Origin: Malacoraja senta | Taxonomy: Eukaryota | Length of the DNA: 64,000 bases | Direction: 5' to 3' | Assembly (NCBI GenBank): GCA_038087875.1 | Contig: CM075981.1 | Location: forward strand, 1,426,001-1,490,000 | Shown here: positions 1 to 64,000 of the stretch, one piece after another | How positions within the stretch are numbered: the stretch's first letter is position 1 | Layout: each line of letters opens with the position of its first letter | The notes under the pieces: model-generated | Databases searched by the model: none | The model's input: the letters and a program-made list of their open reading frames with translations, nothing else | What the model was told of the DNA's origin: nothing | Translations under genes and position numbers: made by a program

Positions 1-284
1 CTACACCCGAGCGGTAGTAGTTAAAGTGGAGCGCGGGGCTTGCTTCTTACAGCGGCCCGAGAGCCGTTGGAGCGGTCGCAGAGGGAGGAGGAACCGAAAT
101 CTGTAACGTTCCAAGTTCCACTCGCACTTCAAAAACAAGTGGGCTTAAGGAAGCCGCTGATTGGTGGAAGCAGACAAGAGGGAGCAGCTGATTGGGAGTC
201 AGATCCCTGCTGATTGTACTGTATTGTAGCAGTTTGTTTTGTATTGTATCCTAGGTAAGGGGTGTATGAGGGCCAGGGCAGTTT

Positions 285-822
285 AAAGGCCTGTCTCACG
301 AGTCTGCGGTCATTGGCGGCGAAACAGGAAGAATCTACCGCTCCTGGACCGCCAGAGACCGCGGACTCGGTCAAACGCACAATTCCGGGGCCGTGCTGTG
401 CTATAAAAAATCAACACTGTCCAAAAATATGTTCTTACCGCACAGCCGCCGCCAGTGAGGCACGAGTGCGGCACGGTCACCGCCACAGCCGCCGCCAGTG
501 CGGCACGAGCGCCGTGCGTCCAACTTGGACCGCCACAGCCTCCGCCAGTGCGGCACTGCCGCCGCCACAGCCGCCGCCAGTGAGGCAAGTGTGCGGCACG
601 ACCGCCGCCAGTGAGGCACGTGTGCGGCACGGCCGCCGCCTCAGCCGCGCGATCCGAAAGACGTCATCGCGTAGCGCGATGACGTCATCACCCGACGCCG
701 CAAGCTCGTGCAACCGGCCGTACTCGGCCACCGCGCAGCATCCGTGCGGCGCTCACGTGGCTGCCGTGCGGCGCTCTCGTGGTTGCCGTGCGGTCCCCTC
801 TTCCGGCGACGACGTCCACATC
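285..822. repeat. GC-rich insertion interrupting CR1 ORF1, with internal tandem repeats; possibly a non-autonomous DNA transposon remnant
   Basis: Begins aaaggcctgtctcac directly after the MRARAV codons; five copies of the core ccgccgccagtg(a/c)ggca at 441-640; 12-bp inverted repeat at 660-686. No right TIR seen. Confidence 0.5.
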
Positions 823-823
823 T

Positions 824-1615
824 GATGACCTCCGTCTGGTCAGGAAGAGCGAGGAAGTCATTGAGAGGAGTTACATTGAGGTGGTCACTCCAAGACCACA
901 GGAGGCAGGCAAGTGGATCACGGTTGGGAGTCGCAATGGGCACAGGCCGGGACTAGAGAGTACCCCGGTGGCTGTACACCTTGACAATAAGTACTCCTGT
1001 TTGAGCACTGTTGGGGGGGGACAGCCTACCTGGGGTAGCGACAGCGGCCGGGCCTCCGGTACAGAGACCATTCCTGTTGCTCAGAAGGGTAAGGAAAAGA
1101 AGAGGAGGGCAATACTAATAGGGGACTCTATAGTTAGGGGGTCAGACAGGCGATTCTGTGGACGCAGTCGGGAGACCCGGATGGTAGTTTGCCTCCCTGG
1201 TGCCAGGGTCTGTGATGTGTCTCAACGTGTCCAAGATATCCTGAAAGGGCAGGGAGAGGAGCCCAAGGTCGTGGTACATATACGTACCAATGACATAGGT
1301 AAAAAAAGAGAAGAGGTCCTGAAAGGAGAATTTAGGGAGTTAGGAGGGGAGTTAAAGAGAAGGACAGCAAAGGTAACAATCTCGGGATTACTGCCTGTGC
1401 CACGCGACAGTGAGAGTAGGAATGGAGCGAGGTGGAGGATAAATGCGTGGTTGAAGGACTGGTGCAGAGGGCAGGGATTCAAATTTCTGGATCATTGGGA
1501 CCTCTTTTGTGGAAGGTGCGACCTGTACAAAAAGGATGGGTTGCACTTGAACCTGGGGGGGGCTGATATCCTGGCGGGGAGATCTGCAAAGGCTACTGGG
1601 GAGACTTTAAACTAG
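824..1615 (+). pseudogene. CR1 ORF1 remnant (SGNH/GDSL esterase-like)
   Basis: ORF 779..1615 contains the GDS, G-x-N-D and DGLH blocks. The probable true start (ATG 266, MRARAV) is separated from it by an unrelated insertion. Confidence 0.85.
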
Positions 1616-1920
1616 AATGGTTGGGGGGAGGGACTCAAATAGAGAAAGCTATTAGACAGTGTGTGAGGCAGGAGGCAGAGAAGGAAAGCACTCAGACCCA
1701 ACATGTAGGGGGGAAAGAAGAAAACAATAATAAACAGGGAATAAGAGGTGGTGGGGTTCTTAAATGGGTGAGCAGAGAAACAGAGGGTGTAAAATGCGGG
1801 CGGAAGCAATAGGTAGCAAGGTGAAAAGTAAAAGTGGCAGGCAGACAAATCCAGGGCAAAAATCAAAAAGGGCCACTTTCAACATAATTGTATAAGGGGT
1901 AAGAGCGTTGTAAAAACAAG

Positions 1921-4649
1921 CCTGAAGGCTTTGTGTGTCAATGCAAGGAGCATTCGTAATAAGGTGGGTGAGTTGAACGTGCAGATAGCTATTAATGATT
2001 ATGATATAGTTGGGATCACGGAGACGTGGCTCCAGGGTGACCAAGGCTGGGAGCTGAACATCCAGGGATATTCAATATTCAGGAGGGATAGAGAGAAAGG
2101 AAAAGGAGGTGGGGTAGCGTTGCTGGTTAGAGAGGAGATTAACGCAGTGGAAAGGAAGGACATTAGCTTGGAGGATGTGGAATCGGTATGGGTAGAGCTG
2201 CGAAACACTAAGGGGCAGAAAACGCTGGTGGGTGCTTTGTACAGGCCACCTAGCAGTAGTAGTGAAGTTGGGGATGGCATCAAACAGGAAATTAGAAATG
2301 CGTGCAACAAAGGCAAAACAGTTATAATGGGTGACTTCTACATATAGATTGGGTGAATCAAATTGGCAGGGGTGCTGAGGAAGAGGATTTCTTGGAATGT
2401 ATGCGGGATAGTTATCTAAACCAACGAGAGAGCAGGCTATTCTAGACTGGGTATTGAGTAATGAGGAAGGGTTAGTTAGCAGTCTTGTTGTGCGTGCCCC
2501 CTTGGGCAAGAGCGACCATAATATGTTTGAATTCTTCATTAGGATGGAGAGTGACATTGTTAATTCAGAAACAATGGTTCTGAAATTAAAGAAAGGTAAC
2601 TTTGAGGGTATGAGACGTGAATTGGCCAAGATTGACTGGCAATTAGTTCTAAAAGGGTTGACGGTGGATATGCAATGGAAGGCATTTAAAGACTGCATGG
2701 ATGAACTACAAAAATTGTTCATCCCAGTTTGGCAAAAGAATAAATCAGGGAAGGTAGTGCATCCGTGGATAACAAGGGAAATCAGGGATAGTATCAAAGC
2801 AAAAGACGATGCGTACAAATTAATCAGAAAAAGCAGCATACCAAATGGACTGGGAGAAATTCAGAGACCAGCAGAGGAGCACAAAGGGCTTAATTAGGAA
2901 AGGGAAAATAGATTAAGAAAGAAAACTGGCAGGGAACATAAAAACTGACTGCTAAGTTTTTATAGATATGTGAAGAGAAAGAGATTAGTTTAAACAAATG
3001 TAGGTCCCTTGCAGTCAGAAACAGGTGATTTGATCATGGGGAACAAGGATATGGCGGACCAATTGAATAACTACTTTGGTTCCGTCTTCACTAAGGAAGA
3101 CATAAATAATCTGCCGGAAATAGCAGGGGGGCGCGGGTCAAAGGAGATGGAGGAACTGAGTGAAATCCAGGTTAGTCGGGAAGTGGTGTTGGGTAAATTG
3201 AATGGATTAAAGGCCGATAATTCACCAGGGCCAGATAGGCTGCATCCCAGAGTACTTAAGGAGTACTGGAGTAGTTCCTGAGGATTGGAGGGTAGCAAAC
3301 GTAACCTCACTTTTTAAGAAGGGAGTGAGATAGAAAACGGGAAATTACAGACCAGTTAGTCTAACATCGGTAGTGGGGAAACTGCTAGAGTCAGTTATTA
3401 AAGATGGGATAGCACCACATTTGGAAAGTGGTGAAATCATTGGACAAAGTCAGCATGGATTTACGAAAGGTAAATCATGTCTGACGAATCTTATAGAATT
3501 TTTCGAGGGTGTAACTAGTAGAATGTATAGGGGAGAACCAGTGGATGTGTTGTATCTGGACTTTCAGAAGGCTTTCGACAAGGTCCCACATAAGAGATTA
3601 GTATACAAACTTAAAGCACACGGTATTGGGGGTTCAGTATTGATGTGGATAGAGAACTGGCTGGCAAACAGGAAGCAAAGAGTAGGAGTAAACGGGTCCT
3701 TTTCACAATGGCAGGCAGTGACTAGTGGGGTACCGCAAGGCTCAGTGCTGGGACCCCAGCTATTTAGAATTTATATTAATGATCTGGATGAGGGAATTGA
3801 AGGCAACATCTCCAAGTTTGCGGATAACACTAAGCTGCAGTGTTAGCTGTGCGGAGGATGCTAGGAGACTGCAAGGTGACTTGGATAGGCTGGGTGAGTG
3901 GGCAAATGTTTGGCAGATGCAATATAATGTGGATAAATGTGAGGTTATCAACTTTGGTGGCAAAAACAGGAAAGAAGACTATTATCTAAATGGTGGCCGA
4001 TTAGGAAAAGGGGAGATGCAGCGAGACCTGGGTGTCATGGTACACCAGTCATTGAAAGTAGGCATGCAGGTGCAGAAGGCAGTGAAGAAAGCGAATGGTA
4101 TGTTAGCTTTCATAGCAAAAGGATTTGAGTATAGGAGCAGGGAGGTTCTACTGCAGTTGTACAGGGTCTTGGTGAGACCACACCTGGAGTATTGCCTACA
4201 GTTTTGGTCTCCAAATCTGAGGAAGGACATTATAGCCATAGAGGGAGTGCAGAGAAGGTTCACCAGACTGATTCCTGGGATGTCAGGACTTTCATATGAA
4301 GAAAGACTGGATAGACTTGGCTTATACTCGCTAGAATTTGGGAGATTGAGAGGGGATCTTATACAAACGTACAAAATTCTTATGGGGTTGGACAGGCTAG
4401 ATGCAGGAAGATTGTTCCCGATGTTGGGGAAGTCCAGGACAAGGGGTCACAGCTTAAGGATAAGGGGGAAATCCTTTAAGACCGAGATGAGATAAAACTT
4501 TTTCACACAGAGAGTGGTGAATCTCTGGAACTCTCTGCCACAGAGGGTGGTTGAGGCCGGTTCATTGGCTATATTTAAGAGGGAGTTAGATGTGGCCCTT
4601 GTGGCTAAAGGGATCAGGGGGTATGGAGAGAAGGCAGGTACGGGATACT
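1921..4649 (+). pseudogene. CR1 ORF2 (endonuclease-RT), frameshifted
   Basis: Split over ORFs 1931, 2454, 3009, 3373 and 3725 with stops and frameshifts. Confidence 0.92.
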
Positions 4650-4751
4650 GAGTTGGATGATCAGCCATGATCATATTGAATGGCGGTGAAGGCTCGAAGG
4701 CCCGAATGGCCTACTCCTGCACCTATTTTCTATGTATCTATGTATCTATGT

Positions 4752-5393
4752 TGAGTCCACACTTTGGGAATTGTGTTCAGCTTTAGTCCCTCAGCTCCAA
4801 GAAAAGTGCCGTTGAGGTGGACAACGTGCAGAAAGGTTTTAGGACGACGCTGCCTGGACAGGATGGGATTGACGCAGGGAGCGATTGGACAAACTCAGAC
4901 TTTATTCCTTGGTGTGGAAATGATTGAGCGAGGAACTTATAGAAATGTATCAATCACGAGAAGCATGTTCATTTTCCCCACGATGTGTGGGATGAGAAAG
5001 TGGAGGACAGACGTAATGGGAACTATTTAAAGAGGGGGGAATAGTAAGGTGCCATTTACTGTCATGGCATGTTTTGTACAGATGTGGCCGAAGCTGAACA
5101 TAATTCGTCCAAGTTTAACCTCAACAACATAGGTACAACTGAAACATAACATGTTCTGAGGGACAACATTTTCCACACATTGGGTGATATGTATATGAAA
5201 CTTGCTGCCAGAGGAGGTTGTTGAGGCAGTTAGAATAACAGCATTTAAAATACATTTTTGGACTGTTGAGTAGATTGGGATCATTACGAGTGAAAGGGAG
5301 AAACGTGGACATATGAAAATGGCCTAGAAAGACATGTTGGTCGGCATTAATGAGCTGTTGTGATGGGCCTCTTTCGGTTCTCTATAACTCTAA
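4752..5393 (+). mobile_element. Old CR1-like 3' fragment (paralogs about 34620-35262 and 61165-61812)
   Basis: Degenerate PHLEYCVQFWSP / VQRRFTRMLPG coding region and tctataac-type tail. Confidence 0.7.
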
Positions 5394-5555
5394 CCTTCTT
5401 CAGTTTCTGGGCTTCGCACACTCACAGAGATGTAGATGAGCCGGTGAGATATCAACCGGACGGTTCGGGCTGAGATAAAGGGCTGCTGAGATTTAGCATG
5501 TGTTTGGTGTTTAACTGTTCATACCGGTGACTGAATGTTTCCTCCATTCCCACAG

Positions 5556-5876
5556 AACCTGTGTCTGCTCCTGTGCTCAGATATCTGTCATCAGCAAATG
5601 CCTCACGTCTCGGAGGCTCCGTCTCAGTGTCCTGTGAGTCTGTCCGTGGATCCCTTCCCATCCATTACACATGGTGTGAGAAGAACAAGTATGGGTGGTC
5701 AACGATCTTGTGGAGGAATCAACTTGATCTGAGTTGTGAACTCCTCAGAGGTCAACACCGTCGATATTACTGCACAGCCTCAAATAATCGTGGGACAAAA
5801 ACCAGTGAAATACTCAAGGTGAAAATCTTCAAAGGAGCAGGAACGTGCAGTTATGTGACAGAAATCAACAATGCAG
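5556..5876 (+). CDS. Gene 1 exon C2a (C2/I-set Ig domain); splice donor mutated
   Basis: cccacag| acceptor; 321 nt open: EPVSAPVL..VSC..YTW..LDLSC..YYC..TCSYVTEINNA. The donor position reads ATGAGT where paralogs have GTGAGT. Confidence 0.85.
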
Positions 5877-6454
5877 ATGAGTGTTATTTTCCCGTGGGAA
5901 TACTGTATCACAATTCCTCTCGTGTTCTTGGAGCAGCTGCTATTCACCTTTTGGTGATGTTCGTGGGTTGCTAGGTATTTGCAGACGGCATCATTGCAGC
6001 GACCGTGAGCTCGTGGTGTAAAATGCGAGAGATTGTTTGGGGGACTGGCAAATAATTACCTGGGAGGTGTTGAGCTTCGAAAGGAGAGAAAGATCTGCAC
6101 TATTCACAACGGGTTGAGTGCATTCCATCAAATTTCTGCCATCTGCTTTAAAAATGGTTTTCTGGCTGCCGTTTAAGATCTCATAGTCACTTTGAGACAG
6201 AGAAAGCAACCAAATGCATTCTATTTGGATCCATCATCATTTATAACCAAGGATGTACAATTTCACGATCATGGCAGGATTACAAACGTGTTAGTTTGTG
6301 TGAATCTGTGGAGGAATTCTAGTAATCTCACAAAATTAAAGTGAATCTACTTGGCCGTCGCTACATCAATTATAACTCTTTTCTCAACGTGAGTTGTGAA
6401 ATGTAGCTCCCAGTAGGCGTGGAGACCCTCAGAGGGGAAGTCCAGAAGAGAGTG

Positions 6455-6690
6455 TGAATGGTTTACATCAGCGAGGCCAAGCAAATCCCAGGCCACAGTT
6501 TAGCTGAACACTTGTGCTTGGTCTGTCATGACCCAGAATCGCGCTTGATAGACACCACATCCTCAACGTCCCCCGCTGATGCAGAGCAGCAGCAGTTTGC
6601 ACCGTCTGCAGGATGCACTGCAGCAACTCACCAAGACTCCCTAGACAGCGCCTTCCAATTCAAACAGGCTCCGTGTTCAATGCATCATTA
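6455..6690 (+). mobile_element. Penelope-like GIY-YIG remnant (paralogs about 36776-37220 and 63315-63770)
   Basis: Degenerate YIxETKxxLxxxFAEHL motif. Confidence 0.55.
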
Positions 6691-7046
6691 CATAGAAACA
6701 TAGACACATAGAAAATAGGTGCAGGAGTAGGCCATTCGGCCCTTCGAGCCTGCACCGCCATTCAATATGATCATGGCTGATCATCCAACTCAGGGCCACA
6801 TCTAACTCCCTCTTAGATATAGCCAATGAACTGGCCTCAACTACCTTCTGTGGCAGAGAATTCCAGAGATTCACCAATCTCTGTGTGAAAAATGTTTTTC
6901 TCATCTCGGTCCTAAAAGATTTCCCCTTTATCCTTATACTGTGACCCCTTGTCCTGGACTTCCCCAACATCCGGAACAATCTTCCTGCATCTAGCCTGTC
7001 CAACCCCTTAAGAATGTTGTAAGTTATATAAGATCCCCCCTCAATC
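6691..7046 (-). mobile_element. CR1 3' fragment specific to gene 1
   Basis: Reverse tail atagaaac repeats; C-terminal ORF2 peptide (ORF 6677..7132). Absent at the paralogous site near 37240. Confidence 0.85.
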
Positions 7047-7275
7047 TTCACCATTGACACCCACATTGGCTGGGAAGCACTTTGGAACGACCTGTGCAGA
7101 TGGTGAGGGACGGTGTACAGTATTTGTCTCACATCGCAATCTAGGTGGAATTCAACAGAGTTAAGAAAATGATTAGGCGGATTCCCCTGTACACATTGAT
7201 GTATACTATAATGTATATGTTTGTGAAAGGCTATTTTTGCTCTTCAATTTATGAAAGATTTTCATTCAGTTTCAG

Positions 7276-7587
7276 GTGCACTGTGGGCGGAGAGCGAAGT
7301 ACGAGGAGTTATGGGAAGAGCGATCACAATCGACTGTCACTATGCAACAGTGTACCGCTCACACATAAAGTACTGGTGCCGTGGGGCAAGTCACCAGTGT
7401 ACACATGTAGTGGAAACAAATGGGAAACATGGACCGAACGGAAGAGTGTCAATCACAGATAACCCGGCACGAGGAATATTTACTGTGACTGTGGAGGATC
7501 TTCACCCTGGAGATACAGGATGGTACAATTTTGGAATTACTACACCTGGCAAACCAAGATTTAAAGTACATCTCCAAGTATCTGAAG
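7276..7587 (+). CDS. Gene 1 exon V4 (CD300/pIgR-like V domain lacking the F-strand Cys)
   Basis: ttcag| acceptor and |gtaggt donor; 312 nt; ITIDC..KYWCRG..C..RVSITD..DTGWYNFG. Confidence 0.88.
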
Positions 7588-7789
7588 GTAGGTTTCTCAG
7601 TGAGTGACTTCGTGTCTTCACTTTGGCATCCGCACAAAACATTTGTTTGGTAGGAGTCTGTTGCACAGTTCTGGTCGCCGCTTTGTAAAACAAAAGCTCC
7701 CTTTTCCTGCTGGTAATTCCTGAAATGTAAAAGAGAATCCAAGATTGTCTGATGATTTGTCTGATTTATGGTCAGTTTTAATCACAATG

Positions 7790-8293
7790 TTATAGCAAAG
7801 ATGCTGTCACGTTGGATATGATGCAGGGAAGACTTATAAGGATGTTGCGATGACTTGAGGGCCTGATCTAAATTGAGGGGTTGAGAAGGCTAGGACTTTA
7901 TTCATGGGAGCACAGGAAGATGAGGGATGATCTTATGGCAGGTACAAAATCTTGCGAGGAATAGATCAAATAAATGCAGTTCTTTGCGCAGGGTCGTGGA
8001 ATCGAAAACCAGAGGGCAATGTGTTAAGATGAGGGGGGAATAATTTAACAAAAATCTGGGGAGTAACGTTTTTACACAAAGGTTGGCAGTTATATGGAAC
8101 TAACAGCGACGGAAGTAGTTATGGCAGGTTTTCGCAACATTTAAGAACAATTTGGACATATACATGAATAGGATTAGAGGATTAAGGGGAAAGCAAGGGC
8201 AGATGGAACTAGTGTAGATGGGGCTAGTTGGTCAGAACGGGCAAGTTAGACCGAAGGGCCTGTTTCTACGCCCAATGACTCTATGAATCTATG
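7790..8293 (+). mobile_element. Old CR1-like 3' fragment (paralog about 38360-38845)
   Basis: Degenerate ORF2 C-terminus and tgactctatg tail. Confidence 0.65.
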
Positions 8294-8414
8294 TAGATGG
8301 ATGGGTCAGATTCCAACCTGGCAACTCTGGCTAAGATACAGATATGGTGGATATTGGCGAGTGTTCTATTTTCAAATGTTCACTCAGTGTCTGACTGTTT
8401 GCCCCTTCCCACAG

Positions 8415-8735
8415 AACCCGTGTCTGTTCCTGTGCTTGGATTTCTGTCACCAGCCAATGTCTCTTGTCTCGGGAGCTCAGTGACAGTGTCCTGTGAGTCG
8501 GTCAGTGGATCCCTTCCCATTAGCTACAGCTGGTATGAAAATACCCCATCTGCGGATTCAATGATCTCAGTCAACAATGCCCTGGATCTACATTGTCAAT
8601 CCTTCAAACACCAGCACCATCAATATTATTGCACAGCCTCAAATAATAATGGATCAAAATCCAGTGACATGGTCAACGTGTCCATCTCCAGCAGTGACGT
8701 GCACTGCAGTTTCCTAGTGAAAATCAACGGCACTG
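8415..8735 (+). CDS. Gene 1 exon C2b (C2/I-set Ig domain)
   Basis: cccacag| acceptor and |gtaagt donor; 321 nt open; VSC..YSW..LDLHC..YYC..HCSFLVKINGT. Confidence 0.92.
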
Positions 8736-9489
8736 GTAAGTAGTGGAGGGAATGAGGAGGAGAAGGGGAAGTGGTGGTGGGGTGGTTCATAAGATCAGGT
8801 GATAGAAGCAGAAATAGACCATTCAATCATGGCTGATCTATCTTCCCAATTCTCCTGCCTTCTCCCCATAACCTCCGTCACCCTGAAATCCTTGCACGTT
8901 ATTTAATTAACTTATCAAGATTAATATGATGGAATTATGGCCCATTTGTCAGAATTTAGTTGTTGGGCTCCAGAAATAGATTTCCTAGTGCTGGTGTAGG
9001 CCAGCTTCCTGTATAGAATTGCCTCTTGCATTTACACAGCTTTCAACTAGGTTTGCAGTGACATCAGTCCAAGCACATTCACTTTCCCACCACCATCTCC
9101 ACATGATCCACACACAGATATGGTAAGGGATCAGACATTATCAGTAAATGTGGCCACAGTTAAATCCTTGACGACGGAATCCCATTTACCAGCACCTCGT
9201 CCATTGCGGCAATTCAGGTACCTCCACTTTCTAGGTTTAAAAATATTTCTTGATACCCTTGAAACATCCTGCACCTTAACTTAACCATGTGTTCTCCACA
9301 TTTACACATATCTGTCGTGCAACATTTTCCAAAAATACACTGTCTATGCAGCTCAGAATTTTTGCACAACTTCCCCTTCCTCACCTGTCCTGCATGGAAT
9401 TTTATAAAACCCCTATCCAACCCCTCCCCATAACTGCAATGTTTCATCCCAAGCAACATTTCTCTCAAGTCTCACGTGAAATTGCACCC

Positions 9490-10124
9490 TTTAGATTAGT
9501 TTATGGATACAGCGTGGAAACACGCTGTTCGAACCAATCGGTACACACCGTCCAGTATTCACCAGTACACTAGTTCCATGGAGACCATTTACAAAGCCAA
9601 TGAACTGGCAAACGTGCACGACTTTGCAANNNNNNNNNNNNNNNNNNNNNNNNNNNNNNNNNNNNNNNNNNNNNNNNNNNNNNNNNNNNNNNNNNNNNNN
9701 NNNNNNNNNNNNNNNNNNNNNNNNNNNNNNNNNNNNNNNNNNNNNNNNNNNNNNNNNNNNNNNNNNNNNNNNNNNNNNNNNNNNNNNNNNNNNNNNNNNN
9801 NNNNNNNNNNNNNNNNNNNNNNNNNNNNNNNNNNNNNNNNNNNNNNNNNNNNNNNNNNNNNNNNNNNNNNNNNNNNNNNNNNNNNNNNNNNNNNNNNNNN
9901 NNNNNNNNNNNNNNNNNNNNNNNNNNNNNNNNNNNNNNNNNNNNNNNNNNNNNNNNNNNNNNNNNNNNNNNNNNNNNNNNNNNNNNNNNNNNNNNNNNNN
10001 NNNNNNNNNNNNAGAAAACCCACACGGTCACAGTGAGGTGGTAAAAATTCCGTACATCCGTAGTCAGGATCGAACCCGGGTCTCTGGCGTTGTAAGGCAG
10101 CAACTCTACCGCTGCGCCACTGTG
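9490..10124 (-). mobile_element. tRNA-derived SINE spanning the assembly gap (paralog about 40046-40363)
   Basis: Reverse complement of the A box (tggcgcagcggt) and B box (ggttcgatcc) and an aaact-type tail. Confidence 0.8.
9630..10012. other. Assembly gap (383 N)
   Basis: Run of N. Confidence 1.
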
Positions 10125-10318
10125 TCATCTACACCTGGCGCCAGAGTTGTTACCAGCTCGCCTGTTTGTCATAACATCTCCCATTTACTCAACTCACACG
10201 GAAGAAACATTATCCTGTCTGTTAAGCCTATCAACTACTTACATAGGAAAACCATACTCCTTTGTTCAACTGCAAGTGAAAAGCAGTGAAATTGACTTGT
10301 ATTTCCTTGTTCCAAAAG

Positions 10319-10367
10319 GTCATGAATATTCTTGTGAAAATTCGATAACATCCAATTACTCTGCAAG
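10319..10367 (+). CDS. Gene 1 stalk exon (GHEYSCENSITSNYSA)
   Basis: aag| acceptor after a pyrimidine tract and |gtaaac donor; 49 nt, phase 1 to 2, which exactly complements the phase-2 TM exon; paralog 40556-40604. Confidence 0.8.
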
Positions 10368-10498
10368 GTAAACCACCCTGTTTCCAATGGAAGTTACAAT
10401 ATACTAATTGCTGGTGTTTTGGTTGGGAATGCTTTATTTGGGAGAAATTTGTGCCTGCCTTTCACTGGCATTAAATGCCGTGAGAGTATTCATCTGAA

Positions 10499-10868
10499 TG
10501 CACAGTGGCACAGCCGATAGAATCACAACCTCACAACGCCACGACCCTGGTTCATTAGGTGCTGTCTGTGCGTGGTCTGCATGTTTTGCCTTTTATTGTG
10601 TTGGTTTCATTTAAGTGCTCCAGTTTCCTCCCAGCTCCCAAAGATGTGCCAGTTGTAAATTGCCCCGTGTGTACAGGACAGCGGTTGAATCTGTGGATAG
10701 GGGATGGGGCGGGGAGGGAGGGAGGGTGTTGGACGGTAGTGGTAGTTGATGAGAAAGTGGGGGAAATAAAAATGGGATTGACAGAGGATCCGTGTGAATG
10801 TAGTTGACTGTCTGCACAGACCAGAAGGGCTAAATGGCTTGTTTCTATACTGTGTTTCTCTATGGGTC
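10499..10868 (+). mobile_element. Older tRNA-derived SINE (paralog about 40737-41105)
   Basis: Degenerate A and B boxes and the same body as the SINE at 15243. Confidence 0.65.
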
Positions 10869-10914
10869 TTTGATCCAATGAAACCAAATATCGAAGCATA
10901 ATCAAATTTTGTAC

Positions 10915-11008
10915 GTCCAGCCATGATCACATTGAATGGCGGTGCTGGCTCAAAGGGCCGAATGGCCTACCCCTGCACCTCTTGTCTATTGTCTATTGTC
11001 TATTGTTT
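10915..11008 (+). mobile_element. CR1 extreme 3' end (paralog about 41152-41245)
   Basis: cagccatgatcacattgaatggcgg hairpin region and (tctattg)n tail. Confidence 0.8.
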
Positions 11009-11467
11009 CAAGCCTGACACCAAATATAAATGTATCTCTTAACTATTCGTTAATAATATGTATATAACTTACAAACCAATTATTAGTTAACTCTTCAGAA
11101 GGGGAATTACACTGGGTTTACATCTCATTGTGTTGTGTACATGCTTGGATGATAAGAACAAGTTCTTCCATTTGCTGCTTTTCAGCGAGCGCTTCCTGCA
11201 GTATTCACCATGACTTCTCTTTCACTAACCTCATCCCATGCTGTGAGATGAATATAGTTGCCAAACCCAAGTCTTGCAGTTTAGCTTGGTTGAGACTTGC
11301 TCTGGTGTGGTGCTGATAGGTAAATGCATTATGAATTATGGGCTAAGACACCCCCCTTGATATCACTTATGGCAACACCTTGCCATTGATGGGGCACGCA
11401 CCAAAAATTCGCTGGCGCAGAATGTGAGAAAAGTCTTTAATCAGACCGAATACAGCGAACTGAGTTA

Positions 11468-11684
11468 ACTCAATCAATCAATCAATCAATCAACCGTCAT
11501 CGTCATCTTAAACATTTCATACATAAATAAAAACAATAAAAACACTCCAAAAATAATAATAATAAATAAATAAATAAATAAATAAAACAATCCAGTCCCT
11601 GATAAAAACAATACGAATAGCTAAAAAGTGCAGGTAAAAAAACAGCAACATTAAAATACAAGTAAAAACAGTCATAAATAACTG
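11468..11684 (-). repeat. AT-rich insertion with (ATCA)n and (AAAT)n microsatellites, probably a retroelement 3' end
   Basis: Interrupts a segment that is uninterrupted at 12228-12325; (TTGA)n tail on the minus strand. Confidence 0.5.
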
Positions 11685-12677
11685 ACGCTCCCTTACACAT
11701 TGAACCTTGAAAACATTGTTTTTTAAATTATCCCTGAATATTCCATCATAATACAGTCATGAAAGTGGGAACACTTTGTTATTTATCTTGTTACAATTGA
11801 AATAGGTCTGGTTTTCTATCACACTCTTGCGATAGGAAATTAGAATATTAATAAAAGGCACGCTGTTATGAGCGAACCTTTAACCGATTTTTCGAACACA
11901 CACCATCCACACACCTACCGCGTTAATCCAAGTAATATCGAGAGGGCGAGATTAAGCATTAACATTTTTAATTTATTTTATTACTTGGCCTCATCCGTTT
12001 CCATATTTATTGTCCCACCTCCCTTCCACCATTAGAATTGATCCCTTTTAATTAATCTATCCATATGGATTTTATTATAATCTTCCTTGCAGCTGCATTT
12101 TTTTTTCTTCCAGGGTATTACACTGTTCTTTGTATCTTTCACACATCCACAGTGTTCCCTTTCCCATGACTCCCAGTCTGAAGAAGGGTCTCGACCCGAA
12201 ACGTCACACATGGGGTCATGCAGCAAAGATTCGGTGGCGCAGAAAGTGAGAAAACAGCCTTGAATTCAACCGAATACACCGAACTGTCTTAACTGACGCT
12301 CCCTTACACATTGAACCTTGAAACCTCTCCCGCTGTGTTTCTCTAGCATTGCGTGTCTATCTACTCTGTAGTCACTGAATTTACTGCTCCATCTACTGAC
12401 TTATTTCTCTGTCTTCTCCGAATCCATTTAACCGTCTAATCTCTGATACCCAGTATTGTAGATATGCTCCAGCAAAGAGGTCAGTAATTGGTGATCATAG
12501 GTTGCCCCCCCCCCCCCAGTCCAACACCCGTTCTTTCTCCAAGATGATCTCCATTGGATCTGCTGCTTCGCCCCGCTCCACTTCACTAAGATTATGAAGC
12601 AAATAACAGGTAAATGTTTCAAAGATAAATCGTCACGTTTCCTCCCATTGATTCTGTATCTCTTGCCCTTTGCCCAG

Positions 12678-12768
12678 TTACATCTCATGGAATGTGGGGC
12701 GCTGGTTGTTCTTTCTCCTGCTTGTGCTCTGGAGTATCTCAACCGCGGTGTTCACAAGAAGCTCTAAG
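12678..12768 (+). CDS. Gene 1 transmembrane exon with N-terminal Arg
   Basis: gcccag| acceptor and |gtaggt donor; 91 nt, phase 2 to 0; (S)YISWNVGRWLFFLLLVLWSISTAVFTRSSK. Confidence 0.9.
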
Positions 12769-13386
12769 GTAGGTTTTATTATCATCATGTTCATAAATTA
12801 TAGGAGCACAATTGGTCCATTCAGCCCATCATACATAATCCGCCCCCAATCACGACTAATCTAGCCTTCGCTCCCGATCCATCCTCCTGCCTTCACCCCA
12901 TAACCCTTGCCATCCTTATTTATGAGGAATATGAAAATCTCCGGCTTAAAAATATCAATTGATTTGGATAGGTACAAAAATACTGGAGTAACTCAGCGGG
13001 ACAGGCAGTATCTCCGGAGTGGATTGATATGGCCTCCACAGCCTCCTATGGTAATGAAATCCATTGATTCACCACCCTCTGCCCAAAACAATCCATTCTC
13101 TTCGCCGAATGTATCCAAACGGTTTCCATTAATGCTTTCAGATATCCTGTCCATTGATATAAACAAAAGTCGTGCACGTTTTCATAACCTGAAGTTAAAC
13201 CAAATCACTATGTAGATGATATCATGTGGTTTTGTCAGGTTGTACGTGTGCTGGGTGGATTTCTGTGCGCGGTGTGGATTCGTTGGGGTCCATCTTCCAG
13301 ACAGCCATGTGTTGGGGGTGGTCGGGTCAAATAAAGCGTGGTTCCCACTGTCAGTGAGTCTGATGACTTCACATTGTCTTTTGCAG

Positions 13387-13434
13387 AGACGCGATGAATC
13401 AGAACCTCGCCACTCGACACACGAATTAGAATGA
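13387..13434 (+). CDS. Gene 1 terminal exon, short tyrosine-free cytoplasmic tail
   Basis: ttttgcag| acceptor, phase 0; RRDESEPRHSTHELE*; identical peptide in gene 2. Confidence 0.75.
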   Translation, partial: RRDESEPRHSTHELE

Positions 13435-13817
13435 AGACTCCTAGCTTGCACCAACAGTGAGGGAATTCTGCACCGCGATGAAATATTTATGCATCATCCT
13501 GCTTTGTCAACTGATACCAATTGGACGAATATATGTATCTTGCAATTCACCGAACGGTTTCATGAAAGTGACTTCAAAGCAATGTTCCAAACTTTCCAAA
13601 CCATATCTGTTTCCAAAACTCATTTACCACACTGGTCTTAATGTTTGTCACCTCTTCCAAGGTTTCTTTCATCACCTTCGAACTATTGTTTTAACCTCTG
13701 CGTGGTTTCTGCTGCTCAAAAGTCTTATACCCTGTTAAAATATATTATATGCATTCAACTTCCTGGAAAAAAATGTTTTCGCTGAGAAATGAATAATTAT
13801 GCATCAGGATGCTTCTT

Positions 13818-13864
13818 AATAAATTTTTGTTGTCAATAAATGGTTTGTCTAATTTGTTTTGTTT
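13818..13864 (+). terminator. Candidate polyadenylation region of gene 1
   Basis: AATAAA at 13818 and 13835 followed by a GT/T-rich tract. Confidence 0.5.
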
Positions 13865-14077
13865 AGACTGTAAATTTAGTGTTGAAGAACAGACTGAAAT
13901 CAGATTGCTGGAGATTTCTCCTGTTGCCAAACGTTAAAGGCGTTAAGGAATGGCAATGATTAATCTTTCAGACCATGCTATCCCATCAGAACAAAACTCC
14001 AGATGCTGGTTTAAACTGAAGATAGACATAAATTGCTGGGGTAACTCAGAGTGACAGGCGGCATCTGTGGATATATG

Positions 14078-15010
14078 AGGTAAGTTTAGGCGGACTCAGC
14101 GGCGGTATTCAACGAATTGATCGCCGATCCTGCGCTTGTTCTCGCTTCTCGGCGATCGTTTCGCTGAACAGCTCCGCTCAGTCCGCCTAAACCTACCTGA
14201 CATCCCGGTCAATAGACAATAGACAATAGACAATAGGTGCAGGAGTAGGCCATTTGGCCCTTCGAGCCAGCACCTCCATTCAATGTGATCATGGCTGATC
14301 ATCCCCAATCAGTACCCCGTTCCAGCCTTCTCCCTATATCCCCTGACTCCGCAATTTTTAGAAGCCCTATCTATCTCTCTCTTGAAAGCATCCAGAGAAC
14401 CTGCCTCCACCGCCCTCTGAGGCATAGAATTCCACAGACTCACCACTCTCTGTGAGAAAAAGTGTTTCCTCGTCTCCGTTCTAAATGGCTTACTCCTTAT
14501 TCTTAAACTATCGCTCCTGGTTCTGAACTCCCCGAATATCGGGAACACGTTTCGCTAAACAGTTTAACTCCCCCTCCCATTCCCACACTGACATTTCTAT
14601 CCTGGGCATCCTCCATTGTCAGAGTGAGTCCCAGCGCAAATAGGAGGAACAGCACCTGATATTTCGCTAGGGCAGCTTACACCCCAGCGGTGTGAACATT
14701 GACTTCTCTAACTTCAAGTAACCCTTGCTTTCCCTCTCAATCCAGCCCCCCAATTACCAGCTCTCCGATCAGTCTGACAGTCTCCGACTACATTTTACCT
14801 CTCATTGCTTTGTTGTTACCTTCTCCCAGCTAACAATGATCTATTCTACATTTTCCTTGAGCTTCACCCCCTTTGTCCCGTTTTCACTCCTTACAATTCC
14901 TAATCTAATTATTTCCACCTCCCTTGACTTCAGTCTGAATAAGGGTCTCGACCCGAAACTTCACCCATTCCTTTCATCCATAGATGCTACCTGTCCCAAT
15001 GAGATACTCC
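14078..15010 (+). mobile_element. Penelope-like fragment with an inverted 5' piece, interrupted by CR1
   Basis: RLGDRFAEHLRSV-like segment; 50-bp inverted arms at 14078-14127 and 14149-14198. Confidence 0.65.
14209..14552 (-). mobile_element. CR1 3' fragment nested in the Penelope remnant
   Basis: (caataga)n reverse tail; ORF 14309..14548 is an ORF2 C-terminus. Confidence 0.85.
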
Positions 15011-15242
15011 AGCAATGTTGTACAACAATATTTTTTTGATTAAATGATTGAAAGAAACAGCATGGATACTGACCATTTGGCCCACCGAGCCCACGTCAAC
15101 CAGACATCAACCCTTTCACACTGGTTCTATATCACCCCACGTTCGCGTCATTTGAGTACAGTAATGTTGATAAACGTTTTATTGCTGCAACGAGTTATTC
15201 ATTTTGTCCACCGTACAAAAGAGTTAATGGACTATAAATAAT

Positions 15243-15565
15243 GGCCAAGGTGGCGCAACGGTAGAGTTGCTGCCTTACAACGCTTGCAGTGCGGGAGACC
15301 CAGGTTCGATCCCGACTACGGGAACTGTGTGTACGGAGTTTGTACGCTCTACCGTGACCGCGTGATTTTTCTCCCAGATCTTCGATTTCCTCCCACACTA
15401 CAAAGACGTACAGGTTTGTAGGTTAATTGGCTTGCTATAAATGTAAATTGTCCACAGTGTGTGGGATAGCGTTATTGTGCGTGGATCGCTGGTCAGTGTG
15501 GCCTCGGTGAGCCGAAGGGCCTGTTTCCGCGCTGTATCTCCAAACTAAACTAAACTAAACTAAAT
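15243..15565 (+). mobile_element. tRNA-derived SINE, full length
   Basis: A box tggcgcaacggt, B box ggttcgatccc, CR1-like 3' part and (aaact)n tail. Confidence 0.88.
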
Positions 15566-17649
15566 TAGTGGAAAGTCTATTCTTGTGCCGAACAAAATGG
15601 TTGAGTTGCAGCTTGCAAAGCGCGGGGTGTGAAACTGCAAATACATTGTGTTGCTTTCTTCAGTCTGACTTGTGACTGTAACCCCGCCCATGAAAGAACT
15701 ATGAAGGATGTTGTTTGAATATAAGAAATGGTGACCTGCAATAACGGAGTAACCACCATAAAGTTCCGAAAGAGTCAAGGATTGCTTTGGGTAAAATGTC
15801 CCACTGACAAAGATAAATATTATCCACACAGTAAGCGGGGAGACGAGGAAATGAGACCAGAGGCTGCTTTGAACTCATAAACCCCCATGTTAGGGATATC
15901 CGAGGAGTGCTGAATAGCCAGAGGTACTTGCAGATTATGTGGTCACATTGATGCTGCCTGGCCCCTTTCAACTCGAGCTTGTTTATGGTCTAATGGGAGG
16001 AATGAACTTGAATTGGATCTTTACCCCACTGCAGGACATCCCAAAGTGCCTCATAGATAGTGAGAGGTAAACAGTCTGAGATGCGACAGATAGACATAAA
16101 ATACTGGAACAACTCAGCGGGATAGGCAGCATCACAGCAGGGAAAGAACGGGTGACATTTCGGGTCGATGCCACTATTGTGTTTAGTGATGGGTACTGGC
16201 TTGCAATGTACTTTAATCTAATATGTTCAAACAGTCATTTATTTCTTTACACTGAATTGTTCTGCAGTGCTGACACTTTGCTCGCGCTGCTGAAAAAAGG
16301 GTGTGTAGATACGTAACTCTGAACCGCATCTTGCGAGCAGCTCGCTGTAAAACTGTTTGCTGAGCAGTGTTTGCAGTAGTCATGGGTCAAAGGCAAATGT
16401 AGACAGAATTAAATTGTTTTGCTGCATCGTCCGTTCCTCTCTGCAGTGTTTTTAGGTGGGCAAGTATACAGGAAATAGCTCCCAACAAAAGATCCTTTAC
16501 TGAGGGTCGCCAACGCTCAGCTAACACCGGTGGCGGACTCATCAGTGTGTTACACCCATACTACGTGATACACAACATTGCCACAGATGTACACAACCAG
16601 AATAAACGGCACTGTTCCACTTAAAGTGACACACCAGAACGATAGACGGCAGCAGATATTAGGTTATATTATAATGCAACTAGTTGCCTGCAGAATGAAA
16701 TCGTTGCAAGCAGATGTATAAAATCAGCCAATGGAATGAACATGAACACAACTCTGATAATGTATTCGCTCTGCATTGTAAAGAAGACAAGTTAATAATT
16801 CAATTCGCCGTGCATATTCTACCTTGCTTTAACTTCACTAAGTGTATCACTTCGCCCTTGTTGAGTTACATTACCCATGTCAGTTACATTCCACATCCCG
16901 CTTTCCCAGCTGATCTCCATCCTGTGGTAATTCTAGACAAACTTCTTCACAGTCCTCCAGACCGTTAATTTTCTATTTTCAAAACGTGAATACCATGACA
17001 ATAATGTTTCAAATTTGAATTGAAGAGTTGAAGCAGAGAGGAGAGGGTCAAACTCCAATTAACCTCAGCTGATTTCAGATGAAAATCCCCTACTTCCTAA
17101 CGCCAGCTCCCTGTTTTGCCCCTTGTCAACAGTAATAAGCAAAAACAAAAGTTCCAATTATTATATTTTTGATCTGCCGGTCCACTTACAAAATCATCAA
17201 GAGGGAATGATCGGGAAGTGTACACATCTTAGACGTTTCTACAATTCTAAATCATGTCATATTTTATCCAATGTATCATTGTTTACATGAAGGGGCCCGA
17301 CCCGAAACGTCACCTAACCATTTTCTCCAGAGGTGCTGCCTGGCCCGCAGAGTTCCTTATGCATGTTTTTGTCTATCATTATTTCCTCCACTGTTCAGTG
17401 TTAACAGACTCTGACTACAGAGATAATCGCCGCTGCATCCTAACGGATACATCATACTTGACGAAGTGGTTGAAGCAGGTGCAATAACAACATGTAACGA
17501 GCACTTGGACAGGTCCACGTATGGGGAAGGTTTGGGGAGTTTCGGATTGAACGTGGGAAAATCTGACTAACTTAGATGAGCACATTGGTCTAACGCGTTG
17601 GGGAGAAGGGCCTGTTTCCGTGACGTATGACTGTGATCATCTGACCCAA

Positions 17650-17839
17650 CCATTTGTTAAATATAACCCTGATCCTTTCACACTGTAACGTGTCGAGCTG
17701 CTGCTGGCTCGCTGTGGTTCACGATCTGAAGTCCTGTTCCCTTCTTCGTCGTTGCTATTTGAGAGATGCGGTTGTATCTGAGAGCTACGAGCTGAGCGAC
17801 AGACTGACAAGTGCTGACCTCGTCACTGTGGATAAAACA
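17650..17839 (+). promoter_or_regulatory. Putative proximal promoter/5'UTR of gene 2 (paralog about 51128-51317)
   Basis: Lies immediately upstream of the leader ATG; RUNX-type TGTGGTT at 17713 and TGCGGTT at 17767; TATA-like aaatataa near 17657. Motif matches only. Confidence 0.35.
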
Positions 17840-17876
17840 ATGTGGATTCCCATTCTTCTCATCTCCTCGCTGCCGG
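17840..17876 (+). CDS. Gene 2 leader exon (signal peptide MWIPILLISSLP)
   Basis: aaacaATG start, |gtgagt phase-1 donor; joins V1 to give MWIPILLISSLPGAVWA. Confidence 0.88.
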
Positions 17877-19223
17877 GTGAGTGAAAGCCAGATCCTGATA
17901 TTCCAATGATCAATGTTATTTGGGGTCCCATGCACCCTTTTCAAAGCAGAGGTAGTTAAGTATGTGTAGACATGTAATGGGGGAGGTGCAACTCAGTGCA
18001 TTGTGGTGATGGATCTGAAATTACATTTGAATATCTAGACTGTGTTCGTACTTTAACCACTGTTGACACGGTCTAATTGCATCCTGATGATAGTTTATAG
18101 GCATAAAATAGCAAATGAATTTGGGGACGATACTCCAAGATACCTGGACCGAAGGACAGAGGTTGCAGCATCACCAGGAAGTTGATTCTACACTTTTAAA
18201 ATGTGTTTACAACTGAGGGGGGAGTCGGGATTGTGGACTCATTGTGTCAGTTCAAATATTCCCTGCATTTGTCCAACTCAACTCTGTCGCAAACCCAACA
18301 ATTCCCCGGAGTCTGAGACTGAACCACTGTCCTCGCTCTATCCACCTACCCCCAACTCTCTCTCCATCCTCTTTCCAATCCGCAACACAGTCGCGCTGAA
18401 ATGCAAGTTCAGTTTATTGTCACGTGTACCGAGGTACAGTGAAAAGCTTTTTGTTGCGTGCTAACCAGTCAGATACATGATTATAATCGATCCTCTTACA
18501 GTGCATAGATACATGAAAGGGAAATAAAGTTTAGTGTAAGGTAAAGCCAGCGAAGTCCGATCAAGGGTAGTCCGAGGGTCACCAAAGAGGTAGATAGTTC
18601 AGCACTGCTCTCTGGTTGTGGTAGGATGATTCCGATGTCTGAGTACAACTGCGAAGGAACTGTCCCCGAATCTGGCGGTGTGCGTTTTCACGCTAGTAAC
18701 GCTCTCCGGTAATGGACCCGCTTTATTGTAACTCGTCCGTCCTCTGTGTCCTCAGTCAGGGCTTTGTAAATGCAGTGGCGGCGGTGAATGTCTAAACACG
18801 GGTCCGGCCCAGTGTCGGTTGAGAGTTGAATGTTGGCAGCGCAGCCGGCGGCACCGCCAATTAAATAGCAAAGTGGGGTCTTTCTTTAGGGTGAGAGGCC
18901 GGGCACCGCCTGGGATTGTTGGAAGGCAGCTCCCGCAAAACTGACGCGCTCCCTCAGAACCGCACTGCGATCCCAGCCCAGTTTCTGCTCAGGGATCTGG
19001 AGTGGGAAGTGAACCCAAATTGCACTGACCCGCGGACAGAACATTGACACAACTGGTACAATAACAGCACTGTCTGCACTTCAGACCGGAGACATTGGTC
19101 GTGAAGCAATATGACACATTATGGAACGTTTTACGTTTTCTTTCATGTAATCTTCAAAATGTATCAATTACCATTAAACAGTTAATTTGCTCTCCATCTG
19201 AAAGTTTCTCCGCTCAGTTTCAG

Positions 19224-19538
19224 GTGCAGTGTGGGCAAAGTGGGAAGTAAAAGGAGTTGTGGGAAGAGAGATCACAATCGATTGTCACTATGCAGCAGAG
19301 TACCGCTCACACACAAAATACTGGTGCCGTGGGAGGAGTCGACCGTGTAGAGTTTTAGTGGAAACAAATGGGCAACACGGACGGAGTGGAAGAGTGTCAA
19401 TCACAGATAACCTGGCACGAGGAATATTTACTGTGACTGTGGAGGATCTTCACTCTGAAGATACAGGATGGTACAGCTGTGGAATTACAACATCAGCCGA
19501 CCATCCAATATTTAACGTTTTACTCGAAGTATCTGACG
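19224..19538 (+). CDS. Gene 2 exon V1
   Basis: ttcag| acceptor and |gtatgt donor; 315 nt; all four Cys plus KYWC and DTGWYSC. Confidence 0.93.
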
Positions 19539-19840
19539 GTATGTTTCGCAGCGAATGACTTGACGTCTCCAGCAGAAAGACAATACAGGATTACAATCGA
19601 TCCTCTTACAGTGCATAGATACATGAAAAGGAAATTACGTTTAGTGTAAGGCGAATCCAGCAAAGTCCGATCAAGGGTAGTCCGAGGGTCATCAAAGAGA
19701 TAGATAGTTCTGCACTGCTCTCTGGATGTGGTAGGATGATTCAGATGCCTGACAAGAGCTGTGAAGTAATTGTCCCCGAATCTGGCGGTGTGCGTGTTCA
19801 CGCTAGTAACGCTCTCCGGTAAGGGACCTGGAGGTGGGTG

Positions 19841-20712
19841 GTGAGTGGGCGAGCGGTGAGTGGGTGAGTGGTTGGGTGAGTGGGCAGATGCATGGCAGAT
19901 GAAGTTTAATGTGGATAAATGTGAGTTTATCCACTTTAGTAGCAAAATCAGGAAGGCAGATTATTATCTGAATGTTGTCAGGTTGGGAAAAGGGGAAGTA
20001 CAAAGAGATCTGGGGGTCCTTGTTCACCACTCACTGAAAGTAAGCATGCAGGTACAGCAGGCAGTGAAGAAAGCTAGTGGCATGTTGACCTTAATAACAA
20101 GAGGAGTTGAGTACAGGAGCAAAGAGGTCCTTCTGCAGTTGTACATGGCCCCAGTGAGACCACACCTGGATTATTGTTTCCAGTTTTGATCTCCAAATTT
20201 GAGGAAGGACCTTCTTGCTATCGAGGGAGTGCAGTGTATGTTGAGGGAGTGCAACAAGGTTAATTCCCGGGATGGCGGGACTGTCATGTGTTGATTGAAT
20301 GGTGCGGCTGCGCTTGTATACTCTGGAATTTAGAAGGATGAGATGGGATCTTATTGAAAAATATAAGATTATTAAGGGATTGGACACGCGAGAGGCAGGA
20401 AACATTTTCCCGATATTAAGAATAATGGATAGGCAATTTACAACGGACATGAGGAAAAACGTTTTCACCCAGAGAGTTGTGAATCTGTGGAATTATCTGC
20501 CTCAGAAGGCAGTGGAGGCCGATTCACTGGATGCTTTCAAAAGAGAGTTAGATAGAGCGCTTTGGGCTAGCGGAATCAAGGGGTATGGGGAAAGGCAGGA
20601 ACGGGGTACTGATTGTGGATGATCAGCCATGAACACATTGAATGGCGGTGCTGGCTCGAAGGGCTGAATGGCCTACTCCTGCACCTATTGCCTATGTATC
20701 TATGTATCTATT
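19841..20712 (+). mobile_element. CR1 3' fragment in intron 2 (paralog about 54287-55098)
   Basis: WADAWQMKFNVDKC..RPHLDYC peptide; tctatgta tail. Confidence 0.88.
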
Positions 20713-21074
20713 TATCTATGTATGTATCTACAGTTCCTTGTGTCTCCACCTCTCATATTGAAAAGCAAGACCAATCAAAAATTGAGCAAGAGAACACTAT
20801 ACCCGTTAGAGTAACTGGGCGCAGTGGTTTCCTGATGATTGTTATCGGGTGTTACATTTGTATTTGAAGTGAACCCTACTGATGTTAACGACTCACGAAT
20901 AGATTTATGTTCTGTTGAGATAAGGAAATAAAAGACAATTAAAGATTGACAAAAAAATGCTGGATTAACTCAGCGAGACAGGCTGCATCCCTGGAGAGAA
21001 GGAATGGGTAACGTTTCTGGTCTGAGCATGGGTCTCGACCCGAAACGTCAGAGCGAGAGAGTTAGATGGAGCTC

Positions 21075-21215
21075 TAAAAGATAGCGGCGCTATGGGATAT
21101 GGTGAGAAGGTAGGAACGGGGTACTGATTGTGGATGATCAGCCATGATCATAGTGAATGTCGGTGCTGGCTCGAAGGGCCGAATGGCCTACTCCTACACC
21201 TATTGTCTCTTATTT
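21075..21215 (+). mobile_element. CR1 extreme 3' end
   Basis: ggatgatcagccatgatc and ggctcgaagggccgaatggcctactcc motifs. Confidence 0.75.
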
Positions 21216-21725
21216 CTTTACCCGCTTTATTATAATCCGTCCGTCCTCTGTTCTCAGTCAGGGCTATGTAAAAGCAGTGGCGGCGGTGAATGCCTAAACA
21301 CGGGTCCGGCCCAGTGTCGGTTGAGAGATGAATGTTGGCAGCGTAGCCGGCGGCACCGCCAATGAAATAGCAAAGTGAGGTATTTCTGCAGGGTGAGAGG
21401 CCGGGCACCGCCTGGGATTGTTGAAAGGCAGCTCCTGCAACACTGCCGCGCTCCCTCAGTACCGCACTGCGATCCCAGCCCAGTTTCTGCTCAGGGATCT
21501 GGAGTAGGAAGTGAACCCTAATTGTACTGACCAGGGGACAGAACACTGACACAACAGGTACAATTACAGCACTGCCTGCACTTCACACCGGAGACATTGG
21601 CCGTGAAGCAATATGACACATCATGGAACGATTTAAGTTTTCTTGCATGTTTTCTTCAAAATGTATCTATTTCCATTAAACAGTTCATTTGTTCTCCATC
21701 TGAAAGTTTCTCCCCTCCATTTCAG

Positions 21726-22003
21726 CCGCAGTGTGGGGAGAGACGTATGTAAGTGGAGTTGTGGGAACCGCTCACACACAAAATACTGGTGCCGTGTGCA
21801 GAATCGCCAATGTACAGATATGGTGGAAACAAATGGGCAACACGGACGGAGTGGAAGAATGTCAAGCACAGATAACCCGGCACGAGGAATATTTACTTTG
21901 ACTGTGGAGGAACTTCACTCTGGAGATACAGGATGGTACAGGTGTGGAGTTACAACATCTAAAGGCCGTCCAATGTTAAACGTAGTACTCCAAGTATCTG
22001 ACG
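21726..22003 (+). pseudogene. Gene 2 exon V2, inactivated
   Basis: 278 nt versus 315 nt in gene 3: a 37-nt deletion removes the B-strand Cys and shifts the frame; donor is GCACGT versus GTACGT. Confidence 0.9.
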
Positions 22004-22745
22004 GCACGTTTCTCAGCGATTGACTTGTCGTCTCCACTGAAAAGCCTGATCTATGTTTTCTCCGGGAAGGGTCAGGGCAGCACCGATATCCCGAGGCTCC
22101 GCAGCAGTGCAGAGACCTGCGGGGAGCGGGCGGGGGTCGGGAAACCGCACTCATTTTGCTCTCACCCTGTGCGGGCTCTGCCCCACTGAGCGGCCACCCA
22201 CTGAGAAACATAGAAACATAGAAAATAGGTGCAGGAGGAGGCCATTCGGCCTTTCGAGCCAGCACCGCCATTCATTGCGATCATGGCTGATGGTCCCCTA
22301 TCAATAACCTGTGCCTGCCTTCTCCCCAAAACCCTTGATTCCTTTTTTTTTTTTAATAATTTTTTTAATAGAAGTACGGTAGATTACAGTAATGTACAAC
22401 ACGTATATATTAATACATTTTTTGTACCGCTTCACTTTTTTAAACTTTAAGAAAGAAAAAGAAAGAAGTAAGAAAAGTGAAGAAAGTGCGCAAAGGTTGT
22501 GAAGTGCAAAAGAGTGTTGGGAAAAGAAAGCCCCTTAGAAAAGAAGTTAGAGAAGGAAGTAAAGTTAGAAAATAGACCCTAGAAAAGAAAGAGAAAGAAA
22601 GAAGGAACAATCGCTCTATTATAACTCTTATAACATACTTCATAGAGAAGGAACTACCAACCAAGTCTGTTTTTGTTTTACCTCCCATTACCAGGTCCAG
22701 ATACCTTTTATTTATTTATTTGTTTTTCTAAATTACTATTGCACC

Positions 22746-25700
22746 TCATGCTTGTAATAGGTCCAAAAACGTAGACCACGTCTTTTGAAATTGGTCTACT
22801 TTGCCTACTAGGAGGAATCTCATCTCTTCCAGATGTAATGTTTCCAACATATTTGATGTCCACATTTTTATTGTTGGTGTGGGCGCATTTTTCCAGAATT
22901 TAAGTATAAGCTTTTTTCCCATTATTAGCCCATAATTGAGTAAATTCTTCTGATACACGTTTAATTCAGGAATACCTTCCGATATTCCAAAAATAATCCA
23001 TTCTGGTTTTGGTACCAGTTTTATTTTGATTAATTTTGAAAAAATATCAAATATTTCAAACCAGAATTTTTGGATTTTTGTACAAAAAACAAAAGAATGT
23101 GCTATGGTAGCTTCTTGACATATACATTTATCACAGATTGGTGAGACGTTAGGAAAGATTTTATTTAGTTTGGTTTTTGAATAATATAATCTATGTAATG
23201 TTTTAAATTGGATAAGCGTATGTCGTACGTTGATCGAGCATTTATGCACCTGTAATAAATGATTATCCCAACTCTCTTTTGAAATTTTTATACCTAGATC
23301 TTGTTCCCAATCTCTTCTAATTCCATCTGTTGTGGGTATTTCTATGTTTAAGATGATATTATATAAGTATGATATTAAATTAACTGATTCCGCCTTTGTC
23401 TTCATTGCTTCATCTAGTAAGTCGGAAGGCATATTATAATAATCTTTTGTGTGTGTTTTCAAATAGTCACAGATTTGTAGATATTTAAAATATTGATTAT
23501 TTTTCAAATTATATTTCAGTTGTAGTTGTTGGAATGATAGTAATTTTTCTAATTCATACAGATCTTCGAGCGTTTTGATTCCCATTCTTTCCCATTGTAT
23601 AAATGCTTTATCTATGATTGAAGGTTTAAACGATGGGTTATTGACTATTGGTATTAAGAGAGATAGGTTTCTTAATTTTAGATTCTGTTTTATTTGCTTC
23701 CATGTTCTAATAGTGCTATATATAATTGGATTTTTATTATAATTTTTATTATTCAAATTTATTGGAGAGAGAATAATCGCTCCTATATTATTCGGGGAGC
23801 AATCCCCTTTTTCCATTATAATCCAGTCCACCTGCTGGGCAGAATTGTCCAGCAGGTGAATCATATTTTTAATATTTACTGCCCAGTTATAATACATAAA
23901 GTTAGGGAGCGCTAGACCCCCCAACTCTTTTCGTTTGTTAAGGTGTGTTCTTTGTATTCTGTGGGATTTGTAATCCCATATAAAATTTGTAATGTCTGAG
24001 TCCAGTTTTTTGAAAAACTTTTTTGGGAGATATATAGGTATTGATTGAAATAGGTAAAGGATTTGTGGTAAGAAAATCATTTTTATAGCATTTATCCTAC
24101 CTATTAAGGACATCGGAAGTGTTTTCCAAAATTTAATCAAATTATTTAATTTCTTAAGTAGGGGATTATAATTAGCTTTAAACATATCATGGTAATTTCT
24201 AGTGATCTCAATTCCTAAATATTTGAATTTTTCCATAGCTATTTTAAAAGGGAATTTCCTGAGATGTGTTGAGTCTTTTGGTTTAATCGACATAATTTCA
24301 CTTTTGTTCCAATTTATTCTATATCCTGAAAAGGATCCAAAGTCCTCAATTAAGTTTAATATATTTGGTATACTAATTTGTGGTTTTGTGATGTACAGTA
24401 GTACATCATCAGCATATAGGGATAGTTTGTTGTTTGAATATTTTGTGTTATAACCGTGAATATTCGAGTGTGTTCTTATTTTTTCAGCAAGGGGTTCAAT
24501 TACCAAAGCAAATAACAGCGGTGATAGTGAACATCCTTGTCTGTTGCCCCTAGATAATTCGAATTTTGAAGATAATATATTATTAGTTAGTATTCTAGCC
24601 GTAGGTTTGTTATATAGTAGTTTTATCCATGCAATAAAGTTTTCTCCCAATTGGAATTTTTGCAATACTTTGATCATATAGTCCCATTCTACTTGATCAA
24701 ACGCTTTTTCTGCGTCCAGTGAGATGATAGCTAACTCTTGGTCATAAGATTTATGTGAATGCATTATGTTAAGCAAACGTCTCAAATTATTAAATGAGTG
24801 TCTCTTAGGTATAAATCCTGTTTGATCCTCATGTATTAGTCTACTAACATACTTGCTTAATCTATTGGCTAATGTTTTTGCTATTATTTTCTGATCCGTA
24901 TTTAACAAAGCAATAGCTCTATATGATCCTGGTTCTTCTATATTTTTATCTTTTTTAAGTATTAATATGATCGTTGATTCCGCTAGTGTTTCAGGTAGGT
25001 TTTGCTCTTTATAAGCATATGTATACATTTTTTGTAATCGTGGAGTAACTATATCATAAAAAGATTTATAAAATTCATTACTGAATCCGTCTGGTCCTGG
25101 TGTTTTTCCATTTTTTAGTGTTTTTATTGTGTCTTCTATCTCCTTAGAAGTAATTTGTGCTCCCAGTTCCTCTTGTTCCCTGCGTTCTAATTGTGGTAGA
25201 TTACAATTATCTAAAAATTCTGAGATTTTATTATTGTCTATTGACGTTTTAGATGTGTATAGATTCTGGTAAAATTGAGCAAATCTTTTATTAATATCCT
25301 TGGGTAGTGTTAATACTTCCCCTCTATCTGATTTAATCTTTAATATTGCATTCTCTTTTTCCCGTTTTTTAAGTTGTCGTGCTAGAAGTTTGTGGGGTTT
25401 GTCCCCGAATTCGAAGTGTTCTTGTTTTGTGATTTGAAATAATGTTATAACTTTCTCTGACAGTAATTTATTTAACTGAAATTTCAGTAGTAGTATTTTA
25501 TTATGTTTATCCATAGTTGGGTCTTTAGCATTATCTATATCTAACTGTTTTATTTGATCTTCTAAGTGTCTTTGTTCATTCTTATTCTTTTTATTTTGAT
25601 AAGCTTGAAATGAAATAATGACTCCTCTTATAAATGCTTTGAAGGATTCCCATAATAACGTGGGGGATATCTCTGGTGTATCATTTAACTCAAAAAATAG

Positions 25701-26537
25701 ATCCATCTGTTTTTTTAGATAGATACTCCCTTGAGGGTCTTTTAAAATGTGTGAGTTAAACCTCCAGAACGGTTTATTCATAGACATTCCTTCTAGTTTT
25801 AGAACAAAAGTTAACGGAGAATGATCTGAGATCGCATTAATATGATATTTAGGATTCAAAGATTGCGGAATTAATTTTGTATCCACAAGAAAATAGTCTA
25901 TCCGTGAATATGTTTTATGCACCATTGAATAAAACGAGTAATCCCTTCCCGTCGGGTTTGCAATCCTCCATACATCTGTTATATTTGTGTTTTCCATATA
26001 TGTGTGCAATAGTTCACTGGTTTTAGATTTCGTCTGACCTTTTTGTTTTTGCATCGATTTATCTAAATAAGGATCTAAAACACAATTAAAATCTCCTCCG
26101 ATTATAACATTTTGATAATTAGATTCTGCAATTATATTCAGAATTTTATTAAAAAATTGAGGGTTATCAAAGTTGGGCGCATATATGTTTACCAGCGTAA
26201 TTGGCATATTATTGATCTCCCCTGCTACTATAAGATATCTCCCTTCCTTATCTAAAATAGTGTTCTTTGATTTAAATGGAATTCCTTTACGAATAATAAT
26301 TGCAGTACCTCTAGATTTGGAGGTAAATGAAGAGTGAAATGTTTGGCCTATCCAGTTCGCCCTCAGTCTTGTCTGATCTTGCTGTTTAAGATGTGTTTCC
26401 TGTAGAAACGCAATGTCCGTGTTGTATGATTTCAACTGAGCTAGTATCTTGCCCCTTTTAATAGGTTCATTAATCCCCCTTATATTCCAACTACATAATG
26501 TGATTCCTCCTATTTTCTTTTGATTGTCGTCATGCAT
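22746..26537 (-). CDS. L1 ORF2p (APE endonuclease, RT, CCHC), 1263 aa
   Basis: SWNIRG, FLQETH, GGDFN, SDH; GNRQGCSLSP, YADD; CDKC..H..C; uninterrupted. Confidence 0.97.
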   Translation of the reverse strand: MHDDNQKKIGGITLCSWNIRGINEPIKRGKILAQLKSYNTDIAFLQETHLKQQDQTRLRANWIGQTFHSSFTSKSRGTAIIIRKGIPFKSKNTILDKEGRYLIVAGEINNMPITLVNIYAPNFDNPQFFNKILNIIAESNYQNVIIGGDFNCVLDPYLDKSMQKQKGQTKSKTSELLHTYMENTNITDVWRIANPTGRDYSFYSMVHKTYSRIDYFLVDTKLIPQSLNPKYHINAISDHSPLTFVLKLEGMSMNKPFWRFNSHILKDPQGSIYLKKQMDLFFELNDTPEISPTLLWESFKAFIRGVIISFQAYQNKKNKNEQRHLEDQIKQLDIDNAKDPTMDKHNKILLLKFQLNKLLSEKVITLFQITKQEHFEFGDKPHKLLARQLKKREKENAILKIKSDRGEVLTLPKDINKRFAQFYQNLYTSKTSIDNNKISEFLDNCNLPQLERREQEELGAQITSKEIEDTIKTLKNGKTPGPDGFSNEFYKSFYDIVTPRLQKMYTYAYKEQNLPETLAESTIILILKKDKNIEEPGSYRAIALLNTDQKIIAKTLANRLSKYVSRLIHEDQTGFIPKRHSFNNLRRLLNIMHSHKSYDQELAIISLDAEKAFDQVEWDYMIKVLQKFQLGENFIAWIKLLYNKPTARILTNNILSSKFELSRGNRQGCSLSPLLFALVIEPLAEKIRTHSNIHGYNTKYSNNKLSLYADDVLLYITKPQISIPNILNLIEDFGSFSGYRINWNKSEIMSIKPKDSTHLRKFPFKIAMEKFKYLGIEITRNYHDMFKANYNPLLKKLNNLIKFWKTLPMSLIGRINAIKMIFLPQILYLFQSIPIYLPKKFFKKLDSDITNFIWDYKSHRIQRTHLNKRKELGGLALPNFMYYNWAVNIKNMIHLLDNSAQQVDWIIMEKGDCSPNNIGAIILSPINLNNKNYNKNPIIYSTIRTWKQIKQNLKLRNLSLLIPIVNNPSFKPSIIDKAFIQWERMGIKTLEDLYELEKLLSFQQLQLKYNLKNNQYFKYLQICDYLKTHTKDYYNMPSDLLDEAMKTKAESVNLISYLYNIILNIEIPTTDGIRRDWEQDLGIKISKESWDNHLLQVHKCSINVRHTLIQFKTLHRLYYSKTKLNKIFPNVSPICDKCICQEATIAHSFVFCTKIQKFWFEIFDIFSKLIKIKLVPKPEWIIFGISEGIPELNVYQKNLLNYGLIMGKKLILKFWKNAPTPTIKMWTSNMLETLHLEEMRFLLVGKVDQFQKTWSTFLDLLQA

Positions 26538-27756
26538 TTTTACCAGTTTTAATGACCTTAATTATTGTGGTGCGTTCATACCTCCGGACTCTGGTTATTT
26601 TGGGAGTATTTCTATTATAGACTTCCTTGGTAGTTCTCCTGCGCGATTGTCCTTGAAGAAAAAACACACAGATGTGACATATTGTGATTAAAAAAAAAGT
26701 ATATAAATCAAATAAATTTACGGTGTCTAAAATTTCAACACCGTAGTGAGTGGCCCACTCGTCTGTGGGGTACGACATCCATAACGCTTCCGGCGTAGTT
26801 GGTATAAAGTTAGCCCCGCTGTATTTATTACCCAAAATCTATGGGGTCATTACCGTTTCCAATTCAGTTCTATTTCACCCAGTTACAATTTATATATATG
26901 TCAAATGTATTCGATTCCATATCCTACTCACTCTTTATCTCTTAACTATTTTAAAATGAATTTAGTATTGTTAAAGTGAGCGGTTTACTGAGTGGATTAA
27001 CCGGAGTCAGGTTCCTGGAATTGTGCCAAGTGCCTGATCTCCTCTCCTCTCCACGAGCTGCGAACATATGTGATAACTGCTGTCTGCGTTATGACGCAGG
27101 CACCACAGTTTTATCAGTTTCAAATATTATTTCTATATTAGTATTGTTAATTATTAATTATGATTAATTCTCAGCATTTTGTAAAACTATATAAGCCGTA
27201 TATATTTTTCATACCAACCTCGAGTGTATATTATCTCTTAACTATTTTAAATTGGTTTTAATATTGTTAAAAATGAGCTGTTCGCTGGAAGGGTTAACGG
27301 GAGTCTGGCTCCTGGAGTTATGCCAGGTACCCGGTCTCCCCCTCCCTCCACTCTCGAGCTGCATAGCACTTGCTGTTATCTGCTAAACAGAGCAGGCTGC
27401 ACATTTTTTATCTATTACAATTGCTATTTCTATATTAGTATTGTTAATTATTAATTATTATTAGTTCTCAGTTTTTTCAGTTTTTTATAAACAATATAAG
27501 CCATGTGATGTTTTTCACTCTCAGCCCAGCAGTTCGTCCCGTGTTATCAGGTTTTCCTCGTTTGAGCACGTAGTGTCCTTGAATTACATAGCACAATGTT
27601 CCAGCGAAGATAATAATGTCTAGCCACGTCTCACTAAGAATCTGTTGCTTGAAGTCAAATAAAAAAATAAAAAATCAGTGTTCAGTTAATTCACTTTCCT
27701 TGTGATACTCATGTTGGGAGAATAAGCAAGTTCGTTTGTTCATGTCGTCTTGGTTT

Positions 27757-28752
27757 TCAATCTCCAGTTGATGCAGCCTTAGTCGCGATTTCTTGAGCGT
27801 ATTTGAGAGATTCATCCGAATTAGTGAATGTTTTTGACACTCCCTCAAAGGTAATACGCATTCTAGCCGGATAGAACACTCCACACAAAACTCCCTTAAC
27901 ACCATAAAGAACTTCTCTGGTCTGTGAGAACTTTCTTCTCTTTTGCTCAATCTCATAAGGGTAGTCCCGTAGGAGTTTAATAGTATCACCTCTGTACATC
28001 ATCTTCTCTCCGTGGTTGATTTTTTTCATCAGCGCTTCCATTGTTGAGATATCCCGAAGTTTAATTATGATCTGTCGTGGGTAGGCACGTTCTCCTTGAG
28101 ATCTTGATTTAAATCTAGGGAGTCGATGTGCTACTTCAATTACAGGTACTTCTGGTAGCTTCAGTACGTGTTTAATTAGGTTGGCAGCGAACTCACAAAC
28201 ATTGTCCCCCTCAGCTCCCTCTTTTACACCACGTATTCTTATATTTTGACGTCTTGAGCGAGCTTCTAGGTCAACACATTTATTCGAAACCTTTGTGACT
28301 TGGTTCTTGAGACTATCTATTTCTGACTTCATAGTCTGCATCTCTCCAGCCATCACTTCCACAGCAGCTTCCAAATCTTTCACTGCAGATGCATTTGCAG
28401 CCACAGTTTCGTGCACAGCCTCAAACCTCTTTATGGTCTCTTCTGCCACCTTTTCAATTTTTATCGATAATCCTTTTTCCACACCTTCAATTCTTTTTTG
28501 GAGAGCCTCAATACCCTCAAGTATTTTATCATTACCGGCCATCAATTTACTGTTCCCAGCTTCCATATCATTTTTGATATCTCTTACCGAGTTTCTTAAG
28601 TCCTCCATTTCGGCTTTCTCTTTTGCAGATCGAGTAGCCATTCCAGAGACCTCTCCAGAGGTCAGTTCTGAAGTTTCTTGCTGTTCCAGAGTCTTCAGCA
28701 GATGTTTTGAGATTTTCCTCTGTGGGCTCTGACCTGGAGATGTACTTTTCAT
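27757..28752 (-). CDS. L1 ORF1p (coiled coil and RRM/CTD), 331 aa
   Basis: Heptad-rich region, LEARSRRQNIRIRGVKEG, AHRL, YPARMRI. Confidence 0.93.
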   Translation of the reverse strand: MKSTSPGQSPQRKISKHLLKTLEQQETSELTSGEVSGMATRSAKEKAEMEDLRNSVRDIKNDMEAGNSKLMAGNDKILEGIEALQKRIEGVEKGLSIKIEKVAEETIKRFEAVHETVAANASAVKDLEAAVEVMAGEMQTMKSEIDSLKNQVTKVSNKCVDLEARSRRQNIRIRGVKEGAEGDNVCEFAANLIKHVLKLPEVPVIEVAHRLPRFKSRSQGERAYPRQIIIKLRDISTMEALMKKINHGEKMMYRGDTIKLLRDYPYEIEQKRRKFSQTREVLYGVKGVLCGVFYPARMRITFEGVSKTFTNSDESLKYAQEIATKAASTGD

Positions 28753-30559
28753 TTAAAATGACTTTCCCTCCGTTAAAATCGCGGCGCTTACTGATGACGT
28801 CATCAGCACCGCGACATGAACCTCCGGTAAGTTTTTAAAAACGGTCCCGACCTCCAGACCCGATTTTAACGCGAAAAAACGCGATTTTTTCAGCGGAGCT
28901 AAAAAATTTGCGACTGCTAGCAAAGCATGTCGCCACCGGAAGTCTGTCGCCACCGGAAGTCACCCTTGATTCCACTAGACCCTGGAGCTCTATCTGACTC
29001 TCTCTTAAATCCATCCAGTGATTTGGCCTCCACTGTCCTCTCTGGCAGGGAATGCCACAAATTCACAACTCTCTGGGTGAAAACGTTTTTTCTCACCTCA
29101 GTCTTAAATGGCCTCCCTTTATTCTAAGACTGTGGCCCCTGGTCTGGACTCGCCCAACATTGGGAACATTTTTCCTGCATCTAGCTTGTCCAGTCCTTTT
29201 ATAATGTTATGTGTTTCTATAAGATCCCCCCTCATCCTTCTAAACTCCAGTGAATACAAGCCTAGTCTTTTCAATTTTTCCTCATAAGACAGTCCCGCCA
29301 TCCCAGGGATCAATCTCGTGAACCTATGCTGCACTGCCTCAATCACAAGGATGTCCTTCCACAAATTAGGAGACCAAAACTGTACGCAGTACTCCAGCTG
29401 TGGTCTTTCCAGAGCCCTATACAACTGCAGAAGAACCTCTGTACTCCTATACTGAAATTATCTTGTTATGAAGGCCAACATTACATTAGCTTTCTTCACT
29501 GCCTGCCTTACCTGCAAGCCAACTTTCAGTGACCGGTGTACAAGGACACCCAGGTCTCGCTGCGCCTCCCCCTTACCTAACCTAACCCCGTTGTGATAAT
29601 AATCTACCCCTTGTTTTTGCCACCAAAGTGGATAACCTCACATTTATCTATATTATACTGCCACGCATCTGCCCACTCACTCAACCTGTCCTGGTCACCC
29701 TGCAACCTCCTAACATCCTCTTCACAGTTCACACTGCCATCCAGCTTTGTGTCATCCGCAAACTTGCTAGTGTTGCTCCTAATTCCCTCTTCCAAATCAT
29801 TAATATATATGGTAAACAGTTGCGGCCCAACACCGAGCCTTGCGGCACTCCATTCGCAACTGCCTGACATTCTGAAAAGGACCCGTTCACTCCTACTCTT
29901 TACTTCCTGTCTGCCAACCAATCTTCTATCCACGTCAACACCCTACCCCCAATACCATGCGCTCTAATTGTAGTCACCAGTATCCCGGGCGGGTCCTTAT
30001 CAAAGGCTTTCTGAAAGTCTATATACACTACATCCACTGGCTCCCCTTCATCCATTTTACTTGTCACATCCTCAAAAAAATCTAGAAGATTAGTCAAGCA
30101 TGGTTTTCCTTTCATAACTCCATGCTGACTTGGACTAATCCTTTTACTGCTATCCAAATGCCCCATTATTACCTCTTTAATAATTGACACCAGCATCTTT
30201 CCCACCACCGAAGTCAGGCTAACTGGTCTGTAATTCCCAGCTTTCTCTCTCGCTCCTTTTTTGAAAAGTGGAATTTAACTTCTCTTTCACTTCACTTTTC
30301 ACTTCAAGTGGAATGCTCAGCACATTTCCCTTCCTCTGAACTGTATGAAATGTCACCCTGTCAGAAGTTTGCATTCCGACTCAAAATAATAATCCGACAG
30401 ATCAGTGAGAAACAAGTGTTGCTCGCGGTCTGAATACCCCGAGAGTTTTTTAAAAATCAGTCCCCAGAGCTCAATAGACTGCGATCAGTCCTCCCGGGGT
30501 AGGCCATCCCGCTTCCCGCCCCCACCTCAGGGATCAGTCATTCCCTCCCAAACCCCGCG

Positions 30560-31560
30560 CTCTCTCTCTCTCTCCCTCTGCCCCGTCAATGCGCCCCCAT
30601 CCCCAGCAGCCACTGTCCACCCACCGCCCGGCAGTCAGCCAACCTCTCCACCCGGACATTTCCCCGGTGTTAAGCAGAATAAACTCATCTTTCACCCCAT
30701 CAGCCGTCGCACACAACACATAATCCTCCAACATTTTCGCCACCTCCAACGGGATCCCACTACTAGACACATCTTTCCATCTCCACCGCTTTCTGCTTTC
30801 CGAAGAGACCGTTCCTTTCGTAACTCCCTGGTCAACGTCCATCCCCCCCCCCCCCGAAACAAAAAACATCCTCTCCCCAATTACCTTCCACGACAACTGC
30901 AGGAGATGGATCACCTGTCTCGATACCTCCTTCCTCTACTCCGTCCAAGGTCTCCAACAATCTTTTCGGGTGAGGATTGACTAGCATCTCCTCCAAGCTC
31001 ACCTACTACATCCGCTGTTCCAGGTGTGAACTACTATATATCGGCTAGACCAAGCGCAGACTCGTCGATCGTTTCGCTGAATAACTCCGCTCAGTCTGCT
31101 TCGGCCGACGCTACTTCCCGATTGCTAAACACTTTAATTCCCCCTCCCATCCCCAAACTCAACTTTCTGTCCTGGACCTCCTCCACTATCCAACGTAAAT
31201 AGGAGGAAAAGCACCTGGGCAACTTACAACCCATCGGTTTGAATATTGACTTCTCTAACTTCAAGGAACCCTTGCTTTACTCCTGTCCCCATCCCGCCAC
31301 CATCCTAGCTCTCCAATTAGTTGCACAGTCAAACTGATTTTCTTTTAATTATTGTATGCCTCGTTGTCACCTTCCCTTCAGCTCACAATGATCCATTGTC
31401 CATTTTCTTTTCACCTTTGATCACTTGTTTTCACACCTTACCTTTCCATTTATCTTCTGTCTCCCTGTCCCATGATTCTCAGGCTGAAGATGGGTCTCGA
31501 CACGAAACGTCACACATTCCTTCTTTCGAGAGATGCTGCCTGCTCCGTTGCGTTACTCCA
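30560..31560 (+). mobile_element. Penelope-like element remnant (paralog about 57480-58460)
   Basis: FHPISRRTQHIILQHFRHLQRDPTTRHIFPSPPLSAFRRDRS and YIGxTKRRLxDRFAE motifs. Confidence 0.75.
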
Positions 31561-32699
31561 GAATTTTGTGTCTATCTTAAAGGGATCGTAATTCGTTTTC
31601 CACAGCAGAGATGGTTAAGTGTGTGTAGACATGTAATGGGGGAAATGGAACTCGGTGCATTGTGGTGATGGATCTGAAATCACACTTGAATATCTACACA
31701 ATGTTCGTAGTTTAACCACTGTTGACACATGGTCGAAATACATCCTGACGATAAATGAAAGGCTTAAAATAGCGAAGAAATTTGAAGCAGATACTGCAAG
31801 ACACCTGGACCGAAGGCGAGAGGTTCCAACGTCAGCTGTAAGTTAATTCTACACTTTTAAAATGTGTTTACCAAGGAGGTGGAAGTCAGGATTGTGGACT
31901 CATTGTGTCAGTTCAAACATTCCCAGCATTTGTCCGGCTCAACTGTGTCGCAAACCCAACAATTCCCCGGAGTCTGAGACTGAACCACTGTCCTCGCTCT
32001 ATCCACCCACCCCCAACTCTCTCTCCATCCTCTCTCGGATCCGTGGCCCAGTCGTGCTGAATTGTCCAGGGCGAGCCGGGGTCATTGGGAATAAAACCTG
32101 TCCCAGATGAGCAGCGGGACATTGGGCTCACAATTCAGTTTAGTTTATTGTCACGAGTACCGACGTACAGTGAATCTGGCGGTGTGCGTTTTCACGCTAG
32201 TAACGCTCTCCAGTAAGGACCCGCTTTATTGTAACCCGTCCGTACTCAGTCAGGGGGTTGTAAAGGCAGTGGTTGCGGTGAATTTCTAAACACGGGTCCG
32301 GCCCAGTGTCGGTTGAGAGATGAATGTTGGCAGCGCCGAAACTGAAATAGCAAAATGGGGTCTTTCTGAAGGGAATAGGCCGGGTATCGCCTGGGATTGT
32401 TGATAGGCAGCTCCTGCAACACTGCCGCGCTCCCTCAGTGCCGCACTGCAATCCCAGCCCAGTTTCTGCTGAGGGATCTGGAGTGAGAAGTGAACCCAAA
32501 TTGTACTGACCGGGGGGTAGAACACTGACTCAACTGATACAATAACAGCACTGCCGCACTTCATACCGGATACATTGGTCGTGAAGCAATATGACACATC
32601 ATGGAACGATTATGTTTTTCATGTAATCTTCAAAATGTATCTATTACCATTAAACAGTTCATTTGCTCTCCATCTGAAAGTTTTTCCCCTCCATTTCAG

Positions 32700-33014
32700 C
32701 TGCAGTATGGGGAGAGAGGAATGTAACAGGTGTTGTGGGAAGAGCGATCACAATCGATTGTCACTATGCAGCAGATTACCGCTCAAACACAAAATACTGG
32801 TGCCGTGGGTGGAGTCGCCAATGTACAGATATGGTGGAAACAAATGGGCAACACGGACGGAGTGGAAGAGTGTCAATCACAGATATATCGGCACTAAGAA
32901 TATTTACTGTGACTGTGGAAGATCTTCACTCTGGAGATACAGGATGGTACAGGTGTGGAACCACAGCATCCACCGAACATCCATTGTTTCCCGTACATCT
33001 CCAAGTATCTGACG
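32700..33014 (+). CDS. Gene 2 exon V3
   Basis: ttcag| acceptor and |gtacgt donor; 315 nt open; canonical Cys and Trp. Confidence 0.93.
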
Positions 33015-33399
33015 GTACGTTTCGCAGCGATTGCCTTAATGTCTCCACTGAAAAGCCTGATCCATGTTTTCTCCGGGAAGGGTCAGGGCAGCACCGATAT
33101 CTCGAGGCTCCGCAGCAGTGCAGAGGCCTGCGGGGAGCGGGCGAGGGTCTGGAAACCCCACTCATGTTTGCTCTCACCCAGTGCGGGCTCTGTCCCATTG
33201 AGCGGCCACCCACTTCAAGACACTCAACACATTTCCCTGCCTCTGAATTGTATGAAATATCACCCTGTCAGAGGTTTGCATTCCGACTCAAACTAATAAT
33301 CCGACAGATCAGTGAGAAACAAGTGTTGCTCGCCGTCTGAATACCCGCAGATTCATAAACAGGGAATCAGTCCCCAGAGCTCCACAGACTGCGTTCAGT

Positions 33400-34490
33400 C
33401 CTCCCGGGGCAGCCAGCCCGCTTCCCGCCCCCACCTCAGGAATCAGTCACCCCGTCCGCACCCCGCGCACGCTCTCTCTCTCCCTCTGCCCAGTCAATGC
33501 GCCCCCACTACCAGCAGCCATTGTCCACCCACCGCCCGGCAGCCAGCCAGCTTCTCCTCCCGGACATTTCCCCGTTCGTAAGCAGAATAAACTCATCTTT
33601 CGCCCCATCAGCCGTCGCACACAGCATATATTCCTCCGACATTTGCGCCACCTACAACGGGATGCCACAACTAGTCACATCTTTCCATCTCCATCGCTTT
33701 TTGCGTTCCCTCCGCAACTCCCTGGTCAACTCGTCCCCCCCCCCTTCCCCCCGTCCCCAGGTACCTTCCCCTACAACTGCAGGAGATGCAACACCAGTCA
33801 CTATATATCCCCCCCTTTACTCCGTCCATGGGCCTCAACAGTTTTTTCGGGTGAGGCAGAGGTTCACTTGCATCTCCTCTAACCTCATCTACTCTATCCG
33901 CTGTTCCAGATGTGAACAAGCGGATATAGTAGATGGGAGACCAAGCGCAGACTCGGCGATCGTTACGCTGAACAACTCCGCTCAGTCTGCCTCGGCCTAC
34001 GCTACATCCCGATTGCTAAACACTTTTATTCCCCCTCCCATTCCCAAACTGATCTTTCCGTCCTGGACCTCCTCCAGTGTCAGAGTGAGGCCGAAGGCAA
34101 ATTGGAAAAACAGCGCCTCATATTTCGCTTGGGCAGCTTACAACCCAGCGGTTTGAATATTGACATCTCGAACTTCAAGTAACCCTTGCTTTACTCCTTT
34201 CCATCCCGCCCCCATCCGAAACCTCCAATTAGATTCACCTTATAATATTTTACTGATTGTATGCCTCGTTGTCACCTTCCCTTCAGCTGACAATGATTCA
34301 TTCTACATTTCCCTTTAACATTGTCACCTTTGATCACTTGTTTTAACATCTTACCCTTCCATTTCTCTTCTGTCACGCAGAACATGACTGTCAGGCTGGA
34401 GAAGGGTCTCGATCCGAAACTTCACGCACTCCTTCTCTCGAGAGATGCAGCCTGCTCCGCTGAGTTCCCCCAGCATTTTGTGTCTCTCTT
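33400..34490 (+). mobile_element. Penelope-like element remnant (paralog about 60300-61030, with internal deletion)
   Basis: VRQRFTCISSNLIYSIRCSRC GIY-YIG region; CRRCNT zinc knuckle. Confidence 0.75.
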
Positions 34491-35427
34491 AAAGCGATCG
34501 TAATTAGTTTTCGCGATTAAATTACAAGGCATTGAATTGTGTTTTTGGCACGCTTGTCTTCATCAGTGAGAACATTCAGAATATAATTTGAGATAATATG
34601 CTTCAGACGTGCAGATGTTCAGTCCACACTTTGGGAATTGTGTTCAGCTTCAATCACTCAGCTCCAAGAAAAGTTGAGATGGACAGCGAGCAGAAAGGTT
34701 TAAGGGCGACGTTGCCTGGACAGGATGGGATTGACGCAGGGAGCGATTGGACAAACTCAGACTTCATTCCTTAGTGTGGAAATGATTGAGAGAGGAACTT
34801 ATAGAAATGTAACAATCACGAGAAGCATGTTCATTTTCCCACGATGTGTGGAATCAAAAAGTGGAGGACAGAGGTAATGGGAACTATTTAAAGAGGAAGG
34901 AATAGTAAGGTGCAATTGACCGTAATTGCATGTTTTGTACAGCTGAGTGGCGGAAGCTGAACACAATTCGCACAAGTTCGACCTCAACAACATATGTACA
35001 ACTGAAACATAACATCCAACATATGTTCTGAGGGACAACATTTTCCACACATTGGGTAATATGTACATGGAACCTGCTGCCAGGGGAAGTTGTTGAGGCA
35101 GTTAGAATAGCAGCGTTTAAAATAAATTTTGGATATTTGCGTAGATTGGGATCATTGCGAGTGATAAATGAGAAACGCGGACATATGGAAATGTCATAGA
35201 AAGACATGTTGGTCGGCATTAATGAGCTGTTGTGATGGGCATCTTTCGGTTCTCTATAACTCTAACCTTCTTCGGTTTCTGCGCTTCGCACACTCCCAGA
35301 GATGTAGAGGAGCCGGTGAGGTATCAACCGGACGGCTCGGGCTGAGATAAAGTGCTGCTGAGATTTAGCAAGTGTTTGGTTTTTAACAATTCATACAGGT
35401 GACTGAATATTTGCTCCATTCCCACAG

Positions 35428-35747
35428 AAACCATGTCTGCTCCTGTGCTCAGTTATCTGTCAGCAGCAAATTCCTCACGTCTTGGAGGCTCAGTGTCATT
35501 GTCCTGTGAGTCTCTCCGTGGATCCCTTCCCATCCATTACACATGGTTTGAGAAAACGAGCATTGGGTTTCTACGATCTTGAAAGGCAATCAACTGGATC
35601 TGAGTTGTGAAATCCTCAGAGGTGAACACCTTCGATATTACTGCACAGCCGCAAATAATCGTGAGACAAAATCCAGTGAAATAGTCAAGGTGAAAGTCTT
35701 CAAAGGAGCAGGAACGTGCAGTTATGTGACAGAAATGAACAGTGCAG
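35428..35747 (+). pseudogene. Gene 2 exon C2a, frameshifted
   Basis: 320 nt versus 321 nt in paralogs; 1-nt deletion after WFEK gives TGA at 35580; splice sites intact. Confidence 0.9.
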
Positions 35748-36109
35748 GTGAGTGTTCCTCTCGTGTCCCTGAACCTGCTGCTATTCACCTTGTGGTGATG
35801 TTCATGGATTTCTTGTTATTTGCAGACGGCATCATTGCAGCCACCGTGAGCTCATGGTGTAAAATGCGAGAGTTTGTTTGGGGGACTGGCAAATAATTGC
35901 CCGTTGCTTCCACCATGGAGGTGTTGAGCAATTTCAGCAAAGGAGAGAAAGACATGCACTTGTCACAAAGGGTTGAGTGCACTCCATCAAATGTCTGCCT
36001 TCTGCCTTAAAAATGCCGCTTGGCTGCCGCTTAAGGTCTCACAGTCACTTTGAGACATTGAAAGCAACCAAATGCATCCTGTTTGGATCCGCCATCATTT
36101 ACAATCAAG

Positions 36110-36575
36110 GATGTGAGACCAAGCGGAGGCTTGGCGATCGTTTCGTCGAACACCTCCGGTCGGTCCGCAATAACCAACCTGAACTCCCGGTGGCTCAGCA
36201 CTTCAACTCCCCCTCCCATTCCGTATCTGACCTCTCTGTCCTGGGTCTCCTCCATGGCCACAGCGAGCAACACCGTAAATTGGAGGAAATGCACCTCATA
36301 TTCCGCTTGGGCAGTCTACATCCTGGTGGCCTGAACGTTGAATTCTCCCAATTCTGCAAGCCCTGGCTGTCTCCTCCCCTTCATCAGCCATCTGGTTGTC
36401 TCCTCCCCTCCCCCAGCCCTCGGGCTCCTCCTCCGCCTTTTCCTTTTTTCCTTTGTTCTCCCCACCCCCTATCAGTCTGAAGAAGGGTTTCGGCCCGAAA
36501 CGTTACCTATTTCCTTCGCTCCATAGATGCAGCTGCACCCGCTGAGTTTCTCCAGCATTTTTGTGTACCTATGTA
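36110..36575 (+). mobile_element. Penelope-like 3' fragment shared by genes 2 and 3 (paralog about 62660-63120), absent from gene 1
   Basis: ETKRRLGDRFVEHLRSV..HFNSPSH..RKLEEMHLIFRLGSLHPGGLNVEFS. Confidence 0.85.
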
Positions 36576-36812
36576 CAATTTCATGATCATGTTCATGATT
36601 TTAACTCTGTTAATTTGTGTGAATCACTGGAATTCCAGTAATCTCACAAAATTTAGGTGGAGTCACTTGGCCGTCACTCCATCAAGTATAACCCTTACTT
36701 TTGTCAAAGATAATTTTGAAATGAACTCCCAGTAGGCGTGGAGACGTTCAGATTGGAAGTCCAGAATAGAGTGTGAATGGTTTACATCAGAGACACCAAG
36801 CTTATACAATGC

Positions 36813-37049
36813 CAGCGTTTCTTAAACTATTTCAGTGCCATTAACCCTTGAGTCTTTATTACAAGATTTAATTCACCCTCCACAAAATATTCTTATGTTT
36901 TTTTGGTTATTATCATCTTATTTTCACGTGTGCATAATTTTATATATAATTTATTTTGTCACATGAGCAAAAAACATGAATTAACTCATTCACCCCAAAA
37001 TAATTTCATTCGCCCTTGGGTAAACCATTCATCAGTTTAAGAAGCACTG
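36813..37049. mobile_element. hAT-like MITE, 237 bp (paralog 63352-63588)
   Basis: Imperfect TIRs cagcgtttcttaaact and agtttaagaagcactg; AT-rich core; absent from gene 1; no clear TSD. Confidence 0.6.
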
Positions 37050-37466
37050 GCCGAGGCTACAATTTCGCCGAACACTTGTGTTTGGTCTGTCATGACCCAG
37101 AGTCGTACTTGATAGACACCCCGTTGATGCAGAGCAGCAGCAGTTTGCACCATCTGCACGATGCACTGCAGCAACTCACCAAGACTCCCAAGACATTACC
37201 TTCCAATTGCAACAGGCTCCGTGTTCAATGCATCATTATTCACCATTCACACCCACATTGGCTGGGAAGCGCTTTGGAACGATGTGCAGATGGTGAGGGA
37301 CGGTGTACAGTATCTGTCTCTCATCGCAATCTAGGTGGAATTCAACAGAGTTAAGAAAATCATTGGGCGGACTCCCCTGTATATATTGATGTATACTATA
37401 ATGTATATGTTTGTGAAAGACTAATTTTGCTCTTCAATCTATGAAAGAATTTTCCTTCAGTTTCAG

Positions 37467-37778
37467 GTGCACTGTGGGCAGAGAGCGAAGTACGAGGGTT
37501 TGTGGGAAGAGCGATCTCAATCGATTGTCACTATGCAGCAGTGTACCGCTCACACACAAAATGCAGGTGCCCTGGGACAAGTCGCCAATGTACACATATA
37601 GTGGAAACAAATGGGAAACATGGACAGAGCGGAAGAGTGTCAATCACAGATAACCCGGCACGAGGAATATTTACTGTGACTGTGGAGGATCTTCACTCTG
37701 GAGTTACAGGATGGTACAGATGTGGAATTATTACACCTGGCGAACCAACATTTAAAGTACATCTCCAAGTATCTGAAG
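37467..37778 (+). CDS. Gene 2 exon V4 (open, but core Trp lost)
   Basis: 312 nt, splice sites intact; KCRC instead of KYWC, VTGWY instead of DTGWY. Confidence 0.85.
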
Positions 37779-38967
37779 GTAGGTTTCTCAGTGAGTGACT
37801 TCATGTCTCGACTTTGGCATCTGCATAAAACATTTGTTGGGTCACATATGGGAGCCTGGTGCACAGTTCTGGTCGCCGCTTTATAAAACAAAAGATGTGA
37901 AAGGTTTGGAGAGGTTACAGAAAAATGTCACCGGGATATTTAGTTGTAGGTTACAAATGCAACATGGAAATGGATCCTTCGGCCCACCGAGTCCACACCG
38001 ACTAGCAATCACCGGTCACACTAGTTCTATGTTATTCCACTTTCCCATTCGCTCCCTACACATAATTCTACAATACCGCCATTCACACACCTCATTAGTG
38101 CAACATTATCACTATCAACAATTGTATACAAGGAAATTTAAAAGTTGTTGATAATGATACTGTTGCACTAATGAAGTGTTTGAATGTTGGTATTTTAGAA
38201 TTGTGGCAGAGTTTCAGATTAAAAGAAGATTAACTGCAGATGCTGGAAATATAAAACAAAGACAGATGGTGCTGCTGTGTGTTGGTGCAGTGGCAGACAT
38301 GGTAGTTCTGCCAGCTGGGTGGATGGAGAGACACAGAGATGTTCAAATCTGTTAAATTGTGAGGAGAAGGTACAGGGAAGACTTACAAGGATGTTGCGAT
38401 GACTTGACACTCAGGGAGGGATTGAGCAGATTAGGACTTTATTTCTTGGAGCGCAGGAGGATGAGGGATGATCTTATGGCAGGTAAAAAATCATGCGAGG
38501 AATAGATCGAGTTAATACACAGCCTTTTGCTCAGAGTAGGGAAATCGAGAACCGGAGGACATGGTTTTAATATGAGGGGGGAATGATTTAACAGGAACCT
38601 GGGGAGTAACGTTTTTACACAAAGGTTGGTAGGCACATGAAACGAACTGCCAACAGAAGTAGTTATGGCAGGTACTATCGTAACATTTAATAAAATATTG
38701 GACATGTACATGAATATGATATGTTTAGTGGGTTAAGGGCCAAGAAAGGGCAGGTGGAACTAGTGTACATTGGGCGTGTTGGTCAGCACGGGCAAGTTAG
38801 ACCGAAGAGCCTGTTTCTATGTTGTATGACTCTATGATTCTATGTAGATGGATGGGTCAGATTCCAAAATGGCGGCTCTGGCTAAGATACAGAGATGGTG
38901 GATATTGGTGAGTGTTTGATTTTCAGATGTTCACTCAGTTGTCTGACTGTTTGCTCCTTTCCCACAG

Positions 38968-39288
38968 ACCCCGTGTCTGTTCCTGTGCTTGGATTTCTGT
39001 CACCAGCCAATGTCTCCTGTCTCGGGGGCTCAGTGACAGTGTCATGTGAGTCGGTCAGCGGATCACCGCCCATTAGCTACAGCTGGTATGAAAAGACCCC
39101 ATCTGTGGATTCAAAGATCTCAGACCAAAATGCCCTGGATCTGCATTGTCAATCATTCAAACACCAGCACCATCAATATTATTGCACAGCCTCCAATAAT
39201 AATGGAAAAAAATCCAGTGAAATGGTCAACGTGTCCATCTCCAGCAGTGACGTGCCCTGCAGTTTTCTAGTGAAAATCAACGGCACTG
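38968..39288 (+). CDS. Gene 2 exon C2b
   Basis: cccacag| acceptor and |gtaagt donor; 321 nt open. Confidence 0.92.
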
Positions 39289-40555
39289 GTAAGTAGTGGG
39301 GGGAATGAGGAGAAGAAGGGGAAGTGCGGGTGGGGGGTTCATCAGATTACAAGTGATAGAAGCAGAAATAGACCATTCAATCATGGCTGATCTATCTTCC
39401 CCATTCTCCTGCTTTCTCCTCATAACCTCCGTCACCCTGAAATCCCTGCACGTTATTTAATTAATTTATCAAGATTAATATATGGAATTATGGCTCATTT
39501 GTCAGTACTTGGTTGTTGGGTTCCAGAAATAGAATCCCTAGTGTTGGTGTAGGCTAGCATCCTGTATAGAGTTCCCTCTTGCATTTACACAGCTTTAAAC
39601 TAGGTTTGCAGTGACATCAGTCCAAGCACATTCACTTTCCCACCACATGATCCATACACAGATATGGTAAGGGTTCAGACATTATCAGTAAATGTGGCCA
39701 CAGTTAAATCCTTGACGACGGTATCCCATTTACCAGCACCTCGTCCATTGCAGCAATTCAGGTACCTCCACCTTCTGGGTTTAAAAATATTTCTTGATAC
39801 CCTTGAAACATCCTGCTCCTTAACTTAACCATGTGTTCTCCACATTTACACATATCTGTCGTGCAACATTTCCCAAAAATCCACTGTCTATGCAGCTCAG
39901 AGCTTTTGCACACCTGTAATTGGTTTCCCCTTCCTCACCTGTCCTGCATGGAATTTTATAAAAAACCCTATCCAACCCCTCCCCATAACTGCAATGTTTC
40001 ATCCCAAGCAACACTTCTCACAAGTCTCAAGTGAAATTGCACCCTTTAGATTAGTTTATCGATACAGCGTGGAAACAGGCTCTTCGACCCACTCGGTGCA
40101 CACCGTCCAGTATTCACCAGTACACTAGTTCCATGGAGACCATTTACAAAGCCAATGAACTGGCAAACGTGCACGACTTTGTAATGCAGGGGGGGGAGGG
40201 GGGAGGGGGGATGGGGAGGGGGGAGGTGGAGGGGGACAGGAGCACTTGGAGAACACCCACACGGTCACAGGGAGGTGGTAAAAATTCCGTACATCCGTAT
40301 TCAGGATCGAACCCGGGTCTCTGGCGTTGTAAGGCAGCAAGTCTACCGCTGCGCCACTGTGCCGTCTACACCTGGCGCCAGAGTTTTTACCAGCCCGCCT
40401 GCTTGTCGTAACATCTCCCATTTACTCAACCCACACTGAAGAAACATTATCCTGTCTTTTAAGCCTATCAACTACTCACATCGGAAAACCATACTCCTTT
40501 GTTCAACTGCAAGTGAAAAACAGTGAAACTGACTTTTATTTCTTTGTTCCAACAG

Positions 40556-40604
40556 GTCATGAATATTCTTGTGAAAATTCGATAACATCCAATAACTCTG
40601 CAAG
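40556..40604 (+). CDS. Gene 2 stalk exon (GHEYSCENSITSNNSA)
   Basis: aacag| acceptor and |gtaaac donor; 49 nt. Confidence 0.82.
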
Positions 40605-41900
40605 GTAAACCACTCTGTTTCCAGTGGAAGTTACACTATAGTAATTGCTGGTGTTTTGGTTGGGAATGCTTTATTTGGGAGAAATTTGTGCCTGCCTTTC
40701 ACTGGCATTAAATGCCCTGAGAGTATTGATCTGAATGCACAGTGGCACAGCCGATAGAATCACAGCCTCACAACGCCACGACCCTGGTTCATTAGGTGCT
40801 GTCTGTGCGTGGTCTGCATGTTTTGCCTTTTATTGTGTTGGTTTAATTTAAGTGCTCCAGTTTCCTCCCAGCTCCCAAAGATGTGCCAGTTGTAAATTGC
40901 CCCGTGTGTACAGGACAGCGGTTTAATCTGTGGATAGGGGATGGGGTGGGGAGGGAGGGAGGGTGTTGGACGGTAGTGGTAGTTGATGAAAAAGTGGGGA
41001 AAATAAAAATGGCATTGACAGAGGATCCGTGTGAATGTAGTTGACTGTCGGCACAGACCAGAAGGGCCAAATGGCCTGTTTCTATACTGTGTTTCTCCAT
41101 GGGTCTTTGATCCAATGAAACCAAAAATCGAAGCATAATCAAACTCTGTACGTCCAGCCATGATCACATTGAATGGCGGTGCTGGCTCAAAGGGCCGAAT
41201 GGCCTACCCCTGCACCTCTTGTCTATTGTCTATTGTCTATTGTTTCAAGCCTGACACCAAATATAAATGTATCTCTTAAATATGCGTTAATAATATGTAT
41301 TTAACTTGCAAACCAATTATTAGTTAACTCTTCAGAAGGGGGATTACACTGGGTTTACATCTCATTGTGTTGTGTACATGCTTGGATGATAAGAACAAGT
41401 TCTTCCATTTGCTGCTTTTCAGAGAGCGCTCCCTGCAGTATTCACCATGACTTCTCTTTCACTAACCTCATCCCATGCTGTGAGATGAATATAGTTGCCA
41501 AACCCAAGTCTTGCAGTTTAGCTTGGTTGAGACTTGCTCTGGTGTGGTGCTGATAGGTAAATGCATTATGAATTATGGGCTAAGACACCCCCCTTGATAT
41601 CACTTGTGGCAATGGGGTCACGCACCAAAAATTCGCTGGCGCAGAATGTGAGAAAAGTCTTGAATCAGACCGAATATAGCGAACTGAGTTAACTCAATCA
41701 ATCAATCAATCAATCAACCGTTATCGTCATTTTAAACATTTCACACATAAAAAAACCCAATAAAAACACTCCAAAAATAATAATAATAAATAAATAAATA
41801 AATAAATAAAAAATCCAGTCCCTGATAAAAACAATACGAATAGCTAAAAATTGCAGGTAAAAAAACAGCAACATTAAAATACAAGTAAAAACATTCATAA

Positions 41901-44654
41901 TAATTTTATGATAAACTTATGATAAACTAATACCAAGATTACAAAAAATGTACCAATACGCTTTTAAAAAACGAATACTACCTGATACATTAGCGGAATC
42001 AACGATTACATTAATACCTAAGAAAAATAAAGATTTAGAAGAACCTGGTTCATATAGAGCTATAGCATTGTTAAACACAGATCAAAAAATATTAGCGAAA
42101 ACATTAGCTAGAAGATTAAGTAAATACATTAGTAAATTAATAAACCCAGATCAGACAGGGTTTATCCCTAAGACGAGATACTCTTCTAATAATATGAGAC
42201 GTCTACTCAACATAATGCACTCACACAAATCTGAAGATCAAGAATTATCAATTATTTCGCTGGATGCTGAAAAAGCATTTGATCAAGTAGAATGGAATTA
42301 TATGGATAAAGTATTACAAAAATTTCAACTGGGAGAGAATTTTATTTTATGGATTAAGTTACTATATAACAAACCTACAGCTAGAATACTAACTAATAAC
42401 ATATTATCCTCGAAATTTCAACTATCAAGGGGAAATAGACAAGGATGCTCATTATCACCACAGCTGTTTGCTCTCATTATTGAACCGCTAGCAGAAAAAA
42501 TTAGAATACACCCTGATATTCATGGATATAATACTAAAGACTCATATAATAAAATATCTTTACACGCGGATGATATATTACTGTATATTACAAAACCTCA
42601 AATCACTATACCAAATATATTAAATTTAATTGAAGACTTTGGATCTTTTTCTGGATATAGAATAAATTGGAATAAAAGTGAAATTATGTCAATAAAACCG
42701 AAAGATTCAACACATCTTTTAAAATTCCCTTTTAAAATAGCTACAGAAAAATTTAAATATTTGGGAATCGAAATTACCAGAACATATCAAGGTATGTTCA
42801 GGGCAAATTTTGACCCCCTACTTAATAAATTTAATACACTAATTAAATTCTGGAAAACGCTCCCGATGTCTTTAATAGGTCGAATAAACGCAATAAAAAT
42901 GATCTTTTTACCACAAATTTTATACCTATTTCAATCAATTCCTATATACTTACCTAAGAAGTTTTTTAAAAAACTCGACTCAGATATCACTAATTTTATA
43001 TGGGACTATAAATCACATAGAATACAAAAAACTCATCTGAATAAACCTAAAGTATTGGGGGGTTTAGCACTACCTAATTTTATGTATTATTATTGGTCAG
43101 TAAATATTAAAAACATGATTCAACTGATGGATAACTCCGCCCAGCAAGTAGACTGGATTGTAATGGAGAAAGAGGATTGCTCCTCTAGAAACATTGGAGC
43201 GATCCTCCTCTCTCCAATGAAACTGAATAACATAAATTATAATAAGAACCCCATTATTCATAGTACAATCCGTATTTGGAAACAAATAAAACAAAATTTA
43301 AAATTAAGAAATGTATCACTTTTATTACCTATAGTCAATAATCCTTCGTTTAGTCCTTCTATTATAGATAAAGCTTATACACAATGGGATAGACTAGGAA
43401 TTAAAACGCTTGGTGACTTGTATGAAACTGGAAAATTACTTTCATTTCAACAATTACAAATAAAATATAAACTCGGAAATAATCAATATTTTAAATATTT
43501 TCAAATATGCGACTATTTGAAAAAATATACAAAAGATCATTATAATAACCCAGTAGATGTATTGGACGAGGCAATGCAGATAAAAGCGGAATCAGCAAAC
43601 TTAATATCATATTTGTATAATATTATTTTAAATGTACAAATACCACCTACGGAGGGTATCAGAAGAGACTGGGAACAAGAGTTAGCTATTAAAATTTCAA
43701 AGGAAAGTTGGAATGAATACTTATTAAACGTGCATAAATGCTCGATTAATGTAAGACACACTTTAATACAATTTAAAATTTTACATAGATTATATTATTC
43801 GAAAACTAAAATTCATAAAATTTTCCCAAACGTATCATCTATTTGTGATAAATGTCAATCCCAAGAAGCTACTATAGCGCACTCATTCGTCTTCTGTACA
43901 AAAATTCAAAAATTTTGGAATGAAATTTTTGAAATCTTTACAAAGTTATTTAAAACAAGACTGATACCCAAAGCAGAATGGATTATCTTCGGAATAACGG
44001 AAGATGATCCAGAACTAAATGTGTTTCAAAAGAAATTAATGGACTATGGGTTAATAACTGGAAAAAAGCTAATTCTAAAATTTTGGAAGAAGGCTCCAAT
44101 ACCAACTATAAATATGTGGATTTCAAATATGTTTGAAACATTACACCTAGAAGAGATAAGACTCCTCCTAGCAGGTAAACCAGATCACTTCCACCTGACG
44201 TGGTCTGCATTTATAGAATTATTACAAACATAGGGTGCAAAATTACTTTAAAAAATATAAAAAAATTGAGGTCAGGTAAGGGGGGATGATAGTTGAAGAG
44301 TTGGTATGTCCTATTTACGTAATGCTTAAAAAAACATTTGTTTTTCTTTTTTTTTTTTTTTTTCCTCTCTCTCTTTCTCTTTTTTTTCCTAGGGCCTATT
44401 TCTTAACTCTTTTTCTTTTGTTTTTAATTTCGCTCTTATAGGGTCTTCGTCCTTTTTTGTTGTTACATTTTCTACACTTTTCTACACTTTCACTTTTTCC
44501 TTCACTTTCTTCTTTCTTTCAATCTTTTCCTTTTCTAGTGTAAAAAAATAAATAAAGGGAGTACATTAATTGTAAGAAGATACAAATGACGAGTATTAAT
44601 GTATGTGGTTGTAATGTAATGTACTTCTAATAAATAAAAATAAAAAAAATAATA
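41901..44654 (+). mobile_element. 5'-truncated L1 in the stalk-TM intron of gene 2
   Basis: 14-bp TSD aaaaacattcataa (41887-41900 and 44655-44668); ORF 41948..44233 (RT and C-terminus, YADD changed to HADD); A-rich tail; absent from gene 1. Confidence 0.95.
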
Positions 44655-45663
44655 AAAAACATTCATAAATAACTGACGCTCCCTTACACATTGAATCTTG
44701 AAAACATTGTTTTTTTAAATTATCCCTGAATATTCCATCATAATACAGTCATGAAAGTGGGAACACTTTGTTATTTATCTTGTTACAATTGAAATAGGTC
44801 TGGCTTTCTATCACACTCTTGCGATAGGAAATAAGAATATTAATAAAAGGCACGCCGTTATGAGCGAACCTTTAACCGATTTTTCGAACACACACCATCC
44901 ACACACCTACCGCGTTAATCCAAGTAATATCGAGGGGGCGAGATTAAGCATTAACATTTTTAATTTATTTTATTACTTGGCCTCATCCGTTTCCATATTT
45001 ATTGTCCCACCTCCCTTCCACCATTAGAATTGATCCCTTTTAATTAATCTATCCATATGGATTTTATTATAATCTCCTTGCAGCTGCAGTTTCTTTCTTC
45101 CAGGGTATTACACTGTTCTTTGTATCATTCACACATCCACATTTTCCCTTTCCCGTGACTCCCAGTCTGAAGAAGGGTCTCGACCCGAAACGTCACACGT
45201 GGGGTCATGCAGCAAAGATTCGGTGGCGCAGAAAGTGAGAAAACAGCCTTGAATTCAACCGAATACAGCGAACTGTGTTAACTGACGCTCCCTTACACAT
45301 TGAACCTTGAAACCTCTCCCGCTGTGTTTCTCCAGCATTGTGTGTCTATCTACTCTGTAGTCACTGAATTCACTGCTCCATCTACTGACTTATTTCTCTG
45401 TCTTCTCCGAATCCATTTAACCGTCTAATCTCTGATACCCAGTCTTATAGATATGCTCCAGCAATGAGGTCAGTAATTGGTGATCATAGGTTGCCCCCCC
45501 CCCAGTCCAACACCCGTTCTTTATCCAAGATGATCTCCATTGGCTCTACTGCTTCGCCCCGCTCCACTTCACTAAGATTATGAAGCAAATAACAGGTAAA
45601 TGTTTCAAAGATAAATCGTCTCGTTTCCTCCCATTGATTCTGTATCTCTTGCCCTTTGCCCAG

Positions 45664-45754
45664 TTACATCTCATGGAAAGTGGGGCGCTGGCTGTTCTTT
45701 CTCCTGCTTGCGATCTGGAGTATCTCAACCGCGGTGTTCACAAGAAGCTCTAAG
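45664..45754 (+). CDS. Gene 2 transmembrane exon with Lys and Arg
   Basis: gcccag| acceptor and |gtaagt donor; (S)YISWKVGRWLFFLLLAIWSISTAVFTRSSK. Confidence 0.9.
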
Positions 45755-46005
45755 GTAAGTTTTATTAGCATCATGTTCATAAATTATAGGAGCAGAATTG
45801 GTCCAATCAGCCCATTATATATAATCCGCCCCCAATCACGACTATTCTAGCCTTCGCTCCCGATCCATCCTCCTGCCTTCACCCCATAACCCTTGACATC
45901 CTTATTTATAAGAAATATGAAAATCTCCGGCTTAAAAATATCAATTGATTTGGATATGTACTAAAATACTGAACTCAGCGGGACAGGCAGTATCTCTGTC
46001 CCGCT

Positions 46006-59601: not shown

Positions 59602-59916
59602 CTGCAGTGTGGGGAGAGAGGAATTTAACAGGAGTTGTGGGAAGAGCCATCACAATCGATTGTCACTATGCAGCAGAGTTCCGCTCACAGGCTAAATACT
59701 GGTGCCGTGGGCAGAGTCGCCAATGTACAGATATGGTGGAAACAAATGGGCAACACGGACGGAGTGGAAGAGTGTCAATCACCGATATACCGGCACTAAG
59801 AATATTTACTATGACTGTGGAAGATCTTCACTCTGGAGATACAGGATGGTACAGCTGTGGAATCACAGCACCTGCCGACCATTCAATGTTTAACGTATAT
59901 CTCCAAGTATCTGACG
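59602..59916 (+). CDS. Gene 3 exon V3
   Basis: 315 nt, canonical splice sites, Cys and Trp. Confidence 0.93.
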
Positions 59917-61973
59917 GTACGTTTCGCAGCGATTGACTTAATGTCTCCACTGAAAAGCCTGATCCATGTTTTCTCCGGGAAGGGTCAGGGCAGCACCGAT
60001 ATCTCGAGGCTCCGCAGCAGTGCAGAGGCCTGCGGGGAGCGGGCGAGGGTCGGGAAACCCCACTCATGTTTGCTCTCACCCAGTGCGGGCTCTGTCCCAT
60101 TGAGCGGCCACCCACTTCAAGACACTCAACACATTACCCTGCCTCTGAATTGTATGAAATATCACCCTGTCAGAGGTTTGCATTCCGACAAACTAATAAC
60201 CCGACAGATCAGTGAGAAACAAGTGTTGCTCGCCGTCTGAATACCCGGAGAATCATAAACAGGGAATCAGTCCCCAGAGCTCCACAGACTGCGTTCAGTC
60301 CCCAGGTACCTTCCCCTACAACTGCAGGAGATGCAACACCAGTCACTATATATCCCCCCCTTTACTCCATCCATGGGCCTCAACAGTCTTTTCGGGTGAG
60401 GCAGACGTTCACTTGCATCTCCTCTAACCTCATCTACTCTATCCGCTGTTCCAGGTGTGAACAAGCGGATATAGTAGATGGGAGACCAAGCGCAGACTCG
60501 GCGATCGTTTCGCTGAACAACTCCGCTCAGTCTGCCTCGGCCTACGCTACATCCCGATTGCTAAACACTTTTATTCCCCCTCCCATTCCCAAACTGAACT
60601 TTCCGTCCTGGACCTCCTCCAGTGTCAGAGTGAGGCCAAAGGCAAATTGGAAAATCAGCGCCTCATATTTCGCTTGGGCAGCTTACAACCCAGCGGTTTG
60701 AATATTGACATCTCTAACTTCAAGTAACCCTTGCTTTACTCCTTTCCATCCCGCCCCCATCCGAAACCTCCAATTAGATTCACCTGATAATATTTTACTG
60801 ATTGTATGCCTCGTTGTCACCTTCCCTTCAGCTGACAATGATTCATTCTACATTTCCCTTTAACATTGTCACCTTTGATCACTTGTTTTAACATCTTACC
60901 CTTCCATTTCTCTTCTGTCACCCAGAACATGACTGTCAGGCTGGAGAAGGGTCTCGATCCGAAACTTCACCCACTCCTTCTCTCGAGAGATGCTGCCTGC
61001 TCCGCTGAGTTCCCCCAGTATTTTGTGTCTCTCTTAAAGCGATCGTAATTAGTTTTCGCGATTAAATTACAAGGCATTGAATTGTGTTTTTGGCACGCTG
61101 GTCTTCATCAGTGAGAACATTCAGAATATAATTTGAGATAATATGCTTCAGACGTGCAGATGTTCAGTCCACACTTTGGGAATTGTGTTCAGCTTCAGTC
61201 ACTCAGCTCCAAGAAAAGTTGAGATGGACAGCGTGCAGAAAGGTTTAAGGGCGACGTTGCCTGGACAGGATGGGATTGACGCAGGGGGCGATTGGACAAA
61301 CTCAGACTCCATTCCTTAGTGTGGAAATGATTGAGAGAGGAACTTATAGAAATGTATCAATCACGAGAAGCATGTTCATTTTCCCACGATGTGTGGAATC
61401 AAAAAGTGGAGGACAGAGGTAATGGGAACTATTTAAAGAGGGAGGAATAGTAAGGTGCAATTGACCATAATGTCATGTTTTGTACAGATGAGTGGCCGAA
61501 GCTGAACACAATTCGCACAAGTTCGACCTCAACAACATATGTACAACTGAAACATAACATCCCAACATATGTTCTGAGGAACAACATTTTCCACACATTG
61601 GGTAATATGTACATGGAACCTGCTGCCAGGGGAAGTTGTTGAGGCAGTTAGAATAGCAGCATTTAAAATAAATTTTGGATATTTGCGTAGATTGGGATCA
61701 TTGCGAGTGATAAATGAGAAACGCGGACATATGGAAATGTCATAGAAAGACATGTTGGTCGGCATTAATGAGCTGTTGTGATGGGCATCTTTCGGTTCTC
61801 TATAACTCTAACCTTCTTCGGTTTCTGCGCTTCGCACACTCCCAGAGATGTAGATGAGCCGGTGAGGTATCAACCGGACGGTTCGGGCTGAGATAAAGTG
61901 CTGCTGAGATTTAGCAAGTGTTTGGTTTTTAACAATTCATACAGGTGACTGAATATTTGCTCCATTCCCACAG

Positions 61974-62294
61974 AACCCATTTCTGCTCCTGTGCTCAGTT
62001 ATCTGTCAGCAGCAAATGCCTCACGTCTTGGAGGCTCAGTGTCAGTGTCCTGTGAGTCTCTCCGTGGATCCCTTCCCATCCATTACACGTGGTTTGAGAA
62101 GAAGGAGCATCGGGTGTCAACGATCTTGAAAGGCAATCAACTGGATCTGAGTTGTGACATCCTCAGAGGTGAACACCTTCGATATTACTGCACAGCCGCA
62201 AATAATCGTGGGACAAAACCCAGTGAAATAGTCAAGGTGAAAGTCTTCAAAGGAGCAGGAACGTGCAGTTATGTGACAGAAATGAACAATGCAG
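61974..62294 (+). CDS. Gene 3 exon C2a (intact)
   Basis: cccacag| acceptor and |gtgagt donor; 321 nt open. Confidence 0.93.
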
Positions 62295-64000
62295 GTGAGT
62301 GTTCCTCTCGTGTCCCTGAACCTGCTGCTATTCACCTTGTGGTGATGTTCATGGATTTCTTGTTATTTGCAGACGGCATCATTGCAGCCACCGTGAGCTC
62401 ATGCTGTAAAATGCGAGAGTTTGTTTGGGGGACTGGCAAATAATTGCCCGTAGCTTCCACCATGGAGGTGTTGCGCAATTTCAGCAAAGGAGAGAAAGAC
62501 ATGCACTTGTCACAAAGGGTTGAGTGCACTCCATCAAATTTCTGCCTTCTGCCTTAAAAAATGCCGCTTGGCTGCCGCTTAAGGTCTCACAGTCACTTTG
62601 AGACATTGAAAGCAACCAAATGCATCCTGTTTGGATCCGCCATCATTTACAATCAAGGATGTGAGACCAAGCGGAGGCTTGGCGATCGTTTCGCCGAACA
62701 CCTCCGGTCGGTCCGCAATAACCAACCTGAACTCCCGGTGGCTCAGCACTTCAACTCCCCCTCCCATTCCGTATCTGACCTCTCTGCCCTGGGTCTCCTC
62801 CATGGCCACAGCGAGCAACGCCGTAAATTGGAGGAAATGCACCTCATATTCCGCTTGGGCAGTCTACATCCTGGTGGCCTGAACGTTGAATTCTCCCAAT
62901 TCTGCTAGCCCTGGCTGTCCCCTCCCCTTCATCAGCCATCTGGTTGTCTCCTCCCCTCCCCCAGCCCTCGGGCTCCTCCTCCGCCTTTTCCTTTTTTCCT
63001 TTCTTCTCCCCACCCCCTTTCAGTCTGAAGAAGGGTTTCGGCCCGAAACGTTACCTATTTCCTTCGCTCCATAGATGCTGCTGCACCCGCTGAGTTTCTC
63101 CAGCATTTTTGTGTACCTATGTACAATTTCATGATCATGTTCATGATTTTAACTGTTAATTTGTGTTAAACTCCAGTAATATCACTAAATTAAATTGTAA
63201 TCTACTTGGCCGTCACTCCATCAAGTATAACCCTTACTTTTGTCAAAGAGAATTTTGAAATGAACTCCCAGTAGTCGTGGAGACGTTCAGATTGGAAGTC
63301 CAGATTAGAGTGTGAATGGTTTACATCAGAGAGACCAAGCTTATACAATGCCAGCGTTTCTTAAACTATTTCAGTGCCATTCACCCTTGAGTCTTTATTA
63401 CAAGATTTAATTCACCCTCCACTAAATATTCTTATGTTTTTTGGGTTATTATCATCTTATTTTCACGTGTGCATAATTTTATATATAATTTATTTTGTCA
63501 CATGAGCAAAAAACATGAATTAACTCATTCACCCCAAAATAATTTCATTCGCCCTTGGGTAAACCATTCATCAGTTTAAGAAGCACTGGCCGAGGCTACA
63601 ATTTCGCCGAACACTTGTGTTTGGTCTGTCATGACCCAGAGTCGTACTTGATAGACACCCCGTTGATGCAGAGCAGCAGCAGTTTGCACCATCTGCACGA
63701 TGCACTGCAGCAACTCACCAAGACTCCCAAGACATTACCTTCCAATTGCAACAGGCTCCGTGTTCAATGCATCATTAGTCACCATTCACACCCACATTGG
63801 CTGGGAAGCGCTTTGGAACGATGTGCAGATGGTGAGGGACGGTGTACAGTATCTGTCTCTCATCGCAATCTAGGTGGAATTCAACAGAGTTAAGAAAATC
63901 ATTGGGCGGACTCCCCTGTATATATTGATGTATACTATAATGTATATGTTTGTGAAAGACTAATTTTGCTCTTCAATCTATGAAAGAATTTCCTTCAGTT

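Follow-up and report, generated by a model that had tools for sequence, protein, structure and literature searches.

The window analysed here, a stretch of 64,000 nucleotides from Malacoraja senta, contains three plus-strand paralogs arranged head to tail with a tandem period of 27-30 kb: gene A, present with its 3' part, gene B, which is complete, and gene C, present with its 5' part. Three such paralogs had been proposed in the initial annotation, and self-BLAST of the window recovered them as three tandem units. The gene unit runs in the order leader, V1, V2, V3, C2a, V4, C2b, stalk exon, transmembrane exon and a 15-codon tail exon.

Gene A
5556..5876, plus strand: C2a exon, 321 nt, Ig_C17orf99/Ig_3 type, as C2a of gene C
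7270..7587, plus strand: V4 exon, 318 nt (upstream acceptor) or 312 nt (acceptor of the initial annotation), V-set, E 7e-13
8415..8735, plus strand: C2b exon, 321 nt, intact
9630..10012, no strand: assembly gap in the C2b-stalk intron, flanks collinear with gene B
10319..10367, plus strand: stalk exon, 49 nt
12678..12768, plus strand: transmembrane exon, 91 nt, with the Arg-Trp motif
13387..13434, plus strand: last coding exon, 48 nt including the stop; AATAAA at 13818
Gene B
17840..17876, plus strand: leader exon, 37 nt, MWIPILLISSLP
19218..19538, plus strand: V1 exon, 321 nt with the upstream acceptor
21726..22003, plus strand: V2 exon, 278 nt, defective, GC donor
22343..28961, minus strand: L1-like LINE in the V2-V3 intron, absent from gene C
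32700..33014, plus strand: V3 exon, 315 nt, intact
35428..35747, plus strand: C2a exon, 320 nt, defective
37461..37778, plus strand: V4 exon
38968..39288, plus strand: C2b exon, 321 nt, intact
40556..40604, plus strand: stalk exon, 49 nt
45664..45754, plus strand: transmembrane exon, 91 nt
49399..49446, plus strand: last coding exon, 48 nt; AATAAA at 49801
Gene C
51318..51354, plus strand: leader exon, 37 nt
53664..53984, plus strand: V1 exon, intact
55215..55529, plus strand: V2 exon, intact
59602..59916, plus strand: V3 exon, intact
61974..62294, plus strand: C2a exon, intact

When exon borders were checked, the Ig exons of the initial annotation proved genuine and correctly placed. All lie on the plus strand in phase 1-1 with AG/GT borders, except for an AT donor in gene A and a GC donor in gene B. 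The predicted 37-nt leader exon was found in genes B and C, and the predicted 49-, 91- and 48-nt 3' exons in genes A and B. The chain of 2124 nt and 707 aa that had been put forward is exact when exons 1-5 of gene C are joined to exons 6-10 of gene B, but no single copy in the window carries it; the spliced chain of gene B itself is 2098 nt long and has a stop at codon 178. A second acceptor (cag/TTTCAG/) lies 6 nt upstream in both V1 and V4, and the VSG residues in the cDNA products of the skate receptors MDIR3 and MDIR5 and in RefSeq models indicate that splicing uses this upstream site. This gives a likely chain of 37+321+315+315+321+318+321+49+91+48 = 2136 nt, or 711 aa. The product of an intact copy is thus likely to be a type I membrane protein of about 711 aa, with a predicted tail of 20 residues that has no tyrosine. 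Both read sets, X1 and X2, cover introns and are DNA, and thus the splice junctions are predicted from the sequence and from cDNA-derived relatives.

The flanks of the assembly gap in gene A align with gene B in matching order and orientation (7824-9629 with 38373-40184, and 10013-11677 with 40250-41900). The counterpart of the gap in gene B is a G-rich intron segment of about 65 nt (40185-40249), and no reading frame runs through the gap; by this alignment it is intronic.

Domain types and family membership

Pfam assigned V1-V3 of gene C to V-set (E 1e-12 to 4e-14) and the C2 exons to Ig_3, Ig_2 and Ig_C17orf99. Against solved structures, the V domains matched pIgR (per-domain E about 1e-14, four cysteines aligned) and CD300 (E 1e-16 to 1e-20), while the C2 domains aligned end to end with repeated domains of human FCRL5. 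The KYWC..C motif, taken in the initial annotation as the mark of CD300/pIgR/TREM-type V domains, aligns cysteine for cysteine with pIgR D1. By these alignments, the four V domains are of the pIgR/CD300 type with the extra KYWC-C disulfide and the two C2 domains are of the FCRL5 type.

Mammalian pIgR and CD300 (CMRF35) V domains share with the window genes the V-set fold signature with the canonical and KYWC-C disulfides. However, pIgR combines five V domains with a long transcytosis tail and lacks C2 domains, CD300 proteins have just one V domain, and neither alternates V with FCRL-type domains, which agrees with the earlier remark that the V/C2 order is unlike both. Membership in pIgR was rejected because FCRL-type C2 domains are interleaved and the tail has just 20 residues, and membership in CD300/CMRF35 (a single V on a stalk) because there are six Ig exons per gene. 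C2a and C2b align full-length with six repeats among the membrane-proximal Ig domains of human FCRL5 (9loc), with the motifs PVS-PVL, GS-PI-Y and YYCTA-N-G in common. FCRL proteins, in contrast, have no V domains and signal through ITIM/ITAM-like tails of their own; since four of the six domains here are V-set, membership in the FCRL/classical Fc receptor group (C2-type only) was also rejected.

Skate cDNAs revealed the modular domain immune-type receptor (MDIR) family in 2006, when it was reportedly described by Cannon and colleagues. All matches to the window genes with E < 1e-30 were chondrichthyan, including MDIR5, MDIR3 and MDIR2, and the members of each species sit on one chromosome-scale contig. 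The MDIR-type reading of the initial annotation holds. Identity to MDIR5 of Rostroraja (Raja) eglanteria (P0190, cDNA-derived, 501 aa) is 78% over 497 aa, and 81% for gene A. MDIR5 and the window genes have the same leader (MWIPILLISSLP), the same order of the four membrane-proximal domains (V-C2a-V4-C2b), and the same stalk, Arg-Trp membrane span and tail end (...HEL(Q/E)). MDIR5 is V-C2-V-C2, whereas the window genes add two N-terminal V exons and two of the three copies are damaged. Identity to MDIR3 (P0182) is about 70%. MDIR3 and the RefSeq 'polymeric immunoglobulin receptor-like' proteins of Amblyraja radiata (P0175, P0183) and Leucoraja erinacea (P0163) have V-V-C2-V-C2 ectodomains, 70-76% identical to the window genes, but their membrane span is uncharged and their long tails bear several ITIM-like tyrosines. 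Alignment with the cDNA-derived MDIR3 and MDIR5 is collinear across every exon junction, and V1 and V2 have separate orthologs in P0175.

Domain trees gave four clades (N-terminal V, membrane-proximal V, C2a and C2b; support 97-100), each with MDIR3 and MDIR5 domains. Every window domain fell into a well-supported clade with the matching MDIR domain (V4, C2a and C2b into starred clades with the corresponding domains of MDIR5 and MDIR3), and none grouped away from them. The ectodomains of about 130 relatives are built of modules from a few Ig-domain subfamilies in (V-C2)n permutations, from V-C2 to (V-C2)6. The order V-V-V-C2-V-C2 was not found among these relatives; judged by its exons, it is a small permutation with one V exon more than the known V-V-C2-V-C2 of the MDIR3 type. 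Together with the three window copies, the relatives make up a cartilaginous-fish multigene family with both ITIM and charged-membrane-span forms. In related genomes, the family is labelled 'polymeric immunoglobulin receptor-like' or 'Fc receptor-like 5'.

Membrane span and signalling

The span pattern W-x-V-G/I-R-W-L/V-L/F-F-x-L-L is kept in 45 proteins of sharks, rays and skates, and few parts of the protein are as conserved (W 95%, V 91%, F 95%, LL 95-100%). The predicted span starts with the conserved Arg-Trp; the Arg borders the hydrophobic stretch on its outer side and is also readable as just outside it. The tails of these 45 relatives have a median of 19 residues, with an ITIM-like motif in two, and most architectures among the relatives exist as both ITIM and Arg-Trp versions. 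The window genes therefore show the sequence features of the adaptor-coupled activating class: a basic span residue, a short tail without motifs and ITIM-bearing paralogs. For the term 'activating-type' in the initial annotation, the span and the tails provide the sequence basis; as to signalling itself, the term is a prediction.

The receptors FcalphaRI, GPVI, OSCAR, LILRA and NKp46 are FcR-gamma-coupled and have an external-side Arg. By analogy from general knowledge, these receptors (with PIR-A beside LILRA) resemble the window genes in Arg position, short motif-less tail and ITIM-bearing paralogs. They differ in their ectodomains, which are unrelated or distantly related, and in their adaptor, which is named for them but only inferred in skates. 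In the proposed mechanism, an ITAM-bearing adaptor of the FcR-gamma, CD3-zeta or DAP12 type would offer an acidic residue with which the Arg in the outer membrane span pairs on leukocytes. An activating signal would follow when the fast-evolving V domains bind a ligand, and ITIM-tailed MDIR3-type genes with near-identical ectodomains would be the inhibitory counterparts. From their sequences, it is plausible that the window genes are the adaptor-coupled 'activating' partners of the ITIM forms.

Alternatively, the proteins might be non-signalling surface or decoy receptors, with an Arg that is merely juxtamembrane and a short tail without function. The tail lacks tyrosine, and MDIR5 is reportedly listed by Cannon and colleagues (2006) without characteristic activating or inhibitory motifs, the charged membrane-span residue being ascribed to MDIR1. 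A decoy role would also fit the reported absence of the FcR-gamma chain from cartilaginous fish (Akula et al. 2014; PMC4016189). However, a passive anchor would not usually be as well conserved among sharks, rays and skates as this span is, and the family shows the paired ITIM/Arg pattern. An external-side Arg is moreover contrary to the positive-inside rule and matches what is generally known of FcR-gamma-coupled receptors. We thus regard the decoy reading as unlikely and prefer the adaptor-coupled one.

Lesions and turnover of the copies

The array had been described as 'six-Ig receptors' in an 'expanding' cluster. Six Ig exons per unit were confirmed, but both terms were overstated: one of the three copies (B) is disabled by frameshifts, another (A) has lesions in a splice site and a Cys, and the partial copy C alone is intact over the part that the window shows. 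In gene A, the donor after C2a is AT instead of GT (5877-5878) and the canonical second Cys of V4 is replaced by Phe (7530-7532), both as read in the assembly at sites where read depth is zero. The first five exons of gene C are intact and the remainder lies past the window end.

In gene B, V2 has lost 37 nt after 21766, which removes the first Cys and shifts the frame, and C2a has lost 1 nt after 35554, giving a frameshift with stops. The C2a deletion is present in another sample, as an X1 contig (35028-35650) is ungapped relative to gene B. The LINE in its V2-V3 intron has an ORF2 with endonuclease and RT domains (22749-26537) and a 331-aa ORF (27760-28752). On this reading of its exons, gene B, the only complete copy, is disabled for a six-domain product.

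Since every Ig exon is in phase 1-1, it is conceivable that damaged exons are skipped and that all copies are in use as shorter 'modular' receptors, gene B as leader-V1-V3-V4-C2b-stalk-TM-tail. Without V2 and C2a, gene B has an open frame of 1500 nt and 499 aa; its eight remaining exons are intact, as are their splice sites and the tail, and the relatives exist in many domain permutations. However, the V2 acceptor is intact, so the default expectation is that V2 is included and a premature stop follows. Moreover, V4 of gene B reads KCRC in the assembly (37562-37567) against the family-wide KYWC, which X1 reads also give, and this is accompanied by drift-like change: within 470 nt, the assembly of gene B alone differs at six positions at which the X1 reads agree with genes A and C. 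Use of gene B by skipping is therefore rather improbable.

The array is instead likely to evolve by birth and death, with B disabled, A lesioned in a donor and a Cys, and C intact in exons 1-5. The V exons have a dN/dS of about 1-1.7 and C2b one of 0.37; values near 1 fit relaxed constraint as much as diversifying selection. Overall, the locus is probably a stretch of an MDIR cluster with three tandem MDIR5-type copies that would signal through the Arg and an adaptor and turn over by birth and death.

Possible immunoglobulin binding and significance for the MDIR family

Reviews describe pIgR, FCRL molecules and Fc receptors as lacking in cartilaginous fish and ask about phagocytosis and immunoglobulin transport (PMC4016189, PMC13337447). 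The closest match of the V domains is pIgR D1, which binds Ig, and that of the C2 domains is FCRL5, an IgG binder. The MDIR family might thus be an Ig-binding system of cartilaginous fish, analogous to Fc receptors and pIgR, with the window genes as its activating, Fc-receptor-like arm. However, the ligands of CD300 relatives with this V type are lipids and not Ig, fast V divergence and copy turnover suit recognition of pathogen or self ligands better than conserved Fc binding, and the short tail excludes pIgR-like transcytosis. This reading is a long shot. It is just as doubtful that intact six-domain copies (gene C or others outside the window) function as receptors whose pIgR-D1-like and FCRL-like domains jointly bind immunoglobulin or opsonised targets. 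If true, cartilaginous fish would have their 'missing' Fc-receptor system in the MDIR family, which would also be a surviving example of the arrangement that existed before the pIgR-type and FCRL-type lineages of bony vertebrates split.

The locus itself is a genuine yet fairly ordinary birth-and-death receptor cluster of the already described MDIR5-type gene. It provides a genomic view, at exon level, of an MDIR5-type tandem array, along with a triple V head as a new domain permutation and an example of birth and death with frameshift, splice and Cys lesions, LINE insertions and haplotype differences. The wider point concerns the MDIR family and not this locus: MDIR genes unite pIgR/CD300-type V domains with FCRL5-type C2 domains, which makes them obvious candidates both as Ig binders and as a lead to how the two receptor lineages arose.

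Organization of the array and its exon chain

The window comprises 64 kb of vertebrate DNA (G+C 43.5%, CpG 0.61 of expected) with a single run of N at 9630-10012. TBLASTN of the window with its own Ig ORFs identified 13 Ig exons, all on the plus strand, and each has AG/GT borders and phase 1-1, with donor exceptions in genes A and B. Self-BLAST resolved three head-to-tail units: 4748-18806 matches 34615-52283 after removal of lineage-specific LINE insertions, and 19155-37462 matches 53601-64000. The full order of exons in a unit is leader, V1, V2, V3, C2a, V4, C2b, stalk, transmembrane (TM) and tail.

Gene units in the window
5556-13434, plus strand: gene A, 3' part, C2a through tail
17840-49446, plus strand: gene B, complete copy, the only one in the window
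51318-62294, plus strand: gene C, 5' part, leader through C2a; the window end cuts the remainder

The flanks of the N run are collinear with gene B (7824-9629 with 38373-40184, and 10013-11677 with 40250-41900). The run stands in for about 65 nt of G-rich sequence, and read mapping skipped the same G-rich stretch as a repeat. It lies inside the C2b-stalk intron and no reading frame depends on it.

The initial annotation had described a six-Ig V-V-V-C2-V-C2 chain of 2124 nt encoding 707 aa. Its exons, borders and three tandem units were all recovered, but no single gene in the window carries the full chain. The arithmetic is exact for a composite, in which exons 1-5 of gene C are joined to exons 6-10 of gene B. 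The 37-nt leader exon (MWIPILLISSLP, followed by GTGAGT) was found in genes B and C. The 91-nt TM exon, whose span starts with VGRW, and the 48-nt last exon are present in both A and B, and AATAAA follows about 360-385 nt past the last coding exon of these two genes. A hydrophobic ORF right behind the stalk exon (40625-40757 in B; 10388 onward in A) was also considered as the TM exon. It was rejected because the intron would be just 20 nt, the acceptor is lost in A and the donor in B, its conservation is no better than that of the flanking intron, and homologs terminate with the Arg-Trp exon of the initial annotation.

In alignments with RefSeq models and with the cDNA-derived MDIR3 and MDIR5, modular domain immune-type receptors of Rostroraja eglanteria, the leader-V1 junction is ...LP-VSG-A... 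and the C2a-V4 junction is ...NNA-VSG-A.... The V1 and V4 exons of the window have two acceptors (cag/TTTCAG/, slashes marking the acceptors), and the upstream AG is lost in V2 and V3. Since the upstream acceptors of V1 and V4 give exactly the VSG of the relatives, the product is likely to be 2136 nt and 711 aa. Both acceptors are in frame, and thus exact closure of the chain cannot tell them apart. At 17828-17839 and 51306-51317 the upstream codon is GTG (VDKTMWIP), where relatives start with MDKTMWIP..., and therefore translation must begin at the second Met, as for the MDIR5 cDNA product. Read-through of the C2b donor (8735-8743; 39288-39296) gives ...NGTGK and then a stop, and a Leucoraja RefSeq model (P0154) has the same end. 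Intron retention at this donor could thus produce a secreted form.

Lesions and haplotype differences

All five exons of gene C in the window are intact. In gene B, the V2 exon is 278 nt, with a 37-nt deletion after 21766 that causes a frameshift and the loss of the first Cys, and its donor is GC. The C2a exon is 320 nt, with 1 nt missing after 35554. The chain of gene B itself is 2098 nt and meets a stop at codon 178. Its V4 in the assembly reads KCRC (37562-37567), compared with KYWC in every relative. Gene A has AT instead of GT as the donor after C2a (5877-5878) and Phe at the canonical second Cys of V4 (7530-7532). With gene B frameshifted, gene A damaged at a donor and a Cys, and gene C cut by the window end, describing the array as "six-Ig" and "expanding" was an overstatement.

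Of the words in a 5.7-kb stretch that includes introns, 63-65% occur in X1 and X2, two sequencing runs of the species. These runs have no splice joints, their joins are repeat-driven, and they are DNA-like. The remaining runs recovered were from other organisms with shared repeats. An X1 contig spans 35028-35650 gap-free relative to gene B, and thus the 1-nt deletion in C2a is real in the X1 sample. At six sites (window 35115-35499) the contig and the assembly disagree, and in each case the read base is that of genes A and C. The V4 of gene B reads KYWC in X1, and reads of both X1 and X2 differ from the KCRC of the assembly. Therefore, the assembled gene B haplotype has additional private changes, and the differences point to allelic drift or gene conversion.

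In the gene A region (5400-9600), X1 gives almost no cover at 98% identity and X2 only a little, in contrast to the good cover of gene B. This contrast suggests that the array is polymorphic in copy number or haplotype, and gene A may itself be polymorphic. Depth in X1 and X2 is zero at 5823-5963 and 7233-7373, where the gene A lesions lie, and these lesions are given as read in the assembly.

Domain identity and relationship to MDIRs

The V exons are V-set domains in Pfam, above threshold (E 4e-7 to 4e-14), and the C2 exons match Ig_3, Ig_2 or Ig_C17orf99. The best solved-structure match of V1 and V3 is pIgR (per-domain E to D1 about 1e-14), with four of four Cys aligned including KYWC...C, followed by CD300/CMRF35 (E 1e-16 to 1e-20) and then NKp44, TREM and TLT. 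For C2a and C2b, the match to human FCRL5 extends over the full length of the two domains, repeat by repeat, with the common motifs PVS-PVL, GS-PI-Y and YYCTA-N-G; FCRL4 and CD22 come next. At the level of sequence, the matches to the solved pIgR, CD300 and FCRL5 structures are unambiguous.

With V3 as the query, exhaustive HMMER searching yielded 2235 matches, the best of which were multi-domain RefSeq proteins from sharks, skates and rays labelled "polymeric immunoglobulin receptor-like", "Fc receptor-like protein 5" or "uncharacterized". Word-indexed searches recovered MDIR5, MDIR3 and MDIR2 of Rostroraja eglanteria. A search with a Rhinoraja longicauda RefSeq model (P0044) was contaminated by TRIM proteins, and MDIR5 was used as the replacement query; all 124 matches below 1e-30 were chondrichthyan, on one chromosome-scale contig per species. 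P0044 is a TRIM (RING/B-box/SPRY) protein fused to the C2-V-C2-TM part of an MDIR. The fusion is probably a mis-join, and as such it hints that TRIM genes adjoin the MDIR cluster in Rhinoraja longicauda.

MDIR5 (501 aa, V-C2-V-C2) shares 78% identity with the composite over 497 aa and 81% with gene A, and it has the same C-terminal stalk, Arg-Trp span and tail as the window genes. Identity to the window genes is 70-76% for MDIR3 and its counterparts in Amblyraja and Leucoraja (V-V-C2-V-C2), but the span of these proteins is uncharged and their tails are ITIM-rich. In the domain trees, V4 falls in a clade (100/96) with MDIR5 domain 3 and MDIR3 domain 4, C2a in a clade (100/99) with MDIR5 domain 2, and C2b clusters with MDIR5 domain 4, which together with the MDIR5 identity upholds the proposed family. 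Each of V1, V2 and V3 has its own partner domain in Amblyraja or Leucoraja (support 97-99). Thus, the three N-terminal V types did not arise by a recent private triplication but predate these genera. The domains of the window genes are combined in the modular way by which MDIRs are defined.

About 130 retrieved proteins contain both domain types, and their basic plan is (V-C2)n, where n ranges from 1 to 6 and additional V domains sometimes occur. V-V-V-C2-V-C2 was not found among them; the closest architectures were V-V-C2-V-C2 and one V-V-V-C2. Most architectures exist in both ITIM and Arg-Trp versions.

Membrane span and evolution of the cluster

The span W-x-V-G/I-R-W-L/V-L/F-F-x-L-L-x-I is strongly conserved in 45 proteins of sharks, rays and skates. 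Tail length in these proteins has a median of 19 residues, and two of the 45 tails carry an ITIM-like motif. Arg at the outer end of the membrane span is the layout of FcalphaRI, GPVI, OSCAR, LILRA and NKp46. Because the span is strongly conserved and its Arg sits at the outer end, we infer that it would pair with a partner inside the membrane. The Arg-Trp span and the short, mostly ITIM-free tails make the earlier "activating-type" label plausible. Cannon and colleagues reportedly listed MDIR5 in 2006 among the forms without characteristic motifs. FcR-gamma was reported to be absent in cartilaginous fish (Akula et al. 2014, PMC4016189).

The dN/dS of paralogous V exons is 0.9-1.7, compared with 0.37 for C2b. 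Genes B and C differ by 8.3% in V3 (32700-33014 and 59602-59916), with dN/dS about 1, which exceeds the 2-7% of the introns on either side; their V1 exons differ by one base.

Repeats of the array
22343-28961, minus strand: L1-like LINE, 6.6 kb, in the V2-V3 intron of gene B, absent in gene C
41893-44266 and 46006-49021, plus strand: further LINE insertions private to the 3' introns of gene B
35955-36718, 6669-7091 and 62561-62908: very high-copy repeats, word depth 1e5 to 1e6 in X1 and X2

The L1-like LINE may be a young element, since both its 1263-aa ORF2 (endonuclease and RT) and a 331-aa ORF upstream of it are open. One LINE in the 3' introns of gene B is a truncated copy of this family (80% identical). 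The other is CR1-like and 94% identical to the element at the window start (1808-4751), which interrupts the V3-C2a intron of gene A. The C2a-V4 intron holds the repeats at 35955-36718 and 62561-62908, which contain an ORF without a Pfam match and are possibly the tail of a Penelope-like element; 6669-7091 is a CR1-like LINE tail by self-BLAST. Taken together, the V-exon divergence, lesions, private LINE insertions and haplotype differences show the birth-and-death evolution that is usual for clusters of paired immune receptors.

The initial interpretation as a whole is partly supported: the MDIR assignment is right, and the window genes are further members of this known family. The family was reportedly described in 2006, when its combination of pIgR-type and FCRL5-type domains is said to have been hinted at. 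Reviews still describe cartilaginous fish as lacking pIgR and FCRL molecules, and pose phagocytosis and Ig transport as a question (PMC4016189, PMC13337447). The domains found here are clearly of pIgR and FCRL5 type, and therefore both domain types exist in cartilaginous fish, fused within one family; this is a point on the MDIR family and not a discovery of the window itself.

Follow-up and report, generated by a model that had tools for sequence, protein, structure and literature searches.

A mosaic island of divergence around the third V exon of tandem skate MDIR genes

Tandem MDIR genes and the lesions of gene 2

The window, by which we mean the whole stretch of 64,000 nucleotides analysed here, carries tandem skate genes of the modular domain immune-type receptor (MDIR) family, whose relatives are annotated as 'polymeric immunoglobulin receptor-like' or "pIgR-like" and whose V domains are of the CD300/pIgR type. 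It contains tandem repeats about 27 kb long with 96-98% identity, and a run of N at positions 9630-10012. Using tblastn, we mapped the exons in the order leader, V1, V2, V3, C2, V4, and C2, which we read as the MDIR exon order, followed by a predicted TM segment. The V domains of the window match MDIR3, MDIR5, and MDIR2, as well as 'pIgR-like' genes of Amblyraja, Leucoraja, and Rhinoraja. The V4 domain has 87% amino acid identity with an MDIR3 domain, and V1 has 89-90% with an A. radiata domain. Since the nearest relatives of these genes are MDIR or elasmobranch 'pIgR-like' proteins, and since they are built as modular strings of V and C2 domains, we assign them to the MDIR family.

Genes 2 and 3 are around 98% identical across their common backbone. 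When the window is compared with itself by BLAST, positions 21769-22342 match 55295-55868 and positions 28963-33401 match 55858-60301, the homology being broken exactly at a large insertion in the V2-V3 intron that is present in gene 2 only (Table 1). Gene 3 is apparently intact within the window, and its V4 and later exons lie beyond the window end. The V2 exon of gene 2 differs from that of gene 3 at 10 of 278 nucleotides and has, in addition, an internal deletion that takes out the region of the first canonical Cys and shifts the frame. The C2-type exon between V3 and V4 is frameshifted to a stop codon in gene 2 and is intact in genes 1 and 3. Given these two coding lesions and the intron insertion, gene 2 is probably a pseudogene as judged from its sequence; if it is disabled, its share of the changes described below need not be adaptive.

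Table 1. Positions in the window of the features discussed in the text
Feature	Positions	Strand	Description
V2 exon, gene 2	21726-22003	+	37-nt internal deletion after 21766; aligned with the gene-3 V2 exon, 55215-55529
Insertion in V2-V3 intron, gene 2 only	22343-28961	.	6.6 kb; homology between genes 2 and 3 broken exactly there (self-BLAST)
High-copy interspersed repeat	32083-32174	.	adjoins the 5' edge of the island; word depth ~8e5, loose ends at 32134 and 32174 in four read runs
Divergence island, genes 2 and 3	32187-32996 (gene 3: 59079-59898)	+	8.0% vs 2.1% background; likelihood scan and sliding profile
Intron patch, gene 2 alone diverged	32357-32590	+	20 gene-2-specific, 4 gene-3-specific, and 7 Amblyraja-specific sites (genes 2 and 3 aligned together with A. 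radiata L001)
Background-level block inside the island	32591-32699	+	3/109 = 2.8%; holds polypyrimidine tract and acceptor; indel common to both V3 units
V3 exon, gene 2	32700-33014	+	V-set, CD300/pIgR type, 315 nt; frame starts at third base, open throughout (translation, Pfam, AlphaFold2, Foldseek)
Exon cluster 1	32707-32811	+	12 differences; A' strand, BC loop (CDR1-like), C-C' turn
Exon cluster 2	32953-32996	+	11 differences in 44 nt; F-strand end, FG loop (CDR3-like), G-strand start
C2-type Ig exon, gene 2, between V3 and V4	35428-35746	+	1-nt deletion near 35554 leading to in-frame TGA at 35580-35582
V3 exon, gene 3 (comparison partner)	59602-59916	+	open frame

Both copies of V3 match the Pfam V-set profile PF07686 better than its curated cut-off (E=2.7e-11 for gene 2 and 1.1e-12 for gene 3). 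They carry the C20, W33, and C85 core together with an extra Cys pair, C34/C41, that flanks the C-C' turn (KYWCRG...QC). The Cys-Trp-Cys core and the extra pair are nearly invariant in an alignment of 25 sequences. The AlphaFold2 model of V3 has a pLDDT of 91.8, and its best fold matches by Foldseek are to CD300lf (TM 0.90-0.92), with a TM of 0.82 to domain 1 of pIgR. In the PDB, phmmer matched the sequence best to pIgR, at E=4e-47 across repeated domains, and to CD300lf/CLM-1, at E=6e-17. The V domains of these proteins (PDB 7jg2, 1xed, 5ffl, 6c6q, and 6e47) have the canonical Cys/Trp core and the extra Cys pair in common with skate V3, whose variable residues sit in the equivalent BC, C-C', and FG loops, although their identity with the skate V domains is just 30-39%. 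The architecture also differs, since the skate gene has three successive V domains followed by C2 domains, whereas CD300 has one V domain and mammalian pIgR has five V-like domains. In pIgR domain 1 and CD300lf, the BC, C-C', and FG loops are the CDR-like loops that make contact with the ligand.

A mosaic island around the V3 exon

We aligned globally the two copies of the duplicated block (28963-37462 and 55858-64000) and scanned the alignment with a two-breakpoint likelihood model, using 100 shuffles of the sites as reference. This revealed one sharply bounded segment that departs from its flanks: mismatches amount to 65/810 inside this island and to 155/7314 outside (LLR of 33.9; the shuffles reached at most 9.3). 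The island is a mosaic, with successive blocks diverging by 10.7%, 2.8%, 9.2%, 2.5%, and 17.2%. It has three diverged parts, one intron patch and two exon clusters, which are set apart by blocks at background level, the second of them at positions 32831-32950. The disabling lesions of gene 2, this three-patch structure, and the presence of exon changes in both copies are observations that go beyond the earlier note on this DNA.

That note, made by manual count, had described an exon diverged in its CDR-like loops, a more diverged intron in the 500 bp or so upstream, a nearly identical intron downstream, and a sharp contrast with V1. Our measurements agree, with one refinement. The upstream intron differs at 39 of 513 positions (7.6%). 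The refinement is that divergence is not uniform along the island, given its two background-level blocks. The divergence drops to background directly after the exon. The V1 exons, 19224-19538 in gene 2 and 53670-53984 in gene 3, differ at a single nucleotide of 315. The recount of the V3 exon gave the same 26 differences in 315 nucleotides and the same 17 residue differences, over 104 complete codons rather than the 105 given before, and the four purely synonymous codons are numbers 2, 10, 15, and 60. The motif differences were all found, i.e., DYRSNT/EFRSQA, W/Q at residue 37, and RCGTTASTEHPLFPVH/SCGITAPADHSMFNVY. The clustering is strong: of the 31 residues in structurally defined loops, 13 differ, whereas the framework has 4 differences among 73 residues (Fisher p=1.8e-5).

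The 5' edge of the island adjoins a repeat (Table 1). Directly past this repeat, at 32172-32176, begins a homology block common to the V1 and V2 units (18668-19578 matches 32172-33053 in the self-BLAST), and the island falls within this V1-unit block. The match between the edge of the island and the edge of homology is imperfect, because homology with the V1 region also runs upstream, where positions 31596-32061 correspond to 17938-18400 with only ~3% divergence.

In the AlphaFold2 model, the variable residues 25, 26, 29, and 30 belong to the BC loop, residue 37 lies in the C-C' loop, and residues 90-92 and 94 are part of the FG loop. Derived, mostly non-synonymous exon changes are present on both branches: 10 in gene 2 (8 non-synonymous and 2 synonymous) and 14 in gene 3 (11 and 3), of which 7 and 10, respectively, fall in loops. 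Among these 24 polarised changes, 15 are unique to one copy and resemble new point substitutions rather than copied states; up to 9 derived states are also found in V1, V2, or V4.

Over the whole V3 exon, dN (0.088) and dS (0.089) are similar by the NG86 method, and their ratio (0.98-0.99) is thus not above 1 for the domain. When the exon is partitioned, dN/dS is 2.24 in the loops (16 non-synonymous and 2 synonymous changes) and 0.30 in the framework, in a partition drawn after the differences had been seen and with a synonymous total of just 6. With this same post hoc partition and its small counts, pN in the loops (0.22) exceeds both the rate of the island intron (p=4e-4) and the pS of the exon (p=0.036). 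Replacement in the loops proceeds at 8-12 times the backbone rate per branch. Neutral sites are themselves raised around 4-fold in the island, with a pS of 0.084 in the exon and a divergence of 0.076 in the intron for a background of 0.021 (p=0.004 for exon vs background). The V3 orthologs of Amblyraja and Leucoraja have a dN/dS of 0.25 overall and of 0.28 in the loops, which are conserved between these skates.

The intron patch and the search for a donor

The intron patch is diverged in gene 2 alone. A relative-rate (Tajima-type) test that takes the V3 unit of A. radiata as outgroup gives p=0.0015, and the Poisson probability of at least 20 changes, when 2.5 are expected from the backbone, is 3e-12. 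Outside the patch, the branches of genes 2 and 3 are symmetric. The gene-2 branch amounts to 8.6% in the patch and 3.2% in the exon, for about 1% per branch in the backbone. Within the patch, the gene-3 unit differs from its A. radiata ortholog by 4.7% and from the gene-2 unit by 10.3%. The phylogenetic signal is discordant, since the gene-3 unit groups there with the A. radiata ortholog and not with gene 2. Quartet sites backing the pair of genes 2 and 3 are 0/3 in the patch vs 21/25 elsewhere, and the heterogeneity of the triplet with the Amblyraja ortholog is significant (Fisher p=2e-5). Decay of CpG or an AID-like signature was rejected as an account of the patch, where most changes are off CpG and transitions and transversions are mixed, as read from the list of sites. 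The gene-2 patch was found in contigs of public reads, exactly in a 159-nt contig of run X1 (32451-32609) and with 3 mismatches in a 302-nt contig of run X2 (32307-32609).

The patch lies in a region that is otherwise well conserved. An intron element of ~230-340 bp precedes most of the V1-, V2-, and V3-type exons compared, and the ~230-bp region of the patch is 91-96% identical to the gene-3 unit in paralogs of three species. Between gene 3 and Amblyraja, the upstream intron is better conserved than the V3 exon itself. This element had no match in Rfam, and its pairing showed no covariation, with a single compensatory pair among 69 and a covariation term of +1.41.

We searched for a donor by comparing both V3 units with 8 V units of the window and with 13 V-unit matches in the A. 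radiata (L001) and L. erinacea (L002) clusters; for 10 of these units, the comparison of the patch went down to individual sites. Sixteen patch states of gene 2 are unique among these 10 homologous units of three skate species, and the gene-2-specific states occur in 0/9 of the other units. The best identity to the patch was 90% in the window and the 146 kb of the A. radiata and L. erinacea clusters, and no donor was found there. The gene-3 unit differs by only 5% from the intron that precedes V2 in gene 2, which raised the idea that it had been converted from a V2-type intron. This idea was rejected, because the gene-3 unit is equally close to the A. radiata V3 ortholog and to other units of both outgroup species, so that it represents the usual state and gene 2 the outlier. 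Recombination detection, which had been proposed as a check on conversion, gave a non-significant PHI test (p=0.79) on 8 V units, taken as exon plus short flanks with 86 informative sites. The short read contigs, which are dominated by repeats and paralogs and have rare variants dropped, yielded no donor, no usable polymorphism, and no RNA evidence.

Origin of the island and comparison with known systems

The V3 island is a composite that cannot have been produced by point mutation along one tree. Patchy interlocus conversion combined with loop-focused replacement fits it best, and we hold this explanation with moderate confidence. Gene 2 alone would have had its ~230-bp intron patch replaced, or rewritten in some other way, most likely by a short interlocus gene-conversion tract coming from a diverged V unit outside the window. 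In both copies, the BC loop, the C-C' turn, and the FG loop collected substitutions that for the most part alter the residue, under a framework that stayed constrained. Their rate, several-fold over the local neutral rate, would reflect diversification of the loops after duplication, for which positive selection, a loosening of constraint, or small patches converted from further V units may be responsible. The intervening blocks, with shared derived indels and background divergence, look as if short tracts had been exchanged or homogenised piecemeal. The earlier note had offered a conversion tract, diversifying selection, or both. Its idea of a non-uniform history stands, given the change-points, the triplet, and the quartets, whereas no donor was found among the units compared and the PHI test was not significant; a selective component in the loops is suggestive only.

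The duplication might also be old. Genes 2 and 3, or their V3 units, would then have separated at a dS-based age roughly two thirds that of the split from Amblyraja, and large conversion or unequal crossing-over events would have homogenised most of the gene, except for a V3 unit that escaped, possibly through selection for two different binding domains. We regard this as unlikely, if credible. It would account for a synonymous divergence in the exon that is high relative to the backbone, for 0.12-0.13 to A. radiata, for the roughly symmetric exon changes, for the nearly identical V1 exons, and for background-level blocks in the island that, with their shared indels, resemble small homogenised patches. 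However, it predicts symmetric branches where the intron patch shows 20 vs 4 changes, and its dS is based on 6 differences. As it needs gene conversion too, it differs from patchy conversion with loop replacement in direction and timing, not in mechanism.

One may further imagine a recent tandem duplication after which adaptation made the CDR-like loops diverge in both copies, ~8-12 times as fast as local neutral change, while the intron element serves as a homology anchor or regulatory element for the exchange or modular use of V-exon units; the rewritten copy of gene 2 would then be a unit dropped from exchange. This scenario seems to us quite doubtful.

Pure diversifying selection on the ligand-binding domain after a recent duplication, without sequence exchange, is improbable. 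The excess of replacement in the loops, their position at sites that bind ligand in pIgR domain 1 and CD300lf, their conservation in the orthologs of two other skates, and the uniqueness of most derived exon states to one copy all speak for it. Yet selection cannot raise the divergence of introns and synonymous sites, and is therefore contradicted as sole cause by the ~510 bp of diverged intron, by the 4-fold raised pS of the exon, and by the intron excess on the gene-2 branch. The whole-exon dN/dS of 0.99 and the disabling lesions of gene 2 also argue against it, and the option of selection alone in the earlier note has to be given up.

Neutral change in a dead gene 2, by pseudogene decay or by a local mutation burst such as one error-prone repair event, has equally little probability in our view. 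The lesions of gene 2 and a ratio of non-synonymous to synonymous changes on its branch (8:2) equal to the neutral expectation are in line with it, and a mutation burst keeps some weight because the patch states of gene 2 have no donor among the units compared. However, neutral decay is limited to the backbone level of ~1% per branch, far below what is seen in the gene-2 patch and exon; gene 3, which is apparently intact, changed more in the exon than gene 2; and the mutational spectrum of the patch has no obvious signature. Finally, an assembly artefact, either a V3 unit from a different paralog misjoined to the backbone of gene 2 or a patch made of sequencing errors, is very improbable: the long, nearly identical tandem repeats, the high-copy repeat at the island edge, and a base at 32776 not seen in the contigs of X1 and X2 would favour it, but the patch exists in reads, a chimera requires two switch points in 900 bp, and the island blocks have derived indels in common with the gene-3 unit.

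MDIRs are the relatives of CD300, pIgR, and TREM in cartilaginous fish, and how they generate a binding repertoire is little understood. The family of the clearnose skate, Rostroraja (Raja) eglanteria, is like the genes studied here in being made of modular strings of CD300/pIgR-type V and C2 domains. MDIRs form a cluster of many genes, of which some are activating and others inhibitory (PMC3031540). In the literature on the family we found nothing about exon-unit mosaics between tandem copies. The published description of MDIRs, a 2006 paper in Immunogenetics, reportedly stays at the level of cDNA and family, as does its citation in PMC3031540. The present locus provides a clean, dated example, with a backbone at 2%, a V3 unit at 8%, and loop-focused replacement in both copies. 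It also highlights a conserved intron element preceding most of the V exons compared, and the flagging of gene 2 as a probable pseudogene is relevant to annotation.

In the paired CD300A and CD300C of primates, which belong to a V-domain family related to the skate genes, neighbouring genes undergo interlocus gene conversion in their ectodomain exon, and the activating partner repeatedly turns into a pseudogene (PMC12447643). In that pair, the ectodomains are held similar by conversion and the remainder diverges, whereas in the skate genes it is the backbone that is similar and the V exon unit that has diverged, with no donor found among the units compared. Another comparison is with the KIR, LILR, NITR, and MHC multigene families. 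These show patchwork (micro)conversion with tracts of 50-300 bp, raised replacement in loops, and pseudogene neighbours as possible reservoirs of sequence. The skate genes are like them in being tandem immune-receptor paralogs with putative short tracts, loop replacement, and a probable pseudogene as neighbour, but donors and polymorphism data exist for those families, whereas the skate island is described from the window, short read contigs, and the comparison with outgroups. The V3 island thus represents the patchwork that is usual in such families after gene copying, together with rapid change of binding loops, a well-known phenomenon. It offers raw material for asking if, in the oldest jawed vertebrates, innate germline receptors owe their diversity to exon-unit conversion and selection on the loops, like KIR, LILR, and CD300 in mammals.

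Gene organisation and the state of gene 2

Self-comparison of the window identified eight related 315-nt exons and a tandem segmental duplication that aligns in two blocks (see table). Each of the seven exons without an internal deletion encodes a 104-residue V-set domain, read from the third base, with a KYWCRG...QC motif. Searched exhaustively with HMMER and twice by word index, these domains fell among elasmobranch proteins annotated "polymeric immunoglobulin receptor-like" or "CMRF35-like", and the matches included the clearnose-skate Modular Domain Immune-type Receptors (MDIR) MDIR2, MDIR3, and MDIR5. MDIRs are a multigene set of activating and inhibitory skate receptors related to CD300, TREM, FCAR, and pIgR (PMC3031540). 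Mapping skate proteins onto the window gave the exon order leader, V1, V2, V3, C2, V4, C2. The window is skate DNA, and its identity to Amblyraja radiata is about 90% in introns and 95% in the V4 exon. The AlphaFold2 model of V3 (pLDDT 91.8) superposes on CD300lf (TM 0.90-0.92) and on pIgR D1 (0.82), and the sequence alignment with pIgR D1 runs through the CDR1- and CDR3-like segments.

Every exon of gene 3 within the window is open. In the V2 exon of gene 2, a 37-nt deletion after 21766 removes the region of the first canonical Cys and shifts the frame. The C2-type Ig exon of gene 2 appears to carry a 1-nt deletion near 35554, followed by an in-frame TGA (35580-35582), at a place where the exon is intact and open in genes 1 and 3. 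A 6.6-kb insertion lies in the V2-V3 intron, exactly at the break of homology with gene 3, and V4 has KCRCPG instead of KYWCRG, so that the invariant Trp is missing. Given these lesions, gene 2 is probably a pseudogene. Other structural differences were also noted. Gene 2 retains roughly 1 kb of V1-V2 intron (20651-21650) that is missing from gene 3. Gene 2, but not gene 3, contains an insertion of ~351 bp (33402-33752), whose 3' part together with the next 150 bp is a high-copy repeat; contigs of runs X1 and X2, from the same organism as the window, join 33397 to 33753. V4 of gene 1 has WYNFG instead of WYRCG and lacks the second canonical Cys; it differs from V4 of gene 2 at 26/315 nt, as many as the V3 pair.

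Positions of exons, duplicated blocks, island segments, and intron elements
Feature	Position	Remarks
Segmental duplication, first block	28963-33401 = 55858-60301	96.2% identity
Segmental duplication, second block	33753-37462 = 60298-64000	97.7% identity
Gene 1 (3' part only in window), C2	about 5556-5875	
Gene 1, V4	7276-7590	
Gene 2, V1	19224-19538	skate protein mapping
Gene 2, V2	21726-22003	skate protein mapping
Gene 2, V3	32700-33014	skate protein mapping
Gene 2, C2	35428-35746	skate protein mapping
Gene 2, V4	37467-37781	skate protein mapping
Gene 3, V1	from 53670	
Gene 3, V2	from 55215	
Gene 3, V3	from 59602	
Gene 3, C2	about 61964-62293	V4 just past window end
Island block	32176-32243	7.4% gene 2-gene 3
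Island block	32244-32356	5.3%; 12-nt deletion common to both V3 units
Intron patch	32357-32590	10.7%
Island block	32591-32699	2.8%; indel common to both V3 units
Exon cluster 1	32700-32830	9.2%
Island block	32831-32950	2.5%
Exon cluster 2	32951-33014	17.2%
V3-type unit, A. radiata (L001)	59302-60338	
V3-type unit, Leucoraja erinacea (L002)	14979-15990	
Conserved intron element, window	32260-32699; 18760-19223; 21270-21725; 59160-59601	
Conserved intron element, L001	59454-59823; 77977-78351	
Conserved intron element, L002	11241-11620; 15104-15475; 33442-33830	

An island of divergence around V3

An earlier note, made from the sequence alone, held that the third V exons of genes 2 and 3 (V3g2 and V3g3) differ at 26/315 nt and 17 residues, with 4 codons changed only synonymously. 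We reproduced these counts and found the motifs it quoted. Its description of the surroundings was equally accurate: divergence is 7.6% in the intron portion of the island, falls to background within about 20 nt past the exon end, and contrasts with V1, where 1/315 positions differ. V2 differs at 10/278 positions, plus the deletion. We aligned the two gene blocks globally and scanned the alignment by likelihood for two breakpoints, which placed the island at 32187-32996 of gene 2, with 65/810 mismatches (8.0%) vs 155/7314 (2.1%) elsewhere and a change-point LLR of 33.9 (shuffle maximum 9.3). Divergence is uneven from block to block within it.

The island falls within a block of homology between the V3 and V1 units (32172-33053 = 18668-19578). 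This block directly follows an interspersed repeat of very high copy number (32083-32174; word depth near 8e5, with loose ends at 32134 and 32174). The edge must be read with caution, as more V3/V1 homology upstream of the repeat (31596-32061 = 17938-18400) differs between the genes by only about 3%. Segments 31474-31578 and 32134-32174 form the two halves of an interspersed repeat with very high copy number, whose word depth is about 8e5 in four runs covering three organisms. Most contigs join them directly; here they are about 555 bp apart, in gene 2 and gene 3 alike. Smaller intronic peaks of gene 2-gene 3 divergence away from exons (29959-30158, 30759-30958, 36545-36744; 4.5-6% per 200 nt) could represent additional short patches of exchange or be related to repeats.

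The intron patch and its outgroups

In the MDIR clusters of A. radiata (95 kb) and L. erinacea (51 kb), a single V3-type unit each could be aligned, together with its intron, along about 1 kb. When patch sites were polarised by A. radiata, 20 were specific to gene 2, 4 to gene 3, and 7 to Amblyraja, an asymmetry between the genes that is significant (p=0.0015); 3' of the V3 exon, changes are symmetric (5 vs 5). The gene 2 count far exceeds the 2.5 expected at the rate of the backbone, i.e. the alignment outside the island (P=3e-12), and the ratio of gene 2-specific to outgroup-specific sites differs between the patch and the remaining alignment (p=2e-5). V3g3 differs from V3g2 by 10.3% over the patch and from its Amblyraja ortholog by 4.7%. 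Ten units (four of the window, two of Amblyraja, and four of Leucoraja) were aligned; within the patch, 16 states are private to V3g2, vs 2-9 to each of the other units. Among the four window units, no patch site unites V3g2 with V3g3, vs 21/25 informative sites elsewhere. Together, the polarised counts, the private V3g2 states, and the lack of uniting sites indicate that the intron portion of the island is essentially one tract rewritten in gene 2.

X1 and X2 consist of short contigs in which repeats and paralogs predominate; they yielded no evidence on polymorphism, a donor, or expression. Since they include one contig of 159 nt identical to 32451-32609 and another of 302 nt with 3 mismatches over 32307-32609, the gene 2 form of the patch is real sequence. 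No run established as RNA contains the V3 exon: the search for RNA runs and the search over all kinds gave the same runs, of unstated kind. Among the V1-, V2-, and V3-type exons compared, most have a conserved intron element on their 5' side; the gene 3 V2 unit has lost the greater part of it. In V3g3, the ~230-bp patch has 91-96% identity with six homologous units of two other skate species; relative to Amblyraja, its upstream intron is 4.7% diverged and its V3 exon 9.5%. The element has no Rfam match and no covariation support for a structured RNA.

Exon changes and the origin of the island

Polarised by both outgroups, the V3 exon has 10 derived changes in gene 2 (8 nonsynonymous, 2 synonymous; 7 in loops) and 14 in gene 3 (11 and 3; 10 in loops), with 2 further sites ambiguous. 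Of these 24 derived states, 9 are shared with a V1, V2, or V4 exon of the window, and the remaining 15 are seen in no other place. Nei-Gojobori estimates give dN 0.088 and dS 0.089 for the whole exon (ratio 0.99). In the loops (BC 21-32, C-C' 36-40, FG/G 86-99), pN is 0.220 and pS 0.098 (ratio 2.24), under a partition drawn from conserved Cys/Trp positions but set after the differences were known; the framework ratio is 0.30. The AlphaFold2 model independently assigns residues 23-30, 36-41, and 88-94 to predicted BC, C-C', and FG loops. Comparison of the Amblyraja and Leucoraja V3 orthologs gives a ratio of 0.25 for the whole exon and 0.28 for the loops. Between genes 2 and 3, loop pN is higher than the island intron rate (p=4e-4) and the exon synonymous rate (p=0.036), and the 6 and 9 loop replacements per branch are an 8-12 fold excess over the 0.77 expected at the backbone rate. 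The Trp of DTGWY, conserved in the family, both window V3 copies included, is replaced by Arg (TGRYICG) in the V3-type domains of A. radiata (L001 59824-60138) and L. erinacea (L002 about 15476-15790).

We lean, with modest confidence, towards a composite origin: a conversion tract for the patch, and deeper coalescence with loop replacement in the exon. The patch would most likely be a tract that gene 2 received from a diverged V unit outside the sampled set. In the exon, deeper coalescence would reflect either an old V3 pair with homogenised surroundings or copied-in segments, and loops would have been replaced rapidly; the data suggest that both routes contribute. It is unlikely that the whole island is an old V3 pair whose flanks have since been homogenised. 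Selection on the protein alone is improbable: the loops show an excess of replacements, but selection has no means of raising intron and synonymous divergence, and exon pS is four times background (6/71 vs 155/7296, p=0.004). We give equally little credence to pseudogene decay or a mutation burst in gene 2, as decay is bounded by the backbone rate. An assembly chimera is very improbable, requiring two switches in 900 bp and leaving the derived indels common with V3g3 unexpected. Since selection, decay, and chimera each fail, short segments with a locally different history point to interlocus gene conversion, as in tandem multigene families. The main weaknesses of the conversion reading are that no donor for the gene 2-specific patch states was found in the ten-unit alignment of three skate species and that the PHI test on the V units of the window was not significant (p=0.79). 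Of the earlier note's reading (conversion, diversifying selection, or both), the locally different history is supported and a selection component is suggested by the loop excess; selection alone is not supported, nor does the whole-exon ratio favour it.

KIR, LILR, NITR, and MHC are classical cases of patchwork conversion accompanied by loop diversification. We found no study of MDIR evolution at the genomic scale in the searchable literature. In primate CD300, conversion takes place between adjacent paralogs, and activating partners become pseudogenes (PMC12447643). The V3 island would be a case of this already known phenomenon, conversion patchwork and loop diversification, now in MDIR.
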